Below, piece by piece: positions 1 through 64,000 of a DNA stretch of 64,000 nt. This DNA comes from a virus. Position 1 is the first letter of the stretch; the number at the start of each line of letters is the position of its first letter. The notes under the pieces were generated by a model. That model had not been told where the DNA came from, made no database searches, and was given only the letters and a program-made list of their open reading frames with translations. Both the position numbers and the translations under genes were made by a program. The stretch is from the IMG/VR virus record IMGVR_UViG_3300045988_046609. One strand, written 5' to 3'.

Positions 1-3000
1 AATCCAGTCTATCTGTCTTTAAAAGATGTTAGAGAAAAACATGGCACTAAGGATAATCTAAGAGAATCTGGAGAAGGTTTTGTGGATACTGTTAATAATG
101 CTTTAGCAGATGAAAGAGACGGAGCCATATTTAAAGAATTTGATGACAATCAACTTTAGAATCAAAATGTATTTGTAGCTTTATCTCCTAGATTAATTAA
201 ATCTATAGACAATAGTGGATCGTTCAATCCAAGGTCTGCGAATATATTTGATAAACAAGACTCTCCACTTCAACAACAGTCTATGTCTCAGATAGATGAA
301 GCTATGAAGAGATTTAGAGCTGAACGATACGATTTTGATAAGACATTAGATACGTTAAGACAACTAATAACTAATGCTGTACAAGCACGTATTAAGTCTA
401 TTCAGAATCGTAAGATAGCTAACAAGACTGCTTTATTAGTTCCTTTAGAGCAATAGCTATCTGCCCTCAAGAATCCGAATATCGACTCATTACAGACCAT
501 AGTATACTGTTTATCGGATATAAAGAGAACTATGACTCGTCCAGTTAATGCCATACTTACTGCTCAAAAGAATCTTAGAGAAGGTAGGGATAGTGGATTT
601 AGTAATCTAGCACTAATACAACTTCAATAGGATTATTTTGGTATGTATAATAACGTGCTAGAGGAAATTGCTAGAAATGTATTTGATTCTGACATTTATA
701 AAGACATACTTGGAGCATAGAGTTTCGATCAGATGAAGACTATGATATCCAATATGCGTACTCAATTTGCAGCAGCTAGACAAGGACTTATTGAACTTAC
801 TACGGATTTAGCATAGAAGACTATGTTAAAGTATGGTATTAAAGATGAACAAAGTAGAACAGAATTGGAATAGTATGTAGGAGAGGATCTTATTACTACT
901 GAAAATGATGTTAGTTCTCTAATGAGATGGATAGGGTCTGGAGATAAGATGAACGATAAGGCTGCTAGAGTTATGTTCGATATGATAGCAAACACTAATA
1001 ATAAGACTCGTTTCGCCACTCATAAGTTCGGTAATAAACTATTACGTTTACAGAAACAGATATCTCTGGGAGATCAAATGAGATTGTTCGAGTATGATTC
1101 GGATGGTAAAAAGACTGGTTACTTCATTAGAGATAGAAAGTATGGAGAGTTTCTTAATAATCTTGAGAAAGAACGTAAACGCTTAAAGACTAAATATAAT
1201 GTTCCAGAAGGATAGAATATGCCTTTGGAGAAAGAAGCTAGAACTGCTTTCAATAAGGAGATGAATGACTGGTTGAGTAAACATTGCGAACGTAGATATA
1301 CTAAGAAATATTATGATGCATTTAATTCACTTAGTCAAGAAGCCAGAGATGCTCGAGACGCAATACAATTTAAGATATACAAACTACTGGATGATGTAAG
1401 AGATAGTAGAGGAAAAGTACATCTTGAAAATCTAGACGCTAAACAATGGGCACAATATGAGAACTATAACATATAGAAGAAGCAGTTGATGTCCATGTAC
1501 TATGAAGACGGTACTCCTAAAACTGATTTAGATAAGCAGGTAGCAGAAGAACTTACTGAATTAAACAAGATGCTTCATGAGGGAATGCATTATGTTACCA
1601 ATGAATAGAAGTTCAACGAAGCTAAACGTGAAGCAAAGGAAAATCTTACTCCAGAACAGTATGAAGCATGGAAGAAGAGATATACCAGAGTATAGATTAG
1701 TGATAAATTCTATAAACAACTATCTTAGATAGAGAAGAAAGAATACGGAGATAGGTACATTGAGTTAAAGAAGATAAGAGAAGAGCTTACTAAACCGTAT
1801 AGAAATGAGTATACTGGAGGTATTGATGTACAGTATATGTCATCTACTCTACTGCATACTTTAAATAGTTTGGATAGAGAAATGCGTAAAGAGAGAAAGA
1901 ACGCTCGTAAATCCAAATCTAAGAAAGAAGAAGAGTCTATAGAGGGACTTAAATTCGAAGACATTGCAGAATCAGTGCCTACTGAACAATATAAAAGAGA
2001 TAAGTAGGCAGCTGTAAACAGAGGTATAGAGTTCTATGAACTATGGGAAAATCAGCATCATATCAAATACTACATAGGTGAGAAAGAAGTAATAGTTCCA
2101 AAATGGTACTATACTAAGATAGTTCCAAAGGATGAAAGACTTATAAACTATGAAGCACCTACTAGAGAGTTTAGTGAAATAGATCCTAATTCAGAGTATT
2201 TCAATAGTAAATTCGATGTAAATATTGACGAGTACTATCAACCTAAAGAATCTCTTTACAAGAATAAAGAGTATGATAATTTATTTAAAGTAAAGAAGGA
2301 TAAGAACGGTAATGAAGTAGCTACTAGAAATATACCTCTGTGGAACTTATATAAAGAGTTACTCAATGGTATGGAAACATCTAATGATAAACTTACTTTC
2401 TTGACCAGAAATAATCCATATAAGTTACCACAAATGAGTGGTAGTATGTATCAATATGCTAAAGGAGATGGTATTATAAAAGGATTCTTACAATATACCA
2501 GACAAGGTATAGTAAAAGACGTAGATGATGTAGGTTACGTTGATGCTCCTACAAGTAGACCAGATGGATCTGCTTAGAGAATGATTCCTACTTATTATAT
2601 AAACAAGTTAGACGATCCTAATAAGATTACAAATGACTTAGTTGGTTCTGTTATAGCTTACTTCAAGATGGCTGAAAACTTCAAGAATAAGACAGAGATA
2701 CAACCAGACCTAGAAGTAATAAAGATGTAGATGGCTAATCGTGTATATACTGGAAAACCTATAGGATTAGATGCTCTCAAAAGAAAGATATTTAAGCAGA
2801 GTGATAAGAAAGTAGGTGCTGATACTAATACTTATAAGTTTATAAGTAGGTTTATGGATATGCAATTATATGGAGAAGAATCTAAATCTATACTTAAGAA
2901 ATTTGCAGAGGATAGTAAGATAGGTAAATTCTTTGGATTAGCAGGTAAAGAAGTAAACTTCTCTAAAGTAATCCACAGTATTAAGAACTATGGTCAATTA

Positions 3001-4233
3001 CTTGGATTAGGTCTCAACTTAGCTGTTGGAGCTACAGGTATGGCTACAGCTTTTTTGGCTCAGCTAGGTATGGCCGCTAATGGTAGATATTTCGATTTTT
3101 CTTCTTTTTCCAAGGCATATTTCAATATGGTAAGTAACTTGTTTGGTATAGTATAGTATGCAAAAGATACTACCACTAACAACAAGTATGTGGCATTGAT
3201 GCAGAGATTCGAAATAGGCACAGAATTCTAGAATGCTTTTAGAAACTCTAATAGAATTGGTATAATAAACACGATAAGTAGGAACTGGGCGTTCGGAATT
3301 TTTTCATTTTCTGATTTTGTAATCAAAGGTACTATACTAAATTCGATTATGAATAACTATAGATACTACAATGGAAGATTCTATAATAGTCAATAGTTCA
3401 ATTAGTTATTCTCTAACAAAGAAGATGCAAAAAACATCTGGAGGACTCTATAGAGTACTTATGATATAATTGAAATAGAAAATGGAAATATTGTAATTAG
3501 AGATAAAGCATAGGCTAAAGCTTTTGCTGAAGTATAGAATGAAATTAGTAATAGTGCTAGATCTCTTTCTGCTACAGCTGATGGGCAATTAACAGAAGAA
3601 CAGAAAGCACAATTCGCTTCTAACGCTTTTGGTTCTCTTATAATGATGTTTCGTAATTATATACCGAATATTATTAGTGAAAGAATCACTATGAAAAAAT
3701 AGTATGACTATAATTTAGGTATGGAACGTGAAGCTTTATTAAGAACTATAGGTAGAGTAGTACCTATGTTAATAAAGGATTGGAATAGTCGTAAACAACT
3801 AGATGCATCTGATATAGGAAATATTAGACAATTTAGTTATGAAATGACTATGATTGCTTTATTATCATTTGTAGTTAAACCTTTATTAGTTGAAGTTGCT
3901 GATGATGATCGAGACAATTGGGTTAAAAACTTCTTAGCTCTTCTAGTAACTAGAACTGGATTTGAGTACGGTAACCAATATAATCCTCTAGACTTACTTA
4001 ATACTATTACTTCAGTAAGTTCTATATTCGACATTATGAACCCATTCACTAATCTTATATCACTTAGTGAAATGTGGGAAATTGCTGTTAATAATAAGAA
4101 AATTAAGTATGGAGCTTATAAGGGCGACACAAAATTAGAAAGATGGTTATGGAAAATGACTCCATTTAAGAATGTCAAAGAAATTCAAGATCCCGCAATC
4201 AAACGAAAATATTACGAACAATTATACAAATAA
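1..4233 (+). CDS. Giant late protein, last ~1410 codons (5' end outside window), TAG read as sense; function unknown
   Basis: Track ORFs 922-1215, 1219-1476, 2371-2577, 2731-3156 and 3721-4233 are all in frame 1 and separated only by TAG. My manual translation of frame 1 from nt 1 finds ~22 TAG but no TAA/TGA until TAA 4231-4233. Confidence 0.8.
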
Positions 4234-4237
4234 AAAT

Positions 4238-4263
4238 AAAGGCTACTATTTCTAGTAGCCTTT
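4238..4263. terminator. Bidirectional hairpin terminator between convergent modules
   Basis: Perfect 10-bp stem aaaggctact / agtagccttt with a 6-nt loop. It sits between the + strand stop (4233) and the - strand stop (4286). A-run upstream gives a T-run on the - strand. Confidence 0.7.
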
Positions 4264-4285
4264 ATCGTTTGAAGTGCCTTGGAGG

Positions 4286-4789
4286 TTAGCACTCTTCTGA
4301 CATGTCTTCGAAGGGATCTTCGATAACATCACCAAAAGGTATGACGGATTTTACTTCATGAAATTCATTAGTAAACAACACATTTGGTAGGTTAGTATGA
4401 ATACCATTGAATAACTCAAGTGTTTTACTCATTTCAGATTTACTTAGTTCTGCAGGTCCACCGCTGATTAGTATATCTCTACGAGTTTTAATTTCTTTAG
4501 GTAAAGTAAATACAGCTATTTCATACCATTGGTCATTTATTCGAATCTGACGTAGACTATGAAAATACTTATTCTTTCTTAGCTCGTATTGAAGATTTAA
4601 CAATGCTTTTATTGTTGTTTCTCTATACATCACAAATAAGTTATCACAGAAATAAGGTTCATCTGGATAATCTGTATATACATTTACAAGATTTTCGTTT
4701 ACTAACTTCTTATTGTCTATCACTAAGTGCAACAAACAAGCTGTTGCTTCATTTAAGTTCTTCAGTTCCATTTCCTTCGTAATATTCAC
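4286..4789 (-). CDS. Hypothetical protein (167 aa)
   Basis: Uninterrupted ORF, TAA stop, overlaps the upstream gene end in operon style. Confidence 0.6.
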   Translation of the reverse strand: MNITKEMELKNLNEATACLLHLVIDNKKLVNENLVNVYTDYPDEPYFCDNLFVMYRETTIKALLNLQYELRKNKYFHSLRQIRINDQWYEIAVFTLPKEIKTRRDILISGGPAELSKSEMSKTLELFNGIHTNLPNVLFTNEFHEVKSVIPFGDVIEDPFEDMSEEC

Positions 4790-5723
4790 GAGTATGGTCC
4801 CAATTTCCCGTTTGATAGTGATATGAAATTTCTGTTAAAGCATTTGCTATTAGGTCTTTGCGGTCCAATAACTCTTTTTCATTTAACATATTAAATACTC
4901 TTACTCCGTTATTACCATTGCTTTGAATTGCAATAATGTATGCTTCTAAATCAAATTCCTCTATATTATATCCTAGATCAGACATATACCATGTAAGAGC
5001 TAAAATATAGAATGCAATTTGTCTATAGTAGTCATATTCTTCTACAGAATGCTTAAAATTATAAACATCTGCTGTAGTTTTTAAGTCTATAAGGATTATC
5101 TTCTTATTAACAAAATCAATTTTAACTCTATCTAATAAGGACTTACAAGATACTCCTTGTTTTGTTGCTTCCCAGTTTATATGAAACTCATTATTACAGT
5201 CCCAACCAGGATTATTTGTAAGTAAATCTTTTGCTTTTTTATGATTATTAATATTCTCTTCTATTCGTTTAAGCATATTTAAATCAGCAAATGATATTAC
5301 TGTAAATGTTTGATCTTTATCTAAAAATTCAATATACTCTGCAAACTTGAGTTGTAACTCTTTTGCTTTCTTTAACATGGCATCTTTAGACATATTATTG
5401 CCAGAGTATGCAGATTTATATGCATCTAGTAATTTATCTTCTTCTAATAATTCTGTAGAATGAAAATAACGTTCACAAAATGCAATCTGCTGTGCTGTTT
5501 TAGGCTTCTCATAGTCAATAATCATATAATTATGCCAGAATTCATCTGGCTGAAGTAAGTACATGTGTATCATAGTACCTTTTTCAAGATACTTTCCACT
5601 TATACCTTCTTCTTTACCGTCAAGCATATCCTTGAGGTAACGTGGTCCTTTTTTCAAGAACCACCCTATTGCTGAATTTGATATTCGCGTGTTATCTTCA
5701 TAATACGGAATTTCTATTTTCAT
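4749..5723 (-). CDS. PD-(D/E)XK (RecB/Cas4-like) nuclease
   Basis: 324-aa ORF with motifs KIILIDLKTT (D..D/ExK-type core) and YYRQIAFY (QxxxY). Confidence 0.6.
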   Translation of the reverse strand: MKIEIPYYEDNTRISNSAIGWFLKKGPRYLKDMLDGKEEGISGKYLEKGTMIHMYLLQPDEFWHNYMIIDYEKPKTAQQIAFCERYFHSTELLEEDKLLDAYKSAYSGNNMSKDAMLKKAKELQLKFAEYIEFLDKDQTFTVISFADLNMLKRIEENINNHKKAKDLLTNNPGWDCNNEFHINWEATKQGVSCKSLLDRVKIDFVNKKIILIDLKTTADVYNFKHSVEEYDYYRQIAFYILALTWYMSDLGYNIEEFDLEAYIIAIQSNGNNGVRVFNMLNEKELLDRKDLIANALTEISYHYQTGNWDHTREYYEGNGTEELK

Positions 5724-6595
5724 GCTGCTTCTTCTAATTCTACTTTAGGAGTATCTTCTTCCTCATCATAATCACTACAGAAACTTCCAGAAGTATCCCA
5801 TTCATTATTGTCTTCTCCTAGAGCTTCTATAAACTCTTTCTGCATATCAAGAAAAGTATTACACTCTTCTAGAGTAAGAGGTTTATTTCCATTTAGTTTA
5901 AAGTAGTCTCTTATAACAAGTTTTAAGTACTCTATAAATTCAGTTTTTAATGTAATTTCTTCTTGTGTCATAAAATCTAATGTTACTATATTTAAATCCT
6001 TTTTAAAGTTATAACTATTATCTAATATAGAACAGTTATATTTTCTGTGATTTTTATTAGATACTCCTTCATGCCAATGTCCAAATAAATGAATTTTGGC
6101 TTTACCAAAAGTATAATGACCTAATGCATTATTGTAATTAGGATTATCATGAGTAATTAGTATATCACATTTTGGTATCTTATTATATAGTTCATTATCT
6201 TGCAATTCAAATGCCCACCTTCCTTGCTGAAACAAAATAGGGTTTATCCATGGTGTTCCGTAGAAACTAATTCCTTTATAAGTATAAGACTCATCAATAA
6301 GCATTTCTACTTTATCATTAGTTATAGCTCTCATAAGTGCTTTAACTACTTCCCATGTTCCTTCAATATACATTCTTTCAAGATAGAAATCATGATTTCC
6401 AGGTACTATTATTACTTTATTGCACGGTAAATTATTTATCCATTTAATAAAGTCTTCAGTAAACCATTTATCAGATTCTTTTATATCTCTCTGAATATTT
6501 AAAGGAACTATATCACCACAAATGCACAATACATCGCACTTAGGAATCTCATTATATAGATTCCCGTGTATATCACTAATTCCACATATTTTCAT
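5720..6595 (-). CDS. Calcineurin-like metallophosphoesterase
   Basis: Motifs GISDIHGN, CGDIV, VPGNHD, ITHDNP and GHWHEG occur in canonical order. Confidence 0.85.
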   Translation of the reverse strand: MKICGISDIHGNLYNEIPKCDVLCICGDIVPLNIQRDIKESDKWFTEDFIKWINNLPCNKVIIVPGNHDFYLERMYIEGTWEVVKALMRAITNDKVEMLIDESYTYKGISFYGTPWINPILFQQGRWAFELQDNELYNKIPKCDILITHDNPNYNNALGHYTFGKAKIHLFGHWHEGVSNKNHRKYNCSILDNSYNFKKDLNIVTLDFMTQEEITLKTEFIEYLKLVIRDYFKLNGNKPLTLEECNTFLDMQKEFIEALGEDNNEWDTSGSFCSDYDEEEDTPKVELEEAA

Positions 6596-6646
6596 ATTGT
6601 AAGAATTTAGTAAGTTTATAAATAAGTATTGAATAAAATAGTATCA

Positions 6647-7495
6647 TTAGGATAGATCTTCAATTATTTCATCCTCATTAGAAATATTAGTTCCTGTTCT
6701 TATTACTCCATTTAAGCTAAGATTCATATCTTTAGCTAATTCATCTAATGGAATATCTTCGAAGAGAACAACTTCATCTAAGAATGCTGAAATATTATCA
6801 AATGATTTAACTTCCATATGCTCGACAATGAAGTTCACGACTTCATCTATATTCTTTATTCCTTTATCTTCTGCCATACAGCGTACAAATGCAGAATTAG
6901 AGTTTGCTTTGTATTCTTTAAAATAACGAACACGTGAACAACGATCAAAGAAGTTATCGTCTATCTGATCTGTTTTGTTACAGGTCATCAATACTAGTTT
7001 TTTAGATGTAGCTTCCACACCGTCTAAGAATCCTAATAGATCCTTAGTTTCCCACCAATAAGTGTTTTTTTCAATCTCATCAAACATAACTGCTACAGGA
7101 GTAGTAAAATGTTTAAAGAAACTAGTAAGTTTATTAGCAGGGTAGTCGTTTGCGACTATGATAATAGGTAAATTACTTTCTAGGGCAATACGTTTAGAGA
7201 GCATTGTTTTGCCTGTACCTTTAGTACCTGCAAGTAATATACCGGTTGTCTTTCCAGAATTATCAGAATTAAAATAACTTAATACACGTTTGATAAATTT
7301 ATTATCTTCTTCTAGTTTGTATAATTTCTTTGGCATGTTCAAATCACCATTTTCTTTGAGATAAGATCTACCTTGCATTCTATCATACTCTAGATCGTAT
7401 ACTTTGTTACTTATGAGTTCATAAGAAATACCTTCTAACTTAGGTTTAACTGTAATCTCATTTCCGATCTTAATAAATTCTGCCATAATATTCAT
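6647..7495 (-). CDS. AAA+ ATPase
   Basis: Walker A LLAGTKGTGKTML and Walker B VAVMFDEIEK. Confidence 0.8.
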   Translation of the reverse strand: MNIMAEFIKIGNEITVKPKLEGISYELISNKVYDLEYDRMQGRSYLKENGDLNMPKKLYKLEEDNKFIKRVLSYFNSDNSGKTTGILLAGTKGTGKTMLSKRIALESNLPIIIVANDYPANKLTSFFKHFTTPVAVMFDEIEKNTYWWETKDLLGFLDGVEATSKKLVLMTCNKTDQIDDNFFDRCSRVRYFKEYKANSNSAFVRCMAEDKGIKNIDEVVNFIVEHMEVKSFDNISAFLDEVVLFEDIPLDELAKDMNLSLNGVIRTGTNISNEDEIIEDLS

Positions 7496-7498
7496 TTT

Positions 7499-7946
7499 TT
7501 ATGTTTTCAACTTGCTGATTAACTCATCAACTTGTTTCTGTGTATGTACCACATAAAACGCTGTATTAGGTTCATGTGTGTACAAATAGTAGTTAAATAA
7601 CTTTTCACGCAAAGCCCATGTATCATTTGGATAGCCTTTGCATTCAATAATAAACTTATCACCTACAAAATCAGGTTTATAAGTTATTGCCCTATATTTC
7701 TTATCACCAAAAGTAAAAGCTGGAAGCAGTTCGTATCGTTGAGTTTCATACTCAGCTTTAATATTTGACTCTTCCAGCTTCTTATATGTATATGTCTCAA
7801 GTTTGCTTTTAAACCTAATACCATTATACTCATTTGGTGTTGCATTGCGAATTTTGCTTTCGCTAGGCTTATTTCTTTTCCTCTACGTCATTAGTAATAT
7901 TAGATTTTCTGGAAATAGTTTTCCTTTCTGCGGTGAACCATATCAT
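7499..7946 (-). CDS. T7 endonuclease I-like Holliday junction resolvase, reading frame disrupted (frameshift or TAG at codon 3)
   Basis: Not in the ORF track. The minus frame ending at TAA (7499-7501) encodes ...FKSKLETYTYKKLEESNIKAEYE...ITYKPDFVGDKFIIECKG..., the endonuclease I YxPDF...ExKG pattern. The only in-frame ATG (7889-7891) is followed by ACG then TAG. A 25-codon ORF that starts in an ATGA overlap with the primase stop (ATG 7944-7946) is in the +1-related frame. Confidence 0.6.
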
Positions 7947-8941
7947 TTGTTAATATTTTTAGTTAACCAATTTTTTACTTTTTCAAATCCATTAGCTTTA
8001 ATAGCATCAGATATATCCTTTGCCTTAAATTTCTTATGGATTAACATACCTTCTAAGCCTGTTTTTTGACTCATTTTACGAAGATATTTTACTCCAGCTC
8101 TGTCACGATCAAATAATATAATAATGCGCTTAAAACGCTTCTTAAGTCTATCTAATACCTTTTCAGGTATAAAGGTTGATTCTGAAGACGGAGATATTGC
8201 TGGTATTCCCATTTCGTATAAACACATGACGTCTTTCATACTCTTTGTAATAATGAGTATATCTCCAGTCTTAGGTAACTGTTTATAACCTTGAATATCT
8301 AATTCAGTTAGGTTATTACGCCATTTTGTATATTTGTCGGCTAAAGGTTTATATATCTTAAAATGATTATAAACTTTATATGCATACATTGGATTATCTT
8401 CTTTGTAAACGCTTTTTACTATGCCGTTGCATAGGTAGTACTTTATACTACTTACTCCAAACTTCTTTAAAGTATCTACCGTAATATTAAACTGCTTCCA
8501 GTAATTGATGTCAGTATCAGTGAAATTCTGACGTACTACACCAATTACTGTTTCAGTTGACGGTATATATTGCTTAGAGCTAACTAATTGCGTATCTTTA
8601 GTAATTTTAAGTTTCTGAATAATATCCTTAAGTATATCATTATAATTTGTTAATCCAGTATAAATACTTACAAATTTAATAACGTTACCGCATTCTCCAG
8701 TTCCATGATCTTTAAACATTAACTGTTTACTAGTTCTACTATAGAAACATCCAAATGATGGGTTTCTATCTTTACGAAACGGACTATTGTAAATCATCCC
8801 TACTTTAAAATTACCTATATACGCAGCATATATATCATACTCCGTTACTTTAGAAAGTATATAATCTAAAGTAATATTATCATCATCGTTTATTATTTTC
8901 GTTGTATCGTAAGTCATATGATATATTTTTAGTAGGAGCAT
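7943..8941 (-). CDS. DNA primase (DnaG/Toprim-like)
   Basis: 332-aa ORF with Toprim-like ILIITKSMKDVM and IIILFDRDRAG motifs, located in the replication cluster. Confidence 0.5.
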   Translation of the reverse strand: MLLLKIYHMTYDTTKIINDDDNITLDYILSKVTEYDIYAAYIGNFKVGMIYNSPFRKDRNPSFGCFYSRTSKQLMFKDHGTGECGNVIKFVSIYTGLTNYNDILKDIIQKLKITKDTQLVSSKQYIPSTETVIGVVRQNFTDTDINYWKQFNITVDTLKKFGVSSIKYYLCNGIVKSVYKEDNPMYAYKVYNHFKIYKPLADKYTKWRNNLTELDIQGYKQLPKTGDILIITKSMKDVMCLYEMGIPAISPSSESTFIPEKVLDRLKKRFKRIIILFDRDRAGVKYLRKMSQKTGLEGMLIHKKFKAKDISDAIKANGFEKVKNWLTKNINK

Positions 8942-9136
8942 AGAGATTCGAACTCTATAATAAATAAGAAATATATCTTTTTCTTATTTATACCATATTT
9001 CTGAATATCAGAAACTCCTATTTAAAAACGTAGGTTGTGCACTATTGTGTGTCACTCATTTTTTCATAGTGCGGTGCACTAACCTACGTATTCCTAGCTT
9101 ATGCTCTAGGTAGCTACTGTTATTTTATTTTCTTCT

Positions 9137-9739
9137 TTAAAAAGGAAGATCACCTGTTGGATCAAAAGATGTTTCCATTAGAGGATTAGTATCCTTAGTT
9201 TCTACATCTGCTATTACAGGTTTAGTAAATTGGTCTATACTCAATTCTGCAATTTTACTCTTTTCTCCTTCAGGAAGATTCATTGGTTCAATAAAAGTAA
9301 ACTTACAATAATTAGGCAATGTAGTATATCCCTTTTTATTATATACTATCTTTACTCTAAGTAAAATATTCTTGTTTGCTGCATTTAGCATCATAGCAAC
9401 CCAATCAACAAAGTCTTTATAAGAAGAACCAGCAAATACTAGTGCCTCTTTAGGATAGAAACATTCAAGAATTTGCATAATTCTTTTAACTTGTTTACTA
9501 CCTCTAGTTTGACATTCCTCATCAGACTCTCCAGGTTTCTTAGTAGATTCCCATTCTGTATGAGTTAAATCTTGTCCTTCTTTAGTAAATTTTACTTCAA
9601 GAAAGATATTTCCGTTAATAGACTTGTCAACTTTTGCTCCTACAAGCTGTACGTCTTCATGAATACCTGCTTCTAAGTATTTACTTTTTAAAACGTCTGT
9701 AGTCTCTATTTTGTTTGCTAATTCTGTGCTATAAATCAT
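9137..9739 (-). CDS. Putative ssDNA-binding protein
   Basis: 200-aa ORF between primase and recombination ATPase. The acidic C-terminus ends in DLPF, resembling the SSB C-terminal DDDIPF tip. Confidence 0.4.
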   Translation of the reverse strand: MIYSTELANKIETTDVLKSKYLEAGIHEDVQLVGAKVDKSINGNIFLEVKFTKEGQDLTHTEWESTKKPGESDEECQTRGSKQVKRIMQILECFYPKEALVFAGSSYKDFVDWVAMMLNAANKNILLRVKIVYNKKGYTTLPNYCKFTFIEPMNLPEGEKSKIAELSIDQFTKPVIADVETKDTNPLMETSFDPTGDLPF

Positions 9740-9753
9740 AACTTAATCATTTT

Positions 9754-10494
9754 TTATTCAGGTAAATAAATTTTGTCCCAATAAGTAGTAATTACATTAT
9801 CTGCATCACTTTCTGCTACTACTATATTCTTTCCTCTTAGATGAGGTGCTCTTGCTTCTCTTACAGAATTATCTCCTCCTTCAAAAGAAATATGAGTTTC
9901 ATTCTTCTTTCTATATACATAGCCTACTGCATCCGCTTCACCACATATAATATTTGCAAGTTTACCTACTAAATCAAGAGACATTTCAGATAATTCTTCT
10001 CCTTCTTTATTAATCATCTTATCTTTTAAGTGACCAATTAAGATTAAATTATCGCATAGTTCTTTAAACATATCTATTACTTTTCTTACAGCTTGTTGTA
10101 AATATAAGTAACCAGATCCATTTGGCAGTGTTCTAACATCAGAACCAGTATAACCTTTCCCCATTGGAGTAGCCTTATACAATTGTACTGCAAAACTCAT
10201 GCACATTTCTTCTAATCTAGAAGCATTATCTATAGTAATATACTTATAAGGTTTCTTACCTGTTTGTTTAATTTCTTCTTTAATAGCACTAGCTATATCT
10301 CCTAAATCCTTTACGGATCTAGCTTGTACAGCTAATGCTTCCAAAAACTCTGATCCTCCTTCTAAGTCTATAATTAGATTGTTGTCTAATCTAGATACTA
10401 AAGTAGTTTTACCAGCTTTTGGTTTGCCAAATAGTATTAAAAATCTAGGATTTTCTACCTTGGCTTTTATCTTTTCTTTTGGTAATACAATCAT
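9754..10494 (-). CDS. Sak4-like / AAA_24 RecA-fold ATPase
   Basis: Walker A LILFGKPKAGKTTLVS and LILIGHLKDK segment. Confidence 0.55.
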   Translation of the reverse strand: MIVLPKEKIKAKVENPRFLILFGKPKAGKTTLVSRLDNNLIIDLEGGSEFLEALAVQARSVKDLGDIASAIKEEIKQTGKKPYKYITIDNASRLEEMCMSFAVQLYKATPMGKGYTGSDVRTLPNGSGYLYLQQAVRKVIDMFKELCDNLILIGHLKDKMINKEGEELSEMSLDLVGKLANIICGEADAVGYVYRKKNETHISFEGGDNSVREARAPHLRGKNIVVAESDADNVITTYWDKIYLPE

Positions 10495-10517
10495 AAAGCT
10501 TATTTATGTTATATTCC

Positions 10518-10550
10518 TCTGATAAGTTTCTGATAAGTTTCTGATATATG
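10518..10550. repeat. Three tandem 11-bp units tctgataagtt / tctgataagtt / tctgatatatg
   Basis: Read directly in the intergenic region upstream (minus sense) of the ATPase start at 10494. Confidence 0.8.
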
Positions 10551-10564
10551 GAATAATTATTTTA

Positions 10565-11080
10565 TTAGAATAAACCACGATTTTTAATCTTAATCGTGAT
10601 ATTGATAATAGTTTTCTTAGTTTTAGGTTTCAAATGGTTTAATGAACCTGGCATGATTGGAATAATATCGTATCCAATCTGTACGAAATTATCGAAGATC
10701 TTAATAGGAGTACCAAATTCGTCTTCAAAGTCATAATCTTTCTCAAACGGATAGTTTTCTTTAGCAAATATATCAAGAGCATTAATTGCTTTAAAGAATT
10801 CTTTCTCAAGATCGAAATTAATAGTATCTTCGTTCCAACACTTAAACGGGCAGTTAGCACATTCTTTAGGAAGCCAGCTAACTTTATGAGTATTGCTCAA
10901 CCCAAGAGTAATAATATCTCCTGCAGATGCATACTCTACACCATTATTAGAATATGGATAATCAAATTTACTATCTACTGTCAACCAAGGGTAGGCAGTG
11001 ATTACTCGTTTCAACAAATTATCTTTATAAATTTTTGCAGTATCTTCTTTCTTCGGTAATGTAATTGTATATGTTTTCAT
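10565..11080 (-). CDS. Hypothetical protein (171 aa from internal ATG)
   Basis: Track ORF 10565-11155. Start trimmed to MKTYTITLP (ATG 11078-11080), which lies downstream of the helicase stop at 11097. Confidence 0.55.
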   Translation of the reverse strand: MKTYTITLPKKEDTAKIYKDNLLKRVITAYPWLTVDSKFDYPYSNNGVEYASAGDIITLGLSNTHKVSWLPKECANCPFKCWNEDTINFDLEKEFFKAINALDIFAKENYPFEKDYDFEDEFGTPIKIFDNFVQIGYDIIPIMPGSLNHLKPKTKKTIINITIKIKNRGLF

Positions 11081-11096
11081 AATTTTCAGCCTTTTT

Positions 11097-12083
11097 TTAA
11101 TTGTTATTACTAAACGAAAATTTCTTTGCTGGTTCTTCGTCTCGTACTGTTTCAATTAAATTATTGTATTTTAGATCGTTATCAAACTCTAATATTGAAC
11201 ATTCGCCTGCATCTCTGTTTTTTAGTATATGCAGATAGACTTTGTTCTTAACTAGTAAACGATTCGGTCCATATTGTTGTATATTGAGTAGTTCTGGTCT
11301 ATGAATACAAATAACATAATCAGAAGCATGAAATATTGTATCAGCAGAAGAAATATCGCTACGCATTGGATAATGCATAGAAGGATTGTTAATTCTATCA
11401 GGAGCTTCAATGTTTCGGTTCATCTGTGATAACTGAATTATAGTAGTATTAGGGTATTTTTTTACCTTAATAAATAGTTTCTGTAAATCCGAAATCACTT
11501 GCAAGGCAGAAGCTTGACCTTCAACAAGTAATGTATGATCTAATATGATCACAAATCTCTTGCCTTTAGCCTTATTCTCATAGAAGTAATCTATAGTAGA
11601 AGCTATATTGTCAACTGTTCCCGGTGTATCTACATAATATATCGGATATGACTTTATTTGTTGAGTTGTTTCTTCAACATTCTCTAATAATTCATCTGTA
11701 AGACTATTATTAGCGCTATATAGCTCAGCAGTAGTTTGCCTTAACTTACTGCTTATTTTTCTACCTACTTGCCTAGAACTTAGCATCTCAAAAGAGAAGT
11801 TAAGTACTATAACATCCTGATCAGAATTGAGATCTATTAAATCGTTTTCTAACGTATTCACAAATGAAGACTTTCCACTACCAGATATACCTACTATAGT
11901 ATAAATAGTATTGGGTTCAATTCCTCCCATACATTGAGTATTGAACTTCTTCCACCTTGTCTTAAGAGATTCAATCTCATGATTTTTTCTCTTCTTTATA
12001 TATTCTACTGTCTCTATAGCTGCAGAAGATATATGACGAAATGTAAGTGTATTAGTAGATATCTGTTCCATAATTATTTTCAA
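11097..12083 (-). CDS. DnaB-family replicative helicase (RecA-like domain)
   Basis: Walker A IVGISGSGKSSFVN, Walker B RFVIILDHTLLV, DnaB-type LSQMNRNIE and ADTIFHASDYVICIHRPE. Confidence 0.8.
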   Translation of the reverse strand: MKIIMEQISTNTLTFRHISSAAIETVEYIKKRKNHEIESLKTRWKKFNTQCMGGIEPNTIYTIVGISGSGKSSFVNTLENDLIDLNSDQDVIVLNFSFEMLSSRQVGRKISSKLRQTTAELYSANNSLTDELLENVEETTQQIKSYPIYYVDTPGTVDNIASTIDYFYENKAKGKRFVIILDHTLLVEGQASALQVISDLQKLFIKVKKYPNTTIIQLSQMNRNIEAPDRINNPSMHYPMRSDISSADTIFHASDYVICIHRPELLNIQQYGPNRLLVKNKVYLHILKNRDAGECSILEFDNDLKYNNLIETVRDEEPAKKFSFSNNN

Positions 12084-12618
12084 TTAATGGTTGTTCTACT
12101 TTCATTTGCTCTTCATAGGTTTCCCACTCATGTTGAGTGAGCCATTTCCACATAGTTTTCATATAACCTATTTTTCCAGTAAGCATTTTATTCTCTATCT
12201 CAAATTTAAGACAGTTGCATATATGCTGATGCATAGCTTTACTTTTGCCTACTATACGATTATATTCTTTCCTACATTTGTTTACATTAGCTCTTAAGAA
12301 CCCTTTAGTTCCGTCAGGTCTTATAACATAAACTGGAAATAGGTCATAAAATTCATCAAACATAGATTTATCTTCTTTTAGAAGTTCAATTAATTTTGAT
12401 GTTTTACTTATGACTTGGCTACTATCAGATTTTGTGATAGTTATTAAACCTTGATTTTCTAACTCTTGTATTTCTTCTTCATTAACTAGGCTGAGAAGTC
12501 TCTGAATGTCTTGATTGATGGTTTGATTATCATTCAATACAAGCGTTAGGAATACTAACTGATTAATAGATAAATTTTCAATCCGTTCAAGGATTGAGGT
12601 GTCTATTTCTAAAATCAT
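12052..12618 (-). CDS. Hypothetical protein (188 aa), replication-module position
   Basis: Uninterrupted ORF between polymerase and helicase. Confidence 0.55.
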   Translation of the reverse strand: MILEIDTSILERIENLSINQLVFLTLVLNDNQTINQDIQRLLSLVNEEEIQELENQGLITITKSDSSQVISKTSKLIELLKEDKSMFDEFYDLFPVYVIRPDGTKGFLRANVNKCRKEYNRIVGKSKAMHQHICNCLKFEIENKMLTGKIGYMKTMWKWLTQHEWETYEEQMKVEQPLIENNYGTDIY

Positions 12619-12676
12619 ATTCTCATATTTTTTACATGAGCTATGTTTTTTCTGAAATATATTTGATAAGTCTTTG

Positions 12677-14626
12677 TTAATCCCATAGACTCATTTGTAA
12701 CGGTTTTAATTCACGGATTATTTTATAGGCTTCCATAATATAGTACCTATAATTAATCTTTCTCTCTTCAATTGGTTTATCATCTAAGTAATTTAATAAA
12801 GTAACACCAGACGCAGTAAGCATATTCTGATACTGTTTTTCTGTAGGACATGGAATACTTATATCAAAACGATTAGTATCTTTTTCCTTCCATTTCCATA
12901 GATAAGCACCATTAGTACTTGCATAGAAACGATTAGTCCTTTGTTGTTCTTTATTATTATACTCAATATGCCATTGTTTACCAGTTTTTTCAGCCATTAG
13001 AAAATCTCTAATATCTTGGCAACCTTTTATAGTTTCTTCTACTGGTACTCCGTTCTTAAAAAAGTTTATTACTGCTTTCGGTATGATCTTCGGAGTTAAA
13101 CCTTTCCCTAATTTCACAGTAGTAATAAACATACCCTTTTCTTTTACTTTATCATCTTCAGTAATAGCAAAGTAGTCATTTATAGCACATTGATACATAG
13201 CCTTAAAACGTTCCTCTTCTAAAGTAAGTTTAGTAAGTTGTTCCCATTCTCTACATACTTTGTTTACACTAACATATACAGATTTTTTAAGTAATACAAA
13301 CAAACCGTCTGTATTAGCTTGGATGATTCGGCATCCTAATTGGGTTAGTTTTTCAGCTAGCATTAACAATAGAAGCTGACCGTTAATTCGGATTTTCATA
13401 ACAGCTTCTGGACTATAACAGAAATTATGTGGATTCTGTAAGTTACCTGATAATCCATTGAGAGCAAGCTTTAAGGTTTCGTTTTTAACCTTATTGCCAT
13501 TGTGTTTAGCTTCGATACGCTCATCTTTAATTTGCTTATATACTTCTAAGAACTCAGGTCCTAAATGTTTAGGATAGAACCCATATTCTATTAGCATACT
13601 TGGATATAGTGATGCAACATCTATATCAATGAGCATTTCATCTTCTTTTGGTATAACTATTTCAGGATCATTTACTGAATGAATTCCTCCAACTCCTACA
13701 GAATATCTTAGTCCTTCAAATATGAATTTATTTTCATATCCTTTTCTTCCTGGAGATACTATTTGACTTTTCATATCATCTAGTACTCCTTGAAGTATCG
13801 GACTGTCATACTTAATAAATGGTAGTATTACCTTATTTAATGGTATTACATCCATTGGAGATCTTAAATCTTTAATATCATACCAGGTTTGACCTGTTTT
13901 TTCAAGATATTTCTGTGTTAAAATCTTCATTCCAATGTTTACTCCGTCTTTACTAAGTACTCTTACTCCGTATTCATCTTCAATAGCTAACCTTAAATCT
14001 ACATCTTTTTTACATCTATTGAGTAATTCCTCAGTAGAATTAACATCATTAATATTATATTCAATCATTGAATCTATCTGATTTTCAGGTAAATCTGCCT
14101 GCCAATCTGCAACAAATTCTTGTACATTTTTGTATTGCATTGTTACTTGAATCTCTTTCAAACCTACTCTTAACTTATTACTATAAAGCATAGTAAGAAT
14201 ATCAAACGAATCAAAACAGATCATATATTTCCACTTACTCCATGCTCTAATATCATCTTCGCTAGAAGTAGTAATTACTTTACTTAAATTAAATATAGAT
14301 CTACATATATCTCTATATCCTTTGTATTTCATTATAATATAATAATCTATTATGTAATTTATAATAGGATTATCGTAATGAAGATTATTATAACCACAAA
14401 ATAATTTATCAGTATTTAACTGAATTTTCGTAGTATATAAATCTCCGAAAGTATAATCTGTATCAACGGTATGAAAGAAATTAACTAATTCATCTAATTG
14501 ATTTCTTCTGCAAGATATTTCAAATTTATGCAACTCACCTGTTTCTGTATTTTTTACAGTACAATGGAAAACATTGGGGAATACCTCAATATCATATACA
14601 TAAACAATCTTATCTCGTATAATCAT
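12677..14626 (-). CDS. Family B DNA polymerase
   Basis: Exo motifs YDIEVFPN, YNNLHYDNPII and YNINDVNSTEEL. Pol motif A DVASLYPSMLI, motif B KLALNGLSGNL, motif C QANTDGLFV. Confidence 0.9.
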   Translation of the reverse strand: MIIRDKIVYVYDIEVFPNVFHCTVKNTETGELHKFEISCRRNQLDELVNFFHTVDTDYTFGDLYTTKIQLNTDKLFCGYNNLHYDNPIINYIIDYYIIMKYKGYRDICRSIFNLSKVITTSSEDDIRAWSKWKYMICFDSFDILTMLYSNKLRVGLKEIQVTMQYKNVQEFVADWQADLPENQIDSMIEYNINDVNSTEELLNRCKKDVDLRLAIEDEYGVRVLSKDGVNIGMKILTQKYLEKTGQTWYDIKDLRSPMDVIPLNKVILPFIKYDSPILQGVLDDMKSQIVSPGRKGYENKFIFEGLRYSVGVGGIHSVNDPEIVIPKEDEMLIDIDVASLYPSMLIEYGFYPKHLGPEFLEVYKQIKDERIEAKHNGNKVKNETLKLALNGLSGNLQNPHNFCYSPEAVMKIRINGQLLLLMLAEKLTQLGCRIIQANTDGLFVLLKKSVYVSVNKVCREWEQLTKLTLEEERFKAMYQCAINDYFAITEDDKVKEKGMFITTVKLGKGLTPKIIPKAVINFFKNGVPVEETIKGCQDIRDFLMAEKTGKQWHIEYNNKEQQRTNRFYASTNGAYLWKWKEKDTNRFDISIPCPTEKQYQNMLTASGVTLLNYLDDKPIEERKINYRYYIMEAYKIIRELKPLQMSLWD

Positions 14627-14646
14627 AATATAATAATGTTAGTTTG

Positions 14647-14763
14647 TTCCCTATTTCGGATTTGAACCGACGACCTCCCCTAACATATACGAATATATAG
14701 TAATACGAATATTACATCAATATATACGAATTACAGGATGCTCTACCACTGAGCTACTAGGGA
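14647..14763 (-). ncRNA. tRNA-like RNA whose anticodon arm is replaced by a long AT-rich rod capped by a UUCG tetraloop
   Basis: Minus strand reads TCCCTAG-TA-GCTC-AGTGGTA-GAGC-A-TCCTG-[51 nt]-TAGGG-GAGGTC-GTCGG-TTCAAAT-CCGAA-ATAGGGA-A. Acceptor, D arm and T arm are canonical. The 51-nt insert contains ATTCGTAT three times and the hairpin GTAATA-TTCG-TATTAC. Confidence 0.6.
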
Positions 14764-14772
14764 TCCATGAAA

Positions 14773-15384
14773 TTATGCTGCAAGCAATTTTGACTTAGTA
14801 TAATATATAATATTATTATCTTTACTATCCTGGATTCTAATACCAGTTACATCATCATTGTCTGCATATTTTTTAGCTATTTTCATAGCTTTATTTTTAG
14901 CGTCTTCACGAGAAGATGCTTTAAAATAGTCTGTCAAAAAATCATAATCTCTTTGTGGATTATCTTCTGACTTTTTCTGTACTACATACTGAAATGTACG
15001 TATATCAGCTTTTTCTTTTATTGATAATTCAGCAGCAGTATATCCTTTCTGAATCTTTTTATTAACAAATTCAGAAATATGTTTGCGCTCTTTAAGCAAT
15101 TGTTCTCGTAATCCTTGCTTAATTTTAATGCGCTCCTTTATCTGTTCTTTAGTTAACGTAACAGGTTTTGGTTTTTCAAATAATTTGTTCTTTACAATAC
15201 GTGTAAATTTACGTTTTTCCTTACTAGTATACTTGTTAGTAGGATCATATCCTGCTTCTTTAAGTATTTGTTTAATGCGTTCTTTCTTAGAAAGCTTAGC
15301 ATTTTTATTCTCATTACGAGATTCTGTTGCTATTTTTGTTGTATATTCTGCTTGACGCTTATCTATATAAATAACTTTTTCCAT
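14773..15384 (-). CDS. Lys/Glu-rich hypothetical protein (203 aa)
   Basis: Uninterrupted ORF, TAA stop. Confidence 0.6.
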   Translation of the reverse strand: MEKVIYIDKRQAEYTTKIATESRNENKNAKLSKKERIKQILKEAGYDPTNKYTSKEKRKFTRIVKNKLFEKPKPVTLTKEQIKERIKIKQGLREQLLKERKHISEFVNKKIQKGYTAAELSIKEKADIRTFQYVVQKKSEDNPQRDYDFLTDYFKASSREDAKNKAMKIAKKYADNDDVTGIRIQDSKDNNIIYYTKSKLLAA

Positions 15385-15398
15385 AATCTTGATAATTT

Positions 15399-15602
15399 TT
15401 ATTCTTTATTACTTGTTAAGTAAAATCCTTGTATTTTCTTAGGAGACTTAACGTTACTATTCTCTTTGTACTTTATAGTTACATAATTATAACCTAATAT
15501 AATATGTTCTATATCTGTACAAGTATTAAGAGCATCGTTTACACGATGCTCAAAATGCTTATTAGTTTCAAATAAACCTTTTCTAATATATTTAGCTTTC
15601 AT
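15399..15602 (-). CDS. Hypothetical protein (67 aa)
   Basis: ORF whose start overlaps the stop of the upstream gene (ATG/TAA overlap at 15602). Confidence 0.45.
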   Translation of the reverse strand: MKAKYIRKGLFETNKHFEHRVNDALNTCTDIEHIILGYNYVTIKYKENSNVKSPKKIQGFYLTSNKE

Positions 15603-16111
15603 TATGCAACTAAGGCTATAGGAGCAGATTCAATATTTAGTTCTGCACTATTATTGAAATCTTCAAGTTCCTTATTAAGTTTATTAATTTCTAATTGTAA
15701 TTTATTTTTTAAGTTTGTTATATATGCAGAAGTTAGTTCTTCTGTAATATTCAATCCTTTCTTACTCTTAGCTCGTTTGATCTTAGGATCGATAGTACGT
15801 ACTTTAGTAAGATGAAATAGTTGTTCAGATTTCTCACTTAGTGAGAAAATAGTAAAATAGTTATTACTAGTAGGAAGCTCTGAAAACTTTTTATATCCCA
15901 TATTAATACATTGCAGATATAGCTTCATTAGAATGCGTTCTTCTGCCATTTCTTCAATTTTTGTTAAAAGCACCTTCAAATCAAAATTGCGAGTTGCTTC
16001 TTTAGATATAACATTTTCATTTTTAATAATATTCCAGTACTTAGTAATTTCTTTACTTAACTCGTCACGACGAGTTTTTGCATATTTAGATGTAATTGAT
16101 TTCATATTCAA
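15602..16111 (-). CDS. Hypothetical protein (169 aa)
   Basis: Uninterrupted ORF. Confidence 0.55.
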   Translation of the reverse strand: MNMKSITSKYAKTRRDELSKEITKYWNIIKNENVISKEATRNFDLKVLLTKIEEMAEERILMKLYLQCINMGYKKFSELPTSNNYFTIFSLSEKSEQLFHLTKVRTIDPKIKRAKSKKGLNITEELTSAYITNLKNKLQLEINKLNKELEDFNNSAELNIESAPIALVA

Positions 16112-16160
16112 GTGATTTGTTTTTTAAGTTAATACTTGACCGAAATCGTTTACTAGTTTG

Positions 16161-16227
16161 TCATGCATAACAGATTCAAACTGCTGTCTCTATTAAATAG
16201 CGCTCTAATCAACTAAGCTAATGCATG
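16161..16227 (-). ncRNA. 67-nt tRNA-like RNA with truncated anticodon arm
   Basis: Minus strand reads CATGCAT-TA-GCTT-AGTTGATTA-GAGC-G-CTAT-TTA-ATAG-AGAC-AGCAG-TTTGAAT-CTGTT-ATGCATG-A. It has a perfect 7-bp acceptor plus D and T arms. D-loop A and T-loop T sit where G19-C56 normally pair. The anticodon arm is only an 11-nt mini-hairpin. Confidence 0.5.
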
Positions 16228-16312
16228 AGAATTAAAAACTACCCAATTCAGCAGTTTTTATAAAAAAAGTACCCAATTCAGTACTTAGAAATGTTTAATC
16301 ATTAGGTCCAAT

Positions 16313-16891
16313 TCAACCTTTTCTGATTTTAACAATTTTGTTATTTAGCTTTCCGATGATCGGTAATATCCGTCCACCACCGAGATCTACACCTACGCCA
16401 ATCTCAACATCACCGTCAAGACTGTACTCGTGTTTATACTGTTCACGTTGTTCTTCTGCATATTTTTTTGCATTTTCCTGATTGATATATTTAGAATGTA
16501 GTTCCCCGTCTGAACAATTCCTCATACTATCAAACAAAATATCTACTACACAGTCGAAGTCGCGTTCTTTTACAGCTTTATCAAGAATACTTTTAGTAAT
16601 TCCGTCAAAAGCAACATCATTTCTGGATCCATTAGATCCAGTAATTGCGTCTGCTATACGAATTGATGCATCTATAATACTTACCGATTCATAAGAATTA
16701 CAGCATCTTTGCCACCAAATTGGTCCACGTCCATAATAAAAATAGACGGTTCCATTCTCTTTAATTTGAACCTTTTTAGGAGTTTCAATTACAGCTCCGT
16801 TCCGAATCTGAACTTTGCTGAGAATTGTTGGCTCTGAGCAAATAAGTATTCGCAGAAGCTCTACTCTTATAGGAGAAATTCTGCTATTCAT
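16313..16891 (-). CDS. Hypothetical protein (192 aa), visibly GC-richer than its neighbours
   Basis: Uninterrupted ORF, TGA stop. Confidence 0.55.
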   Translation of the reverse strand: MNSRISPIRVELLRILICSEPTILSKVQIRNGAVIETPKKVQIKENGTVYFYYGRGPIWWQRCCNSYESVSIIDASIRIADAITGSNGSRNDVAFDGITKSILDKAVKERDFDCVVDILFDSMRNCSDGELHSKYINQENAKKYAEEQREQYKHEYSLDGDVEIGVGVDLGGGRILPIIGKLNNKIVKIRKG

Positions 16892-16898
16892 AACTTAC

Positions 16899-17546
16899 TT
16901 ATCCCTGGGCTTGTTCGATAGTTACGTTTACTTCTACCTGATCTTCGTTAGTGATCCCACACTGCCGTAAGTACTCTACTTGAGCACGATCCTGTTGGTC
17001 CATAATGTTCCGGACAGTTTCTGCAAGTTGCATGTTTTTACGGGCTTGTTCCTCATAGAAATTCAGAATAGATGAGTTATGCATCTTTAAGCATGTATTC
17101 AACTGCGGAAGTTCAGAAGGACCAAAGAAAATAGGTCTTGTAGGATTTGTTGGATCGTTCGGCTTGGTTAATGTTGCAATACAGGCCATTACACTTTCCC
17201 GGGTTGCTTTCTGGAAATTCGGTTCAGCAAGATCAAATACCAGTGATGGATCCTGAGACTTCGGATTCAGAATTACCTTTGGATGACCGTCAAAGTCCTT
17301 TTCACAAAGTTCAATACCTGTAATATCAATAGGCTTGACTATGAAAATCCGGACATCCTTCCGTAATGTGTTCTTGTCATTCTGAACATCTTCTTTCCAT
17401 TTCAGATCTGGGTTGTGTGATACAATTGTATAGATCTGGCTACTAAAGTATTCTCCATACTTTTTACAAACTTGCCGATATCGAGCCATAATAGAAGCTA
17501 ACTCCGTGTTAGGAGTAACCATTTGTATTTTACTATTTTGTTCCAT
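16899..17546 (-). CDS. Hypothetical protein (215 aa), visibly GC-richer than its neighbours
   Basis: Uninterrupted ORF, TAA stop. Confidence 0.55.
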   Translation of the reverse strand: MEQNSKIQMVTPNTELASIMARYRQVCKKYGEYFSSQIYTIVSHNPDLKWKEDVQNDKNTLRKDVRIFIVKPIDITGIELCEKDFDGHPKVILNPKSQDPSLVFDLAEPNFQKATRESVMACIATLTKPNDPTNPTRPIFFGPSELPQLNTCLKMHNSSILNFYEEQARKNMQLAETVRNIMDQQDRAQVEYLRQCGITNEDQVEVNVTIEQAQG

Positions 17547-19674
17547 AAAAAATGTTCCCTTCTTGATTCCGTACTTGATATACCAATACGGATCATTTTT
17601 AGTTTTTAAGTTAATAATAAGTTAATGCTCTCCACTGTTCGATTATTTTATAGTATTACAATAATGGTAATAGTGAATTCAATCACATAATCTACTAAGT
17701 ATATTTGATAATAAATGTTAATTTATTCGAAAATATCTTTTGATAAATTCTCTGATAAATTTTCTGATAATATGCTTTAACGTCCCGTTTCGACGGTTAA
17801 GATTCAATTTTTTCGATGCTTAACGCACCCCTCACCGTTATTTTATATCGCTATTAGTTGCAATATAAAAGACACAGATCATCGACTAAGTAAGTCTACC
17901 TGGTATTTCCGTATTATCGAAATTCATAGAATTACGGTCGTTTATCTAACGTTACCAACTCATGAGCTCATTGCTTAAAGCATGACCCACTCATACCATG
18001 CATAGGATTTGTTGTTTATAACTGCGCGAACACGAGGATTTCCACCTCTCATCGTCTCCTTGTTGCTTGATTGTTATTACGATCAAGTTAAATACTTCGT
18101 CCTTTAATCTACCGAGACAGGGTGATAGACGACAGGTTATTAACGAATCAGCGTTCTCTTTACGTATATATTTGCGATATATACTTTATGAGTTTCTAAT
18201 GTCAGCGATAACGGTTGGCAGTCTGGGGGTGACTTATACTCCATACGGTCTGTCTTACAAATGACAATTTGCTACTTCTGTACTATCATTGGACTTCCCC
18301 AATTTCTATGTGACTCATAGCCTTCCTACACTATGCAGTCTGATTAATAATATTAATTTATTCCCTTAGAACAGATTTAACTAGGCCGGTTCTATTCGGC
18401 ATTAACTTTCAGATGCAGTAAAGTAACATCATCTGTTCACAATCTTACCTCTCTGGTTCCAGGGTTCTAAGCTGGAGCAGCTTGGCTCTTACTTATTAAT
18501 TTATTGTTTTTGACTACTACTAATATCTCCTACTCTGGAATGAGTGTGATAATCTAGTAATACACCTTTTACATATCTTGAAAGGTATAAGCTCTGCTGT
18601 TTTTAGAAGGAGTTCCAAAGCTTCTCCTTAGTATTATTTTATGTCATAATCGTACTTGCTAAAGGTACGTGACAACTAGAATCAGGGTTATTGCGCCCTC
18701 AAACCGCTTAGACATCTTTGTCTATTCATTCCTCATTCAATTATACTCACACGAACGAATAAGCACGTGAGTCACTTTAGACTTGAAAGACGGTATCAAT
18801 CTCATATACCTCATCCCTTATACGTAAATTCTTTTGCGGCACGCTAGTTACGGTAGCGCACAGGATTGGCTCCTGCTCCCTGGTAATCAGTCGGATCATG
18901 GATCTGCACGTAGCTTCACTCCCCGGATCATTGCATGTCCAGCCTTCATATCTTTACTTTGTATAAGTATGTACCATAACACGGTTATCCTTACATTAGT
19001 ATCAGTAATTACTCCCTTTATATTATGAACCAGTTATCATAAAAACACTAGAGTTAGCCTATTTTTCCAATCAGGACGTATAATTACGCTTTTGTATAAA
19101 GCGAGGTTGGAGCCCGCTTGTTGCGTTAGTCAGCCATAATATTATTCAATAATCCTTTTCCAAGGGATTATTCAAGAGCCCTTTGCTCTTGTTTCAGCAT
19201 CGTGTTCATATTCCTTCTTGAGTCACATCTTGATTGACGCATACGAATATAGAGATTTCGTTCTCTTTTTGAGGATTAAGGACTTTATCTTTTACAGTTT
19301 TATTTGTTTATTGCTGCGATTCAGTCTCCTCTTGTTTGAATTAATTTGTAACTAGGGTATCTTCTTGTTGCTCCTATATTACGGGTTCTTCACTCTTAAT
19401 ATCACCAGACGGTTCTCATATTAACAGCGCAGGCTATTCACCCTCTCCTGCTTTCTTATACCTTTTTCACCAGCATAAGTTATTATCCTACCTTTTGAGT
19501 ATCTTACGGTGTTAGCCGCTACGAAGCATCTCATAACTACTTCTTACATATTCTCGGATTCTGTCTTTTTCGGGCTATGTATAAATGAATACAAACTCCC
19601 TGACGCAGTAGTACTTAAAAACTTCCTTCTGTGACTGCCGGAGTGATTTACGCTATAGTTTTACTCCTCTCGAA
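17547..19674. other. ~2.1 kb ORF-free, hairpin-rich region (candidate large structured ncRNA or several small RNAs)
   Basis: Only two short, implausible + strand ORFs in six frames. My trial translation of the minus strand hits TAA/TAG/TGA every few tens of codons. Many perfect local stems, for example aataatcc/ggattatt and caagagc/gctcttg at ~19150-19195, and cgcta/tagcg at ~18843-18859. Confidence 0.5.
17739..17773. repeat. Three ~12-bp-spaced units tttgataaatt / tctgataaatt / tctgataatat
   Basis: Read directly at the left edge of the non-coding region, ~190-230 nt upstream (minus sense) of the start at 17546. Related to the repeats at 10518-10550. Confidence 0.75.
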
Positions 19675-20139
19675 CTATGATATAATTATAGTATTTATAT
19701 AGCGGTTATTATCATTAACTTTTTCCGCTGAGGGTTTATCTTCCCCTACACTAAGTTGCTCCGGTTTTATACAGAAAATTTCTCCTGAAGATAAGTTAAT
19801 ATTTGCAACTATTTTCTTACCTCTGCATATATCTACTATGCCGTTTTTTATATCATTACTACTGATATAATCAACTGGATCCATTTGTCCTGGGTCAAAA
19901 CCGTCCAAGCGAACACAAATCTCACTTACAGACGAACGTAAGTACTGCTCTACGAATAAGATATTCTCGCAACTAGCTTTAGCTTGTACCTGAATTAAGT
20001 TAGTACTTTGTCCTTGCACAATAAAGTAGTTTGATTGGTCTATTACGAAATCTAAATTTCGTCTAGCTTCTTTAATGTTACGTATGATACGCGATAGACG
20101 TGCCATACTATTTAACATAATGTAATTTTTCTTATTCAT
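19675..20139 (-). CDS. Hypothetical protein (~154 aa), terminates in TAG
   Basis: ORF with stop codon TAG (plus strand cta at 19675-19677). ATG at 20137-20139. Confidence 0.55.
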   Translation of the reverse strand: MNKKNYIMLNSMARLSRIIRNIKEARRNLDFVIDQSNYFIVQGQSTNLIQVQAKASCENILFVEQYLRSSVSEICVRLDGFDPGQMDPVDYISSNDIKNGIVDICRGKKIVANINLSSGEIFCIKPEQLSVGEDKPSAEKVNDNNRYINTIIIS

Positions 20140-20141
20140 CA

Positions 20142-20531
20142 CTATTGTTTTTTGGTAAAAGGAGAAAGTGGTTTTACATCCTCTGGTAGGTTAGCTATAC
20201 TACTTACCTTTGGAAATCCTGTATTTACTTCTTTTACTTTGGTCCTGTATTTAACTATAGGTTTTACTTCTCCTGTAGTTGTTACATTTACAATTGCGTC
20301 CGTTGTTCCATTTACGGATACTTCGTGGGTATTAATATCTACTGATACATTAATCGTATCTATACCCGCGGACTTTTTCTCTTCTGTTTTAGAATGTGTC
20401 ATAGACATTAATTCTAAATATGAAGGAATAACAGGCTGAGCCTGTACTACTTCAGTAGTATTTACTAAATTCCAGCCAATATAAATACTCGCAAAGAATA
20501 TTAGTACTACTGATACGATTCTACTATTCAT
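20142..20531 (-). CDS. Secreted/membrane-anchored hypothetical protein (129 aa), terminates in TAG
   Basis: N-terminal hydrophobic segment IVSVVLIFFASIYIGWNLV. Stop is TAG (cta 20142-20144). Confidence 0.55.
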   Translation of the reverse strand: MNSRIVSVVLIFFASIYIGWNLVNTTEVVQAQPVIPSYLELMSMTHSKTEEKKSAGIDTINVSVDINTHEVSVNGTTDAIVNVTTTGEVKPIVKYRTKVKEVNTGFPKVSSIANLPEDVKPLSPFTKKQ

Positions 20532-20585
20532 TTTGATGATGATTTAGTGAATAACTTTCTAAAGGTAATAATTTGTTTCCAAATT

Positions 20586-22124
20586 TTAAGGATCTGGCTT
20601 AGCTTTTTTTTCAACCTTATCCTCTTTTGAAGGAAACTCTCCTGTAGTAGGAGTAATTATGCCTTCTTCGTATTCTGCAAGACGATCCATAGGATCACGA
20701 TACAGATTGATAATCTGGCCTATCTTCATACGAACTTCATCTTTAGATGGATGCTGTCCTTCTGGAAAATAGTTCTGACTTACTAGATCAAACTGCTTTT
20801 TTGCAAGTTTGAGTGCTTCTTGTTGTTCACTGTAGTCTTTATCTCCCGGTTTAGATGTTACACCGGCAGAAATAGTATTGAATAAATCATCAATATACTT
20901 TCTACCAACATTTCCAATTACTGCTTGAAGTGCTTTATCGTCAGTTGCCTTCAGATTTTCATCACTCTTAAGTTTGTAACGGAAGTTTTCTTGCAACAGT
21001 ACTTTTAAAGTACTTGCAATCTGTTCTTCACTCCAGCCACATGGTGCCATATGCTTATGTAGTAAGGAATGAGCGGAGACCGGAGAACCCTGTGCAGCAG
21101 TATATAAATATACTGTACGTCCAAGACCATTCATTAGTGGAACACTGTTGATAATATGGAAGATCTCTTCAATCCACTCTGCTACAGTGCGATTGTCAAG
21201 TTCAATCTTCTTTTCTGCATTATCTTCTTTGTTGATACAGTATACACGATACCATTCAACTGTGTTAACAATATTAGTTGCAATATTGCGATCTTTACGC
21301 ATAAGATGATCTAGGACAGCAGCTAATTCTTCAAGAGAATTGATGTCCTTAGGATCAAGCGAAATAGGTTTTGTAGGAGCCTCAGCTTTGTTTTCCTTCA
21401 ACTCATCAGGAATTTTAGTATCTGGAGAATTGAAATCAATTGCTAATTGACCTTCATTCTCTTTTCCCGGAAGTGCTTTAGGTTCAGCTAAAGTAATGCC
21501 AAGAGAATCTGCAATATCCTGCAATCGGAAGATCTGTTCAGCAGGTAGTTTACACACAAACTCACCGGCAGCAGATCGTTCTGCAAATTCATTCTTGATA
21601 TCAATCATTCCAAGCAACCATACTGCGTCGATAGATCGAGCTGTATTTGCATATGATTCTGGACTTTGGTTCTTATACTCTTCATTATTAATGAATCGTT
21701 GATAACCAACATACGCAAGCATTGCTTTCGCATCAGCAGAAGAGCGATTAGATCCAATAGGGATTCCATTTCCTATTGCAGGGATTTTACCAACTTTTTC
21801 TTCCACTTCTGGAATTATTGTAGGAATCTTTGGACTCTTCTTTCCTTTATCAGCCGTTTGTTGGGTAGGCTTCTTTTCTTCCTTTTTCTCCTCCTTCTTA
21901 GTTTCTTTCTTAGAAACTTCCTGACTCTTTTCTTGTTTAGAGTTTGCTGCAGGTTTTGGAGCAGATTTCTTCTCCTGGGTTGCTGAAGTATTATCAGCTA
22001 CTTGCTGAGTATCCTCAGCTTTACTGTTCTCTGATTTAGCATCAGCTGATTTTTTGTCAGCTAGACTTACTTTTGTTGCAACTTTTGCTGCATTTCCTCC
22101 TTTATTATTCTTTGGTTTTGACAT
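20586..22124 (-). CDS. Hypothetical protein (512 aa) with Lys/Glu/Ala-rich low-complexity N-terminus
   Basis: Uninterrupted ORF, TAA stop. Confidence 0.65.
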   Translation of the reverse strand: MSKPKNNKGGNAAKVATKVSLADKKSADAKSENSKAEDTQQVADNTSATQEKKSAPKPAANSKQEKSQEVSKKETKKEEKKEEKKPTQQTADKGKKSPKIPTIIPEVEEKVGKIPAIGNGIPIGSNRSSADAKAMLAYVGYQRFINNEEYKNQSPESYANTARSIDAVWLLGMIDIKNEFAERSAAGEFVCKLPAEQIFRLQDIADSLGITLAEPKALPGKENEGQLAIDFNSPDTKIPDELKENKAEAPTKPISLDPKDINSLEELAAVLDHLMRKDRNIATNIVNTVEWYRVYCINKEDNAEKKIELDNRTVAEWIEEIFHIINSVPLMNGLGRTVYLYTAAQGSPVSAHSLLHKHMAPCGWSEEQIASTLKVLLQENFRYKLKSDENLKATDDKALQAVIGNVGRKYIDDLFNTISAGVTSKPGDKDYSEQQEALKLAKKQFDLVSQNYFPEGQHPSKDEVRMKIGQIINLYRDPMDRLAEYEEGIITPTTGEFPSKEDKVEKKAKPDP

Positions 22125-22183
22125 TTTGATAATGCTTTAAATTGTTAGTAAATAAGTTAATTTTAATAGTGTTTTTAGAGAGG

Positions 22184-22558
22184 TCAACTATCATCCTCTA
22201 TGTCAGGTGAATCTCGTCCCTTAGTGATATGATTGCTAACTAATATGTCTGACATAAACGGTTCAGTAAATAATGCAATGTAACTCACAGCTCCTGGACG
22301 GCTAGTAGAACCTTCTGTCACTGTTACTACGCACTGTGTGCATGCATCATTTCCGTTGTCAACAATATCAATTAGCTGAGTAATAGAAGCTGTTATTCCT
22401 GTCTTTTTAGACTGTTTTACAGCTTCTTTACTCAACATACCTACTAATAGACCAGCCATAATGGCAGACATAAATATCCACCACATTTTTGTACTACGAA
22501 AAATTCGAGTACAAACAAATGCTACTATAAGTAACACAATAATCCATGCTGCTGTCAT
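22184..22558 (-). CDS. Membrane protein (2 predicted TM helices) immediately downstream of the sigma factor
   Basis: Hydrophobic segments AAWIIVLLIVAFVCTRIF and WWIFMSAIMAGLLVGML. No recognisable anti-sigma domain. Confidence 0.5.
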   Translation of the reverse strand: MTAAWIIVLLIVAFVCTRIFRSTKMWWIFMSAIMAGLLVGMLSKEAVKQSKKTGITASITQLIDIVDNGNDACTQCVVTVTEGSTSRPGAVSYIALFTEPFMSDILVSNHITKGRDSPDIEDDS

Positions 22559-22569
22559 AATTAGTAAAT

Positions 22570-23136
22570 TTAGTTGTTGTTTAACAATTGTTTTAATTTA
22601 TCTCTAGCTTTATTAAGCTGAGATTTTACTTGAGACTCAGAAAGTCCCAATTGTTCAGAGATTTCTTTGTAAGACAAACCTTGAACAGTTCGTAGTTCAA
22701 TTATATTTCTGTACTTAAAACGAAGTCGCGACAAGGCACTATCTAGAGCATCACTTGTCTCTGCAAAGACATAATCGTCTTCTGGAGAGTAACTGGCCTG
22801 GTTACTCAATTGCAAAGAGTTGGCATCGTCGTCAATCCAATAGTTCGCTTTTTCTTTTTTCATACGTCTGATATAATCAATACTACTATTTATAGCTATA
22901 GTTTTTAACCACATTTCAAATGAAATATTGTTAACATAACTATCTAGCTTACTAAAGGCTTTAATAAATGTAACAGATAATAAATCATCTGCTACATCTC
23001 TATTCTTTACTATATTGTATATAGTAAGATATATAGTTCTTTCAAATCTATTATAAAGCCTTGTGAAGGCAGATTGTTTGCCTTCTCTCGCCTGTTTGAT
23101 CAGTTCAAAAATCTGTTGTTTTTCTAAATCTGTCAT
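22570..23136 (-). CDS. ECF-type sigma-70 family RNA polymerase sigma factor
   Basis: Region 2-like FTRLYNRFERTIYLTIYNIVKNRDVADDLLSVTFIKAF...WLKTIAINSSIDYIRR. Region 4 HTH LSYKEISEQLGLSESQVKSQLNKARDKLKQLL. Confidence 0.85.
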   Translation of the reverse strand: MTDLEKQQIFELIKQAREGKQSAFTRLYNRFERTIYLTIYNIVKNRDVADDLLSVTFIKAFSKLDSYVNNISFEMWLKTIAINSSIDYIRRMKKEKANYWIDDDANSLQLSNQASYSPEDDYVFAETSDALDSALSRLRFKYRNIIELRTVQGLSYKEISEQLGLSESQVKSQLNKARDKLKQLLNNN

Positions 23137-23220
23137 AATTACGGGCTCTAGTAGATATAAGTTTGATAAAAACTTGTATCTATTTCTTAGTGAATATAGG
23201 GCTAATCAAAGCCCTATATC

Positions 23221-23604
23221 CTAGAATGGTACACCTACAATCCAGCGGCAGTACCAATTTATATAGCTCTGATAGAATTGCTTATAAGAATCCCATATAC
23301 ACTCCATGAATTCTCTTTTTAAATCAGGAGATAGAGTATCAGGTGATATCTTATTAATCATTCCACAAACTATTCTTATTCTCACGTCTAAAGTAGATTT
23401 TTTTTCACAGTTTATTTTACATAATACATTAGTATCAAACCAATATATTATATGATTAATTGGTTTAGTATCTCTGAAAGTTTTGTTCTTAACTTCTTTA
23501 TCTCCAAGGTTAAGAAAAATTCTCCAGCTTTCTCTCCAATTAAACTTTTTGTACTGTATTCCCCAAGGAGTATATGCTCGATTAGTTAAACTATATGCGA
23601 CCAT
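23221..23604 (-). CDS. Hypothetical protein (127 aa), terminates in TAG
   Basis: ORF; stop TAG (cta 23221-23223). Confidence 0.5.
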   Translation of the reverse strand: MVAYSLTNRAYTPWGIQYKKFNWRESWRIFLNLGDKEVKNKTFRDTKPINHIIYWFDTNVLCKINCEKKSTLDVRIRIVCGMINKISPDTLSPDLKREFMECIWDSYKQFYQSYINWYCRWIVGVPF

Positions 23605-24049
23605 GTTTCCTTAGTTTATTGATAATCTGTAACACAATAACGTGAGCTTGTGGTATAGACCATTCTGTTTTACTTACGATATACATTTTAGTTGCCCATA
23701 TTCCTTTACCAGGAGTACGAGCATCTTCAATGTATCTTTGTGTGAAATCCTCAAATTGTTCATCGGTTATATCTGGTATTTTAACTCCACGAGTTGATTT
23801 ACGACGAGAGGGTAGATCACAAACCTCTGAGTATTCATATTCAAAGAATATGAATTTATCAGGTTCTGTTAATACTGCTTGAATCTCATAAGATTCTTCA
23901 GTAACCACATGAAATAATCCTTTTTGAATAAGGTCATTCATTACTAACGCATTTGGTATACGTAGCATTGGAGCTTCACCAATAACATTTGCGAGAAGTT
24001 CAAAATCTTCTCCTATGATACGGTAAATTCCAGGATGATTTAGTTTCAT
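23591..24049 (-). CDS. Hypothetical protein (152 aa), terminates in TAG
   Basis: ORF; stop TAG (cta 23591-23593). Confidence 0.55.
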   Translation of the reverse strand: MKLNHPGIYRIIGEDFELLANVIGEAPMLRIPNALVMNDLIQKGLFHVVTEESYEIQAVLTEPDKFIFFEYEYSEVCDLPSRRKSTRGVKIPDITDEQFEDFTQRYIEDARTPGKGIWATKMYIVSKTEWSIPQAHVIVLQIINKLRKHGRI

Positions 24050-24231
24050 AGTTTATTCAATTCTTTTCTAAAGTTATCTACTACACCTGCTACTTCATAT
24101 TGTTTAAGTTCAGGATATAATTTCATAATCTTGGCAATTGCCTCGATGTCTGAGCGGCAAGAGTTTAATAATTTGATAAACTCTGTTTTTTCATGTTTGG
24201 ATTCAAACCAAGCAAAATATCTTATCTGCAT
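24046..24231 (-). CDS. Hypothetical protein (61 aa)
   Basis: ORF with 4-nt overlaps to both neighbours. Confidence 0.45.
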   Translation of the reverse strand: MQIRYFAWFESKHEKTEFIKLLNSCRSDIEAIAKIMKLYPELKQYEVAGVVDNFRKELNKL

Positions 24232-24500
24232 GCTTCTATGTATTCTTTGATTTTATCATCTAATACCTTCCATTTATTTAAATCAATATCTGTTGCATCT
24301 ACTAAATAGTATATTGCACAAGTTGATCTAAATACACCACGAATGTAGTTTATTCCCTCTTTATAATGATATTTATTCTTATAAATTCTGGGAACATTTG
24401 CATGTAGACGAGTTATTAACTCTGTCTTCATCTTCAGTTCAGTTGCAGCTTTCTCCCAAGATTCTGGTAGATTAGCTCTAATAAAGTTCATTAATCCCAT
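24222..24500 (-). CDS. Hypothetical protein (92 aa)
   Basis: ORF, TAA stop. Confidence 0.5.
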   Translation of the reverse strand: MGLMNFIRANLPESWEKAATELKMKTELITRLHANVPRIYKNKYHYKEGINYIRGVFRSTCAIYYLVDATDIDLNKWKVLDDKIKEYIEACR

Positions 24501-24535
24501 TTCAAATTAATTTATTGATTAAACTTAATTTATTT

Positions 24536-24562
24536 GTAGCATTAGAGGGATTTGAACCCTCT
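24536..24562 (-). other. tRNA 3'-half-like fragment (T arm plus 3' acceptor strand)
   Basis: Minus strand reads GAGGG-TTCAAAT-CCCTC-TAATGCT-A. I could not fold a complete cloverleaf from the upstream sequence. Confidence 0.4.
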
Positions 24563-24975
24563 ACAGCTCTTACGTCTGATCTAGCCTGATATGCTTAACC
24601 TCACTAATTTTTAAAGTAGACTTAACTACCGGCTAGTTACAACCGGGCTTTTTACGACATTAGCTTAGCCGTTCAGATTACTTCACGCTACTAAGCGTGT
24701 ATAATCCATTACATAACTTGTATTGCCAGTTATCTGCTTATTGACCTATTCTACTTCACATTGTTGCAATCAAAACCACAATACCCCGAATCTACCGTTC
24801 TAAGATTTAAGAACTTGGCACACGGTAGAACACGATCAAATACCCTAGTTCTTTTCCTTAGTATTGCTTTGAAGCTCTAGGTGAGCGTGGAGTATGAGGG
24901 AGTCGTCTTATTTATACATTTTTATTAACCTTTCTCCACATAAATCGTTTAACTGTTTAAACTAAAATTAATACT

Positions 24976-25581
24976 ATGCAAAAGTATAAATTACATAGAA
25001 GTTTAATTACTGTTATATGTGATCAATGCGGTAAAGAATATCTTAAACCTTTATCTGAGTATAAAAGAAATAAAGAATTAGGACGTCATAGTTTTTGTTC
25101 TAGATCTTGTTCTTGTAAATATAATTGTGTTCATTCATCTAATAAAATGCTAGAATATTCTAGATCAGAAAAAAATAAACAACGTTTAAGGTCTCTAAAT
25201 GAAATAAAACGCTTAAAACGTCCAGAAGCAGTATTTTCATATTGCCTACGAAACTGTAGAAAACGATATAAGGAGTGTACTATTACATTAGAAGACTTAC
25301 AAGAACAATGGAATAAACAAAAAGGTATATGTCCTTATTCTGGAATATCTTTATTAGTTCCTACATATAAGAAAAATCATAATAATCCAATATATAGTGC
25401 ATCAGTTGATAGAATTGATAGTACTAAAGGTTATATTCCTGGTAATATTCAATTTGTATCTACATGCATTAATTATATGAAGAATACTATGTCTGATGAA
25501 GAAACAAGGTTTATGTGTAAATGTATTGCAGAATATTTCTATTCTGAAGGGACTATTTCATCATCTGTCATTACTGCTTAA
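24976..25581 (+). CDS. HNH-family (beta-beta-alpha-Me) nuclease-like protein with N-terminal Cys-rich zinc ribbon
   Basis: 201-aa ORF on the opposite strand to all neighbours. It has CDQCGK...CSRSC, then ICPYSG...ASVDRIDSTKGYIPGNIQFVSTCINYMKN. No in-frame TAG, TAA stop. Confidence 0.5.
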   Translation: MQKYKLHRSLITVICDQCGKEYLKPLSEYKRNKELGRHSFCSRSCSCKYNCVHSSNKMLEYSRSEKNKQRLRSLNEIKRLKRPEAVFSYCLRNCRKRYKECTITLEDLQEQWNKQKGICPYSGISLLVPTYKKNHNNPIYSASVDRIDSTKGYIPGNIQFVSTCINYMKNTMSDEETRFMCKCIAEYFYSEGTISSSVITA

Positions 25582-26261
25582 GATGTCGGACGCTCTAGCT
25601 GGTTATTAAGGAAACTATATTCCTCCAGTAGTCTCTGCACTTTTATAGAGTGTACTCTATACTTAGCTCAAGATTAGCATGAATAAAGCTAGTTTTGAGC
25701 TTTATTTTTAGCTTTCCTTGAATTCATCCGATTATTCAATATACATTTCTGTATAAGGGGTCCGAATTTCACAAACCCTCGTCTTACAACTGATTCATAG
25801 ACCTAACAGTCAATTGTGACTATGTAGGCGACCAAACCTACATAGCCTTTGGTCTTTTAAATTATTTTACTTATAAGTTTTGATAACTGATCATTTATAG
25901 ACTAGTACAGAAGTATTACTACTCAACATTTGCTATAATGTTTGCCGATTTGATATCATAAGAATGCTATTTGCATAATATACTCTTTGAGTATAGATTC
26001 AATACTATATATTGCGCAATTATTATAATACATCCTCACGATCTTAGGCACTTGATCAGTGGCACGTTTTCTAGTCCAACTCCAGTATTGAATAGTTCTC
26101 ACTATCGTACATTTGTTTGTTTCCTGTCAATTCAGGATGAAGCTGCTTATTGTAGATACCGATGTACATGGATCTCACCATTTGCTTTCAATCTTCTTCG
26201 GATTCTCTATAGAATTAATATCTCTATTATTCAAGTATCTTTCCTGGACCTTGTGTGGCTA

Positions 26262-26726
26262 TTATCTTCCGACGATTGCATCGTCATAACGCCAACTGTA
26301 TCTTGCTTCCGGATACTGGTTGTCGAGTGCATTACAGGTTTCCTCATACCATTTGTCGTTTTCACGCAATGCTTTTACTGCAATGTTTTTGGCTTCTGTT
26401 GCCTGTTTCTGGAACTCAGTAGTAGACAGAGTTGCATTTCCGGATTTGAGATCTTCTACCAGAGCAGTATACTTCTTTAAGTATTCTACTTTGATATTTG
26501 CCTCTTTCTTTGTCTTTTTCATAGACAATACCATACGCTTGTGCGTATAATCAGCCTTGTTTACAATTGAAATTAACTCTTTCGTTAACTGCTCTTTCTT
26601 TGCTTCTGCAACTTTTTTTGCAGCTGCTTCTGCAATTTCAGCAGTTACTACTGCACCATTTTTGATAACATCCTCGATGTTTTCAGTAGACAGAATATCT
26701 GCTACTTTTACTTCTTCTTTTGCCAT
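26262..26726 (-). CDS. Ala/Lys/Glu-rich hypothetical protein (154 aa)
   Basis: Uninterrupted ORF, TAA stop. Confidence 0.6.
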   Translation of the reverse strand: MAKEEVKVADILSTENIEDVIKNGAVVTAEIAEAAAKKVAEAKKEQLTKELISIVNKADYTHKRMVLSMKKTKKEANIKVEYLKKYTALVEDLKSGNATLSTTEFQKQATEAKNIAVKALRENDKWYEETCNALDNQYPEARYSWRYDDAIVGR

Positions 26727-26965
26727 TTCTTGATAATGTTTAAAGATTGATACTATTATTAATTAACACTAAGTTTTAAATTAAAAAAAGAACTGTTCTG
26801 CATATTTGTATACCTTATTTTGCAGATAACCCCTATCCTTCTTCTATCCTATTAGGATTGCCGTTGTATAGCCATTGTACTCTAGTTCTTACGAACTTCC
26901 ATTAGGGTTCTGGTATATTTACAGTTCTTTTGGGTTGATTAGAATCCACCATACTAACAATTTAA

Positions 26966-27148
26966 TTAGTAGTATATAACAGCGGGCAGAGGCTCTGGCG
27001 GAACCTCTTGCTTGTTATTCGTTGTCATTCTGAGTTTACACTCAAGATCACATTCACTACAGTTGATAATATTATCTTGTGTAGGACATTCGTTAGAAAT
27101 CGAATTTGAAGTTTTCATGATCATCTCGACCAAATAAGTGTTTGACAA
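26966..27148 (-). CDS. Small Cys-rich hypothetical protein (start uncertain)
   Basis: ORF overlapping the end of 27093-27500, with CPTQDNIINCSECDLEC. Confidence 0.3.
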   Translation of the reverse strand: MSNTYLVEMIMKTSNSISNECPTQDNIINCSECDLECKLRMTTNNKQEVPPEPLPAVIYY

Positions 27149-27500
27149 TCATAGGCTTACATATTCTTACAAATTCTTTTGCTGTATCTTTGTCTTTGAA
27201 TTCCAAAGAAGTACCGACATAGGCAAAAGCAGCGCCAAGCGCACTGCTAGAATCCAAACGGAGCAAACCGGAAGGTTTTCTGTTATCTGTACAATTCCAA
27301 CCCCATACGTAATATCTTACCTCTCTTGGATCCATTGTTGTAGGTTTCCAGCCTTCATTTAAAGCTTTTGCAATGGTTTCTAACTTGATGAAATTCCTAG
27401 TTTCATCTGTTAATTTGTAGCTTTTATAATTAGCTACAGGACGAAGACCTAGTATTTTACATGCGTCTTCATAAGGTTTTTCTTTACTTAATTTAATCAT
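27093..27500 (-). CDS. Hypothetical protein (135 aa)
   Basis: Uninterrupted ORF. Confidence 0.55.
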   Translation of the reverse strand: MIKLSKEKPYEDACKILGLRPVANYKSYKLTDETRNFIKLETIAKALNEGWKPTTMDPREVRYYVWGWNCTDNRKPSGLLRLDSSSALGAAFAYVGTSLEFKDKDTAKEFVRICKPMIVKHLFGRDDHENFKFDF

Positions 27501-27596
27501 GCCTTTTTGCGATTATAAGGTTCCATTTTCTTATGCTTAGGACGTTTTTTATATTCCGTCTTAGTTTTTACTTCTTTCTCCTTATCTTTTCCCATA

Positions 27597-28082
27597 TTAA
27601 ACAAGTTCTACTACGTCGTTGATTTCTTTTATATACTTACCTATATTCTCTAGATGAAAATCTTTTAGAACATTTATTACAACTGATTTGTTAGTTTTTA
27701 CTCCTACTCCTTTTACTAAGTAAGTTATGACTTCTTTATGATCAGTTCTAAACGTACTGTCATTTACAAAATACTTGATAAACTCAAGTTTAAAGTCTTC
27801 AACAGTATGAAACAATATTGGATCTCCAACTGTTTCATGTATCTTATTACAGAAGGATATCAATTTGTTTTTAAATGTATTTACGCCTTTAAATGTGTTA
27901 TCATCTATATTAGGCATCATTAACTTAAGTAAATCAGTTTCATCGTATGTCTCTACATTAAGAGCATTTGCTCCTTCAGCATCTGTATTAGTACACACAG
28001 TAGATATGATATCTTTAATCAAATCTTCTTCATGTTTATTACTTCGGTAATTACCGTTGATTAAAATTAATACTGCTTTCAT
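27597..28082 (-). CDS. Hypothetical protein (161 aa)
   Basis: Uninterrupted ORF. Confidence 0.55.
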   Translation of the reverse strand: MKAVLILINGNYRSNKHEEDLIKDIISTVCTNTDAEGANALNVETYDETDLLKLMMPNIDDNTFKGVNTFKNKLISFCNKIHETVGDPILFHTVEDFKLEFIKYFVNDSTFRTDHKEVITYLVKGVGVKTNKSVVINVLKDFHLENIGKYIKEINDVVELV

Positions 28083-28084
28083 AA

Positions 28085-28330
28085 TTATTGATTAATTATT
28101 GTTATTTCTATCTCATATTCATCTAACTGATTTTTAATTTCATCAGTAGATAATTCTGAGTTAATTTCAAAGTGTGGATTTAACTCCACTGTTACACCTG
28201 GTTTGCTTCTAGCTATAGGTTTAGCTATGCTTATAGGCATTCCTAGTATGCTTTTTAATCCTAATAGGATTGCCAGAAATTGGTCACTATGCTGTGTTAC
28301 AGAAGTGACATACCTCTTGTTTTTATTCAT
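28085..28330 (-). CDS. Hypothetical protein (81 aa)
   Basis: ORF tightly packed behind 27597-28082. Confidence 0.45.
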   Translation of the reverse strand: MNKNKRYVTSVTQHSDQFLAILLGLKSILGMPISIAKPIARSKPGVTVELNPHFEINSELSTDEIKNQLDEYEIEITIINQ

Positions 28331-28826
28331 TTTACATAGGCTTTAAATTGTTAGTTAATAAAATTGATGACGTTACTCTAGGGTATTCTAGAGTAAGAAA
28401 CACATCTGTTAACGAATGATTCAAGTTATAATACCATAACTTTGAGACTAATACTAAAATGATTTCAAATGCACTTAACGCTTTGTGTTAATAAAGAAAA
28501 TCAAATTTTAACATTACTTGTTAGAGTTTTATTCTATGACTCTCATATGTTTTAGGATTACTCCAGAGTACATACAGAAATAGCTGTCAAACTAAATCTT
28601 AGAACTCACCTGATTTTTACGTCCGCACGATCGTAAGCACAAATACGAGTATTTCTATACTTATCTTATCGTATTTAGTACAGTATAGATATGCACTTAC
28701 TTACGCCCCACAGGCTTGTCATCTTCTGAAGACTAACCTATTCTCACGAACCAGTTAGCTATAAATTCACATTTAACTATTAATCTTAATAAATCTTTGT
28801 TAAATACTACTATGCATATACTTTCT

Positions 28827-29276
28827 CTAACGCTTTAGAGAATCACGAGGATTCTTCACAGAATCTGTTGGGGTAATTATATCACGTTGAATAACTGCGC
28901 CTTTAAGTATATCTTTAAAATGAGATTTGTTTGATTCATATATGGTAACTATGTCTCTATTAGACAATGATGTACCATGAGTCATCAAAATATCAATTAA
29001 GATTGCATCTGGCATTGCTAAAAATATACTATCAATGCGCATTCCCTCTTTTACGTCTTCTCTAAATTTGAGAACTTCCTGTATAGTTAATACAGGTTCT
29101 ACTGCTTTCACAGTATCAATGCAAACTGATTCGTCTTCTGACGTAACAATTTTAGCAATAGGTTCATGACACATAAACACTATTACTCCAGTAGCGATTA
29201 CAGCTGCAATAGCTACTAATAACCACCAAAATCCCTTTGATGATTTTCTTAATACTGGATATTGATTATCTTCCAT
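28827..29276 (-). CDS. Membrane-anchored hypothetical protein (149 aa), terminates in TAG
   Basis: TM segment FWWLLVAIAAVIATGVIVFM. Stop TAG (cta 28827-28829). Confidence 0.5.
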   Translation of the reverse strand: MEDNQYPVLRKSSKGFWWLLVAIAAVIATGVIVFMCHEPIAKIVTSEDESVCIDTVKAVEPVLTIQEVLKFREDVKEGMRIDSIFLAMPDAILIDILMTHGTSLSNRDIVTIYESNKSHFKDILKGAVIQRDIITPTDSVKNPRDSLKR

Positions 29277-29462
29277 TTAACCCTCCGTTTCTTCGTACAA
29301 TGATTGAACAACTTGGATACTTTCAGTTACTACAAATATTCTGTCTGAAGAACCTATTTCGGTATTTCCGTCACATACTTCTGCATAACAGAATCCGTCA
29401 CTAGCAATGAGAATTTCTTCTCCTGTCTCTTTGTCATGTACAATAAAACTTTTCTTTTTCAT
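29277..29462 (-). CDS. Hypothetical protein (61 aa)
   Basis: ORF abutting 28827-29276. Confidence 0.45.
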   Translation of the reverse strand: MKKKSFIVHDKETGEEILIASDGFCYAEVCDGNTEIGSSDRIFVVTESIQVVQSLYEETEG

Positions 29463-29488
29463 TTTGATAATGTTTTAATAGTTAATAA

Positions 29489-29788
29489 TTATTTAATAGT
29501 ATCACCAACAAAGTATACATTCATATATAAGTAATCTGTAACGTATACTTTATATTCTTGATCAGTAATTGGATTTACTAAACGAAATACATAATCAGTT
29601 TCACTTTCTTGAAATTTATCTGAGACTATATAACGTTTATACCGCATTTGCAAATCCACAAAGTTATATGGATCTTTAGGAACATATTCTTTAAACATAT
29701 AACAAATAATTATAATAGTTATAGATACTATTAATAATTTACTTATTCTGTTAAGAATATCAAAGTGACTTTTTACGCGTACTACCAT
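29489..29788 (-). CDS. Membrane-anchored hypothetical protein (99 aa)
   Basis: Hydrophobic segment LLIVSITIIIICYMF. Confidence 0.45.
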   Translation of the reverse strand: MVVRVKSHFDILNRISKLLIVSITIIIICYMFKEYVPKDPYNFVDLQMRYKRYIVSDKFQESETDYVFRLVNPITDQEYKVYVTDYLYMNVYFVGDTIK

Positions 29789-29866
29789 ATTATTTATTTA
29801 TTTCTTTCCATAACATAATACATTCATACACTACAACTACTACTACTACAATAGTAGCTGCAATAG

Positions 29867-30148
29867 TTATTGTTGCGAACCACATTTATCACAGATTTCA
29901 TTATAGATATCTTCCCAGAATTTAAAACCTTCTTTAGTATACATCCAAGGAAATGAGCATATTAGTATTCTACTTATTGGTCTAATACTAAATAACCTAA
30001 TCGCATTATCATTATAATTTGTAGTAATTTCTCTCTTAATAATTAAGTTAGAGATATAAGAGGATAATGCATTATTTCTAATTAATGTAATTAATAGTAA
30101 ATAAGGCATATTGACCACAATAAGATGTCTTTTACTGTTTTTCTTCAT
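29867..30148 (-). CDS. Hypothetical protein (93 aa)
   Basis: ORF, TAA stop. Confidence 0.4.
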   Translation of the reverse strand: MKKNSKRHLIVVNMPYLLLITLIRNNALSSYISNLIIKREITTNYNDNAIRLFSIRPISRILICSFPWMYTKEGFKFWEDIYNEICDKCGSQQ

Positions 30149-30527
30149 ATATACTTTGATTATTGATTAATACTCTTAAATAATTTAAATACATTAGCTT
30201 CACATGCAAACTAGGAAGGTTTGTTTTTTAACATGTTACTAGACTCTATCACCACGATGAGGTTGTATTTATTGATAGAGAATACTACTACAATACCTTA
30301 TTAGTATTAGGTTTTACATGTAGTAGTTAGATACGTGACATCGTATATAATATTTTAATTAGTAATCAAATAAAATAAAGTAAGCGCATTAATATAATAA
30401 CTAGGTATATAAAGATATATTAGATATCTCATTTGAAAAAGTTATTATAAGCTATGCTAAGAGCTATCTTGGAGATCTCGTTTTCTCTTACTTTGGTTGC
30501 ATTAAAGTTAGCAGTCTTTCTAAACTG

Positions 30528-30713
30528 CTAATTACATTTGTCTGCATTTTTCATTAATATTAGTATGATATACCAGATGGATATCATTAACGAGAAGATC
30601 AGTAAATATTTACCGAAAGTTCCGAGTTTGTGACTATCTGCAATTAAATTTGCAGTAATCTCGGCACAGAAAAAGTTATAAACCATGCCAACATAGAGTA
30701 TAATTCTATTCAT
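30528..30713 (-). CDS. Small membrane protein (61 aa), terminates in TAG
   Basis: Two hydrophobic segments. Stop TAG (cta 30528-30530). Confidence 0.4.
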   Translation of the reverse strand: MNRIILYVGMVYNFFCAEITANLIADSHKLGTFGKYLLIFSLMISIWYIILILMKNADKCN

Positions 30714-31070
30714 CTTATAATAAATTATTGATTAATATTATTACTTATCACGCTTTATTAAGCAACTACGCAGATAGTACATGACGTGAGCTCGGTTCGG
30801 CTCGTAATTATGTATTTATCTGCGCATACATAATATTGCCACGATGTCCTTTTAGGGCGCGGACTAGCCTGCCATATGGAATTTCAAATGAAATGCAAAT
30901 TAAGCCTTTTAAAGTCTTGCTTAGGACTATGATGTTGAGCATTCTTCACTTCGGTGGGCTTGCTCAATCCCACGCCACAACTTACACTGGTTTTCACAGA
31001 CGTGTGGTGTTTTCAAATTATGGATACATGACTTGTAAGTTTAAAGTATATGCGCTTACAACTATTTTGG

Positions 31071-31286
31071 TTAGACATTATTTATAGATTTTTCAAAAGA
31101 TAAATCTTCTTTAGTTCTAATAAGGCTGTTTAATACATTAATACAATGTTCTGTAATGTCTTTATTGTTACATGTTGTAGATATTTCATACTCTACACTA
31201 TGTATATCTATCAGTATTCCTGCACTTATTTCAAATGCAGCATTACTCATTAAACTGATGAGATTATTCACTTCGGTTGTATTCAT
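31071..31286 (-). CDS. Hypothetical protein (71 aa)
   Basis: ORF, TAA stop. Confidence 0.4.
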   Translation of the reverse strand: MNTTEVNNLISLMSNAAFEISAGILIDIHSVEYEISTTCNNKDITEHCINVLNSLIRTKEDLSFEKSINNV

Positions 31287-31377
31287 ATACTTGATATATA
31301 TTATGATTAAAATTCGACTATCTTAATCTATTGCTTTCAATGTTATGGTCGGAATGAGGGGTTACCCCCTCATATCC

Positions 31378-32109
31378 TTAACGACGTCTACGGTGTGGTT
31401 TAGTTTGTTCTTCTTCGAACTCATTTGTTAGCAATTCATCTCCGCCAGTTTGGTCATTTTCTTTAGGCACATTTGCAACTGATTTCTTTTCCTCTAGCTT
31501 TAATTGCATTGCACACGGTACAATCATTTTACCGCTACCAGCTTGAGTTTCAAGTCCGTTGGTATAGGCTCTAGCCGCCTTACGAACTACATTTTCCGTA
31601 GGCGTGTCGACTCCATTTGCGTCAGTTTTGCAGATAGATGTTACCCAAATAGATCGGAAAACTTTACGTTTTAACGGATCGTTCGGAAGCACTTCATCTC
31701 CTGTCTGGGCTATTATCCAATCGCCCTCCTTTACTCCGTCCCCGTCTTTTGTGTACCGTCTAAAGTACGGTTCGGGTGTTTCTTGCTCAAATCTGTTAAG
31801 ATTAATTGTTGGAAAGATAGGTTTTTCGCCTTTCTTTTCCCGTTCTTCATTTTTATCTAATAAAGATAAAAATACATCACAAATTTGTGAAGTGTTAGGG
31901 AACAAAATAGTTCTAAAGGGCGATATATTAGATTTATTAGCTATTTCACTAATATCTCCTCCCTCAAAAATTAGTTTGTTTAGGTCCTCTTCACTCATTG
32001 CATTACTTTCCGTATTAATAGGATTCGCAGTTATTAAAAAACAGTATGCAACGTCGTTAAAACCGTCTTTAATTTCGTACTCTGTCATTGATGTAATTTG
32101 ACACTTCAT
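31378..32109 (-). CDS. Hypothetical protein (243 aa from ATG), first gene of the minus-strand block
   Basis: Track ORF 31378-32136 begins at GTG; I prefer ATG 32107-32109 (MKCQITS...). A strong hairpin atgagggg/cccctcat lies just past the stop. Confidence 0.6.
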   Translation of the reverse strand: MKCQITSMTEYEIKDGFNDVAYCFLITANPINTESNAMSEEDLNKLIFEGGDISEIANKSNISPFRTILFPNTSQICDVFLSLLDKNEEREKKGEKPIFPTINLNRFEQETPEPYFRRYTKDGDGVKEGDWIIAQTGDEVLPNDPLKRKVFRSIWVTSICKTDANGVDTPTENVVRKAARAYTNGLETQAGSGKMIVPCAMQLKLEEKKSVANVPKENDQTGGDELLTNEFEEEQTKPHRRRR

Positions 32110-32270
32110 TTTTGATATTTTAGATACCGAAAACACAGCCGTACCAACGTGGCACGTGTGGGGGTATCTCCTCCGTATCCATATATCGGGGAGTGATTTG
32201 GGTGCAGGTTATCACACGCACAACCTCTCCCCAAATTTTTTATCGCCAAAAAAAATTTTATATATTTTTT

Positions 32271-32330
32271 TGTTAAATAGTGTTAAATTTCTGTAGTTAA
32301 ATAGCCCTAAATGTTGTTAATAAATGTTAA
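32271..32330 (+). promoter_or_regulatory. Cluster of five GTTAA(A/T) repeats in the divergent control region
   Basis: GTTAA at 32272, 32282, 32296, 32316 and 32326. Similar TGTTAA(A/C)A copies at 33540 and 33550, and one at 37008, each upstream of + strand gene groups. Confidence 0.35.
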
Positions 32331-32467
32331 AGAAAAGGGAACCAAACCTAGTATATGAGCGTTATTATGGGGGTAAGGGGGCATAAACAGATAGTATACT
32401 CTTAAGTAAGTAGTAATATAATACTTATTTTAACAGATATAATCCCTTACTTTAGATAATACATACT

Positions 32468-32776
32468 ATGACAGAAGGATTAAAGAATGACTTTAAGGAC
32501 GGTAAATTAAGATGGGATCTTCTACCGTTAGAAGAGATAGAAGACATTGTTAAAGTATATACTGAAGGAGCTAAGAAATACTCTGATAATAGTTGGCAGA
32601 ATTTAGATAACGGCTACCAACGTTATAAAGCTGCTTTACTTAGGCATTTACTAGAGTATGAGAAAGGTAATAAAATAGATGAAGATACTGGTTGCCAACA
32701 TCTAGCACAAGTAGCATGGAATGCTGTAGCTTTACTTTGGTTAGACAAACACGGAAAAGGTAAAACAATAGAATGA
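32468..32776 (+). CDS. DUF5664-like (dATP/dGTP diphosphohydrolase N-terminal-like) small protein
   Basis: Pattern GKLRWDLLP...GAKKYSDNSWQN...RHLLEY...DEDTGCQHLAQVAWNAVAL, recalled from that family. No search run. Confidence 0.4.
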   Translation: MTEGLKNDFKDGKLRWDLLPLEEIEDIVKVYTEGAKKYSDNSWQNLDNGYQRYKAALLRHLLEYEKGNKIDEDTGCQHLAQVAWNAVALLWLDKHGKGKTIE

Positions 32777-33057
32777 ATACAAAAGTAACTAGAAAACAAA
32801 TAGAAGAAGCTAGAAATTACTTATTTAACATTAATACACAATTAGGTATGACACTATACGATCCAGAATTAGCAGAGATAATCAAGAATAGAGAAGTAGT
32901 AGAAATTCAAGGTAAAAGATACCATATAGAGAGTTCTCCTCTAGGTACTTGTGATGGTTGTTGCTTTATGGGTAAGCAATGCCCACAGAGAGCTGTAACA
33001 TATTGTACTTCAAACGGAGGAAATATTATAGTAGAAGCAGAACCAAATAAGAAATAA
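32773..33057 (+). CDS. Cys-rich hypothetical protein (94 aa)
   Basis: ORF with CDGCCFMGKQCPQRAVTYC. Confidence 0.5.
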   Translation: MNTKVTRKQIEEARNYLFNINTQLGMTLYDPELAEIIKNREVVEIQGKRYHIESSPLGTCDGCCFMGKQCPQRAVTYCTSNGGNIIVEAEPNKK

Positions 33058-33089
33058 TACGTTATAGTTAGAAACTAAGTAAAAAGAAT

Positions 33090-33440
33090 ATGGAAGATAA
33101 AGTACTAGAAACAGTAGTTAATGGAATAGGATGGGGAATGTTGAAAGATGTTTTAATTAAACCTCTTCCACCTACCATGGTTACTAAAGAGTTTACAGAA
33201 CAAATACCTAATGGTAAAGTAGATGAGAATGGATTTAACGAGTATGATACTAAGACTGAGACTAAGGAAGTAGAATCTGATTGGGCTACAGGTATTGTAC
33301 TACAGATTCCTTCACACTTAACAGATGTTAAATTTAAGGTTGGTGATACAGTTGCTTATAATAAGAAGTTTGCAATGTATTTTGATCTGGTAAAAGATAC
33401 CCAATTAGTGAAACCTTATGACATTATTGCCGTTAAGTAA
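33090..33440 (+). CDS. Possible GroES-like co-chaperonin
   Basis: LIKPLP... near the N-terminus and KVGDTVAYNKK...YDIIAV near the C-terminus resemble the Cpn10 pattern. Confidence 0.35.
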   Translation: MEDKVLETVVNGIGWGMLKDVLIKPLPPTMVTKEFTEQIPNGKVDENGFNEYDTKTETKEVESDWATGIVLQIPSHLTDVKFKVGDTVAYNKKFAMYFDLVKDTQLVKPYDIIAVK

Positions 33441-33496
33441 TATAAATTAAGTTTTCATAAAGATAAAAAATTAGTTCGTTTGCAACATTACTAGAA

Positions 33497-33530
33497 GGCT
33501 CGACTTAGGTTGGGCTTTCTTTTTATATAT
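33497..33530 (+). terminator. Probable intrinsic terminator
   Basis: Imperfect G-U-containing stem ggctcgac/gttgggct followed by ttctttttat. Confidence 0.4.
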
Positions 33531-33680
33531 TAATTAATTGTTAACAAATGTTAAAAGCTATTAACAATTATTCACAACTAACGTTTTATAGGCATATGGA
33601 AAAATTAATAGTAATGGGTCTCTGCTTTTCCATGATATGGCTTGCCGTATGGGGGCTCAGTGATAAAAATAAGAAATAAT

Positions 33681-34061
33681 ATGGAATATACATTTAAGAA
33701 AGATTTCGGCTTTTTCAAAGCAAACGATGTACTTACTTGGAATGAAGATATTGATGCCTTTACTATGGATGTAGAGGAGGGTAATAGTTTTAGATCTGCA
33801 ATGATTGATGAACGTACTGTTGAAGATCTGCGTTTGGAAGGTTTACTAGCAGCTAATGCTGAACCTGAAAATGATAAGATCAACACTACTGTTGAATTCA
33901 TTGATTCTTTACTTAAACAATACGAAGATGATTACAAAGAAGTAACACAGAAGTATAAAGAAGGTAAAGTTCAACCGTGTGTTAAAGTAGAAGCTGAAAC
34001 AGTTTATTTTAACCTTACTAAGGTATTAAATAAGATTAAAGAGGAATTGACGAATGAATAA
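33681..34061 (+). CDS. Hypothetical protein (126 aa from MEYTF)
   Basis: Track ORF 33642-34061. Internal ATG preferred because of the A-rich leader. Confidence 0.55.
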   Translation: MEYTFKKDFGFFKANDVLTWNEDIDAFTMDVEEGNSFRSAMIDERTVEDLRLEGLLAANAEPENDKINTTVEFIDSLLKQYEDDYKEVTQKYKEGKVQPCVKVEAETVYFNLTKVLNKIKEELTNE

Positions 34062-34446
34062 ATTGGTTAAGAAAGTATCTAAAACCGATTTGTATAAAGA
34101 ATTCTTAAAAAGCCTTAATGGTGTATTAGACCTTACTAATAGGGAGTTAGAATTATTAGCTACGTTTATAGACTTAGATATTAATACTCCTAAACTCCCT
34201 AATATTAGTAAGAATGTAATAAGTGCTGAAAATAGGAAGTACATTAAGCGTACTCTAGGTATTACTCCTGATAATTTAAGTAGATACATAGCTAAATTCA
34301 AGAGTTAGGGTATACTAGTAAAAGGCGAAATAGAAGACGAGGTAAAAGTAAATAAAGTATTAATACCTGAGATAATCGGTGATAGAGTACAAATTACAAT
34401 CATATTAAGATTAAATAAAGATGAAAATGAGATCATTCCTGCTTGA
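34054..34446 (+). CDS. Hypothetical protein; 84 aa if TAG 34306 is a stop, 130 aa if it is read through to TGA 34444
   Basis: The frame stays open past TAG 34306-34308 for 45 more codons and then overlaps the next start. Confidence 0.5.
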
Positions 34447-34807
34447 GGCAGGAACAATAATAGCATGGAAGAAGTATCCGTATATCAAGAAACTGTGGAA
34501 TAAGATTAGAGGTAAACAGCTACCGTTTAACATGTTTACTATAGTACCTAGTCGAACAGAGTTGCTTACCTCGGATGATATGAAAGATATAGAAATATAT
34601 GAACCTATACGTAAGTATAATAAACAAGAACAATCTAAGATAAGCGTCCTTGCTAAGGACACTTTATATAGTAGCGATTGGGTAGATGTAGCATCACTAA
34701 TAAATATAGTAAGACCTAACACGTTATTAGGACCTATTACATTAGCTACATGTAAATATTATAAGAAAGTAGAGTGGAATGAGAAATTAGACGAGTATAT
34801 ATACTAA
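34421..34807 (+). CDS. Hypothetical protein (128 aa)
   Basis: Uninterrupted ORF. Confidence 0.55.
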   Translation: MKMRSFLLEAGTIIAWKKYPYIKKLWNKIRGKQLPFNMFTIVPSRTELLTSDDMKDIEIYEPIRKYNKQEQSKISVLAKDTLYSSDWVDVASLINIVRPNTLLGPITLATCKYYKKVEWNEKLDEYIY

Positions 34808-34985
34808 ATTAAGTAACAAGTATAACATTCCATATCAAGTTATTGAAGTGATATGTAATAGCCCGTTTAAATTTACTAATCAGATCATAACAGATTTAGA
34901 TCCTAAACCGGTAATGTTTGCTTACTTAGGGAAGATCAAGATAAAGAAGAGATATGAAGAAGACGCCAAAAATAGACATGTATGA
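34779..34985 (+). CDS. Possible small protein (68 aa) with TAG at codon 4
   Basis: ATG AGA AAT TAG then an open frame to TGA 34983-34985. It fills the otherwise empty 34808-34953 gap. Confidence 0.3.
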
Positions 34986-35388
34986 TCCTCAGATATACCC
35001 TAGAAGACTATACGTAGCGGTAGAAGTTGAAAACTTACAGGAGCATTTCAAGTTATTAAGTACAGATGGTAAAGTTGAATTTACTGATGAGGAGGCTAAA
35101 GTAGACTTCCATTGTAGTAAATATGCAATGGTAACTCGTTCTGTAATAAACAAGGAAGATGGCAAATATGGTGTATTAATTCAAGTACCTGATTTAGATG
35201 AGATGCAACAGTCTGATATATCACACGAGGCAGTACATGCTGCAGACTATATATATCAAGAACTAGGGATGTATACAGAAGATTTCAAGGATGGTAACGA
35301 AGGTTATGCTTACTTAGTAGGATGGATAGCTGGTTGTGTTAGTAAGAGTATAATTAAAGCAAAACAAAATGACAATAGAAGAGAGTAA
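34954..35388 (+). CDS. Hypothetical protein with HExxH motif (possible metallopeptidase)
   Basis: SHEAVHAAD motif in a 144-aa ORF. Confidence 0.45.
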   Translation: MKKTPKIDMYDPQIYPRRLYVAVEVENLQEHFKLLSTDGKVEFTDEEAKVDFHCSKYAMVTRSVINKEDGKYGVLIQVPDLDEMQQSDISHEAVHAADYIYQELGMYTEDFKDGNEGYAYLVGWIAGCVSKSIIKAKQNDNRRE

Positions 35389-35773
35389 GGCGATGTGGAA
35401 CATCGAGAAGAGTAATGTTGACCAAGTTAACTTTACTAAAGGGATGAAGGCTTTATATAAAGCCGTGGATAAAGTTATCGAAAATGGTATTATTACTTAT
35501 GAAGACTTCACTAACGATACTATTGATGAACTTACTACCTTAATGGTGCAAGAAGGTAAAGGAGAGATTGGTGCTATGGATAGAGCAGAACAATTAGATC
35601 TAATGTGTAAGCGTTTAACTGAGAAATATGAAGAAAAATATAACACCAGAGAGCTTGGAACAGGAATTACAGAACTTTCAACAGATAGTGCAGAAGTATC
35701 AGACCCTGAAAAACTACACGAATCCGAATGTATCACTGAGGAGAGCGTTAGCGATAATACAGAGATTAAATAA
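35369..35773 (+). CDS. Acidic hypothetical protein (134 aa)
   Basis: Uninterrupted ORF. Confidence 0.5.
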   Translation: MTIEESKAMWNIEKSNVDQVNFTKGMKALYKAVDKVIENGIITYEDFTNDTIDELTTLMVQEGKGEIGAMDRAEQLDLMCKRLTEKYEEKYNTRELGTGITELSTDSAEVSDPEKLHESECITEESVSDNTEIK

Positions 35774-35806
35774 AGAAAAATATTTAGGTTATAGAATTGA
35801 TTGATT

Positions 35807-36178
35807 ATGGTAAAATATTGCGCAAAAGTAAATAAGGCTAATATCTACAAAGTAGATTTTGAGAAAGAAGAGTTCGAGTCTGTTGGTTACTTCAGTGATA
35901 TTGACTATCGTTATATTATACCAGAAGATGGTCTCTTAGAGATAACTGATAAGAATGGTAATAAGAAATCTATTGAAGTAAAACAGTATGACATGATACT
36001 TAAGATGTATAGTACTACTGGTGACTATGACGATAAAGAGTTTATAGTGATAGATAATCCAGAATTGAAAGACTATTATCGTAGAAGAATTGAGAGACTG
36101 GAAGCTGATAGAAAAGCGAGAGAAGTAGCAATGAATGAGAAATGTTGTTGTGATGGTGAACCTGTAGGAGCAGTATAA
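35807..36178 (+). CDS. Hypothetical protein (~123 aa)
   Basis: Track ORF 35801-36178 starts at TTG; ATG at 35807. Confidence 0.5.
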   Translation: MVKYCAKVNKANIYKVDFEKEEFESVGYFSDIDYRYIIPEDGLLEITDKNGNKKSIEVKQYDMILKMYSTTGDYDDKEFIVIDNPELKDYYRRRIERLEADRKAREVAMNEKCCCDGEPVGAV

Positions 36179-36483
36179 TGGAAAAGATACTAGTAAATAG
36201 ATATGGAGAAGCTATTAGTTTTAACACTGATCTAAATGCTATTACTCCAATGTTAGCCAACATTGATTGCCATATATACAAAGCTGAAACAGACGGGCAA
36301 GTAATTACTTCGGATGAAGTAATAGACATTAAAAAAGGAGAATTCGCTCTTGTTTGTGTATGCTGGAATAATGGTAAGAATGTTGTAAAGGCCATTGTAA
36401 TATCAGATCCGGCAGCCATACACGACTTAGGAGAATGGTACGAATTTGAATTAAATAAGTATAAGTCAAATGAATCTCGTTGA
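36178..36483 (+). CDS. Hypothetical protein (101 aa)
   Basis: Uninterrupted ORF with ATG overlapping the previous stop. Confidence 0.5.
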   Translation: MEKILVNRYGEAISFNTDLNAITPMLANIDCHIYKAETDGQVITSDEVIDIKKGEFALVCVCWNNGKNVVKAIVISDPAAIHDLGEWYEFELNKYKSNESR

Positions 36484-37003
36484 TATAGTAGGAGGTAAGG
36501 TTGTAATACACCCAGATCTGTATTTCATACCAGCATTCAAAAGACTATACGAACATGATACTTCGGAAGACAAAGTTCATCAAGAGCTTGTTATTACTTA
36601 TATAGTACTTATGCACAAATGGAGTAGTCCATATAAGAAGAGTATGGATGCTCATACTAGAGAAATAAGGCTCAAAGAACAAGTATTTGAAGATCCAAGC
36701 TATGAACTTACTGAGGAAGAAAAGGTAGCTGAACAAGAGTACATAGATTGGCAAAATACTAGAATACTAAAGATGCTAGACGCTCAAATGAACAAATTAG
36801 ACTCAGTCACTAAGTGGTATGAAGAGTCATTAGATGATTGTTTGGATGAGAAGAAGATCAAAGATCTACTAGCTGGAATGGGTTCTACAGCTAATACTAT
36901 TAAGAGTATAGAAGCATTAAAATCTATGGTTCAAGCTGAGGAATTAACTATGGGTAAAGTAAAGGGAGATGCCAAGGTTAATCCTTATGAGTTGGCAGGA
37001 TAA
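36470..37003 (+). CDS. Hypothetical protein (177 aa)
   Basis: Uninterrupted ORF. Confidence 0.55.
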   Translation: MNLVDIVGGKVVIHPDLYFIPAFKRLYEHDTSEDKVHQELVITYIVLMHKWSSPYKKSMDAHTREIRLKEQVFEDPSYELTEEEKVAEQEYIDWQNTRILKMLDAQMNKLDSVTKWYEESLDDCLDEKKIKDLLAGMGSTANTIKSIEALKSMVQAEELTMGKVKGDAKVNPYELAG

Positions 37004-37063
37004 TACAGTTAAAGACAACCAAAATTAAACAATACGTTTATTATAATATAATTTTTGAATAAA

Positions 37064-37204
37064 ATGAAAAAGCAAGTAAATATTGTAATTGATATGAATA
37101 AAACCCAAGAAGAAGTATGGCAGCAGATGGAAGAAGCATATGCAGTTTTACATAAACTTGGTCAAAGAAAACCTTGGTATAGGAGACTGTTCTCTTGGTT
37201 TTGA
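37064..37204 (+). CDS. Possible small protein (46 aa)
   Basis: ATG 37064 to TGA 37202-37204 (MKKQVNIVIDMNKTQEEVWQQMEEAYAVLHKLGQRKPWYRRLFSWF). Below the track length cutoff. Confidence 0.3.
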   Translation: MKKQVNIVIDMNKTQEEVWQQMEEAYAVLHKLGQRKPWYRRLFSWF

Positions 37205-37249
37205 TATTTAAAAGTCTGACAGGGACAGACATTAAATATTCCCTGGCAC

Positions 37250-37352
37250 GGGAGAGTGGCGGAATGGTATACGGCAGTAGATTGACGGAAGCGCCCTAAA
37301 GTCGTCATTAACAAAGCTCTTGGGTTTGAAAGTTCGAGTCTTTCCTCTCCCA
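37250..37352 (+). tRNA. Atypical 103-nt tRNA-like gene (Leu-like D arm, no canonical anticodon arm)
   Basis: Perfect 7-bp acceptor GGGAGAG/CTCTCCC and T arm GAAAG-TTCGAGT-CTTTC. D region TGGCGGAATGGTATACGGC resembles bacterial tRNA-Leu. The central 53 nt offer only a TGACG/CGTCA stem around a 15-nt loop GAAGCGCCCTAAAGT. Confidence 0.5.
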
Positions 37353-37360
37353 CTTAATAT

Positions 37361-37435
37361 TCCCCTATGGTGTAATGGTAACACTCGGAGCTCTAACCTC
37401 CGTATTGCCCGTTCGAGTCGAGGCTGGGGGGACCA
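37361..37435 (+). tRNA. Amber suppressor tRNA, anticodon CUA (Gln-like body), CCA encoded
   Basis: TCCCCTA-TG-GTGT-AATGGTA-ACAC-T-CGGAG-CTCTAAC-CTCCG-TATT-GCCCG-TTCGAGT-CG(A)GGC-TGGGGGG-A-CCA. Anticodon CTA at 37393-37395. The D arm ATGGTGTAATGGTAACAC resembles tRNA-Gln. Confidence 0.85.
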
Positions 37436-37610
37436 ATAAGGGTAAGTTTGCAGCGGCTGTGAGTAGATCCGAACTTCTGAAAGATGATAAGAAGACTCTC
37501 TACTTACCTTTAACTTATTTATTAAAGAGGTCAATTCACGGTTTGGGTAATGCGCAAGATATCTGAGGCGTTGGCATTTTATCTTACGAACCTCCTTACT
37601 CTACATTATC

Positions 37611-37892
37611 ATGAGAAAGTTTGAAATATGGACAGGGTATTATTCTGTAGATGGTTATTCACCATGCGAACCCGAGTTACACGCTGTGATTGAGGCGTTG
37701 GATTTTAAGTCAGCTTGCATGAAATATGAACTACGGAGTAGACTTGATAGTATCTAGTTGCAAGAAAAATAGGGTTATGTGTGCAAGCAGTCATATGTGG
37801 ACTTCTATAACCCGGATACACAAACAAACAGTTGGATTGGTAAGTACTATCCATCGAAAGAAGAAGCGCAAAAATCGTTTGAAAAACAGTGA
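37611..37892 (+). CDS. Small hypothetical protein (93 aa) with two in-frame TAG, embedded in the tRNA cluster
   Basis: ATG 37611 to TGA 37890-37892, open if the two TAG are read through (MRKFEIWTGYYSVDGYSPCEPELHAVIEALDFKSACMKYELRSRLDSI-Q-LQEK-Q-GYVCKQSYVDFYNPDTQTNSWIGKYYPSKEEAQKSFEKQ). Confidence 0.5.
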
Positions 37893-38022
37893 AGTATGGC
37901 GCGCATACAACGTAACTTCCTAAGTCACTAGCTATGTAAGGAATCTCATAGTTAACACAGCTCATGATGGACCTAATCGTAAGTAGACAAGTTTGACAGA
38001 GTTCTTGTATAAACTGTAGTAC

Positions 38023-38095
38023 TGTGGGATGGAGCAGTTGGTAGCTCGTTAGGCTCATAACCTAAAGGTCGTTGGTTCAAGTCCAACTCCCGCAA
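38023..38095 (+). tRNA. tRNA with CAU anticodon (elongator Met or Ile2-type)
   Basis: TGTGGGA-TG-GAGC-AGTTGGTA-GCTC-G-TTAGG-CTCATAA-CCTAA-AGGTC-GTTGG-TTCAAGT-CCAAC-TCCCGCA-A. Confidence 0.85.
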
Positions 38096-38111
38096 CTTAA
38101 GAAGAAATAAT

Positions 38112-40163
38112 ATGGTAGATTTCAACAAATAGATAAAAAATAGCGATAAGTTTAGAGAACCAGCCTTGTAGTTTATAGCTACAGGGCATTATTGTTCATA
38201 TCCGATTGGAACAACAGAATATTTCCAATATTGGGATGAGCAAAAACGTAGATGTATCGACGGTTATACTTCTGATGATGGTGATTTCATCAGCGGGTAT
38301 AACTATTTTTATTTAAACTTTTGTCCTATATCAAGAATTGTAAATGAAACAATACTTAATAGCGATGGTAGTTATACTGTAAAACGAAAGAATAAAGTAA
38401 CATTTCCAGACTTTTGGGATTATGATTACTACTTTTTTACTGCATTTAATGATGCAGAAGACCAAGGAAAACACATGTGTGTACTAAAATCACGTAGAAA
38501 AGGTTTTAGTTATAAAGGTGGTGCAATGTTATGTCGTAATTACTATTTAGTACCTAACTCAAAATCATTTGTATATGCTGCTAATAAGCAATACTTAACA
38601 GAAGATGGTATTCTTACTAAGGCATGGGACTATATGGACTTTATAGATAAGAATACTGCATGGGGTAAGAAGAGGTCGGTTAACACATAGATGCGCAAAC
38701 GTGCTGGATTTTTTAGTAAAGACGAATATGGTAATGTAGTAGAATTAGGATATAAATCAGAAATAATTGGAGTTACTTTAAAGGATAATCCTAGTTCGAT
38801 TCGTGGTAAGAAAGCAAACTTAATACTATTTGAAGAAGGTGGTAGTATGAGCGAGCTATCTGCAGCTTGGCAAATTGCAAGACCTTCTGTTGAAGTAGAT
38901 GGTGTAGCATTTGCATCTATGCTTATATGGGGTACTGGTGGTGATGAAGATAGCAAATTCTCAACACTAAAGGACATGTTCTATAATCCAGAAGGCTATA
39001 ACTGTATAGGATTCGATAATATATGGGATGAAACTGCTACTAGTAAATAGTGTGGATTCTTTGTCCCACAATATACTAATATGGATTTAAGAGATAAAAG
39101 TGGTAATCGTTTATATATGGACGAAGATGGAAATACTTTATATAAACCAGCCCTATAGTACATATTAGATGAAAGAAAAAAAGTAATAGAAAATGCTACA
39201 AATTCTACAGCTATTGATAGATATGTTGCAGAACGACCAATAACTCCAGCAGAAGCAATGCTTGAATTTAATGGTAATATATTCCCTAAAAAAGAACTAC
39301 AAGAACAACTAGCTAGAATAAGGACTAATAAAAGTCTAAGTAATCACAAACAGGTTGGTGATTTAGTTTGGGAAAAAGATGGCACTTTAAAATGGGTTAT
39401 TAAAAAACATGGAGACATAACTCATTATCCTTTAAAGAAGGACGATGATCCAACCGGTTCTATTGTTATATGGGAACATCCTGTAAAGGACGCTCCGTAG
39501 GGCTTATACATATTAGGAGTCGATCCATATGACCACGACTAGTCTGGTACTAATTCACTAGGTTCTACTTTTGTATACAAACGTTTCTAGAGTTTCGAAA
39601 ACTATTATGATATTATTGTTGCTGAGTATACTGGCCGCCCATCTACAGCTGAAGAGTATTATGAAAATTTACGCAAGTTAGCCGTATATTATAATGGCAG
39701 AATCATGTACGAGAATGAGCGCAAAGGCTTGTTCCCTTATTTTACTGCTAAGCATTGCGACTATTTGCTGGCTGACCAACCCGATATTATTTCCGATGTA
39801 GTTGGTAATTCCAAAGTACAAAGAAAAAAAGGTTGCCACATGAATAAATAGATCAAACAATGGGGAGAAGGCTTGATTAAGGACTGGTTAAATGAAGAAT
39901 AGGCTCCTGGTAAAAAGAACCTGCACAACATATTGTCAGAGCCGCTATTAGAAGAGCTTATAAGCTATAATGATACAGGAAACTTTGATAGAGTCATGGC
40001 GTTGATGCAGGTGATGATTTATAGAGAGTAGCTCTATAATGTGAAGGTTAAAGAGAAGAAAAAAGAGAATAAAAATAGAGTACTATTTGAAGGCCCTATT
40101 TTTACTCAAGAATGGTATCGTGACGACGATACTATTGATAATATAAAAGCATATATGTTTTAA
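38112..40163 (+). CDS. terL: Terminase large subunit (683 aa with 11 in-frame TAG)
   Basis: Track ORFs 38475-38690, 38691-39050 and 39258-39500 share one frame, open from ATG 38112 to TAA 40161-40163. Motifs YNYFYLNFCPI, LILFEEGG and ILGVDPYDHD are typical of TerL ATPase/nuclease regions. Confidence 0.8.
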
Positions 40164-40165
40164 CT

Positions 40166-42682
40166 ATGAAAAATATCAATCAATTTCCACTATAGAAACT
40201 ACCTATGTCTAAAAAGACAGAAGACTGGAAGAAAAGTTGTGTAGACTATATAATTGGTAAAAGTCAAGGTGGTTCTAGAAATGGTAACAATAGAACTCGT
40301 AAAGAAGAGATGTAGACATACTATGATTTGTATAATAGTATATACAATGAAAAAGATTTAAAGTATGTTACAAACCCATTTAAACAATAGGACGGGTTTC
40401 CAGCTATGGCTTAGGATTATAATATAATCAAACCCAAGATAGACCTGTTACTTGGAGAAGAGACTAAAAGACCATTTAATTTCAAAGTAGTTCGTACTAG
40501 TGAAATAGCTACTAGTGAAATGCAAGATAAAGCTAAACAAATGTTGATAGACTATATTCAGGCTACTATTATGAGTAAATTAGGGCCAGAAGAACAAGCT
40601 AGATATCAACAAGCTTTAGAGTCTGGAGAGATTATGCCTCCAGAATAGATACAAAAGTATATGAGTAAAGACTATAAGGATATTGCCGAAATAACTGCAT
40701 ACCATAGTCTAAATTATTTAAAGAATAAGTTAAATATTACTCATGAGTTCTTCAAAGGTTGGAAAGATGCCTTAATAGGAGGAGAAGAAATCTATTATGT
40801 AGGTATATTAAATGGAGAACCTTGTTTAGAACGAATCAATCCTCTGTATTTTGATTATGATACTGAAACATCAGATCTAGAATTTATTCATGATGCACAG
40901 TGGTGTGTCTATGAAATGAAACTATCTGTTACTGACATATACGATAGATATTATGATAAATTGTCTGAAAAACAATTAAACGAGCTTCTAGATCTCATGA
41001 GTGACTCAGCAAAAGGAGGAGTTAATCCTGAGGTACGTAAAACTTCATTAGATTATCCTCATATTAAAACCCACACCATTAATGGTTTTAGTACTAATCC
41101 TTTTGAGGACGGGAGTAACATAAGCGTATGGCATACATGTTGGCAAGGTTTTAAGAAAATAGGTTTCGTTACTATAACTGATCCAGAAACTGGAGAGCCT
41201 GTAGAATATGTAGTAGATGAGACTTACAATGTTACTGGTATGGAGTTAAATGTAGAATGGAAATGGATTATAGAGACATATGAAGGATATAGAGCTGGAG
41301 AAGATCTATACTTCGGTATGCAACCTATAGAGTACCAATTCGTATCTGCTGATAATCCTAATGCTTAGAGATTACCATATACTGGGGTAATATATAATAA
41401 TACTAATAGTAAACCTAGATCTTTGGTAAGCATGATGAAACCATTACAGTATATGTATATTGTACTATGGTACCGTCTAGAATTAGCGATGGCTAGAGAT
41501 AAAGGCAAAGTAGTGAATATGGATATTACTCAGATACCAAAGTCTATGAATATAGATGTATCCAAATGGATGCATTATTTGTCAGCTCTAGGGGTTAATT
41601 TTATTAATCCGTATGAAGAAGGTTGGGACATACCGGGTAGGGAAGGTGGTAAGCCTGCTCAATTTAATCAGATTACAGCATTAGATCTTACTATGGCTAA
41701 TACTATTAATTAGTACATTATGTTAATGGATAAGATAGAATCTATGTTATCTGAAATATCTGGAGTAAGTAAGCAAAGGGAAGGTAGTATATCCTCTAAT
41801 GAATTGGTAGGCAATGTAGAAAGATCTGTAGTATAGTCTGCTCATATTACTGAACCATGGTTCTGGACTCATGATCAAGTAAAGAGATAGGCTATTAGTA
41901 TGCTTTTAAACACTTCTAAATGGGCTTGGAAAGACAATAAAACAAATCTATAGTATATACTAGATGATGCTACCAGAGCCTTTATAACATTGTCAGACAG
42001 CTTCTTCTATGAAGATTATGACGTATTTGTTGAAGATACTACTAAAAATCAACAACAAATAGATGCACTTAAGAATCTCATGCAACCAGCTATGCAAAAT
42101 GGAGCTAGCTTACTTGATATCACAGAGATCATTACTATGGATAATGTGGCTATGATCAAAAATAAGCTTGAAGAAATTGAACAGAAGAGAATGGAACAAC
42201 AGCAAGCTATGGAACAAGCGCAAGCCGAACGTGAACAATAGATGTTGCAGATGCAGAATGAGGTTAAAGAAGAAGAACTTATGCTTAAAGAAGCTGAAAT
42301 GGATCTCAAGAAATATGAAATTGATTCTAACAATGCAACTAAGATTACTGTAGCCCAATTGAACGCTTATAGAGGTGCAGAGAATATGGACCAGAATGGA
42401 AATGGAATACCAGATACTATGGAAATTGCAGCTCAGGCATTAGCAGAAAGAAAGCAAGCATCTGATGAAGCTTCTAAACAATTTGAATTCAACAATAAGG
42501 TAAGAGAACAACAATTGAAGAAGGAGATAGAGGATAAGAAGATTGAACTTGAAAAACAGAAATTGCAAGCTCAAAAAGATATCCAAAAACAAAAAGATGA
42601 TGCAGCTCTTGAAAGAGAAAGAATTAAAGCTAGAACGGCATTGAAAAATAAAACTAATGCAGAAGCAGCGAGAGGTAAATAA
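40166..42682 (+). CDS. Portal protein (838 aa with 11 in-frame TAG), coiled-coil C-terminus
   Basis: Track ORFs 40661-41368, 41423-41713, 41990-42241 and 42242-42682 share the frame of ATG 40166. Directly downstream of TerL. Size and position are typical of a portal. Confidence 0.7.
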
Positions 42683-42709
42683 TTATGGCAGTAGTAGGAG
42701 AGAAGTAAT

Positions 42710-43018
42710 ATGAAATTAATATATAATAATATTATACCTTTTAAAGGGTTTAAGGCAATGAATTTATTTGGTTTGTGTTTTGTACGCAAAGGTATGAAAA
42801 TGTCTGAAAAAGATATTAATCATGAAAGTATACATACAGCACAGATGAAAGAATTGTTATATATACCTTTCTATCTGATTTACTTTTGTGAATGGCTGGT
42901 AAGATTATTTATGAAGGGTAATGCTTATAGAAATATAAGCTTTGAGAAAGAAGCTTACAATAACGAAAAGGATTTAACATATTTAAATAGGAGGAAACAT
43001 TATGGCATGTGGAGGTAA
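42710..43018 (+). CDS. Small protein with HExxH motif
   Basis: NHESIHTAQ in a 102-aa ORF; no TAG. Confidence 0.5.
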   Translation: MKLIYNNIIPFKGFKAMNLFGLCFVRKGMKMSEKDINHESIHTAQMKELLYIPFYLIYFCEWLVRLFMKGNAYRNISFEKEAYNNEKDLTYLNRRKHYGMWR

Positions 43019-43067
43019 AAGTCAGGCTCTAAAAAGGGCAAAGGTGGAAAGAAATAATTGAAAGATT

Positions 43068-44618
43068 ATGAATCGAGAAGCATTTAAATAGAGAATGCAG
43101 AGCTTAAAGTCTTACCGGGAGCAAAATCCCGGTAAAGGTTATTTGGATTGGAAAGCTTCATTACCAGATAATTTACAAGATGAGAGTAGCTATAATCTGT
43201 AGAGAGCATATGAACTTGGATATGAACCAGAGTATGTTGAAGAAGATAGATCTTATCATTTACCAACTAGAGATCAAGAAACAGGAGAAATACTTAAGAA
43301 ACCTTGGCATCCTACATTCTTAATAGGATTACTAGAAGATGCTAAATTAGGTTATTATCCGTAGATTATAAAGGGTACTACATATACTACTACATGGGAA
43401 GGTAATGAAAATCCTATTTATAAGTATGAGGATGGTGGTGAAGTACCTCCAACCAATAAACCTACTATAATTGAACCTATACCGTATAAAGGTAAGTTAT
43501 ACAAAGATAGATATGGGCGTAAGTATACTGAAGATCAGTTAGCTGATTATTATGATAATAGTAGTGATGAGATTGATAGATTTACCGGTAAACCATTCAT
43601 CAGAGGTTTGAAACCGATAGTAGATCTTGAAGATGCCGCAAATGTAACTCCTATTGGTGATGCCATATCTATATATGATACTTATGAAGCTTTAAGAAAT
43701 AAAGACTGGTCTGGTGCAGGTTTAGCAGCAATGGGTCTAATTCCTTTTATGCCAATGACTGTTAAACAATTTAGAAGTTCATACAAAGGTATAACTCCTA
43801 AGGTAAAGAGACCTATTCCTAAAGTAAACAGAGCGGCAGAACAGTTAGAAAAGGATAGAATAATAGAAGCTGCTCGTAGAGAGTAGTATCTTAAACCTAA
43901 AGCCAGAAACGAAGGATATAAAGTAGTCGAAAGATTGCAAGATGATCCAGATTATTTCAATAGAGCTATGTAGGTTCGTAAACAATTCGGTGATAACTAT
44001 GTGCGGACTTATGCAGATTTAATATCTACATATAATACTGATCCTAGTAAATTACCTCAGGTAGAACTTACTAATAATCTTCCTAATGCTAGAGCTTAGA
44101 CGGGTGCTACTACCAGTGCTGCAAATAGACATATGGCTGGAGGAGAATTCCCTAGAATGGAGGAATTCAATTATAGAATAGATCCGACTAAAACAGATTT
44201 ATCAGGTAATGTAACAGAACATGAATGGAATCATTTAGTAGATTATCTTACAAATAAAACTCCAGGAGCATCTGGAAATAGTAATTTATTCTATAAGATG
44301 AGTGAGGATATCAGTAACGATAAGATAGATAAACATTTTGAATACTATATGAGACCAACTGAATAGAAGGCTTATATGAATCAAATTAGAGAATATCTAT
44401 TTAACAGTGGCAAAATTAACAGAAGAGGCGATAAGGTTGATGCTAAATTGCTTCAATAGACTTTAGATACTTTAAAGGATACTGATACTTATGGATCAGC
44501 AGTGAGAGCTAGTAAATAGTTTAAGAATATTAATAAGTACACTAAGTGGTTTAACTCTATACCATTATTAGGTTTAGGTACTGCTGTAGTATATAAAGGA
44601 ACTGAGTAGAATGAATGA
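43068..44618 (+). CDS. Virion-module hypothetical protein (516 aa, ~10 in-frame TAG)
   Basis: ORFs 43608-43886 and 44133-44366 share the frame of ATG 43068. Open to TGA 44616-44618. Confidence 0.65.
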
Positions 44619-44844
44619 TATAAGAGATATGGTAGGGATAATGCCACAGTATCCGATACCTAATTATAAAGATGGTGGGGTACATATCAAAAAGAAGAAT
44701 AGAGGCAAGTTTAATGCTTTAAAGAAACGTACCGGTAAAAGTACGGAAGAACTTACGCACAGTAAGAACCCACTAACTAGGAAGAGAGCTATCTTTGCTT
44801 AGAACGCTAAGAAATGGAAACACAAAGGAAGAAAGAGAAAATAA
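44611..44844 (+). CDS. Small basic protein (77 aa, 1 TAG)
   Basis: ORF 44611-44802 continues through TAG to TAA 44842-44844. Confidence 0.45.
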
Positions 44845-44862
44845 ATCTAATTATATATAATT

Positions 44863-46041
44863 ATGGAAAAAGAAACATTAAACGGTTTTGAAATATTTGA
44901 AGATTTCATGCCGGGAGCTAATGTATTTACTAAGACAGAAATCAAGCAACCTGGCGAAGATACTGAGGTAGATGATACTAAGGTAGATGAAGATGCTGTA
45001 ACAGAAGAGTTAACTGACGAAGAACTGGAAGGATTACGCAATCCTAAAAAGGATAAGAAAGATGATAATTCGTCTAAAGAGGATGAAGAGCAGGACACGC
45101 CTGTTAAAAAGAAAACCGGAAAGGATAAAGAAGTTGAAGAAGATGATGATTCAACTAGAGAAGACGAAGGAAGTACAAAGACTGAAGAAACTGATGATGA
45201 CACTAATGCAGTAAGTGCATTCTTTGGAGTAATGGCAGAAAAAATGGGCTGGGATCTCGATGAAGAAGAGGAAATTCCTTCTACTCCTGAGGAACTCGTT
45301 GACTATTTTCAATCAGTAATTGAAGAGAATTCAGTACCTCAATATGCTAGTGAAGAAGTAGAGGCACTGGATAATTTTGTTAAGAACGGTGGTAATCTTA
45401 GAGACTATTTCGAAATTGATGGCGAACTTGATCTTGAAGAAATTAGTATTGAAGAAGACGAAACAAATCAAAAACTTGTATTAAAAGAATTCTTGAAGGA
45501 AAAAGGTTTTAATAGCAAACAAATAGAGAAAAAATTGACTAAGTACGAGGATGCAGGTTTACTTGAGGATGAAGCTGAGGATGCCTTGGAAGCCTTGAAA
45601 GAGATAAGAGAACAGAAGAAACAACAGCTATTGAAAGATCAAGAAAACCAAGCTAAGGCGGCTCAGAAGCGTCAACAGGAATACTTTTAGAACGTTGTCA
45701 ACGAAATAAAAGGCATGGATAATATACGCGGTATTAAGATACCTGAAAAAGATAAAAAGGTATTACTAGAGTATATATTTAAACCTGACGCTGACGGTAT
45801 GACCAGATTTCAAAAAGATTGGTCTAAGAGCGTAAAGAACTTACTTGAGTCTGCTTACTTTACTATGAAGGGAGACACATTGTTAAAAGCTGCTAAAAGT
45901 GAAGGTTCTAATAATGCTATTAGTAAATTCAAAAACAGTTTAAGTAAAACAGGAGTAAGTAGGAAGACTAAAAAACAGGAAATCTCTAATGAAGATACTA
46001 CTTTATGGAGTTCCTTTGCACGACAATTACGTGTAGATTAA
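44863..46041 (+). CDS. Highly acidic coiled-coil protein (392 aa, 1 TAG), possible scaffold
   Basis: ORFs 44863-45690 and 45715-46041 are in one frame joined by TAG 45688-45690. Located upstream of the capsid gene. Confidence 0.55.
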
Positions 46042-46063
46042 TAATAACTAATTAAATTAGTTC

Positions 46064-46639
46064 ATGAAAGAGAAAGAAGTCTGGAAAGATATTCCAGGAT
46101 ATCCTGATTACTAGATTAGTAGTCTTGGTAGAGTAAAGTCTCTATAGCATACTGTGTTTCATTCACCTTCTAGAAGATTTCCAAATGGTAGGTAGGTAAC
46201 GTATAAAGAAAAAATTTTAGTTCCAGCTATAGAAGGAGGAGGTTATTGCTTTGTAGTCTTATATAAAGATAAAGTAAAAAGAAGTTATAGAATACACAGA
46301 TTGGTTGCATAGATGTTTTTAAATAATCCAAATAATTATGATTAGGTTAATCATAAAGATGAAGACAAATTAAATAACTGTGTAGATAATCTAGAATGGT
46401 GTGATGCTAAGTATAATGTTAATTATGGCACTGGAAAATATAGGAAAACTTTAAGTAGACGTATTCCAGTATTACAATTTACACTTGACGGAGTATTCAT
46501 AAGAGAACACGATAGTGCTACTGAAGCGGCATACTCTTTAGGATTAAAATAGTTTTATGCTAGAGACATTCTTAGAGCATGTAGTGGACGATATAAAACA
46601 GTAAAAAATTTTATTTGGAAATTTAAAAATAATAACTAA
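46064..46639 (+). CDS. NUMOD4-HNH homing endonuclease (191 aa, 6 in-frame TAG)
   Basis: Reads MKEKEVWKDIPGYPDY-Q-ISSLGRVKS... and VNHKDEDKLNNCVDNLEW when TAG is read as sense. Confidence 0.7.
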
Positions 46640-46644
46640 AATAT

Positions 46645-48114
46645 ATGGATAACAATATATTAAATAATTTGGTTTTGTACAAAGGCAAGTGGTTCAGTGA
46701 TCTGATTGATACTGCTAAAATTTCAGCAGCTTCACAATAGAATCCGTATCAGGTTGCTACCGTATTGTCTTATGTATTTGGTACTAAAGATAATGGTTAC
46801 AACACTTCTTTGGATATGCTCACTGGCGGTCTTGGTAATGTAATGACCATTGATCAGCCTAGTTGGGAGTGGAATGTAATGATTGATGCTGATAGAGCAG
46901 TAACAATTAGAGATGCTAAATGGAATGGTGCAGCTATCACAGATTCTTCTACAGCTGGTTTGGGTAATACTCCAATCATGTTGTGGTTAGAAGATAATTG
47001 GTTCGGACCTACCGCTGTATTGGAATTTGATAACAAGGACTTCCAAGTACGCGTTGCAGGTGCTCCTTACCAAGATGGTAATCTGTGGGTTTATACCTGT
47101 TATATTGCAGACGGCCAGCCTACTTCTTATATTCCTGCTGAATACCTGAAACCTGGTTGCCAAGTGTCACGTCTAGCTTCTGCTGTAGAAGAATATAGTG
47201 AAGAAGGTGATATCCTGAACTATAATACTGCATTTAAGATGCGTAATTATTTAACTACAATTCGTATCAATTATGATATTACTGGTTCAGCTTATTCTAC
47301 AGTAATGGCTATTGCATTGCAGGATCCTAAGACAGGTAAGAAATCTTATCTGTGGGCAGACTACCAAGAATGGGTTGCTATGAGAGAGTGGTATAAGAGA
47401 TGTGAAAGAATGTTGGTTTACATGAAGAACAATGTAAACAAAGATGGTACTTGTAATCTGAAAGGTACTAACGGGCGTCCTGTATTTATGGGTGCTGGTT
47501 TGTTGGAACAGATTGCTCCGTCTAACAAACGTTACTATACTAGACTTACTGCAGAATTGTTAGAAGACTTCTTATTTGATCTGTCATATAATGTACTTGG
47601 TACTAATGAACGTAAGTTTGTTGCATTGACCGGTGAGATGGGTATGAGAGAATTTGATAGAATTCTGAAAGAAAAGATGGTTAACATGAATCTTATTGAC
47701 ACAGTATTTGTTACAGGTTCTGGCGATAATCTTACTTTTGGTGGTCAGTTTAAGACTTACAAAATGACTAATGGTATTGAATTGACTCTGAAGTACTTCC
47801 CGTTGTATGATGATGTTACTTATAGTCGTCAATTACATCCTGTTACGTTGAAACCTCTAGAATCATATCGTATGACATTCTTAGATCTTGGTAGACGTGA
47901 TGGTGAGGCTAACATCGTAAAAGTAGTTCGTAAAGATCGCGAGTTTGTTACTTGGTATACTGGTGGTGCAGTTGCTCCGTCTGGTTATGCAAATTCTAAG
48001 AATACTCTGAGATCTAATGGTAAGGATGGTTATACTGTATTCTTCCTTGGAGAGATGGGTATTATGATTAGAGATCCCCGCGCATGTGGCGAGCTCATAA
48101 TGGAAGCTGAATAA
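46645..48114 (+). CDS. Putative major capsid protein (489 aa, 1 TAG)
   Basis: ATG 46645 is in frame with ORF 46765-48114 through TAG 46738-46740. Size, position in the head module and very low TAG density fit. Family assignment is my inference. Confidence 0.55.
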
Positions 48115-48187
48115 ATTGTTGATAACTAACCACAGCATAAATTAAATTCTTACGTTATAGTAGTATAAACTAAAAAATTATACTACT

Positions 48188-48808
48188 ATGACAAGAATTT
48201 ATAAAATAACAGATAATACTAATAATAAGATTTATATAGGACAGACATTTAGAGATCTTAAAAAAAAGATTTAGTGACCATAAGAGTCATGCTATTAAAT
48301 CTGAAAGACCTAACGATTTAAATTGTTTATTGTATCAAGCTATGCGAGAGCATGGTACTGCTAATTTTAGTATTGATTTATTAGAAGAAGTAGATGGTAC
48401 TAGATATGAAGGAGACAAGAGAGAGGCATTCTGGATAGCTGAATTGGACGCTATGAATCCCGAAAAGGATATAATAAGGATAAAGGTGGTCATACAATAT
48501 CAGAAGCATGCCGTAGAGCTAGAATAAAACAATTAACTGGTTCCAAGTTAGAAGGAAAACAATTAGAAATAGTTAGAGATAATGGGAAGAAAATGTCTAA
48601 GAAAGTATGTCAGTACAATGTTAATACTGGTGAACTAATCGCAGAATATCCAAGTATAATAGGAGCTAGTAGAGATACAGGATGTGATAGAAGAACTATT
48701 CAAAGGCAATTAAATGGAGAAGCAAATATCGGAACTCCACATTCTATAGGAAATCTTAAGTATATCTGGAAATATAAAGAACAACTAACTGAACAATCTA
48801 ATATTTAA
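48188..48808 (+). pseudogene. GIY-YIG homing endonuclease with C-terminal NUMOD1-like HTH, broken by two compensating homopolymer frameshifts
   Basis: Frame 0 gives MTRIYKITDNTNNKIYIGQT. After an A8 run (~48262) the motifs RFSDHKSH...EAFWIAEL are in frame +1. After gaaaagg (~48468) GYNKDKGGH...VCQYNVNTGELIAEYPSIIGASRDTGCDRRTIQRQL returns to frame 0. Confidence 0.7.
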
Positions 48809-48812
48809 TATT

Positions 48813-49565
48813 ATGGAAATAATCGTTAGAATAATTAAATCAAATCCTTGGATAGGGATTACAAAATGGCCTACATGTTATGATCATGTAAGCTCATACT
48901 GGACTAGATCCGGTAATTTATATACAGGTTTAACTGCAGAAGATGCAGCTAGATTAGAAAAAGAATTAGGTTTTGCAGAAGGTCATTTGGCACCTAATAG
49001 TAACTATTGGGATACTTTTGCCATTAAGATCGGCAAAAAAGATGTATTACTTGATACTGATAAACCTGAAGATGAACTAAAATATCTGTTCCTTAAAGGG
49101 CATAAGAGAGTGGCAAATGGGTTGAATAAAATAACACCTGCTACTGATTATGTTATTATTAACAAGAACAGTGAAGCTGAAGAAGCTAATAAGATCAATA
49201 AGATCAAACGTGAAGCATATAGAGAAATGGATAAGATGTCCATTGAAGACATGCGTAAGTGTTTAAGACTTTATGGAATTAGAACTGAAAACATGTCTAA
49301 TGAGCTTATTGAAGCTAAATTGACAGAACAGATTGAAAAAGATCCTAGATCTTACATACTTAAATGGGTAGAAAACCCAAACAAAGAAATAAACTTTGTA
49401 ATTGAAGAAGCTATTGCAAAGAATATCATTAGAAAGAATAGGGCTCAATATTACTTTGGTACAGATCTGATTGGTAATGGTTTGGAAGATGTAATAGCTT
49501 ATTTGAAAGATAAGAAGAATAATGATATTAAGATGGCAATCTTAAATGAAATTAAGTCTAAATAA
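48813..49565 (+). CDS. Hypothetical protein (250 aa, no TAG)
   Basis: Uninterrupted ORF. Confidence 0.6.
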   Translation: MEIIVRIIKSNPWIGITKWPTCYDHVSSYWTRSGNLYTGLTAEDAARLEKELGFAEGHLAPNSNYWDTFAIKIGKKDVLLDTDKPEDELKYLFLKGHKRVANGLNKITPATDYVIINKNSEAEEANKINKIKREAYREMDKMSIEDMRKCLRLYGIRTENMSNELIEAKLTEQIEKDPRSYILKWVENPNKEINFVIEEAIAKNIIRKNRAQYYFGTDLIGNGLEDVIAYLKDKKNNDIKMAILNEIKSK

Positions 49566-50263
49566 TGAATAACCGTACTGCACATATTTAGTTTAAAGTT
49601 ATCCTAGATAAGAATGCTTAGGGAGTTGCCTTTGGGGGAGCTCCTGCATTCCTACCTTAGGAGATAGATTTATTTCTTAACTAGGCTTAGGACGATGTAA
49701 TAAGCAACAAAATAAGCGGCAACAACGTACTAAAGTTAGGTTTTGAAGGATCATTACAGAGAATATCTGAATTAGATAAGCTCATACGTACAGATGAAAA
49801 TATAATAATGCAGAAGAATGTATATAATGAATTTGTATTAGATAATGTACATGCTGATGGAAATAGAGTAACGATATGGGCGGTAACACTAAAGTATGGC
49901 AATAATTTTGCTAACTGCATGATTGTTGATCATAATACTGCACTGTTATTCAAACAGACTTATAATAATATACCTTGGGTAGAAGTACCAGTAGTAGTAT
50001 TGGAAGATAATAAAATGTTACTGTACGTTGATCCAATATTAATGCAGCAGACAGATTATGCTCCCTCTAACAATAAATATGCAGTAAATATTACTTACAT
50101 AAAGAAACCTACTCAATTTGACTATACTAATCTAGACGGTGAATTAGATTTACCTGATGATGTAATGTCAGAAGTAATAAATAGAGCTGTAGTGTTAGCA
50201 TTAGAAAATATTGAATCTCAAAGAACCTCTAGTAAATTACAGTTAAACCAATTATCTGAATAA
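49565..50263 (+). CDS. Structural-module hypothetical protein (232 aa, 5 TAG)
   Basis: ATG 49565 is in frame with ORF 49808-50263. Confidence 0.6.
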
Positions 50264-50265
50264 TT

Positions 50266-50931
50266 ATGACAGAAAGAGAATTTCAAGTAGCATTTGAAAG
50301 GTAGTTGAGTACTATAGTTCCTGGTTACAATCTAAAGGTAAAGTTACCTTCAGATACTATATTCTTCTATATCAATAAAGCTAAAGATGAATACGTAAAA
50401 CAGGTATATAGAGTATTCCAACAGAATCAAGAACTATCTGATAAGTTACGTACATTAGTATAGACAAATACGTATAATTCTTTGGACTTTAAAGTACAAG
50501 ATAACAAATGGATAGTACAATATCCCAATAACTATTTATTCAGTTTAGGAGAAGAAGTTTAGATTAAAATACTTGACAATAAATGTCCTAACTTAGTAAC
50601 TAAAACTAGAGATGTCATTGAAGCCACTATTGAAACGGTAGATCGAATACTGGAAAACAGTCTTTCGGAATATCACTTACATCATAATTAGGCCAGACCA
50701 GTTAGATTGCAAACAGAAAACAATATTGTATTGTATACTGACGGTAATTATGCTATTCACAAATATACCCTCACTTTTCTAAGGTCTGCAAAAAATATAG
50801 GTTAGAATTTAACCAAAGAGTACACAGAATTACCTGAACATACTCATTAGGAAATTGTAGATGCGGCTGTAAATATGTATATAGCACAAGCTGCTTCAAC
50901 ACAAAGATCAGAGAAATCTGATGAACAATAA
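50266..50931 (+). CDS. Structural-module hypothetical protein (221 aa, ~6 TAG)
   Basis: Frame open from ATG 50266 to TAA 50929-50931 when TAG is read through. Confidence 0.55.
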
Positions 50932-51028
50932 TGCGTTCATGAACGTGGAAATCTGAAATAAGGAAAGTAGAACATGAACTAAGTTTACATGAGCGCGCAT
51001 TTATGTTAAACTAAAAATAAATTTTAAA

Positions 51029-52000
51029 ATGATTCAACACGTAAATACCGTTTTAATCGGTAAAAATCTTCCATCAGCTTATACTACTGCTGATGCACTT
51101 TCTGCAGGTGATGTTGCTCTGTTTGACCAGAATAGAGCTATTATCAAAACAGCTGCTGACGCAGCTAAAGCTACTTCTTTGTATATAGGTGTAGCTCAGA
51201 ATAAAGTAAAAGTTACTATGCCTGACGGTAGTGTGGCTGATAAGGCTAATATTAAATTTGGTAATGAAATTCAGAAGAATTCTAATCCAAGTGCAGTTAT
51301 TGGAGAATATGTAGCTCCGGTTTAGGACAAGATTGTTATTACTCTTACCGATGCTACTATCATTGCAGGTCACAGATATGTACTGAGAATAGTATATAAA
51401 GACATGTATGAAGCTCCGGGTCAGTTTACACATACTTATGAAGTATTTGCTGCTAACACTACTGCTGCTGACTTAGCTGATGCTATCGTTAAAAAGATTA
51501 ATAAACATGCTAACCGTAGAGTTAATGCGTCTGCATCTACTGCAGTTATTACTTTAACTGCAATGGAAAAAGATGACAATAACGGTGTATATTCATTGAA
51601 TGAATATTCTGTAGTAGATATGGAAGCTAGTTTGTATGTTACTATTCCTGGTGCTATTTTGAGTAACCAGCCTGATGCTATTCCTGGTGCTACGATCGTT
51701 AAAACTCCTGGTAATCCTGGTAAAGGTTACTGGAAACAAGTACGTGATGCTGAGGTGCGCTATATGGGTTACCAAGGTCATGTGTTTACTGGGGCTTATC
51801 CTGAAGTAGTACAAGATAGAATGGTAGAGCAAGATGCTACTTACGATTACATTACTGTAGAAAACGATAATAAGTATTTGAGTAACGATAATCAATACAT
51901 CAAAACCACTCCGCTTACTACTGAACTGTATGTTAAGCATTCAACTGATTTTGCTACTTCTATTGTAGCAAAAGGTATCGAAAACTTCATCGCTGCCTAA
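51029..52000 (+). CDS. Structural-module protein (323 aa, 1 TAG), probably abundant
   Basis: ORFs 51029-51325 and 51404-52000 are in one frame. Followed by a strong terminator. Confidence 0.65.
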
Positions 52001-52022
52001 TAATTAACATTTTACTAAACGA

Positions 52023-52070
52023 AAGTGGGGCGGGTTGGATTATTCCTTCCCACTCCACTTTTTTATTTTA
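52023..52070 (+). terminator. Intrinsic terminator
   Basis: aagtgg(gg)...ccactt stem followed by ttttatttta. Confidence 0.6.
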
Positions 52071-52693
52071 TGATTATGAATAAAATAGTTAATGTAAACT
52101 TTAAAAACGATACTATGACTTTTGAAGTATATAGCACTATATCTATAGTAAATACTAATGACATAGTTCTATATGTTGACGAATGTTTAAATATCGCTAA
52201 TATTTACTGTGATAGTCCAGATAATCATGATTATGTATTGAATTACACTAATTGTGAGTTCACTCTGAAAGAAATCGTAAGAGATGGAGAAGAGAAGGAA
52301 GTAACTACATAGTATGCATATGAGATATCTGCTACATCAGATATTATATCTAAGTTTGATACTAATATTAAGTACATTAAAATGTTTTGTACTACAGAGA
52401 GATACGCAAATGACTATGCAGATGGAGTGTACTATAATCCTAATATACTTTATAATGCTGAAATAAGAGTATTACACAATTATTGTAGCACCTGTTTAGA
52501 TGATAGACAAATGCAAACTATAATGTTAATAGTCTTTAAAAGACAGCTTCTAGAATAGGCTATTGCTACTTCTCATAATAAAGAGGCTTTGCAGTTTTAC
52601 TTAGAATTAAGTAAGTTATTAGACGTTAATATAGACAGTAATGTAGCTAGCACTCCTTGTAATAAATGTATTAACGGAGTATGTAAATTATAA
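52070..52693 (+). CDS. Hypothetical protein (207 aa, 2 TAG)
   Basis: ORF 52025-52312 frame continues through TAG to TAA 52691-52693. ATG at 52070. Confidence 0.5.
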
Positions 52694-52700
52694 AAATATT

Positions 52701-52913
52701 ATGTGCACATGTAATGAATTAAAATAGTTCTTATATGTTGCTCTAGACTTCTAGGGTAACATCGTAGTAATATCAGATTATGCTAGTTATCCTAATGTAG
52801 AAGTTGATCCAAAAGATAACTAGATTACTTTTGATGAACCAGATGTTAAAGACTTTATTAAACCAGATACAAAATTAATTTTTTAGAATGGAATACACAA
52901 AATTATTAGGTAA
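52701..52913 (+). CDS. Small hypothetical protein (70 aa, 4 TAG)
   Basis: ATG 52701 open to TAA 52911-52913 with TAG read through. Confidence 0.35.
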
Positions 52914-55900
52914 AGTTACTCTTACTTGTGACGGTAAGCATGATTCTTCTAAAGAATATGATAGATTATGTTTAGTCTATGACGAACAATATAGGTCTTT
53001 CATATCTATAAAAGAAGTACCAAGTAATATAAGTTTGACTAACGAATCATATTGGCAACCTATAAGTGTAGTATATGCTGATGGTGAGGATATAAAAGTA
53101 GATGATGATCTTAGTCTTAAATTTGCTGATAAAGAGTATAATCCTAGCAAATATAGTGGATTAGGTAGAAAAATTCTACGAAAAAGAATAGTTAATAACA
53201 AAAATATACTGCTACAAACTGATTTTGATAGTAGTGATACTATATATGTAATTCAATACGAATTTGATTTACAAGGTAAAACTATCACTATACCAAACAA
53301 TAGTATATTGTTATTCGAAGGAGGTAAGTTCGTAAACGGTGACGTAGTATTAAATGATACTATGATATTACCATAGGGCATTGACGTAGCAGAACATATA
53401 GAAGGAAATATTACAGGTACCTATAAAGACGGATAGATATACTACGATTCAGTTAAGGATAGTTTAATAGCAGTAGTAAATAATAACAAGATAGATCTTT
53501 CTACGCCTAATATTACTAATGAGTATACCAAATTTACTTGGATTAAATATTCTCCTTCCCAATATGGAGACTAGATGACAGATCAGCCGGAAGAAGACTC
53601 ACAGTATATTGGTATTGCTTCCAATAAAGAAACCGAAGAACCAAGTAATAATCCATTAGATTACGTGTGGGCTAAATTTGTAGGTCCATAGGGTGCGCAA
53701 GGTTTAAGGGGAGAAAGAGGATTTCAAGGTCCTCAAGGAGAACAAGGGCCTCCTGGTAAAGATGGATTAGATGGAAAACCAGGGCAATCTGTGAAACCAA
53801 ATTGGAATACATGGGTGTTTAAGCAAGCAGAATTGCAGCCATCTAAACCTACTTTTGTTACCCCTACTCCTGGAGTATCTGGTATTGACGGTTGGTTTGA
53901 TGGTCCTAGCGCTGAAGGTAAATGGTGGATGTCTATGGGTTTAGTAGATGGTAGTACAAATACTGTAGCCACTTGGTCTGACCCTGTATAGTGTACAGCT
54001 GAAGACGGTAAAACTAATACCTATATGGATTTCAAATATTCTAAGAGTGTATCCATAAATATAATACCAGCATTAAATAAAACTAGTAGAAATCCTGTTG
54101 GTTGGGAAGATACTCCACCTACATTAGCTCCAGGTGAGTTTATGTGGATGATCAATGCTCTTATAGATGAGAACAATGAGTTAGTCAAGGAATGGTAGGG
54201 TCCGATAAGAATAACTGGTGAACAAGGGCCACAAGGTGAACCTGGATAGGGAGAACCTGGAGATACTTATAACACGGTGTTCGCATATAAATCTAGTGTA
54301 GAAAAACCAGAGAAACCAGTAGGAGGAGAATGGGATGCTGACACTAATACCATAGTATATCCAGAAGGTTGGTCTAGTAATGACGAAGAATTAACTCCAC
54401 CTGTGTGGATGTCCAATAAAGTGTTTACATCCAATCCTAATATACAAGGGGAATGGTCAGAACCTATAAAGATATCTGGGCAAGATGGTGCAGCTGGAAC
54501 TGATGGTAATTCGGTAGAATTTATTTATACTCGTACAACTGATTCGGGAGTAGGTGATGCTCCTGAAACTCCTGTAGGAGAAGATGTAGATGATTTTATT
54601 CCTCTTAATTGGACAGATAATCCTAAGGGAGTAACTTCTATATTAAAAGCAGAATGGGTTAGTACCAGAAGTAAAAAGGATAATAAATGGGGAGAATTTA
54701 GCACCCCTGCATTATGGTCTAAGTGGGGAGAGAACGGATAGGACGGAGATGGAGTTCAATATATATTCTATAGAACTGCTACGAATAATGATCCTGATAA
54801 TCCTACTCCAAATAATACTAATTCAGACGCATATCAAGAAACTGGAGACTTCGAAGGTATTGAATATATACCAGGAGATGGTTGGACTGATAACCCACAA
54901 GGAGTTACTAAAGAACTATAGTATGAATGGGTATGTCAAAGAAAATTTAGAGGGGGACGATGGAGAGCTTACACAGGACCTTCATTATGGGCTAAATATG
55001 GTAAAGATGGTTTAGACGGACTAGGTAGTATCGTATTAGACTTGGACAATGAAGTTCAATCGGTAGCTACAGATAACTTAGGGGCTGTAATATCTGGATT
55101 ACCGGTTACTACCAAATTGACTATGTATTATGGTACTACCGAACTGAATCTTAGTTCTTTAAGTGTACGTCAAGTAAATGGAATTACAGCTACAGCAGAT
55201 AGAAAGACTGGTATAATAACAGTGAGTGCTATAACTCCTTCAGCTCCTACTAATATTCGTATACCTATTGATGCTTCGTGCGTATGGAACAATGAGTTAA
55301 TAGAAAGAACTACTTATCTTACTATTAATAAAATTAAACCAGGTGCAGATGGTCAGGATGCAATATTATATTCTTTAGTGCCTTCTGTAGATGCTATGCA
55401 CGTAGACAAAAAAGGAGTAGCTGATGTTAAGTTTATTAGCTGTGGGATTAAGAAGACCCAAGGAAAAGTTACTACTATGCTCACTTCTGTTCCTGCTGGA
55501 TTCCAATTTAAATACGTGATAGACGAAGACTTAGCTGAGAACTATACTATAGATTAGAATTTATCTGTTACTTCTATAGATAAAAAAGTAACATTCCTAC
55601 TTACTAGTGGAGAAACTCTAGTAGATAAAGAGACTGTATTCAAAATAAGTGATGGTAAGGATGGAGTTGATGGTGTAGGAGGATTAGTAACAGACTTTGA
55701 CAATGATATGTAGTCTGTTGCTTGTGATTCTAAAGGTAATGTGATTTCTGGATTGCCATTAACTACTACAGTAAGCATGTACTACGGCACTACTAAGTTA
55801 GTATTAGATAGTTTAGCTGTAGGATCCGTAGAAGGAATAACTGCTAGTGCAAATGCATCAACAGGGGTAATTACAGTAACAAGCATATCTTCTACTACCG

Positions 55901-58251
55901 GAGATGTTATAAGAATTCCTGTAAATGTTAAAGCTTCTAATGAAGGTACTCAATATGTTAGAGATGTAATATTTACTATAAATAAGATAAGACCAGGAGC
56001 AGATGGAGAGAATGCAAAAGTATATTCTTTATTACCTTCAGTAAACGCTATTCATAGATTTAAAGATGATAGTAATGAAGTAAACTCTGTTTGGTGTGAT
56101 CTTCAATTAATAGAAGGAGATACTATTAAAACTCTAAATACTACTCCAACTGGATATAAATTCACATACAAAGTAGATAATGGAGGTGAAGCTAATTATT
56201 CAATAGGTAGTGTAGTAGCCAGTAGTTCCATTACAGCTCAGGTGACATTTACTTTATACGATGAGAGATCAGGCAATAGAGTAACAGTGGATACAGAAAC
56301 TATATACGTTATTAGAGATGGTAAGGATGGTGAAGACGGACAACCTGGAACTGTTCCAAATTGGAAGACTTACGTATATAAGTAGTCAAACACTAAACCA
56401 GATAAACCTACTTTTAGAGTTCCTCAACCCGAAGGATTAGACGGTTGGGTTGACTTTCCAGATTCTTCTACGGGACAATGGTGGCAATGTATAGGTTTAG
56501 TATACGGAGAAACCAATAGTGTTCATGTTTGGGGAGAGGTAGTTCCATTAAATGGTAAAGATGGAGTAGCTCAAGACGGTAAGTATACTGAATTTAGATT
56601 CAAAGCTGTGACTACAGGTTATTCTCCTGGTACTCCTTAGTAGGTCCGTAATCCGGCAGGATGGAATACTACAGTACCTTCTGTGGATGAGAGTATAGAA
56701 ACGCTATGGATGATAATGGCTGTTATAACTCCTAATGATACATTGGAATCTAGTTGGAGTACTCCTGTAAGAATAAGTGGTGAAACAGGGTAGGACGGAG
56801 AACCGGGAGCAACATTATACACTTGGATAAAATATTCAGATAACGAACCTACTTCTGACGCTGACATATATGACACACCTAATAGATATACTAAATATAT
56901 TGGTATAGCATATAATAAGACCAGTCCTGTAGAAAGTACAGATTATGAAGTCTATGAATGGACTAAGTGGGTAGGAGCTGATGGTAATAAAGGTAGGATA
57001 ATATATCCAGTAGGTACTTACAGTGACAGTAAGACATATACCTGTACTGATGAAAAGGCACCATATGTGTTCTTTAATGATGAGTACTATGTGATGAACA
57101 AAAACGGTAATTGGTTAGGTACTAGCACTGGAAAGACTCCAGAACAAGATTGGAACACCAATGGCAGTAATGCTACATGGATCTTAATGGATAAATACGA
57201 AGCCTTGTTCACTAAAATATTAATTGCGGATGGTGGCAGCATGGGTAAATTTATATTCAATGGAGATTACATGTTTAGCCAAGAAGGAGTTGACGGTGGA
57301 GGAAATGCTACTAGTAATTATTAGAATTTTACTAACAATATTGTTAATTTTACTAACCATTTCACCATGCCCTCAGATTCCAACTGGGTAGATGAAGTAT
57401 CAATAGAGACATATAAAGTAACTGTACGTAATGCTGTTGTATCTATGATGTGGGGAGTTAATACAGATATAGTTAGTACTACTAAATAGACACCTGAATT
57501 TAAAATAAAAGTTAAAGGAGTAAAAACTTATCCTTCGGCAACTGTACAATTACAATATAAATATATTAAGAATGGTAATCTAAAGTACATACAAATGCCT
57601 ATAACTAGTTCTACAGTAGAATATACTTTACCGGCTAGTGAAGCCGGCAGTGGAGGAGACTATACTACATCTATAGAGATAGCACAGTTTGGTACTGGAT
57701 CTTTAAGCGTATCGTTTGAATTTTATATAAGTAGTGTATTTATTCCTAATTTCATGGTAAATGCTGTCACTGGATAGGTAGATATGAATAAAGGAGTAAT
57801 AAGAATGAGAAGTGCCGAGGCATATGATAAGTTATACTACTCATAGCTAACTGGTAGCACATCAGTATATAGACCTGATATTACATCTAATAAACAGCTA
57901 ATGATAATAGATGATATTGGAGCTACTGATTATACCATATCGTTACCTTTTAATGATGCTTATGAAGGTATGTCAATATATATATTTTATACTTCTACTA
58001 CTGGTGCTGGCAACTACGCACTGAGAATAGTAACTGAAAACTCTCAGAGTGATTTACCTGGAGGAGTAGGTAAATTCCTATATAACGGTTCATTAAGTTT
58101 AAGTATAATAACATTAACTCCTAATAAGTTTGTATAGCTTAAATACACCAACATGGCTTCTGGATATGTAATGTCTGGTAGTACCGTTGTTCCATTTAAT
58201 TGCCCTGCTTGGATGGTTGAAAATGGGTCTGATTTCTAGAGACAAATATAA
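52888..58251 (+). CDS. Giant tail fibre protein (1787 aa, ~21 TAG) with collagen-like segments and duplicated domains
   Basis: ORFs 52888, 53791, 54277, 55042, 55741, 57067, 57595 and 57901 are all in one frame, open to TAA 58249-58251. G-X-Y run at 53683-53790. Confidence 0.75.
55042..56340 (+). repeat. Tandem duplicated ~170-aa domain inside the tail fibre gene
   Basis: LDNEVQSVATDNLGAVISGLPVTTKLTMYYGTTEL...INKIKPGADGQDAILYSLVPSVDAMH compares with FDNDM-Q-SVACDSKGNVISGLPLTTTVSMYYGTTKL...INKIRPGADGENAKVYSLLPSVNAIH (second copy from 55696). Confidence 0.8.
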
Positions 58252-58253
58252 TT

Positions 58254-58520
58254 ATGAATGATCTAAATAATTACGTAAATAATAAACTATTATACTCTGT
58301 AAAGTATAATAACAGAGACGTAGTATCTGCTATATGCTCTAATGAGTTATAGTTTCTACTTACTAAAGTAGAATTTGTTCAAGATAGATAGATGCTAGAA
58401 TCTATGATCTGTGGAATTAATAGACAGATAGATAAAGATATACCTTTAAAGTTAGTTAAAGTGTGTAACATAATAAATTGTAAAGACTGTAATTATTGCA
58501 GGACCTGTTGCTCAAATTAA
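58254..58520 (+). CDS. Small Cys-rich hypothetical protein (88 aa, 2 TAG)
   Basis: ATG 58254 open to TAA 58518-58520. Confidence 0.4.
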
Positions 58521-58554
58521 CGTTCAGTATTATTATTAACTAAATATGTAAATT

Positions 58555-58845
58555 ATGAAAATAGATTTTAAAAATATAGTTATTAGAGATATTGAGGGTA
58601 ATGAAGAGAATATAGACATGTCAAAAGAGTTAGGTAAAATTCTTTATAGATCTGCTATAAGTAAAGAAGGATTAGAACTAGCTAAGGACATTTATGACAA
58701 TGGTGAAGTAGAACTTGACAAAGATGCTGCAATTTCTATAAAAGGTGTAGTATCTAACGGCTTCTTAGCCATAGTTCAAGAATCTGTAATACCTATGTTA
58801 GATGAAATTATAAATTCTGAAAACAATGACCAACAAGCTGAGTGA
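58555..58845 (+). CDS. Hypothetical protein (96 aa)
   Basis: Uninterrupted ORF. Confidence 0.5.
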   Translation: MKIDFKNIVIRDIEGNEENIDMSKELGKILYRSAISKEGLELAKDIYDNGEVELDKDAAISIKGVVSNGFLAIVQESVIPMLDEIINSENNDQQAE

Positions 58846-59017
58846 ATACAGTGATAGGGAATTGTTAGAAGCAATATATACTATGCTACAATATGTAATA
58901 GTAAGAGTAAATGAAATTGATAATGATGATAAACAATTTGGAATGAATCTTGCTGCAGATTTACTTGGTAGTATAGTATATGATGCTCAACCTAGAACTA
59001 CGAGATATGCAAATTAA
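58826..59017 (+). CDS. Hypothetical protein (63 aa)
   Basis: ORF overlapping the previous gene end. Confidence 0.4.
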   Translation: MTNKLSEYSDRELLEAIYTMLQYVIVRVNEIDNDDKQFGMNLAADLLGSIVYDAQPRTTRYAN

Positions 59018-59039
59018 ATGGTTAAAAGAAAGTAATAGA

Positions 59040-59243
59040 ATGAAGCACCTGAAGTACGCAATACTACCAGGTGCTCTGTTCACTATATTATTTGTAGCCG
59101 GTTTGGCTACAGGTATGGAGTTTAAAGATAAACAACACGGTGGTAAATGGGATTGGTTAGACTGGATAGCTACTATGATAGGTGGTGTTATTGGTCAAGC
59201 AATCCAAGTAGGTATAATATTATCATTGAAGTTATGCATATAA
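59040..59243 (+). CDS. Holin-like small membrane protein (67 aa, 2 TM)
   Basis: MKHLKYAILPGALFTILFVAGLATG...IATMIGGVIGQAIQVGIILSL, adjacent to a putative cell-wall enzyme. Confidence 0.4.
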   Translation: MKHLKYAILPGALFTILFVAGLATGMEFKDKQHGGKWDWLDWIATMIGGVIGQAIQVGIILSLKLCI

Positions 59244-59695
59244 TATCAGAAAGAATAGCTAAAAGAAGTACATATACTATAAGTAATATGTATATAGATG
59301 GCGTTAAATTCTGCAATGTTCTTGAAGATACAGATAGAGGACTTACACAAGATACTCCGCTAGAGGATATATAGAAGATTAAAGTATATGGTAAGACTGC
59401 GATACCTACTGGTACATATAAAGTTACTTTAGATGTTGTGTCTCCTAAATTTAGTAAATATAAACAATATAAATTCTGTAATGGAAAATTACCTAGATTA
59501 TTAGATGTACCTGGTTTCAATGGTATTTTAATTCACATAGGTAACACAGAGGCGGATACAGATGGATGTTTATTGGTAGGAAAAAATAACGTAGTTAGTA
59601 AAGTAACGGAAAGTACTGTAACATTTAAAGCATTATATGCTAAGATGCAAGAAGCAGTAGAAAACGGAGAAGAAATTACTATTACTATTAAGTAA
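59234..59695 (+). CDS. DUF5675 / YkuD-like fold protein, possible cell-wall hydrolase (153 aa, 1 TAG)
   Basis: TYTISNMYIDGVKFCNVLED and ILIHIGNTEADTDGCLLVG (His...Gly-Cys pattern of L,D-transpeptidase-like folds). Confidence 0.4.
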
Positions 59696-59712
59696 CACAA
59701 AGGCGGATACAG

Positions 59713-60165
59713 ATGAAAACAATTTTATATAATCCTATATTTATTAACCCACAGGCTTATTACGTATTTCCAAGTCTGAATGGTCAGTTAGTGGAATAGA
59801 AAGATACTGCCATTGAACCTGCTAAGTATTCCGGAATAATAGAAGTAAAGGTAATTGCTAATGGAGATAGTAAGCTTATTAGGTATTATTCTAATACTAA
59901 TAAGATAGATCTATCAGAGTTCAAAGATTCTTGGATTAGAATAAATTTATATACAGATTTAGGAGCTGTGGTGTTGGGGGAATGGAAACTATAGATATCA
60001 ACTCCAGTACCTCCTGAAGTGAATTACACAGTATTCCCAACAATTGACTTGCAAGAGGTCCCTCAGGATGAGATAGACAAGCGTAACCTTGTTCCTCGCA
60101 AGAGTGTAAATGAGAGTGAAACTTTGATGAAATGCCAGCACTATACACAGTTAAAAAATAGTTAA
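59713..60165 (+). CDS. Hypothetical protein (150 aa, 2 TAG)
   Basis: ATG 59713 open to TAA 60163-60165. Confidence 0.5.
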
Positions 60166-60177
60166 TAAGCACAGAAA

Positions 60178-61515
60178 ATGGTAAGATTTGTAAACTTTAG
60201 AGCAACAGATATTTAGCCTAATCCAGATGAAGTAATGTATTGGGTAGATCTGGCTACTGATCCTCTAGGTGGTAGTATTAAAACTTGGAATGCGGAAGGG
60301 TATTGGGAAACTCTTCGAGTATTAGAAGGTACACTGCCAGAATTTGAAGAGAAAATTAAAAAATATGTACAATAGCAATTAGAATCATACGAAAAACGCG
60401 TAGATGAGAAGATTAAGATTATTGAGGGTCAAATAGCTATTGTAGATCAAGATATAGAATCATTAAAACAAGGTAAACAAGATAAGCTAGTAGCCGGTAC
60501 TGGTATCAATATATCTGATAATGTAATATCTTGCATAGTAGACTTAACTTTATATAAGGTAGTACTTGAATTACCTACTGAAGATATTGATCCTACTAAA
60601 ATATATTTGGTATTAGATGAAGACGGAGAGGAAGGTAATATATGGAAAGAGTACATATATGTGAATAATCATTGGGAATTGATGGGAGAATATCAAGCCC
60701 CTATAGATTTGTCTCCATATCTTACTAAAGAAGAGGCTAAAAATACTTACGCAACCAGAGCACAATTATCAAATACCAATAGAATTATAGGTATTACTGG
60801 TGATGGAAATCTACCAGATCTATCAGATACTAATTATATTAGTAATTCTAAAGATTTAATAAATAATATTAAGGTTCTAGATAGATAGATCGCAGATGGT
60901 AGACACGAAGAAGTATGGGAAGTACTGTATAATCAATTTACAGTAATTTCAGGATTTTCAGTTTCTCCCACTATAATCGAAAAAGGAGTTTCTACTTCTA
61001 TTAAAATGGCTGGTAGATTCTTATTTAACAATGAACCTTTTATTCCATAGAGTGTAACTCTTAAAAGAGATTCTGTAGTTATACATAATACTCCAATAGA
61101 TAATCTTAATGGCATCACAGATAATCTTGATACTACTAGTGATAGTGTTGTCTATAGAGTAGATATAATAAGTAATGAAGTACAAAAATCAGCTACTGCA
61201 ACAGTTCGTGCATACTACCCTATGTTTTTTGGTCATTCTCCAAAAACCAGTTTAACTTCTACAGATATAACGGGCTTTACTAAGTAGCCTATCAAGAGTT
61301 CACCAAATGGAACACATTCTATGAATGTAAATCAAGGTGATTACGTGTGGTTATGCATACCATCTAATTTTAATATATCTAAAGTGACATCTTCTGGATT
61401 TGGAGTTCCCATGGAAAATCCTATTTCAGTAACTGTAGATAGCAAGGGTACATATAAATGTTATCGTACAAGTGGGTAGCTTAATGCTGGAACGTTTGAT
61501 TTTACAATTGGATAA
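60178..61515 (+). CDS. Tail/fibre-module protein (445 aa, ~6 TAG)
   Basis: ATG 60178 is in frame with ORF 60607-60888 and open to TAA 61513-61515. Confidence 0.6.
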
Positions 61516-61529
61516 GAATAAAATATATT

Positions 61530-64000
61530 ATGGCAAACATTAAAATATATGGTACCCTGGTTAATGATACTACAGATCCTAAGATAGTCAATACCGATCA
61601 AACTTGGGATAAAGATTTATAGAAGTACCAATCTGATATTAACCAGAGTACGAATAGCTTAAAAACAGAACTCGATGAAGAGATTGCTAGAGCTACTCAA
61701 GCAGAAAGAGACATATAGAATAGTGTGTCTGCAGAAACAGCAAGAGCTCAACAGGCAGAAGCAGATAATCTTGAAAAAATAAATAATGAAATAGCAAGAG
61801 CTAAATAGGCTGAAGAGACTAATGCTAAAGCTATTAAAGATGAATCAGATAGAGCTAAAGCTGCTGAGTCAAAGAATACTGATGCTATTAATACAGAAAT
61901 AAGTAGAGCACAAACTGCAGAGAATCAAATAATTGGTTCTGTATATTCCTTAGATAGTTATGTTAAAGAATCTATTACAGAATTAAAAGAATCAATTGGT
62001 AGTGATAGTGGTCTTTCTGATAGAATAGATGAAGTTGAGGCTGCATACAAAGCCGCAGATAATGCTTTAGGACAAAGAGTCACTGATGAAATTACTAGAG
62101 CTACTAATGCAGAAAATGCCAATACTAATAAAATTACTGCTGAGAAGAATCGTAATGACGCACAAGACACTTTAATAACTAATCTACAAGATAGTAAAGT
62201 AGCATCAGTAGAACTGATCTAGGATTAGTAGAATAGCTTGCATTACACATTAATGGTAGATTCTGTCAATGCTGGAGAAATTAGTATACCTAAAGATAGA
62301 TTCCTTAAAGAAGTTGTATATGATGCGGATACTACTAGTTTAGTATTCACTTTTGTAGCAGAAGATGGAGATTCTATAGTAAGGGTAAACATAGGGGATT
62401 TAGTAGATGTATATACTGCTGGAGATGGGTTACAACTTGCTGCATCTAACAAATTTAATGTAGTTATAGACTCTACATCAGATTCATATTTAACTGTAGG
62501 CCCTAATGGAGTAAAATTAATAGGTGTAGCTGCAGCTATTAATTCTGTTAGATCAGAGTTTGAAGAATCTAATTAGCAGTTGATAGGATCAATAGAAGCA
62601 GAAACTGCTAGAGCTACAGAGGTAGAGAATAACCTAGTAGGTCAAATACACGCACTAGATTCATAGAAACAAAACACACTTATAAGTGGTACTAACATAA
62701 AGACGGTTAATGGGGAATCTTTAGTTGGATCTGGTAACATTGAAATTACAGCAGGAGCTGGAGAAGTAGATGAAGCACCAAAGGATAATAAAAAATACGG
62801 TAGAAGAAATGCTGCATGGTCTGAGATTATTGAATTCTCTGGTAACTATAATGATTTAACTAATAAACCTACTATACCTGATACTAGTGCGTTAGCTACT
62901 AAGACAGAATTGAATAGTGGATTAGCCGGTAAACTTAGTTTATCTGGTGGTACTATGACTAATACTAATTTGGTCACTAATCTTAATGCAGAGCTACTTA
63001 ACGGTAAGCGATCTGTTTATTATTTCTAGGTATAGGAATCTGATATTACTACCGAACAAGCTAAAACATATTATAATAATTCTGTATTGACAACTAACTC
63101 TGATAATCTTGGTACTAATGAATATAATTTTGGACAATTCTTGTGCTTTAATAGACATCTATCTGTAACACACATATATATTCCAGATCTAGTTGACGGT
63201 AAAACAGATTATCACATATATGTCAGAAACGCATGGAATGGTAAGAATATGGACATGTCATAGGTTCCGTGGAGGCAAATTCCATGGAGAACAGATTTAA
63301 CTTGGGATACTATAACTAATAAACCTACGTTCTCCTCATCTTCTGTTGCTAATTCTGTAGCATAGAGAGACTCTTCATCTAGATTATGGGCAACTGGTTA
63401 TGTAGTATCTGGTTCAGATGGTAATTAGTTATTAACAGGTTCTGGAGTTACTAAATCAGTATTTGATTTCACTCGTTTTTTAGCTCCTAATAACATAGAT
63501 CAAGTAACCGGTTCATTTTTTGGGTATTATGATAGAGACAACACTGGACAGTTACCAATAACAGGAGAAAAAGGTAATATACTTTAGATAACTGATAATA
63601 CTGCATCATTGCCAGGTAGTAGTAATAATAATTCTTTGCAAATAGCTTTATCACACGGTAATGTAGACAATTTATACTTTAGAAGTTCGTTATCCAATAG
63701 CGGTTGGAACTCGTGGAAGAAATTAGTTACGTCATCTGATAAACTACCAACTCCATATGCATTGACATTTACTGGAGCTGTAACAGGAACTTGGGATGGA
63801 TCTGCAGCTAAAACAATTAACATACCAGCATCTGCATAGGGGCCTAAGGGAGATAAAGGAGATCCGGGTGAGAATGGTATAACACCAACTATTGGTTCCA
63901 ATGGTAACTGGTATTTAGGGGATACTAATACTGGTAAACCTTCTAGAGGTGAAACTGGACCTAAGGGGGATACAGGGCCTAAGGGAGATAAAGGAGATCC
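61530..64000 (+). CDS. Second large tail fibre protein (3' end outside window, ~15 TAG) with coiled-coil N-terminus and collagen-like G-X-Y repeats at the end
   Basis: ATG 61530 is in frame with ORFs 62238-62576 and 63609-63839. GPKGDKGDPGENG... from 63840. The 26-nt repeat gggcctaagggagataaaggagatcc occurs at 63840 and 63975. Confidence 0.7.

Follow-up and report, generated by a model that had tools for sequence, protein, structure and literature searches.

A 64,000-nucleotide stretch of viral DNA (hereafter, the window) supports the notion that one and the same phage genome combines a virion, packaging and lysis module, in which TAG is a sense codon, with a replication module compatible with the standard code. 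In all likelihood, TAG is recoded to glutamine in the late genes, and the split is one of gene and time and not of strand, the labels "early" and "late" resting on gene function only. The phenomenon is genuine, but earlier work has documented it well in this phage group, as the original prediction had acknowledged. For the delta group (Suoliviridae), late genes with TAG recoded to Gln were described by Yutin et al. 2021 (PMC7886860), a timing model was put forward by Borges et al. 2021/22 (bioRxiv 10.1101/2021.08.26.457843), and peptides with Q at TAG were identified in two other crAss-like phages by Peters et al. 2022 (PMC9523058).

A Buchavirus window and its late module

The window covers about 64 kb, or two thirds, of the roughly 97-kb genome of a known crAss-like phage of the human gut, and the proposal that it held a complete example of the phenomenon could not be maintained. 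It is probably a strain of Buchavirus faecalis (Suoliviridae), a crAss-like phage with known amber recoding of late genes. Its nearest relative, cr56_1 (Buchavirus faecalis, RefSeq NC_055890.1), shows about 97% identity to the window. At the nucleotide level, identity is 97.5% over positions 1-23181 and 92-99% over most other segments; it amounts to 95-99% across nearly the whole minus-strand block and, within the comparable stretches of the late region, to 92-99%, with a drop to about 74% at the 5′ end of TerL. The usual ICTV species criterion is 95% nucleotide identity. The crAss-type hallmark proteins TerL, portal and MCP fall into PHROG families 6681, 6547 and 11589, their best tblastn matches are from Suoliviridae, and gene order is common to the window and cr56_1, as is TAG itself at 31 of 41 compared sites. 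Both genomes differ, however, in several places. The TerL gene spans 3075 nt in cr56_1, the extra length being presumably an intein-type insert, and 2052 nt in the window, where the 5′ part of the gene is only 74% identical. The HNH endonuclease gene of the window is absent at that place in cr56_1. Finally, cr56_1 carries an 80-nt suppressor tRNA (acceptor UGGGGUA) followed by a homing endonuclease, whereas in the window, as in cr60_1, this place is taken by a tRNA-like gene, a 76-nt suppressor (acceptor UCCCCUA) of a different sequence type and a tRNA-Met.

The 22 recoded plus-strand genes (1-4233 and 38112-64000; Table 1) contain 128 in-frame TAG in 9602 codons (1.33%), very close to the about 130 counted by hand in the original prediction. 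As anticipated there, reading TAG as sense restores full-length genes: 19 of them end in TAA, 2 in TGA and none in TAG, while the remaining one runs off the window end. Nor does any gene of the corresponding downstream blocks in five relatives stop at TAG. The suggested comparison of genetic codes, counting coding-strand ORFs of 100 codons or more from stop to stop, raised the coverage of 38112-64000 from 53% (code 11) to 95.5% (TAG as sense), with little gain when TGA (55%) or TAA (62%) was taken as sense, and barely moved that of the minus-strand block (70.6% versus 72.1%). TerL, portal and MCP each gave one full-length PHROG match spanning all TAGs, with E-values from 1e-135 to 1e-160. The protein encoded by 1-4233, for which the PHROG search yielded no match, corresponds to cr56_1 gp38 (97.5% nucleotide identity).

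Table 1. Coordinates of the features considered in the window
Feature	Position	Strand	Remarks
Giant virion protein, 3′ part (1410 codons)	1-4233	+	22 in-frame TAG, ends in TAA; end of recoded late block
Replication/early-middle module, 33 ORFs	4286-32109	-	Standard-compatible code
Holliday-junction resolvase	7499-7891	-	TAG at codon 3 (plus-strand coordinates 7883-7885)
ECF-type sigma factor	22570-23136	-	Regions 2 and 4
TAG stop of ORF 23221-23604	23221-23223	-	TAA or TGA at exactly the same position in relatives
TAG stop of ORF 28827-29276	28827-28829	-	TAG conserved in four Buchavirus genomes/species
TAG-poor block, 11 genes	32468-37003	+	Upstream of suppressor tRNA
Putative transcriptional regulator, 130 aa	34054-34446	+	Single TAG at codon 85 (34306-34308)
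tRNA-like gene, 103 nt	37250-37352	+	15-nt loop GAAGCGCCCUAAAGU on a 5-bp anticodon-like stem
Suppressor tRNA, anticodon CUA	37360-37435	+	Encoded CCA end; ARAGORN, Rfam tRNA (33.1 bits)
tRNA-Met (CAU), elongator-type body	38023-38096	+	67 bits; immediately upstream of TerL; also in cr60_1
Recoded late module	38112-64000	+	106 in-frame TAG
TerL	38112-40163	+	11 TAG
Portal	40166-42682	+	11 TAG
Protease	42710-43018	+	0 TAG
Late gene	43068-44618	+	10 TAG
Scaffold-like protein	44863-46041	+	1 TAG
HNH endonuclease	46064-46639	+	6 TAG
MCP	46645-48114	+	1 TAG
Late-module segment	48813-52913	+	
1787-aa protein	52888-58251	+	21 TAG
Lysis-region genes	58254-60165	+	
Late gene	60178-61515	+	6 TAG
Tail fibre	61530 to window end	+	15 TAG

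The residue encoded by TAG and the suppressor tRNA

When late genes were aligned with those of eight relatives, a check that had been proposed beforehand, the codons opposite the TAGs of the window were TAG (74), CAA/CAG (71) and codons for Glu (28) and Lys (17). In standard-code relatives, Q occupied 32 of 105 aligned TAG positions, so P(Q|TAG) is 0.305 versus a background of 0.041 (P = 2e-19). A likelihood test of the aligned residues gave -281.5 for Gln and -335.5 for Ser, the next best, the margin over every other residue being at least 54 log units. These alignments to standard-code relatives support the view that late-gene TAG would be read as glutamine. The compared late genes of cr10_1, cr50_1 and cr1_1 contain no TAG, nor was a suppressor tRNA found in the region around their TerL genes.

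A likely means for this decoding, absent from the original prediction, is the suppressor tRNA gene that sits between the TAG-poor plus-strand block and TerL, that is, at the head of the recoded block. It has a low Rfam score (33 bits) and a bulged T stem, and a suppressor occurs at the same position upstream of TerL in cr56_1, cr109_1, cr60_1, cr6_1 and six metagenomic contigs. The D-arm of the window gene, TGGTGTAATGGTNANCAC, was also found in cellular contigs, in tRNAs with anticodons TTG (17), CTG (12), GTG (18) and CTA (8). It is shared mainly with tRNA-Gln, since 29 of the 64 cellular matches carry a Gln anticodon; the carriers with a GTG anticodon seem to be tRNA-His genes from bacteria of candidate phyla. 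The acceptor stem is unlike the Gln identity set of E. coli. PHROG and Pfam scans of the window proteins, covering all but several small ORFs, detected neither a release factor nor an aminoacyl-tRNA synthetase nor an RF1 inhibitor, and none is annotated in cr56_1, of which about 99% of the record was covered.

Two readings would deprive the late TAGs of this meaning. According to one, the interruptions are no coding feature but stem from assembly errors, pseudogenes, introns or similar artefacts and decay. The clade is indeed rich in introns, inteins and homing endonucleases (PMC7886860), and one window gene has a frameshifted tail. However, all 128 interruptions are the same codon and in frame, none being TAA or TGA, cr56_1 is an independent assembly that agrees at most of the compared sites, and homology is continuous through the TAGs, TerL, portal and MCP matching their families end to end. 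Codon uniformity, agreement with cr56_1 and unbroken homology refute this reading for practical purposes, its probability being negligible. The other reading accepts TAG as sense but assigns it another amino acid. It draws on the ARAGORN label of the tRNA, tRNA-Pyl(cta), on Glu and Lys being the next most frequent residues opposite TAG (Tyr is a further candidate), and on an acceptor stem (U1-G72, C2-G71, C3-G70, A73) unlike the E. coli tRNA-Gln identity set. Nevertheless, "Pyl" is the name that ARAGORN gives to any CUA anticodon and the scanned proteins included no pyl gene products, whereas the likelihood test prefers Gln and the conserved portal positions 10, 50, 83, 557 and 692 are CAA/CAG in all standard-code relatives. 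Together with the Q peptides known from other crAss-like phages (Peters 2022, PMC9523058), this makes an amino acid other than glutamine very improbable.

TAG upstream of the suppressor tRNA

TAG density is graded: the replication module has 0.01%, the plus-strand block preceding the tRNA 0.07% and the late module 1.3%. The minus-strand module encodes an exonuclease, a phosphoesterase, an ATPase, a primase, a Sak4-like protein, a DnaB helicase and a DNA polymerase, as well as many unknowns and an ECF sigma factor, whose possible role would be to steer the RNA polymerase of the host towards later genes. Its 33 genes contain a single in-frame TAG in 6729 codons, where about 90 would be expected at the late-gene rate (P about 1e-37), and they stop with TAA (22), TGA (5) or TAG (6). 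The use of TAG as a stop in 6 of 33 genes differs only marginally from that in the late plus-strand genes (0 of 21; Fisher P = 0.02 when all 32 complete plus-strand genes are considered instead, and P = 0.07 for the late ones).

The single in-frame TAG contradicts the claim that no minus-strand gene needs readthrough: the resolvase has its TAG at codon 3 and no alternative start codon before the conserved domain, and it is the only gene of this strand in such a situation. The TAG is identical in cr56_1, while the homologues have one at codon 4 (cr109_1 and cr60_1) or codon 7 (cr52_1), as well as internal TAGs, one of them aligned with Q; the cr4_1 gene has none. With two further IMG/VR contigs examined, a near-start TAG recurs across the genus.

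The six minus-strand TAG stops that had been listed (19675, 20142, 23221, 23591, 28827 and 30528) were all confirmed as CTA triplets closing ORFs, but judging from the homologues only two, those at 23221 and 28827, appear well supported as terminators. In the case of 28827, the sequence downstream of the TAG diverges in content and length among the four genomes. As for the others, the TAG at 20142 is directly followed by TGA TGA; that at 23591 stands opposite a Gln codon of the relatives, whose ORFs and that of the window all stop two codons further on; that at 19675 lies within the frameshifted tail; and that at 30528 closes a small unannotated ORF. The evidence for actual termination at TAG in early genes is thinner than first stated.

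On the plus strand, the equation of strand with sense TAG held for the late genes but not for the 11 genes of 32468-37003, which contain 1 TAG in 1375 codons versus 18 expected (P = 2e-7). Since they have this one TAG and none ends in TAG, the block reads alike under either code. Among its products are a protein with a dATP/dGTP diphosphohydrolase domain, a putative co-chaperonin, a DUF7399 protein, a regulator and unknowns. In the relatives, TAGs are likewise sporadic upstream of the tRNA (0.06-0.28%, compared with about 1% downstream). The single TAG of the window block, in the putative regulator, must be read through because the 45 residues after it are conserved. It is present in four Buchavirus genomes, and its position is Q in 108 of 120 homologues; other lineages have CAA at codon 85, and one of them has a TAG at codon 40 instead. 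The proposed split into two decoding regimes by module holds, but strand does not define the code: the division follows gene and position relative to the tRNA, with exceptions on both strands.

Timing of the recoding and related systems

The distribution of TAG, the full-length homology across TAGs, the equivalence of TAG and Gln, and a tRNA gene at a conserved position were directly observed, and they can be integrated in a model in which the timing of tRNA expression and its regulatory purpose are what we infer. The replication module and the 11-gene block avoid internal TAG and could therefore be read by an unmodified host translation apparatus, and a few of these genes even seem to use TAG as a stop. 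The phage suppressor tRNA(CUA) would be charged by the host glutaminyl-tRNA synthetase and, as it accumulates, TAG would be decoded as Gln in competition with RF1. Full-length packaging, head, tail, lysis and giant virion proteins would appear only after this build-up. MCP and the scaffold-like protein, presumably the late proteins made in the largest amounts, are almost TAG-free, and TAG avoidance by both is consistent across five genomes. The boundary leaks, given the resolvase readthrough, the TAG at 23591 and the sporadic TAGs of the upstream block. A search for promoters or terminators that would set the blocks apart revealed no such pattern.

It could be argued that the code change is unconditional, TAG being Gln for every phage gene at all times, for example with a suppressor made at once or supplied by the host; the minus-strand genes would then simply be poor in TAG, and their TAG stops would be read through to a nearby TAA or TGA. 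In line with this, RefSeq annotates cr56_1 and its relatives with genome-wide TAG readthrough, extending minus-strand ORFs, five of the six TAG-ending ORFs meet TAA or TGA within 1-9 codons, and both the resolvase and the Gln codon opposite the TAG at 23591 fit. However, a hand estimate from base composition puts the backup stop at roughly 12-17 codons, and the observed median of 7 is not clearly below that; the TAGs at 23221 and 28827 coincide exactly with the stops of homologues or the end of homology, and the strong avoidance of TAG in the minus-strand genes makes sense only if TAG is harmful when they are translated, so that a permanent change of code is distinctly improbable. A different proposal, made by Yutin et al. 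(Discussion, PMC7886860), considers the suppressor as a host-directed weapon: its main effect would be readthrough of host TAGs, corrupting host and defence proteins, and the late-gene TAGs would have accumulated neutrally once suppression existed. TAG lies mostly at poorly conserved Gln sites (P(Q|TAG) 0.305 versus P(Q|Q) 0.539), a pattern compatible with neutral drift from CAA/CAG to TAG and back; close relatives freely exchange TAG for CAA/CAG, and the regulator TAG is specific to one lineage. Yet the sharp and conserved block structure, the repeated TAGs at resolvase codons 3-7 and the avoidance of TAG by MCP and the scaffold-like protein would be left unexplained, and we regard an attack on the host as an unlikely main role, although it and the timing role are not mutually exclusive.

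The timed recoding favoured here differs in nothing essential from that of the delta-group code 15 phages: the clade is the same, the structural, packaging and lysis module is rich in TAG and the replication genes free of it, and a suppressor tRNA(CUA), Gln deduced from alignments and the lack of late TAG stops are shared. The details added are a code boundary at the tRNA and not at the strand switch, a TAG-bearing resolvase inside the standard-code module, and the TAG avoidance by MCP and the scaffold-like protein. "Dual-coded" or bi-amber blocks have also been reported (Ivanova et al. 2014; Pfennig et al., Mgcod, bioRxiv 10.1101/2022.06.29.495998; summarised in bioRxiv 10.64898/2026.08.21.746148). 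As outlined in that summary, they resemble 32468-37003 and most of the minus strand, which give near-identical proteins under codes 11 and 15, and they adjoin a block requiring code 15; unlike them in this outline, part of the "dual" region here uses TAG as a stop, and the resolvase inside it is not dual-coded.

Code-change modules of the Jade, Lak and Agate type have a synthetase, RF1 or RF2 near the suppressor, genes for which no counterpart was found in the scanned window proteins. A TGA-recoding system is similar in that the suppressor tRNA gene lies directly upstream of the recoded genes that it serves, but here the stop is TAG and the tRNA precedes packaging genes and not a lysis cassette. 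In E. coli, supE is an amber suppressor tRNA-Gln(CUA) that inserts Gln at UAG in competition with RF1, and its suppression is only partial. The window tRNA may act on the same principle, a CUA anticodon inserting Gln against RF1, and if suppression were equally partial here, the near absence of TAG from abundant proteins would make sense. In contrast to supE, it is phage-encoded, has a different acceptor stem, and would serve more than 100 essential codons instead of rescuing a mutation.

More unusual than the recoding itself are two side observations: a conserved, structured non-coding region of 2.1 kb, and the invariant tRNA-like gene that adjoins the suppressor tRNA, 7-9 nt upstream of it.

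Genome layout and three regimes of TAG use

The window comes from a crAss-like phage (G+C 33%, 64 kb) whose TerL protein is 82% identical to the TerL of several "uncultured phage cr…" RefSeq records. At the DNA level, NC_055890.1 matches it with 97.5% identity over 1-23181 and with 92-99% identity over most of the remaining comparable sequence. This record corresponds to cr56_1, Buchavirus faecalis (Crassvirales, Suoliviridae, Loutivirinae), and, as its genome comprises 97,290 bp, the window represents about two thirds of a genome. The suspected host of phages of this genus is Prevotella/Segatella.

Coordinates of the gene blocks, genes and RNA elements discussed in the text
Feature	Coordinates	Strand	Remarks
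Giant virion protein gene, end	1-4233	+	
Replication genes and small genes of unknown function	4286-32109	-	
Holliday-junction resolvase	7499-7891	-	begins ATG ACG TAG
Second tRNA-like gene	14647-14763	-	Rfam 33.8 bits
ORF-free region	17547-19674	-	2.1 kb, G+C 0.37
Conserved helices	19060-19320	-	48 pairs
Covarying segment	19145-19268		35 pairs
Gene with frameshifted 3' end	19675-20139	-	shift at 19675-19720
ECF-type sigma factor	22570-23136	-	Sigma70 regions 2 and 4
Endonuclease ORF (endonuclease VII/HNH-like)	24976-25581	+	no TAG
Group I intron	25529-25784	-	Rfam 85 bits
RAGATH-20	26040-26137	-	101.8 bits
RAGATH-9	26786-26942	-	138.7 bits
Hatchet self-cleaving ribozyme	28608-28733	-	92 bits
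Eleven small genes	32468-37003	+	
Putative regulator	34054-34446		
Three tRNA-type genes	37250-38096	+	
tRNA-like gene	37250-37352	+	103 nt, Rfam tRNA 35 bits
Suppressor tRNA(CUA)	37360-37435	+	encoded CCA end
TerL, portal, MCP, tail, lysis and fibre genes	38112-64000	+	
TAG-rich genes	38112-42682	+	
Low-TAG gene	44863-46041	+	0-2 TAG
HNH homing endonuclease	46064-46639	+	
Low-TAG gene (MCP)	46645-48114	+	0-2 TAG
Low-TAG gene	48813-49565	+	0-2 TAG
Low-TAG gene	51029-52000	+	0-2 TAG

The original prediction held that TAG is a sense codon in the late genes of the + strand and a stop in the early genes of the - strand. Its hand count of about 130 in-frame TAG was close: the 22 late + strand genes (9602 codons) contain 128 (1.33%), and their 21 complete stops are 19 TAA and 2 TGA, so that these genes indeed never end in TAG. 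The 33 - strand genes (6729 codons), in contrast, contain a single in-frame TAG and end in TAA (22), TGA (5) or TAG (6). Since out-of-frame TAG trinucleotides are frequent in both sets (3.3% and 2.6%, respectively), the contrast is a property of the reading frame and not of composition. When ORFs of at least 100 codons were considered, on the coding strand only, code 11 gave 53% coverage of the block running from TerL to the fibre genes, and treating TAG as a sense codon raised this to 95.5%. The corresponding figures with TGA or TAA as sense were 55% and 62%, and the reassignment of either codon was rejected, as the ORFs stay broken. Coverage of the - strand block was nearly flat, passing from 70.6% to 72.1% with TAG as sense.

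However, strand is not the dividing line for code use. While the late + block is TAG-rich and the - block TAG-poor, as proposed, the 11 small + strand genes contain 1 TAG in 1375 codons versus 18 expected at the late-gene rate (P = 2e-7), and none of the 11 ends in TAG. The matching block in relatives shows 0.06-0.28% TAG, versus about 1% downstream of the tRNA, and the jump in TAG density falls at the tRNA genes. This TAG-poor + strand block leads to the recognition of three regimes: one in which TAG is avoided internally and sometimes used as a stop, a second in which it is avoided altogether, and a third in which it is free as a sense codon. "Dual-coded" blocks have been described previously (bioRxiv 10.64898/2026.08.21.746148). 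A tally of the base 3' of sense TAG (A 44%, G 27%, T 21%, C 9%) was near the first-base usage of all codons and revealed no readthrough context signal.

Glutamine as the probable reading of TAG, and the suppressor tRNA cassette

TerL, portal and MCP each gave, when read through, one continuous PHROG family match covering nearly the whole profile and crossing 11, 11 and 1 TAG, respectively. Ten late proteins, with an X at each TAG, were aligned to the DNA of eight relatives, and the codon found opposite X was TAG (74 cases), CAA (50), CAG (21), GAA/GAG (28) or AAA/AAG (17), the rest being scattered. Three Boorivirinae genomes (cr10_1, cr50_1 and cr1_1) have zero TAG in these late genes, and no suppressor tRNA was found in their fetched region around TerL. 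Against these three genomes, Gln occupies 32 of 105 TAG positions (background 4.1%, P = 2e-19), and residue likelihoods derived from substitution profiles of the same alignments placed Gln 54 log units above the next residue. At the well-conserved portal positions 10, 50, 83, 557 and 692, every relative not recoded has CAA or CAG. The readthrough proposed for these proteins was sustained by their homologues, with continuous homology and Gln as the best residue opposite TAG. Because the interruptions always involve the same codon, in frame, and are largely common to an independent assembly, introns, pseudogenes and sequencing errors were excluded as their source.

A tRNA with anticodon CUA, absent from the original prediction, was identified by ARAGORN and Rfam between the last gene of the TAG-poor + block and TerL. 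The related phages cr56_1, cr109_1, cr60_1 and cr6_1 also have a CUA tRNA at this site, as do six metagenomic contigs from further lineages of the Loutivirinae. In cellular contigs, the D-arm TGGTGTAATGGTNANCAC occurs most commonly in tRNAs with a Gln anticodon (29 of 64), followed by 18 with a His anticodon, apparently from candidate-phyla bacteria, and 8 more CUA suppressors. This distribution suggests, short of proof, that the suppressor may derive from a tRNA-Gln. No release factor, synthetase or amidotransferase was found among the scanned window proteins, nor is any annotated in the fetched parts of cr56_1.

The cassette and the 5' region of TerL (window 37004-39234, cr56_1 4262-8245) differ between two genomes that are about 97% identical elsewhere. 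The suppressors belong to different sequence types (acceptor UCCCCUA and 76 nt in the window, UGGGGUA and 80 nt in cr56_1), and the window cassette resembles that of cr60_1. Moreover, a homing endonuclease stands in cr56_1 where the window has the tRNA-like gene and a tRNA-Met, and the cr56_1 TerL gene measures 3075 nt instead of 2052 nt, its 5' part being only 74% identical and its extra length presumably corresponding to an intein-type insert. Judging from this comparison, the suppressor cassette has evidently been swapped by recombination and behaves as an exchangeable module.

The tRNA-like gene, which default ARAGORN missed, has a 5-bp stem resembling an anticodon stem and capped by the 15-nt loop GAAGCGCCCUAAAGU. 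Its sequence hardly varies among 29 IMG/VR contigs, where this stem and the T stem show compensatory changes. A suppressor tRNA(CUA) invariably follows within a few bases and, unlike its neighbour, falls into at least five very different sequence types. The second tRNA-like gene, between the DNA polymerase gene and the next gene, has good acceptor, D and T arms, and its anticodon loop is split by an AT-rich insertion of about 50 nt containing three copies of ATTCGTAT. A group I intron was ruled out here, as the insertion is too short.

Departures from the strand rule and the nature of the proposed switch

Contrary to the claim that no - strand gene needs readthrough, the Holliday-junction resolvase does: its third codon is TAG, and its conserved domain has no alternative upstream start codon. 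Its homologues have TAG at codon 4 (cr109_1 and cr60_1) or codon 7 (cr52_1), together with further internal TAGs, one of them opposite Q, and two further IMG/VR contigs start the gene with M-M/T-TAG; only the cr4_1 homologue lacks TAG. Phages such as T4 need a resolvase at DNA packaging, and the start TAG would keep the protein off until suppression begins.

All six positions proposed as - strand TAG stops have CTA as their + strand triplet and terminate an ORF of the - strand. As evidence they are uneven, homologues agreeing with only two of them. The TAG at 23221 lies exactly at the TAA/TGA position of relatives, and that at 28827 is kept in four species, with downstream sequence diverging in content and length. 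At 20142, TAG is directly followed by TGA TGA; at 23591, it lies opposite a Gln codon of relatives and the ORF ends two codons on, as theirs do; at 19675, it falls in a tail frameshifted relative to all relatives; and at 30528, it closes a small unannotated ORF adjoining an indel. The contrast in TAG stops with the late genes is marginal (Fisher P = 0.07). Backup stops lie 1, 3, 5, 9, 9 and 33 codons downstream, distances not clearly shorter than base composition predicts. As for the gene ending at 19675, the cr56_1, cr109_1 and cr60_1 ORFs stop about 20 nt earlier, at TAA, and its shifted 3' end reflects natural variation or an error of assembly.

A dedicated or conserved gate was also rejected as a general feature of the putative regulator. 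Its single TAG (codon 85) falls at a conserved Gln and is common to four Buchavirus genomes; nevertheless, other Loutivirinae lineages encode the same Gln by CAA, or have TAG at codon 40 or none, and other genes of its block hold sporadic TAGs. The protein has no Pfam match and no PDB sequence relative, the label "transcriptional regulator" coming only from the RefSeq and Yutin annotation.

The account best supported by these observations is the published one of timed late-gene recoding (Yutin 2021, PMC7886860; Borges, bioRxiv 10.1101/2021.08.26.457843; Peters, PMC9523058). Briefly, genes compatible with the standard code would be translated first; the phage tRNA(CUA) would then be made and presumably charged by the host GlnRS; and ribosomes would decode TAG as Gln, the tRNA competing against RF1, which would permit the synthesis of packaging, virion and lysis proteins. 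We infer when this happens, how the tRNA is charged and how RF1 is dealt with; the features of the sequence itself are observed in the window. Timed or partial amber suppression has been described in crAss-like phages, with proteomic support in two others (PMC9523058). The main rival, in which the code would change unconditionally and readthrough would extend to the - strand TAGs, is disfavoured by the extreme avoidance of TAG over 6729 - strand codons and by the two TAG stops at homologous stop positions. A possible anti-host role of the suppressor (Yutin et al., PMC7886860) is compatible with the timing model. Between 30.5 and 38.5 kb, promoter-like sigma-70 sites were fewer than in shuffles and no terminator was found between the TAG-poor block and the tRNA. 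The Bacteroidetes-type motif TTTG-N17-21-TAnnTTTG gave 3 matches versus 2.2 expected, all on the wrong strand, and no intergenic 11-mer recurred four times or more. Transcription units could therefore not be defined.

The late module is itself heterogeneous. In the window and five recoded relatives, TAG numbers are 0-1 for MCP and for the 48813- and 51029-type proteins and 1-2 for the scaffold-like protein, versus 6-15 for TerL and 9-12 for portal. The low-TAG proteins are presumably the most abundant of the virion, which suggests that each TAG costs yield. The first 20 codons contain TAG in 8 of 21 late genes (4.6 expected, P = 0.04). Taken together, these figures are suggestive only of an incomplete and costly suppression in which TAG number tunes yield. 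A broader and rather unlikely reading is that of a graded dial, set gene by gene, in place of a binary module switch. Single TAGs near the start (codons 3-7 of the resolvase across the genus, within a replication module otherwise free of TAG, and the 8 late genes) may hold proteins back until the suppressor accumulates, and the number of TAGs may set output, as in MCP and scaffold-like protein (0-2) versus TerL and portal (6-15) in five genomes. The 103-nt tRNA-like RNA, invariant beside a suppressor that evolves fast, may also belong to the switch as a component so far overlooked, with a role in processing, in charging or in the competition with RF1.

The literature and RefSeq already cover the phenomenon, the clade and, in essence, this species, and the window adds no new principle for biology. 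Its additions are small: the tRNA-anchored three-regime layout, the TAG-bearing resolvase, the scarcity of TAG in capsid proteins that are presumably abundant, and the exchange of the suppressor cassette. For annotation, neither code 11 nor code 15 is right genome-wide: the former breaks late genes apart, and the latter, used in the RefSeq records of the genus, extends some replication-module genes beyond apparently real TAG stops. The resolvase probably gated by a codon-3 TAG, the capsid proteins that shun TAG, the exchanged cassette and its conserved tRNA-like partner also provide test cases of how a phage lacking its own release factor and synthetase might enforce a switch.

Structured RNAs and other elements of the window

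The ORF-free region of the - strand lacks ORFs under any code and has a higher G+C content. Eight Loutivirinae genomes, in which it is mostly unannotated, preserve both its length and its sequence, and it is also conserved in 60 IMG/VR contigs; counterparts lie at L009:12606-14713 and in L014-L019, all relatives of this phage. Only 67 of 446 indels are multiples of three, and substitutions lack the three-base periodicity of the flanking genes, indicating that the region is not protein-coding. An Rfam search gave no match at E up to 1. Its conserved helices are 97.6% paired, with compensatory changes in 18 of the 48 pairs versus 8.0 ± 1.8 in shuffles, and in the covarying segment, compared across 21 distinct sequences, 17 of 35 pairs covary. 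Of the 60 IMG/VR contigs sharing an invariant 22-mer, 55 are matched by a covariance model built on a 124-nt sub-domain. The region is a candidate large structured non-coding RNA; the searched literature contained no description of a crAss non-coding RNA for it.

The sigma factor gene, located within the replication module and also kept in cr56_1, cr109_1 and cr60_1, is a candidate for the control of transcription in the middle or late phase. In cr56_1, a reverse transcriptase adjoins a tail protein annotated as similar to "major tropism determinant" (59433-61934), probably constituting a diversity-generating retroelement; the counterpart in this phage falls outside the window. The HNH homing endonuclease, inserted between the scaffold-like and MCP genes at a site where cr56_1 has none, carries TAG at 6 of its 7 Gln positions, and in this respect resembles an intron endonuclease of Agate phages that is reported to be preferentially recoded.

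RAGATH-9, RAGATH-20 and the hatchet ribozyme score above the Rfam gathering scores and lie in intergenic gaps of the - strand module. The group I intron overlaps the 3' end of the opposite-strand endonuclease ORF, inside a 1.76-kb stretch without an annotated - strand gene. For this region, the cr60_1 annotation lists a "tmRNA" and a "tRNA-Leu"; both labels may be mistaken names for these RNA elements.

Follow-up and report, generated by a model that had tools for sequence, protein, structure and literature searches.

The stretch of DNA analysed here (64,000 nt in length, hereafter the window) belongs to a delta crAss-like phage (Suoliviridae, Loutivirinae). In its replication gene block, where every surrounding gene lies on the minus strand, the succession of genes is interrupted by a 2.1-kb element devoid of open reading frames (ORFs). 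The gene order runs from a sigma-like gene through genes for proteins of ~125, 512, 129 and 155 aa to the ORF-free gap, and on through genes for proteins of 215 and 192 aa to, later, the DNA polymerase. The element adjoins the 215-aa gene directly and in the same orientation; at its other end, the stop codon of the 155-aa gene upstream is immediately followed by the 5′-terminal hairpin of the element. No gene is interrupted by the element, since the ORF on either side is complete and, in all relatives, forms a gene of its own. Region and flanks share ~91% identity with the crAss-like phage cr56_1 (Suoliviridae, Loutivirinae, Buchavirus), and seven other Loutivirinae records match the region as well. 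The features described below are compiled in Table 1; RNA coordinates (1–2128) are obtained by subtracting the window position from 19675.

Table 1. Position of the element and of its structural and sequence features in the window
Feature	Window position	Strand	Remarks
Whole ORF-free element	17547–19674	−	No ORF, no codon periodicity, full-length homologues
5′-terminal hairpin GGAGU...ACUCC (helix H02)	19640–19667	−	Invariant in Loutivirinae, alignment A1
5′ domain core	19485–19557	−	Universal blocks CCGAGAAUAUGU (19546–19557) and UCAAAAGGUAGGAU (19485–19498)
Universal block UGAGAACCGU	19409–19418	−	Invariant in alignments A1, A2 and A6; aligned in Oafivirinae nhmmer matches
Adjacent covarying hairpins H22 and H23	19148–19191	−	Compensatory pairs: 3 in H22, 6 in H23
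Central domain	18784–18995	−	Closed by helices RNA 680–712 with 854–891 (H33–H44)
3′ multi-helix domain	18016–18298	−	Universal blocks ACUGCCAACCG (18212–18222) and UUCGnGCAGU-AUAA (18016–18030)
8-bp hairpin H61	18164–18184	−	8/8 pairs compensatory; as helix 9 in the 3′-domain count, 7/8
Three direct repeats UUAUCA(G/A)A, 12-nt period (TCTGATAA repeats)	17734–17770	−	Tandem repeats by TRF
Invariant 25-nt block UAGUAGAUUAUGUGAUUGAAUUCAC with palindrome UGAAUUCA	17673–17697	−	Invariant in alignment A1
Terminal hairpin (H86) followed by UCAAGAAGGGA	17554–17592	−	Just upstream of the ATG of the 215-aa gene

With regard to base composition, an earlier note on this DNA, made from the sequence alone, had described the region as clearly richer in G+C than its surroundings. 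Its G+C content is indeed higher than that of the whole window (36.7% vs. 33.0%), but only modestly so, and resembles that of coding DNA at 20.6–22 kb, on the right-hand side. The accompanying observations were accurate, namely that the plus strand is rich in pyrimidines (57%; T 776, C 444, A 571, G 337) and that the two downstream genes (16313–17546) share the elevated G+C (35–41%).

Across all six frames of 17547–19674, the longest ORF comprises 65 aa, and no more than 115 codons become open when any one stop codon is read through, which agrees with the earlier claim that this interval is free of ORFs even under TAG readthrough (the phage recodes TAG). To examine substitutions by codon phase, the window was aligned to six relatives and mismatches were counted at each phase. 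The region as a whole lacked 3-periodicity (p 0.34), 13 overlapping 300-nt segments within it gave p-values of 0.06–0.72, and all six flanking ORFs were strongly 3-periodic (p 1e-16 to 1e-62). The stop read-through and substitution phase tests rule out cryptic coding: neither an open frame nor 3-periodic substitution, as expected of a protein-coding gene (standard or stop-recoded), is present, and the region does not code for protein. A hidden, frameshifted or spliced protein gene, raised earlier as a possible outcome, is absent too, given the lack of 3-periodicity and of any match to an intron model. Small ORFs are annotated inside the region by some RefSeq/GenBank records; between records, they are not conserved.

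As for the flanking proteins, searches against Pfam, PHROG, NCBIfam, PADLOC and PDB sequences returned no significant matches, and AlphaFold models of the 512-aa and 192-aa proteins (pLDDT ~67) had no Foldseek match below E 0.3. A weak resemblance of the 192-aa protein to FtsJ-like proteins (E 0.3) was judged spurious. The 512-aa protein combines a novel helical domain with a 125-residue, lysine-rich disordered tail, and one flanking protein occurs on at least 1000 contigs. The flanking genes resemble exchanged cassettes. A tRNA-like match lies 2.8 kb downstream of the element in the window, and true tRNA genes are located 1.3 kb downstream in cr4_1 and Dulem virus 42.

Conservation and distribution

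Full-length homologues of the element, 2.07–2.13 kb in length, are present in eight phage records. Compared with three other Buchavirus species, the region shows nucleotide identities of 0.90, 0.88 and 0.79 (flanking genes: 0.51–0.80), making it the best-conserved segment of its neighbourhood within this genus; where the RNA is 88–90% identical, the 215-aa and 512-aa proteins are 39–47% identical. Among close relatives, the sequence of the element is more strongly constrained than the neighbouring genes. Because the region is the most conserved stretch of its neighbourhood, we reject the notion, entertained in the earlier note, of a degraded acquired segment.

Scanning IMG/VR with the invariant 18-mer of the UAACCGUGUUAUGGUACA block produced at least 120 matches and, among the matches listed, 95 were full copies of 2014–2184 nt (87 of them unique), with identities down to 64%. 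In a metagenome scan, at least 120 contigs were hit and, among the matches listed, nearly all were no longer than ~105 kb. The 185,579 species genomes searched contained eight matches: four phage-sized contigs of ~100 kb binned into metagenome-assembled genomes (MAGs), three shorter MAG contigs, and a probable chance match on a 262-kb Rugamonas contig. No bacterial chromosomal homologue was found among these genomes.

Distant homologues of the 512-aa protein led to the Oafivirinae genomes cr7_1, cr272_1, cr131_1 and cr124_1 and to a lemur phage, each of which has a gap of 2.0–2.2 kb at the same syntenic position. More generally, a syntenic gap of 2.0–2.4 kb was present in every Suoliviridae genome examined (from metagenomes of human, pig, macaque, lemur and other origin). 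When the Loutivirinae region was turned into an nhmmer profile, it matched the Oafivirinae and lemur gaps colinearly (E down to 1e-20), and a second IMG/VR scan yielded 83 loci with 49 complete gaps of 2001–2367 nt, which fall into 11 clusters at 75% identity and have a minimum identity of 39%. Four sequence blocks are universal, with their order and spacing kept in both clades; likewise, total length and the order and spacing of these anchors are maintained across clades that are only ~45% identical, and no clade examined lacks a module of the element. This distribution points to an element ancestral to the Suoliviridae. The window contains a second long region without ORFs (29277–31377; 2.1 kb), which is AT-rich, poorly conserved in the same genomes and carries small annotated genes; it was rejected as a paralogue of the element.

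Covariation, fold and domains

The structural evidence comes from covariation only, as the folding energy of the single sequence is not above chance. For three 710-nt thirds of the region, minimum free energy (MFE) z-scores against dinucleotide shuffles were −1.21, −0.41 and −0.87 (not significant), with −3.84 for a coding control. Since single-sequence MFE is no better than that of shuffles, stem density is no evidence of structure, and the description of the region as hairpin-dense did not hold up. The individual stems listed in the earlier note do exist, within ~15 nt of where it had placed them (ccgt/acgg at 17785–17796, cgcta/tagcg at 18842–18858, aataatcc/ggattatt at 19148–19172 and caagagc/gctcttg at 19173–19191), and several coincide with the covariation-supported helices H22, H23 and H43. 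That note had let its reading hinge on conservation and covariation among relatives; the region is conserved and it covaries.

A scan for helices as stacked column pairs (at least 4 pairs, at least 93% pairing), controlled by parallel registers, revealed 13 antiparallel helices with at least three compensatory pairs compared to none in the parallel control. At a threshold of two compensatory pairs, 42 antiparallel helices faced 16 parallel ones, and a second, HMM-aligned data set gave 11 versus 0. RNAalifold, applied to 42 representatives, folded the element into 86 helices with 420 pairs, 148 of which show two-sided changes. Compensatory base pairs are thus above controls, as is generally expected of a structured non-coding RNA (ncRNA), and selection acts on base pairing in dozens of hairpins and several domain-closing helices with a span of 150–200 nt. 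All covariation-supported helices are local or close domains of ~200 nt or less; for helices spanning more than ~300 nt, no covariation above the parallel control was observed. The long-range helices H07, H12, H47 and H68/69 predicted by RNAalifold are invariant or inconsistent in some clades and, as they do not exceed the parallel control, are not claimed. The most conserved nucleotides fall into junctions, internal loops and domain-closing helices, as in other large folded RNAs, and variable stretches lie between the conserved blocks.

In the 5′ domain, CCGAGAAUAUGU pairs with UCAAAAGGUAGGAU (AUCC/GGAU and GAG/CUC); the paired segments flank conserved internal loops, and a covarying hairpin lies between the two blocks. 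By nhmmer, these core blocks were recovered in Oafivirinae at E 1e-20. A covariance model of this domain (R1), built from 16 Loutivirinae sequences only, was applied to 51 non-Loutivirinae loci, 50 of which yielded a single full-length match in the orientation of the genes (E 1e-7 to 1e-18). The R1 matches were 92.8% paired vs. 78.6% and scored 0.316 vs. 0.132 (0/500 shuffles), in an alignment that is fitted to the model and somewhat favours structure; in three variable helices of the same model-fitted alignment, 11/13 pairs were compensatory. Further along the RNA, hairpin H23, read in the minus sense, carries a GGAA tetraloop at its tip. The central domain holds the invariant block UAACCGUGUUAUGGUACA (18970–18987) together with hairpins H42 and H43, and one of its helices (RNA 708–714/852–858) contains three compensatory pairs.

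The branched 3′ domain is closed by pairing between the ACUGCCAACCG and UUCGnGCAGU-AUAA blocks. Over 18010–18303, 92.7% of cells were paired (81.4% in shuffles), 32/64 pairs were compensatory (21.4 ± 2.0 in shuffles), and the covariation score of this domain (domain C) was 0.360 (0.163 in shuffles; 0.05–0.08 in slid registers), none of which was reached in 500 shuffles; some pair counts were made on alignments that had been fitted to the tested structure or derived from it. The closing helix, formed by ACUGCCAA with UUCGnGCAGU, covaries across clades: among 221 distinct sequences, GUG/CAC (98), CUG/CAG (51), CUA/UAG (14), GUA/UAC (6) and CAG/CUG (1) replace one another. Within the domain, the loop of hairpin H61 is an invariant GCAA of the GNRA type (G129, C130, A131 and A132 are invariant in alignment A4). 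The hairpin and its loop argue for the minus sense and for a putative tertiary contact.

The minus strand is, more generally, the best reading of the RNA. The alifold energy is −499.7 kcal/mol in the minus sense vs. −456.9 kcal/mol in the plus sense, with 420 vs. 392 pairs; conserved GNRA-type loops (GCAA, GGAA) occur in the minus sense only, which is also the direction of all neighbouring genes. Counts of G-U vs. A-C (212 vs. 57) constitute a weak test of strand, as the control is skewed as well (115 vs. 44).

The last ~230 nt of the element have the appearance of an expression region of the downstream genes. Here, the TCTGATAA repeats, already noticed at the left edge of the region and called by TRF as a 12-nt unit × 2.5 at 17741–17770, follow the last strongly covarying domain. 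They are conserved in Loutivirinae only and may serve as a protein-binding or regulatory site; beyond this one 12-nt repeat, no repeat arrays or direct-repeat families of note were found in the region. The UAGUAGAUUAUGUGAUUGAAUUCAC block is unique in the window, where a search allowing up to 3 mismatches matched it once; it is a candidate operator, promoter or RNA dimerisation site. In the other clade, the element ends in a hairpin analogous to H86, followed by AUCAAAAAGGAU, so that both clades share a terminal hairpin and an A/G-rich box 10–20 nt before the ATG. Probably, the downstream mRNA has its true 5′ UTR here or is processed at this site. A promoter and terminator scan of the region, based on the sigma-70 consensus, which probably does not apply here, gave counts not above those of shuffles.

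Relation to known RNAs

The element belongs to no known RNA family in Rfam 15. A cmscan of 17300–19900 against all 4227 families at E up to 10 returned a single chance match, to a frameshift element, consistent with the absence of intron, rRNA and tRNA signatures from the earlier reading. Specifically, the region had no match at this cutoff to group II intron models (domain V/VI or D1–D4), to SSU, LSU and 5S rRNA models, or to GOLLD, ROOL, OLE, HEARO and raiA. Neither the group I intron P3–P9 core (RF00028) nor rRNA signature sequences were found in it, and both ARAGORN and Rfam were negative for tRNA and tmRNA; the only two tRNAs called by ARAGORN in the window are at 37360–38096. As a positive control, RF00028 identified a group I intron at 25529–25784 (85 bits) in the same window, other parts of which also match the Hatchet ribozyme, RAGATH-9 and RAGATH-20. 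At the gathering threshold, Rfam gave no match inside the corresponding gaps of nine loci from the other clade. In the Crassvirales literature, we found no mention of the region; most subscription journals lay outside the coverage of this search, and an earlier description may thus exist.

The nearest analogues in kind, unrelated to the element and only loosely comparable, are GOLLD (RF01998) and ROOL (RF03087). GOLLD is ~800 nt long and ROOL 581 nt; the element, with ~2.0–2.4 kb, is ~2.5–3.5 times longer than these RNAs. Both are large, multi-domain, covariation-supported ncRNAs of unknown function that are often carried by phages or prophages and located near tRNA genes (PMC5737381; PMC12286853). 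The element shares the size class, the multi-domain and covariation-supported make-up, the phage location and the nearby tRNAs, but is confined to a single family of lytic phages of Bacteroidota. Structurally, GOLLD and ROOL are defined by a homo-oligomeric RNA-only cage.

Group II introns offer a further comparison, being kilobase-scale RNAs of several helical domains around conserved junctions that also occur in phages. Unlike these, the element has neither an ORF for an intron-encoded protein nor a match to an Rfam model, and instead of occurring sporadically, it occupies a fixed syntenic position in all relatives. To our knowledge, no bacterial RNAs apart from the 16S and 23S rRNAs match or exceed the element in length while also combining conserved junctions with peripheral helices that vary and covary; the element differs from these rRNAs in being phage-encoded and family-specific. 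Finally, conserved structured non-coding regions in human-gut phages, including some Crassvirales, have been described as the ncRNA arrays of UG27 reverse transcriptases (RTs) (PMC9226505; bioRxiv 10.64898/2026.09.22.753630). UG27 systems consist of an RT of 380–450 aa, two partner proteins and a repeated stem-loop array. Among seven flanking proteins of the element, no significant match to an RT was obtained (Pfam and/or PADLOC), and the element contains no repeated units. Due to the lack of both an adjoining RT gene and repeat units, it is not an array of the UG27 type.

Interpretation and significance

Conservation and covariation together argue that the region is a real, structurally constrained non-coding RNA element. 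We consider it reasonably likely that it constitutes a minus-strand ncRNA gene or gene block, most plausibly one very large multi-domain RNA that acts as RNA. The more specific proposal that ~1.9–2.1 kb form one RNA molecule with a defined three-dimensional architecture, either RNA-only or bound by the orphan flanking proteins, and function in infection is put forward tentatively, its chances falling slightly short of even. In the model, ~1.9 kb (roughly RNA 1–1900) would be made as one long transcript, which would fold into at least three autonomous multi-helix domains. The RNA might then act in trans in early or middle infection, as an RNA architecture or a ribonucleoprotein scaffold, with the fast-evolving flanking proteins, including the one with the 125-residue lysine-rich disordered tail, as possible partners; the last ~230 nt with their repeats, palindrome and terminal hairpin would serve expression of the downstream genes.

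The earlier note had left the choice between one large structured RNA and a cluster of RNAs undecided. Both readings persist, and the data favour one RNA: a single global fold, or a single molecule, is inferred from colinearity, constant size and the lack of internal signals, while helices spanning more than ~300 nt show no covariation above the control. A cluster of independent smaller structured RNAs (e.g. three to six of 150–400 nt) plus a regulatory region, held together by synteny, would account for every covariation-supported helix being local or closing a domain of ~200 nt or less, as well as for the variable stretches between conserved blocks, and the window does encode other small ncRNAs nearby (RAGATH-9, RAGATH-20, Hatchet). 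We nevertheless regard such a cluster as rather unlikely, albeit the most serious competitor: no promoter- or terminator-like signal inside the region rises above shuffles, no sub-part matches any Rfam family, no clade examined is missing a module, and total length as well as order and spacing of the four anchors are kept across clades of ~45% identity.

The remaining alternatives carry little weight. That the entire region is one very long structured 5′ leader, controlling the 215-aa and 192-aa genes in cis at the level of translation, stability or antitermination, is improbable despite its co-orientation with, and abutment on, the 215-aa gene, the conserved hairpin and A/G-rich box 10–20 nt before the ATG in both clades, and the repeat and palindrome just upstream. 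With 2 kb and more than 80 helices, it far exceeds any known cis-regulator, and its supposed targets are the least conserved genes of the neighbourhood (40–43% aa identity vs. 88–90% for the RNA). The long 5′ leader suggested previously is therefore a possibility for the last 100–230 nt, the only UTR-like part, but not for the rest. Less probable still is an element acting as DNA, such as a replication origin, a packaging or recombination site or a protein-binding array, with hairpins forming in single-stranded DNA. Its location in the replication block between the sigma-like gene and DNA polymerase, the 12-nt direct repeats and palindrome at one end, and flanking genes that look like exchanged cassettes would fit such a function; yet cumulative GC skew passes straight through the region without a break, iteron arrays are lacking apart from one 30-nt repeat, and the pairing constraint extends over ~1.9 kb, with many G-U pairs and with GNRA-type loops on one strand. 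One might also suspect a mobile element in decay, an intron that lacks an ORF, or a protein gene that is cryptic or recoded: mobile RNA elements abound in the window (a group I intron and ribozymes among them), the phage recodes TAG, and RefSeq records of its relatives have small ORFs annotated inside the region. This idea is close to refuted, as neither intron nor ribozyme models were matched at E up to 10, the ORFs on either side are complete, the region stays closed under read-through of any single stop and has no codon periodicity, the annotated ORFs are not conserved between records, and the region surpasses its neighbours in conservation, contrary to what decay would produce.

If the element is one molecule, as we favour, no larger structured RNA other than rRNA would be known from bacteria or their viruses, and its conservation extends across the whole of the crAss-like family that is richest in species in the human gut. 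Every Suoliviridae genome annotation has a hole at this place, for which the element accounts; in several RefSeq/GenBank records, spurious small ORFs fill it. Since the element surpasses its neighbours in conservation, it may also be of use as a marker for Suoliviridae. It also provides a defined target for cryo-EM, chemical probing and metatranscriptome mining. Few biological entities in the human gut are more abundant than the phages that carry it, and the function of the element could bear on how crAss-like phages take over their Bacteroidota hosts.

Protein-coding genes flanking the RNA element

The genes for the 215-aa and 192-aa proteins downstream of the element and for the 512-aa protein upstream (window 16313–17546 and 20586–22124) all have raised GC content and are 97–100% identical to their counterparts in the near relative cr56_1. 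Against other Buchavirus species in which the RNA retains 88–90% identity, these genes are only ~40–60% identical. From these comparisons, the three genes look like exchanged or fast-evolving cassettes around a conserved core.

In the Blohavirus cr53_1 (L006 1801–3000), the 215-aa and 192-aa counterparts are apparently fused into one 399-aa ORF, of which tblastn confirmed only the 215-aa part; this apparent fusion suggests that the two proteins act together. The first ~125 residues of the 512-aa protein (window 21750–22124) are disordered (pLDDT ~30), enriched in Lys, Ala and Glu, and resemble a nucleic-acid-binding tail. The remainder is confidently predicted as an all-helical domain, for which no fold match was found in the PDB. 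A segment of this gene that served as coding control (20600–21309, minus strand) folded far more stably than its shuffles (z −3.84), which is not expected of an mRNA segment.

ORF calls and ORF-poor sequence

Public records of relatives place ORFs within the homologous RNA region (see table). None is conserved from record to record, and they are probably spurious. A second 2.1-kb stretch of the window (29277–31377) has zero ORFs of at least 100 aa even under TAG read-through, is AT-rich (29% GC) and weakly conserved among Buchavirus, and in its cr56_1 counterpart several small genes are annotated. Considered as a relative of the element, it was rejected as unrelated.

Other RNA elements, tRNAs and probable TAG recoding

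Known RNA elements crowd together at 25529–28733 of the window. Upstream of the element, at a distance of a few kb, Oafivirinae relatives have a hammerhead ribozyme (RAGATH-1) and a permuted tmRNA encoded by the phage.

Features in the window and in loci of relatives
Feature	Location	Strand	Basis
Group I intron	window 25529–25784	−	Rfam, above gathering threshold
RAGATH-20	window 26040–26137	−	Rfam, above gathering threshold
RAGATH-9	window 26786–26942	−	Rfam, above gathering threshold
Hatchet ribozyme	window 28608–28733	−	Rfam, above gathering threshold
tRNA match, 117 nt	window 14647–14763	−	Rfam, 34–35 bits
tRNA match, 103 nt	window 37250–37352	+	Rfam, 34–35 bits
tRNA, anticodon CTA	window 37360–37435	+	
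RAGATH-1/tmRNA	L137 577–658, 6510–6745; L139 4269–4632; L141 4479–4835		
145-aa ORF	L002 and L003 (cr113_1, cr109_1) 3273–3710	+	Public annotation
ORF	L137 (cr7_1) 11249–11731	−	Public annotation
Dozen tiny ORFs	L140 (Dulem virus 42) 8642–10650		Public annotation

Two Rfam tRNA matches of unusual length, neither called by ARAGORN, may represent intron-containing or degenerate tRNAs. The 117-nt match is found 2.8 kb beyond the element on its downstream side; a tRNA-Arg occupies this place in cr4_1. The tRNA with anticodon CTA is an amber suppressor. In the right half of the window (38000–64000), most 'gaps' without long ORFs close under TAG read-through, in keeping with TAG recoding of late genes.

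Follow-up and report, generated by a model that had tools for sequence, protein, structure and literature searches.

Does the plus-strand locus at positions 37361-37435 encode an amber suppressor tRNA with which a phage translates its own late genes, and what is to be made of the unusual shape of this tRNA? With 90.6% identity to crAssphage cr56_1 and about 80% to cr60_1, the window (the whole stretch of 64,000 nucleotides that was analysed) is, judged by sequence comparison, a crAss-like phage (Crassvirales, Suoliviridae, Buchavirus-like) with the following layout.

4286-32208, minus strand: replication/early block, compatible with the standard code, with 20 tabulated ORFs lacking in-frame TAG
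32468-37204, plus strand: eleven small genes upstream of the tRNA(CUA), without in-frame TAG
37361-37435, plus strand: tRNA(CUA) gene, 72 nt plus the encoded CCA (U1 at 37361, A73 at 37432, CCA at 37433-37435), called by direct reading of the sequence, ARAGORN, Rfam (33.1 bits) and a family model (80.5 bits)
38112-64000, continuing at window positions 1-4233, plus strand: late, TAG-recoded block with TerL, portal, HNH endonuclease, major capsid protein and tail proteins
38112-40163, plus strand: terminase large subunit (TerL), first recoded gene, with 11 in-frame TAG; homologues are annotated TerL

The early block encodes a primase, a DnaB-like helicase, AAA ATPases and a sigma factor, the major capsid protein of the late block matches Crass_capsid (E = 1e-222), and a database search returned 6451 homologues of TerL. 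No release factor, aminoacyl-tRNA synthetase or amidotransferase was detected in the 20 early ORFs (Pfam) or in 10 upstream ORFs (PHROGs). The late block holds 121-122 in-frame TAG codons in 17 plus-strand genes, with 121 in 9138 codons corresponding to 30% of the Gln-type codons, and one tail gene (52888-58251) carries 21 TAGs. Elsewhere, none occurs in the 5437 plus 1291 codons of 31 tabulated ORFs (20 on the minus strand and 11 upstream on the plus strand); three further, untabulated ORFs within 4286-32208 display one TAG each. None of the tabulated genes ends in TAG, their stops all being TAA or TGA, with TAA (15) and TGA (1) in the late block. The tRNA(CUA) is located exactly between the TAG-free and the TAG-rich late genes of the same strand, 677 nt upstream of the late block, and homologous tRNAs labelled tRNA-Gln in RefSeq occupy the same place upstream of TerL in cr60_1 and cr53_1. 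An earlier note on this DNA had proposed a phage-encoded amber suppressor as the decoder of about 130 in-frame TAG; the count proved too high, whereas the interpretation is supported by the identity to cr56_1 and the confinement of sense TAG to the late block.

Two positions within the gene are of particular relevance.

37393-37395, plus strand: anticodon CTA, reading UAG, within the loop CTCTAAC (C32, U33, A37, C38)
37421-37421, plus strand: additional A that bulges from the T stem on its 3' side, flanked by pairs 52-62 and 51-63

By direct reading, the tRNA has the acceptor strands TCCCCTA (5', followed by TG) and TGGGGGG (3'), a D arm GTGT/AATGGTA/ACAC followed by T, an anticodon stem CGGAG/CTCCG around CTCTAAC, the variable loop TATT, a T arm GCCCG/TTCGAGT/CG-A-GGC, and the discriminator A at 37432 ahead of CCA at 37433-37435. 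All 21 cloverleaf pairs (7/4/5/5 bp) are formed in the window copy, two of them as acceptor-stem G·U pairs including the U1·G72 wobble (T37361 opposite G37431), with one base bulged, and the nucleotides of the tertiary interactions are intact (U8, G10, G18G19, U33, and T54-A58 of the T loop). ARAGORN, suggested as a check in the earlier note, reports a tRNA with anticodon cta at 37360-37435, the sole CUA tRNA within the 64 kb. The Rfam tRNA model RF00005 gives 33.1 bits at 37362-37430, placing one inserted base on the 3' side of the T stem (E = 0.0046 over the full window, 8.6e-5 over 1.2 kb), a score only marginally above the gathering score of 29 bits, compared with 51-57 bits for unbulged relatives, and a family covariance model derived from 19 related phage tRNA(CUA) sequences gives 80.5 bits with an E-value of about 1e-23. 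The tRNA gene described in the earlier note is recovered by all three tools, and the bulged A and the wobble are both real, as seen in the Rfam insertion, the energies and the sequence itself.

The fold printed by ARAGORN starts one base early and leaves mismatches, G·G and C·A in the T stem plus U·U in the acceptor; this shifted register was rejected, as it folds at -11.4 kcal/mol versus -22.4 for the bulged cloverleaf, and covariation at 49-65 fits the bulged register only. A T stem made entirely of G/C pairs compensates for the bulge, leaving the cloverleaf as stable as the homologue in cr60_1 (-21.3 kcal/mol). The minimum free energy of the tRNA is not better than that of shuffled sequence.

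A tRNA(CUA) with a matching D arm was found on 77 viral contigs, giving 19 unique variants, 18 of which share the loop CTCTAAC. A MAFFT alignment of these variants was dropped because in three sequences it displaced the additional base to the 3' end, and pairs were counted from a hand-registered alignment and from a model-based realignment. In the family alignment, which was itself fitted to the covariance model, 96% of the cells pair and both partners vary in 13 of 21 pairs; these figures for pairing and covariation were attained in none of 500 shuffles, slid controls pair at about 50%, and the separate hand-registered count agrees with the model-based one. The bulge sits in a column of its own in the family-model alignment. 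The locus is a genuine tRNA gene that carries the anticodon CUA and belongs to a covarying phage family; it is part of an old lineage of phage suppressors, not a host gene altered by a point mutation.

To read the residue that TAG stands for, TerL and portal were compared codon by codon (tblastn) with homologous DNA from up to 58 loci. At the 22 TAG positions of the window in these two genes, relatives display TAG or CAA/CAG, which indicates that TAG means glutamine; Gln makes up most of the sense residues at 16 of the 22, and the log-likelihood over 20 TAG columns is -37.4 for Gln compared with -67.7 for Glu and -81.7 for Lys, making Gln the best by 30 units. A readout from predicted database proteins, with Q at 8 of 11 TerL sites, was replaced by this codon comparison, since gene callers may already translate TAG as Q and the protein-level result is possibly circular.

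The body of the tRNA was compared with that of the host. Among 93 cellular tRNAs carrying TATGGTGTAATGGT, 81 are tRNA-Gln, nearly all from Bacteroidota, next to 11 tRNA-His and one tRNA-Gly, so that the tRNA-Gln-like D arm noticed earlier is confirmed. Shared with Bacteroidota tRNA-Gln (UUG/CUG) are the D arm GTGT-AATGGTA-ACAC (family motif GTGT-AATGGTA-RCAC), U8, G9, G10, a 4-nt variable loop (TATT occurs in hosts), the T loop TTCGAGT, and both U1 and A73, which are present in 44 and 46 of 48 host tRNAs, respectively. In contrast, the window has U1·G72 where hosts have U-A (44/48) or A-U (4/48), C2-G71 where hosts have G-C (46/48), U6·G67 instead of U6-A67, the T-stem bulge and an encoded CCA. 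Its anticodon is CUA, and the loop CUCUAAC shares only U33, C34 and U35 with the host loop UUYUGGU (anticodon YUG), C32, A37 and C38 replacing U32, G37 and U38. Over its whole length the tRNA is 55-68% identical to host tRNA-Gln and no nearer to it than to tRNA-His sharing the D arm. As a test of a Gln body, overall identity proved non-discriminating, a mean of about 39 of 71 positions being shared with Gln and His alike. The claim of a Gln-like body, and likewise the comparison with host identity elements, therefore holds for the D arm, U1 and A73, but not for the 1-72 and 2-71 pairs, the anticodon loop, the T stem or the remaining sequence.

In E. coli, the identity set of GlnRS includes a weak 1-72 pair, which the enzyme must open, together with G10, U35 and C or U at 34, and amber suppressors tend toward charging with Gln, supE being an example. 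Bacteroidetes possess GlnRS, mostly without GatCAB (PMC3927822). As they make Gln-tRNA directly by this enzyme, charging of the tRNA(CUA) by the host GlnRS is likely.

A working suppressor charged with another amino acid, Lys or Glu being the most plausible, or with a mixture, so that TAG would be decoded ambiguously, is an improbable alternative. It would account for C2-G71 and C3-G70 in place of the host-conserved G2-C71, and in E. coli, amber suppressors with a foreign tRNA body receive either Gln or Lys. TAG columns in relatives also reveal 11.6% Lys and 12.7% Glu, versus 4% and 8% at true Gln columns; such an excess is, however, expected from AAG and GAG as single-base neighbours of TAG, and it leaves Gln by far the best residue at the 20 columns and the majority at most positions. 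Moreover, the D arm, U1 and A73 are of the host tRNA-Gln type, and proteomics of related phages gave Gln, TAG having been read as Gln by LC-MS/MS in two crAss-like phages (PMC9523058). Within the preferred reading of TAG as glutamine, the somewhat raised Lys and Glu may point to some ambiguity in charging.

It is also quite improbable that the gene is a decaying or non-functional copy and that the true UAG decoder lies elsewhere, be it in the rest of the genome, in the neighbouring tRNA-like RNA or in a host factor. The elements surrounding the gene are the following.

37214-37245, plus strand: leader element directly upstream of the tRNA cluster, with the interlocked helices GTCTG/CAGAC and CAGGGA/TCCCTG
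37250-37352, plus strand: tRNA-like RNA of 103 nt, separated from the downstream suppressor by 8 nt, with an Rfam tRNA score of 35.1 bits and 32 nt inserted
38023-38096, plus strand: tRNA with anticodon CAU (Met or Ile2 type), last gene before TerL, ARAGORN and Rfam (67.2 bits)

The tRNA-like RNA consists of a tRNA-Leu-type shell of acceptor, D and T arms (A73, without encoded CCA) around a 51-nt core, displays 91-98% identity across 23 loci, always immediately 5' of the tRNA(CUA), and has two compensatory changes in its T stem. As its core contains CCCUAAAG, it was considered as a second UAG decoder and rejected: no 5-7-5 hairpin that could serve as an anticodon arm was found in the core, and four related loci have CUG in place of the CUA. 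ARAGORN in intron mode proposes a tRNA-Phe with an 8-nt intron and a different acceptor stem, which is unconvincing. A search for antisense targets of the core within the window gave a single 12-mer, which is at chance level, and a literature search for tRNA-shell RNAs returned nothing relevant. Both helices of the leader covary across five sequence variants in the topology of an H-type pseudoknot, and the leader also precedes the tRNA(CUA) in cr53_1 and cr56_1, both without the tRNA-like gene. The 587-nt spacer at 37436-38022 shows no Rfam match, folds less stably than shuffles and is a mosaic of pieces common to cr53_1 and cr60_1. Sites from a sigma-70 promoter and terminator scan near the tRNAs did not exceed shuffles, and the consensus is unsuited to Bacteroidota or phage polymerases.

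Decay of the copy would fit the borderline general score, the bulge, the two acceptor G·U pairs and the folding energy not exceeding shuffles; the locus is, furthermore, a recombination hot spot at which the closest genome, cr56_1, has a different tRNA(CUA), and another decoder could be encoded in the roughly one third of the genome that the window does not cover. Nevertheless, the exact sequence including the bulge is present in three further assemblies with flanks 97.7-98.6% identical, so that the form found identically in four assemblies is not an assembly error, and the diverged variant L005/L029 keeps the bulge in the same register with A49-U65 replacing G49-C65 as a compensatory change. 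A complete genome, IMG/VR contig 3300045988_026925 of 97.7 kb, is 98.6% identical. The T stem is all G/C, the fold is no less stable than that of cr60_1, the invariant tRNA nucleotides are all intact, and the only CUA tRNA in 64 kb occupies the syntenic suppressor slot beside a neighbour without an anticodon arm. The earlier note had named a pseudogene call by covariance-model scoring as a refutation; the general score is indeed low, but conservation and covariation argue for function, and such a call is a weak refutation test for this tRNA.

There is next to no chance that this is a pyrrolysine tRNA, as printed by ARAGORN for cta, since that label derives from the anticodon alone, the TAG columns fit Gln and not Lys-like residues, no pyl genes were found among the scanned ORFs, and the anatomy of 37361-37435 refutes it, the tRNA combining G18G19 in a normal D loop with TTCGA in the T loop, five pairs in the anticodon stem and four nucleotides in the variable loop, whereas tRNA-Pyl has a small D loop without G18G19, a 6-bp anticodon stem, a 3-nt variable loop and a T loop without T-Psi-C.

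We thus favour, with a probability of roughly 0.8, a functional phage-encoded amber suppressor by which the infected Bacteroidota cell would read UAG as glutamine in the late genes (code 15). The tRNA(CUA) would be excised from a transcript also carrying the upstream tRNA-like RNA, already bearing its CCA end, and would be charged by the host GlnRS, the host tRNA-Gln features D arm with G10, U1, A73, C34 and U35 having been retained; the weak U1·G72 should help this enzyme and may offset the loss of G36. Once charged, it would compete at UAG with RF1, and the 21 TAGs of the tail gene imply that a full-length product needs near-complete suppression (p^21). Late proteins would appear only after accumulation of the tRNA, corresponding to the timing model of late-gene recoding published for crAss-like phages (10.1101/2021.08.26.457843). 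The bulged A is probably tolerated, its cost being offset by the all-G/C T stem, and might, speculatively, tune EF-Tu binding.

Crass-like phages with late-gene recoding carry suppressor tRNAs (PMC7886860), and the system is known from Yutin et al. 2021, Borges et al. 2021/22 and Peters et al. 2022, with members in the Suoliviridae/delta group annotated as tRNA-Gln (cr60_1 KNV49_gt02 and cr53_1 KNV47_gt01). The window tRNA shares with these two the slot just upstream of TerL, the D arm, CTCTAAC, A73, the encoded CCA and the role beside a late block rich in in-frame TAG. It is only about 74% identical to them, though the flanking tRNA-like gene is 96-98% identical, and it differs in C2-G71 instead of G2-C71, in U1·G72 instead of a U1·U72 mismatch, in a 7-nt D loop, in the extra T-stem A and in a score about 20 bits lower in the Rfam model. 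Classical Gln-inserting amber suppressors, namely E. coli supE (glnV44, tRNA-Gln CUA) and T4 psu2, derived from T4 tRNA-Gln, resemble the proposed suppressor in that a tRNA-Gln-type body reads UAG in competition with RF1 and remains a substrate of GlnRS although position 36 is changed. They are, however, laboratory point mutants with partial suppression, whereas the window gene is a fixed, long-diverged wild type that serves essential genes and has a remodelled anticodon loop and acceptor end. Single bulged T-stem nucleotides in stop-codon suppressor tRNAs are also known from irregular tRNAs of bacteria and phages, namely 8/4 tRNA-Sec and SelC* tRNA-Cys with A51a, whose bulge was found dispensable for function (Mukai et al. 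2017, PMC5389517); those have an 8/4 layout, a long variable arm and a bulge in the 5' strand (51a), compared with 7/5 and a 3'-strand bulge after position 62 here. The principle of the phage amber suppressor is hence already published and annotated, the window copy being an oddly shaped variant; what is new is at the fine level, namely the recurrent T-stem bulge, the weak or open 1-72 pair and the cost in Rfam score.

Regarding these traits, the bulge after position 62 occurs in 5 of 19 suppressor variants, from phages of about 100, 115 and 180 kb, but in none of 70 host tRNA-Gln and in at most one doubtful case among 76 phage sense tRNA-Gln, those compared being the ones with the same D arm. 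A non-Watson-Crick 1-72 pair (U·U, A·C or U·G) is found in 16 of the 19 variants, in contrast to 7/76 phage sense and 0/48 host tRNA-Gln, and CCA is encoded in 12/19, 5/76 and 5/70, respectively. Bulged variants score 33-48 bits with RF00005 or are unreported, regular ones 51-57, and with a cost of about 20 bits for the bulge, threshold-based scans may miss such genes; crAss surveys have applied a cut-off of 35 bits. Whether the odd features are adaptations of the phage suppressor lineage, with a systematically weak or open 1-72 and a recurrent bulge, and not noise, is a tentative suggestion that we consider rather doubtful. If true, the open 1-72 end would make up for the missing G36 and bring back charging by GlnRS, and the bulge, located on the side of the T stem that faces EF-Tu, could shift the affinity for EF-Tu or, alternatively, protect the tRNA from host nucleases directed against tRNAs. 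The suppressor may also function jointly with the pseudoknot leader and the 103-nt tRNA-like RNA, which lie upstream and are co-conserved with it, and scores near or below the cut-off would explain part of the TAG-recoded phages reported without a detectable suppressor.

For the phage itself, the tRNA(CUA) would be the piece that makes its late genes translatable, and once it is recognised and code 15 applied, the terminase, portal, capsid and tail genes are annotated at full length instead of in fragments. As the principle is already published with experimental support, the finding mainly confirms and places another example. It adds testable details on the hijacking of host GlnRS and EF-Tu, namely the open 1-72 pair, the recurrent T-stem bulge and the encoded CCA, and the low scores of bulged variants are a concrete reason why threshold scans may under-count suppressors in recoded phages.

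The stretch is 90.6% identical to the genome of the crAss-like phage cr56_1 and about 80% identical to those of its relatives cr60_1, cr109_1, and cr113_1, and by sequence comparison it is assigned to the crAss-like phages (Crassvirales, Suoliviridae, Loutivirinae, relatives of Buchavirus). In-frame TAG was found neither in 20 tabulated minus-strand ORFs within 4286-32208, which include those for a primase, a DnaB-like helicase, AAA ATPases, a phosphoesterase, and a sigma factor, nor in eleven small plus-strand genes in 32468-37204. The plus-strand genes from 38112 on, together with 1-4233, hold 121 TAG in 9138 codons, 30% of all their Gln-type codons; the earlier note had put the number at about 130, which was near the mark, our recount giving 121-122. 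TerL and portal contain 11 each, a 1788-codon tail protein 21, and the Crass_capsid major capsid protein (46645-48114, plus strand, 490 codons) only one, and none of the tabulated genes uses TAG as its terminal stop. The plus strand is arranged as follows:

32468-37204, plus strand, TAG-free genes
37214-37245, plus strand, structured leader
37250-37352, plus strand, 103-nt tRNA-like RNA
37361-37435, plus strand, tRNA(CUA)
between tRNA(CUA) and tRNA(CAU), plus strand, 587-nt spacer
38023-38096, plus strand, tRNA(CAU)
from 38112, plus strand, TerL

Gene order and TAG distribution therefore place the suppressor at the point of code change. A homologous tRNA, annotated as tRNA-Gln in RefSeq, lies at the same place in cr60_1 and the related cr53_1.

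Three minus-strand stop-to-stop ORFs (19648-20190, 23582-24052, and 28800-29276) have a single in-frame TAG each and may be either early genes that terminate at TAG, with readthrough once the suppressor is present, or spurious. The TAG-free block also encodes a sigma-70 family (ECF-like) factor containing both region 2 and region 4 (22570-23202, minus strand), a candidate for steering host RNA polymerase to later phage promoters. The highest TAG density of the window, seven in 192 codons, is that of a NUMOD4/HNH homing endonuclease gene (46064-46639, plus strand) that directly precedes the gene for the major capsid protein; the mobile gene thus uses code 15 (TAG as Gln) too.

The tRNA(CUA) gene reads TCCCCTA-TG-GTGT-AATGGTA-ACAC-T-CGGAG-CTCTAAC-CTCCG-TATT-GCCCG-TTCGAGT-CGAGGC-TGGGGGG-A-CCA, confirming the CUA anticodon and encoded CCA end described before. 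ARAGORN, the check proposed for it, called a tRNA with anticodon cta at 37360-37435, 'Pyl' being merely the tool's name for this anticodon. Its one-base-shifted fold, which leaves both the T stem and the acceptor stem with mismatches, was rejected at -11.4 versus -22.4 kcal/mol for the bulged cloverleaf; deleting the bulged A gave a computed -26.2 kcal/mol. The Rfam tRNA model matched 37362-37430 with 33.1 bits (gathering score 29), its alignment placing one inserted base on the 3' side of the T stem. Both oddities that had been pointed out are present, namely an extra T-stem base, A37421, between pairs 52-62 and 51-63, and a U1·G72 wobble formed by T37361 and G37431.

In the predicted proteins of a large database, Q stands at most of the TAG sites of TerL, and because such translations may already assume code 15, the comparison was made on codons in the DNA. 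The TerL and portal sequences, in which X stood for TAG, were run by tblastn against all fetched loci, with matches in 58 and 35 loci, respectively. At 16 of the 22 TAG sites, the homologous DNA has TAG or, as the prevailing sense codon, CAA/CAG; the remaining sites are variable, with Lys, Glu, Arg, or Ile. Scored against each amino acid's substitution profile in the same alignments, the TAG columns fitted Gln best (-37.4), followed by Glu (-67.7) and Lys (-81.7), with Tyr, Leu, Ser, and Trp far worse, though likewise one mutation from TAG. This agrees with TAG decoded as Gln by LC-MS/MS in two crAss-like phages (PMC9523058), and by codon comparison TAG in the late block is read as Gln. Tail-fibre-like proteins (52888-58251 and 61530-64000, plus strand) have collagen-type G-X-Y runs with TAG at Y or X, for example, GP[TAG]GAQGLRGERGFQGPQGEQGPPG, consistent with Gln.

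The Gln-like body claimed for the tRNA holds in part. Scanning one genome per prokaryotic species for the D-arm 14-mer TATGGTGTAATGGT gave 93 matches inside a tRNA, 81 of them in tRNA-Gln (51 UUG, 30 CUG; nearly all in Bacteroidota), 11 in tRNA-His, and one in tRNA-Gly, which bears out the noted resemblance of this arm to tRNA-Gln. Host tRNA-Gln commonly have U1-A72, G2-C71, A73, the identical D arm, and a regular T stem, usually without encoded CCA. The window tRNA agrees with them in the D arm, U1, A73, the length of the variable loop, and the T loop, but differs in U1·G72, C2-G71, U6·G67, C32, A37, C38, the T-stem bulge, and the encoded CCA. Thus, the identity-bearing parts are Gln-like, while overall identity to host tRNA-Gln is only 55-68%, no closer than to tRNA-His with the same D arm. 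tRNA(CUA) belongs to a phage lineage of long standing and did not arise by recent mutation of an anticodon.

The GlnRS of E. coli separates the 1-72 pair and recognises G10, C/U34, U35, G36, and the acceptor end; in supE, a tRNA-Gln carries the CUA anticodon, and amber suppressors of foreign origin are notorious for receiving Gln. The kept G10, C34, and U35, the host's A73, and an already weak 1-72 pair would fit acceptance by host GlnRS, which would then charge the phage tRNA(CUA). The scanned ORFs yielded no phage aaRS, amidotransferase, or release factor. Bacteroidetes possess GlnRS and mostly lack GatCAB (PMC3927822), so Gln-tRNA is made directly. Charging with another amino acid, or mixed charging, is hinted at by C2-G71 and a mild excess of Lys/Glu at TAG columns, but this excess is expected from the codon neighbours of TAG, and Gln fits these columns far better. 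Charged with Gln, the suppressor would compete with RF1 at UAG and, as 21 TAGs in one gene give a full-length yield of p^21, suppression must be near-complete. Its position 5' of TerL and after a conserved leader would be compatible with late-gene co-transcription or with a timing model in which late and lysis proteins await suppressor accumulation (10.1101/2021.08.26.457843).

Scanning IMG/VR for the D arm plus anticodon loop matched 77 contigs with 19 unique tRNA(CUA) sequences. The exact tRNA sequence of the window, with its bulge, is found in three further assemblies, excluding an assembly artefact; their flanks are 97.7-98.6% identical to the window. In a covariance model built from this family, the window copy scores 80.5 bits; 96% of cells are standard pairs, the others lying mostly at pair 1-72, and in 13 of 21 pairs both partners vary. 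That alignment was fitted to its own model, and an independent hand-registered count gave the same numbers. The pairing values were reached by 0/500 shuffles, and pairing falls to about 50% when partners are slid. The gene at 37361-37435 is real and conserved. Its low score in the general model would suit a gene in decay, the real decoder lying somewhere else; this reading is opposed by the conserved bulged form, a compensating G/C-rich T stem, intact invariant nucleotides, synteny, and the lack of another CUA tRNA within the 64-kb window, about two thirds of the genome. A tRNA-Pyl identity is excluded by the anatomy.

The 19 suppressors were compared with 76 unique sense tRNA-Gln from viral contigs and 70 cellular tRNA-Gln (48 unique), all with the same D arm; since the suppressors are mutually related, the following contrasts may partly reflect one clade and not repeated events.

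Traits of suppressor, viral sense, and host tRNA genes
1-72 not Watson-Crick: suppressors 16/19 (U·U 10, U·G 4, A·C 2); viral sense 7/76; host 0/48
Extra base in the 3' T-stem strand: suppressors 5/19; viral sense 0-1/76; host 0/70
CCA encoded: suppressors 12/19; viral sense 5/76; host 5/70

Bulged suppressors comprise the window type and those of the fetched loci L005/L029 (A49-U65 replacing G49-C65), L053/L078, L021, and L076, on contigs of about 100, 115, and 180 kb. Their T stems are G/C-rich; that of the window is all G-C, so its cloverleaf (-22.4 kcal/mol) is as stable as that of the unbulged cr60_1 homologue (-21.3 kcal/mol). Rfam scores are 50.7-57.0 bits for unbulged suppressors and 33.1 (window), 37.9, 32.8, and 48.0 bits for bulged ones, one being unreported. 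The bulged A lies on the T-stem face bound by EF-Tu, and tuning of EF-Tu binding is a speculation. For functional tRNAs of the suppressor type, a T-stem bulge has a precedent in A51a of 8/4 tRNA-Sec and SelC* tRNA-Cys, where it was dispensable (PMC5389517). Surveys of crAss-like phages relied on a tRNAscan-SE cut-off of 35 bits (PMC7886860), and a suppressor was detectable in only about 40% of TAG-recoded phages (10.1101/2021.08.26.457843); irregular genes like the window copy are plausible false negatives of such surveys.

Compared with the cr60_1 copy, the window tRNA(CUA) is about 74% identical, while the adjoining tRNA-like gene is 96-98% identical. In cr56_1, the closest genome, the same site (locus L003, 2555-3449) holds an unrelated 80-nt tRNA(CUA) with a long variable loop plus a homing endonuclease, in place of the tRNA-like gene, the Gln-type tRNA(CUA), the spacer, and tRNA(CAU) of the window (37250-38096). 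The spacer is a mosaic of pieces shared with cr53_1 and cr60_1. By these comparisons the suppressor slot is a recombination hot spot.

The tRNA-like RNA, 8 nt 5' of the suppressor, has a perfect 7-bp acceptor stem (GGGAGAG/CTCTCCC), a perfect T arm with two compensatory changes in its stem, A73, a tRNA-Leu-type D arm (GCGGAATGGTA), and no encoded CCA; a 51-nt core without any 5-7-5 hairpin stands in place of its anticodon and variable arms. Across 23 viral loci this RNA shows 91-98% identity, and in every one it directly precedes tRNA(CUA); it was rejected as UAG decoder, its 'CUA' being CUG in relatives. A second match (14647-14763, minus strand, 117 nt, Rfam 33.8 bits) is a type-I tRNA shell with an A/U-rich anticodon-loop insertion of ~43-50 nt containing UUCGUAUAU three times; it lies between ORFs 12677-14638 (annotated as DNA polymerase in relatives) and 14773-15405, is 100% identical in cr56_1, and is absent from cr60_1, cr109_1, and cr113_1. 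Both RNAs are tRNA shells around oversized cores. Scanning for the tRNA-Leu-type D arm revealed shells of this kind on many phage contigs, and ARAGORN made no call for about 36 of the 116 matches. The tRNA-Leu-like shells (AGTCAGG-TG-GCGGAATGGTAGACGC ... ACAGGTTCGAATCCTGT-CCTGACT-A) have mutually unrelated cores of 30-70 nt, and are scored by Rfam at 34-43 bits as 94-128-nt 'tRNAs'; some form arrays of identical shells with different cores, and several lie next to each other inside tRNA clusters, with six copies in 3.2 kb of L209 (about 370-3480, minus strand), four in 1.1 kb of L268, and others in L221, L247, and L308. They look like natural tRNA-scaffolded RNAs and, because bacterial LeuRS ignores the anticodon, might even be leucylated. 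Our literature search found no description of tRNA-shell RNAs, and they seem more unusual than the suppressor itself.

The leader just 5' of the tRNA cluster has two interlocked helices, S1 (GTCTG/CAGAC) and S2 (CAGGGA/TCCCTG), the S2 5' strand lying in the S1 loop as in an H-type pseudoknot. Both covary across five sequence types (e.g., GTCCA/TGGAC with CGGGGA/TCCCCG, and ACCC/GGGT with CGTGGA/TCCACG). It also precedes tRNA(CUA) in cr53_1 and cr56_1, both without the tRNA-like gene, and could be a promoter, a processing signal, or a switch for suppressor expression. Further structured RNAs cluster in the gene-poor stretch 25529-28733 (minus strand):

25529-25784, minus strand, group I intron, 85.1 bits
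26040-26137, minus strand, RAGATH-20, 101.8 bits
26786-26942, minus strand, RAGATH-9, 138.7 bits
28608-28733, minus strand, Hatchet ribozyme, 92 bits

Published work already covers suppressor tRNAs of crAss-like phages, the recoding of late genes with TAG, the assignment to Gln, and the timing model; modest additions are the recurrence of the bulge, the open state of pair 1-72, the encoded CCA, and cassette-like tRNA replacement.
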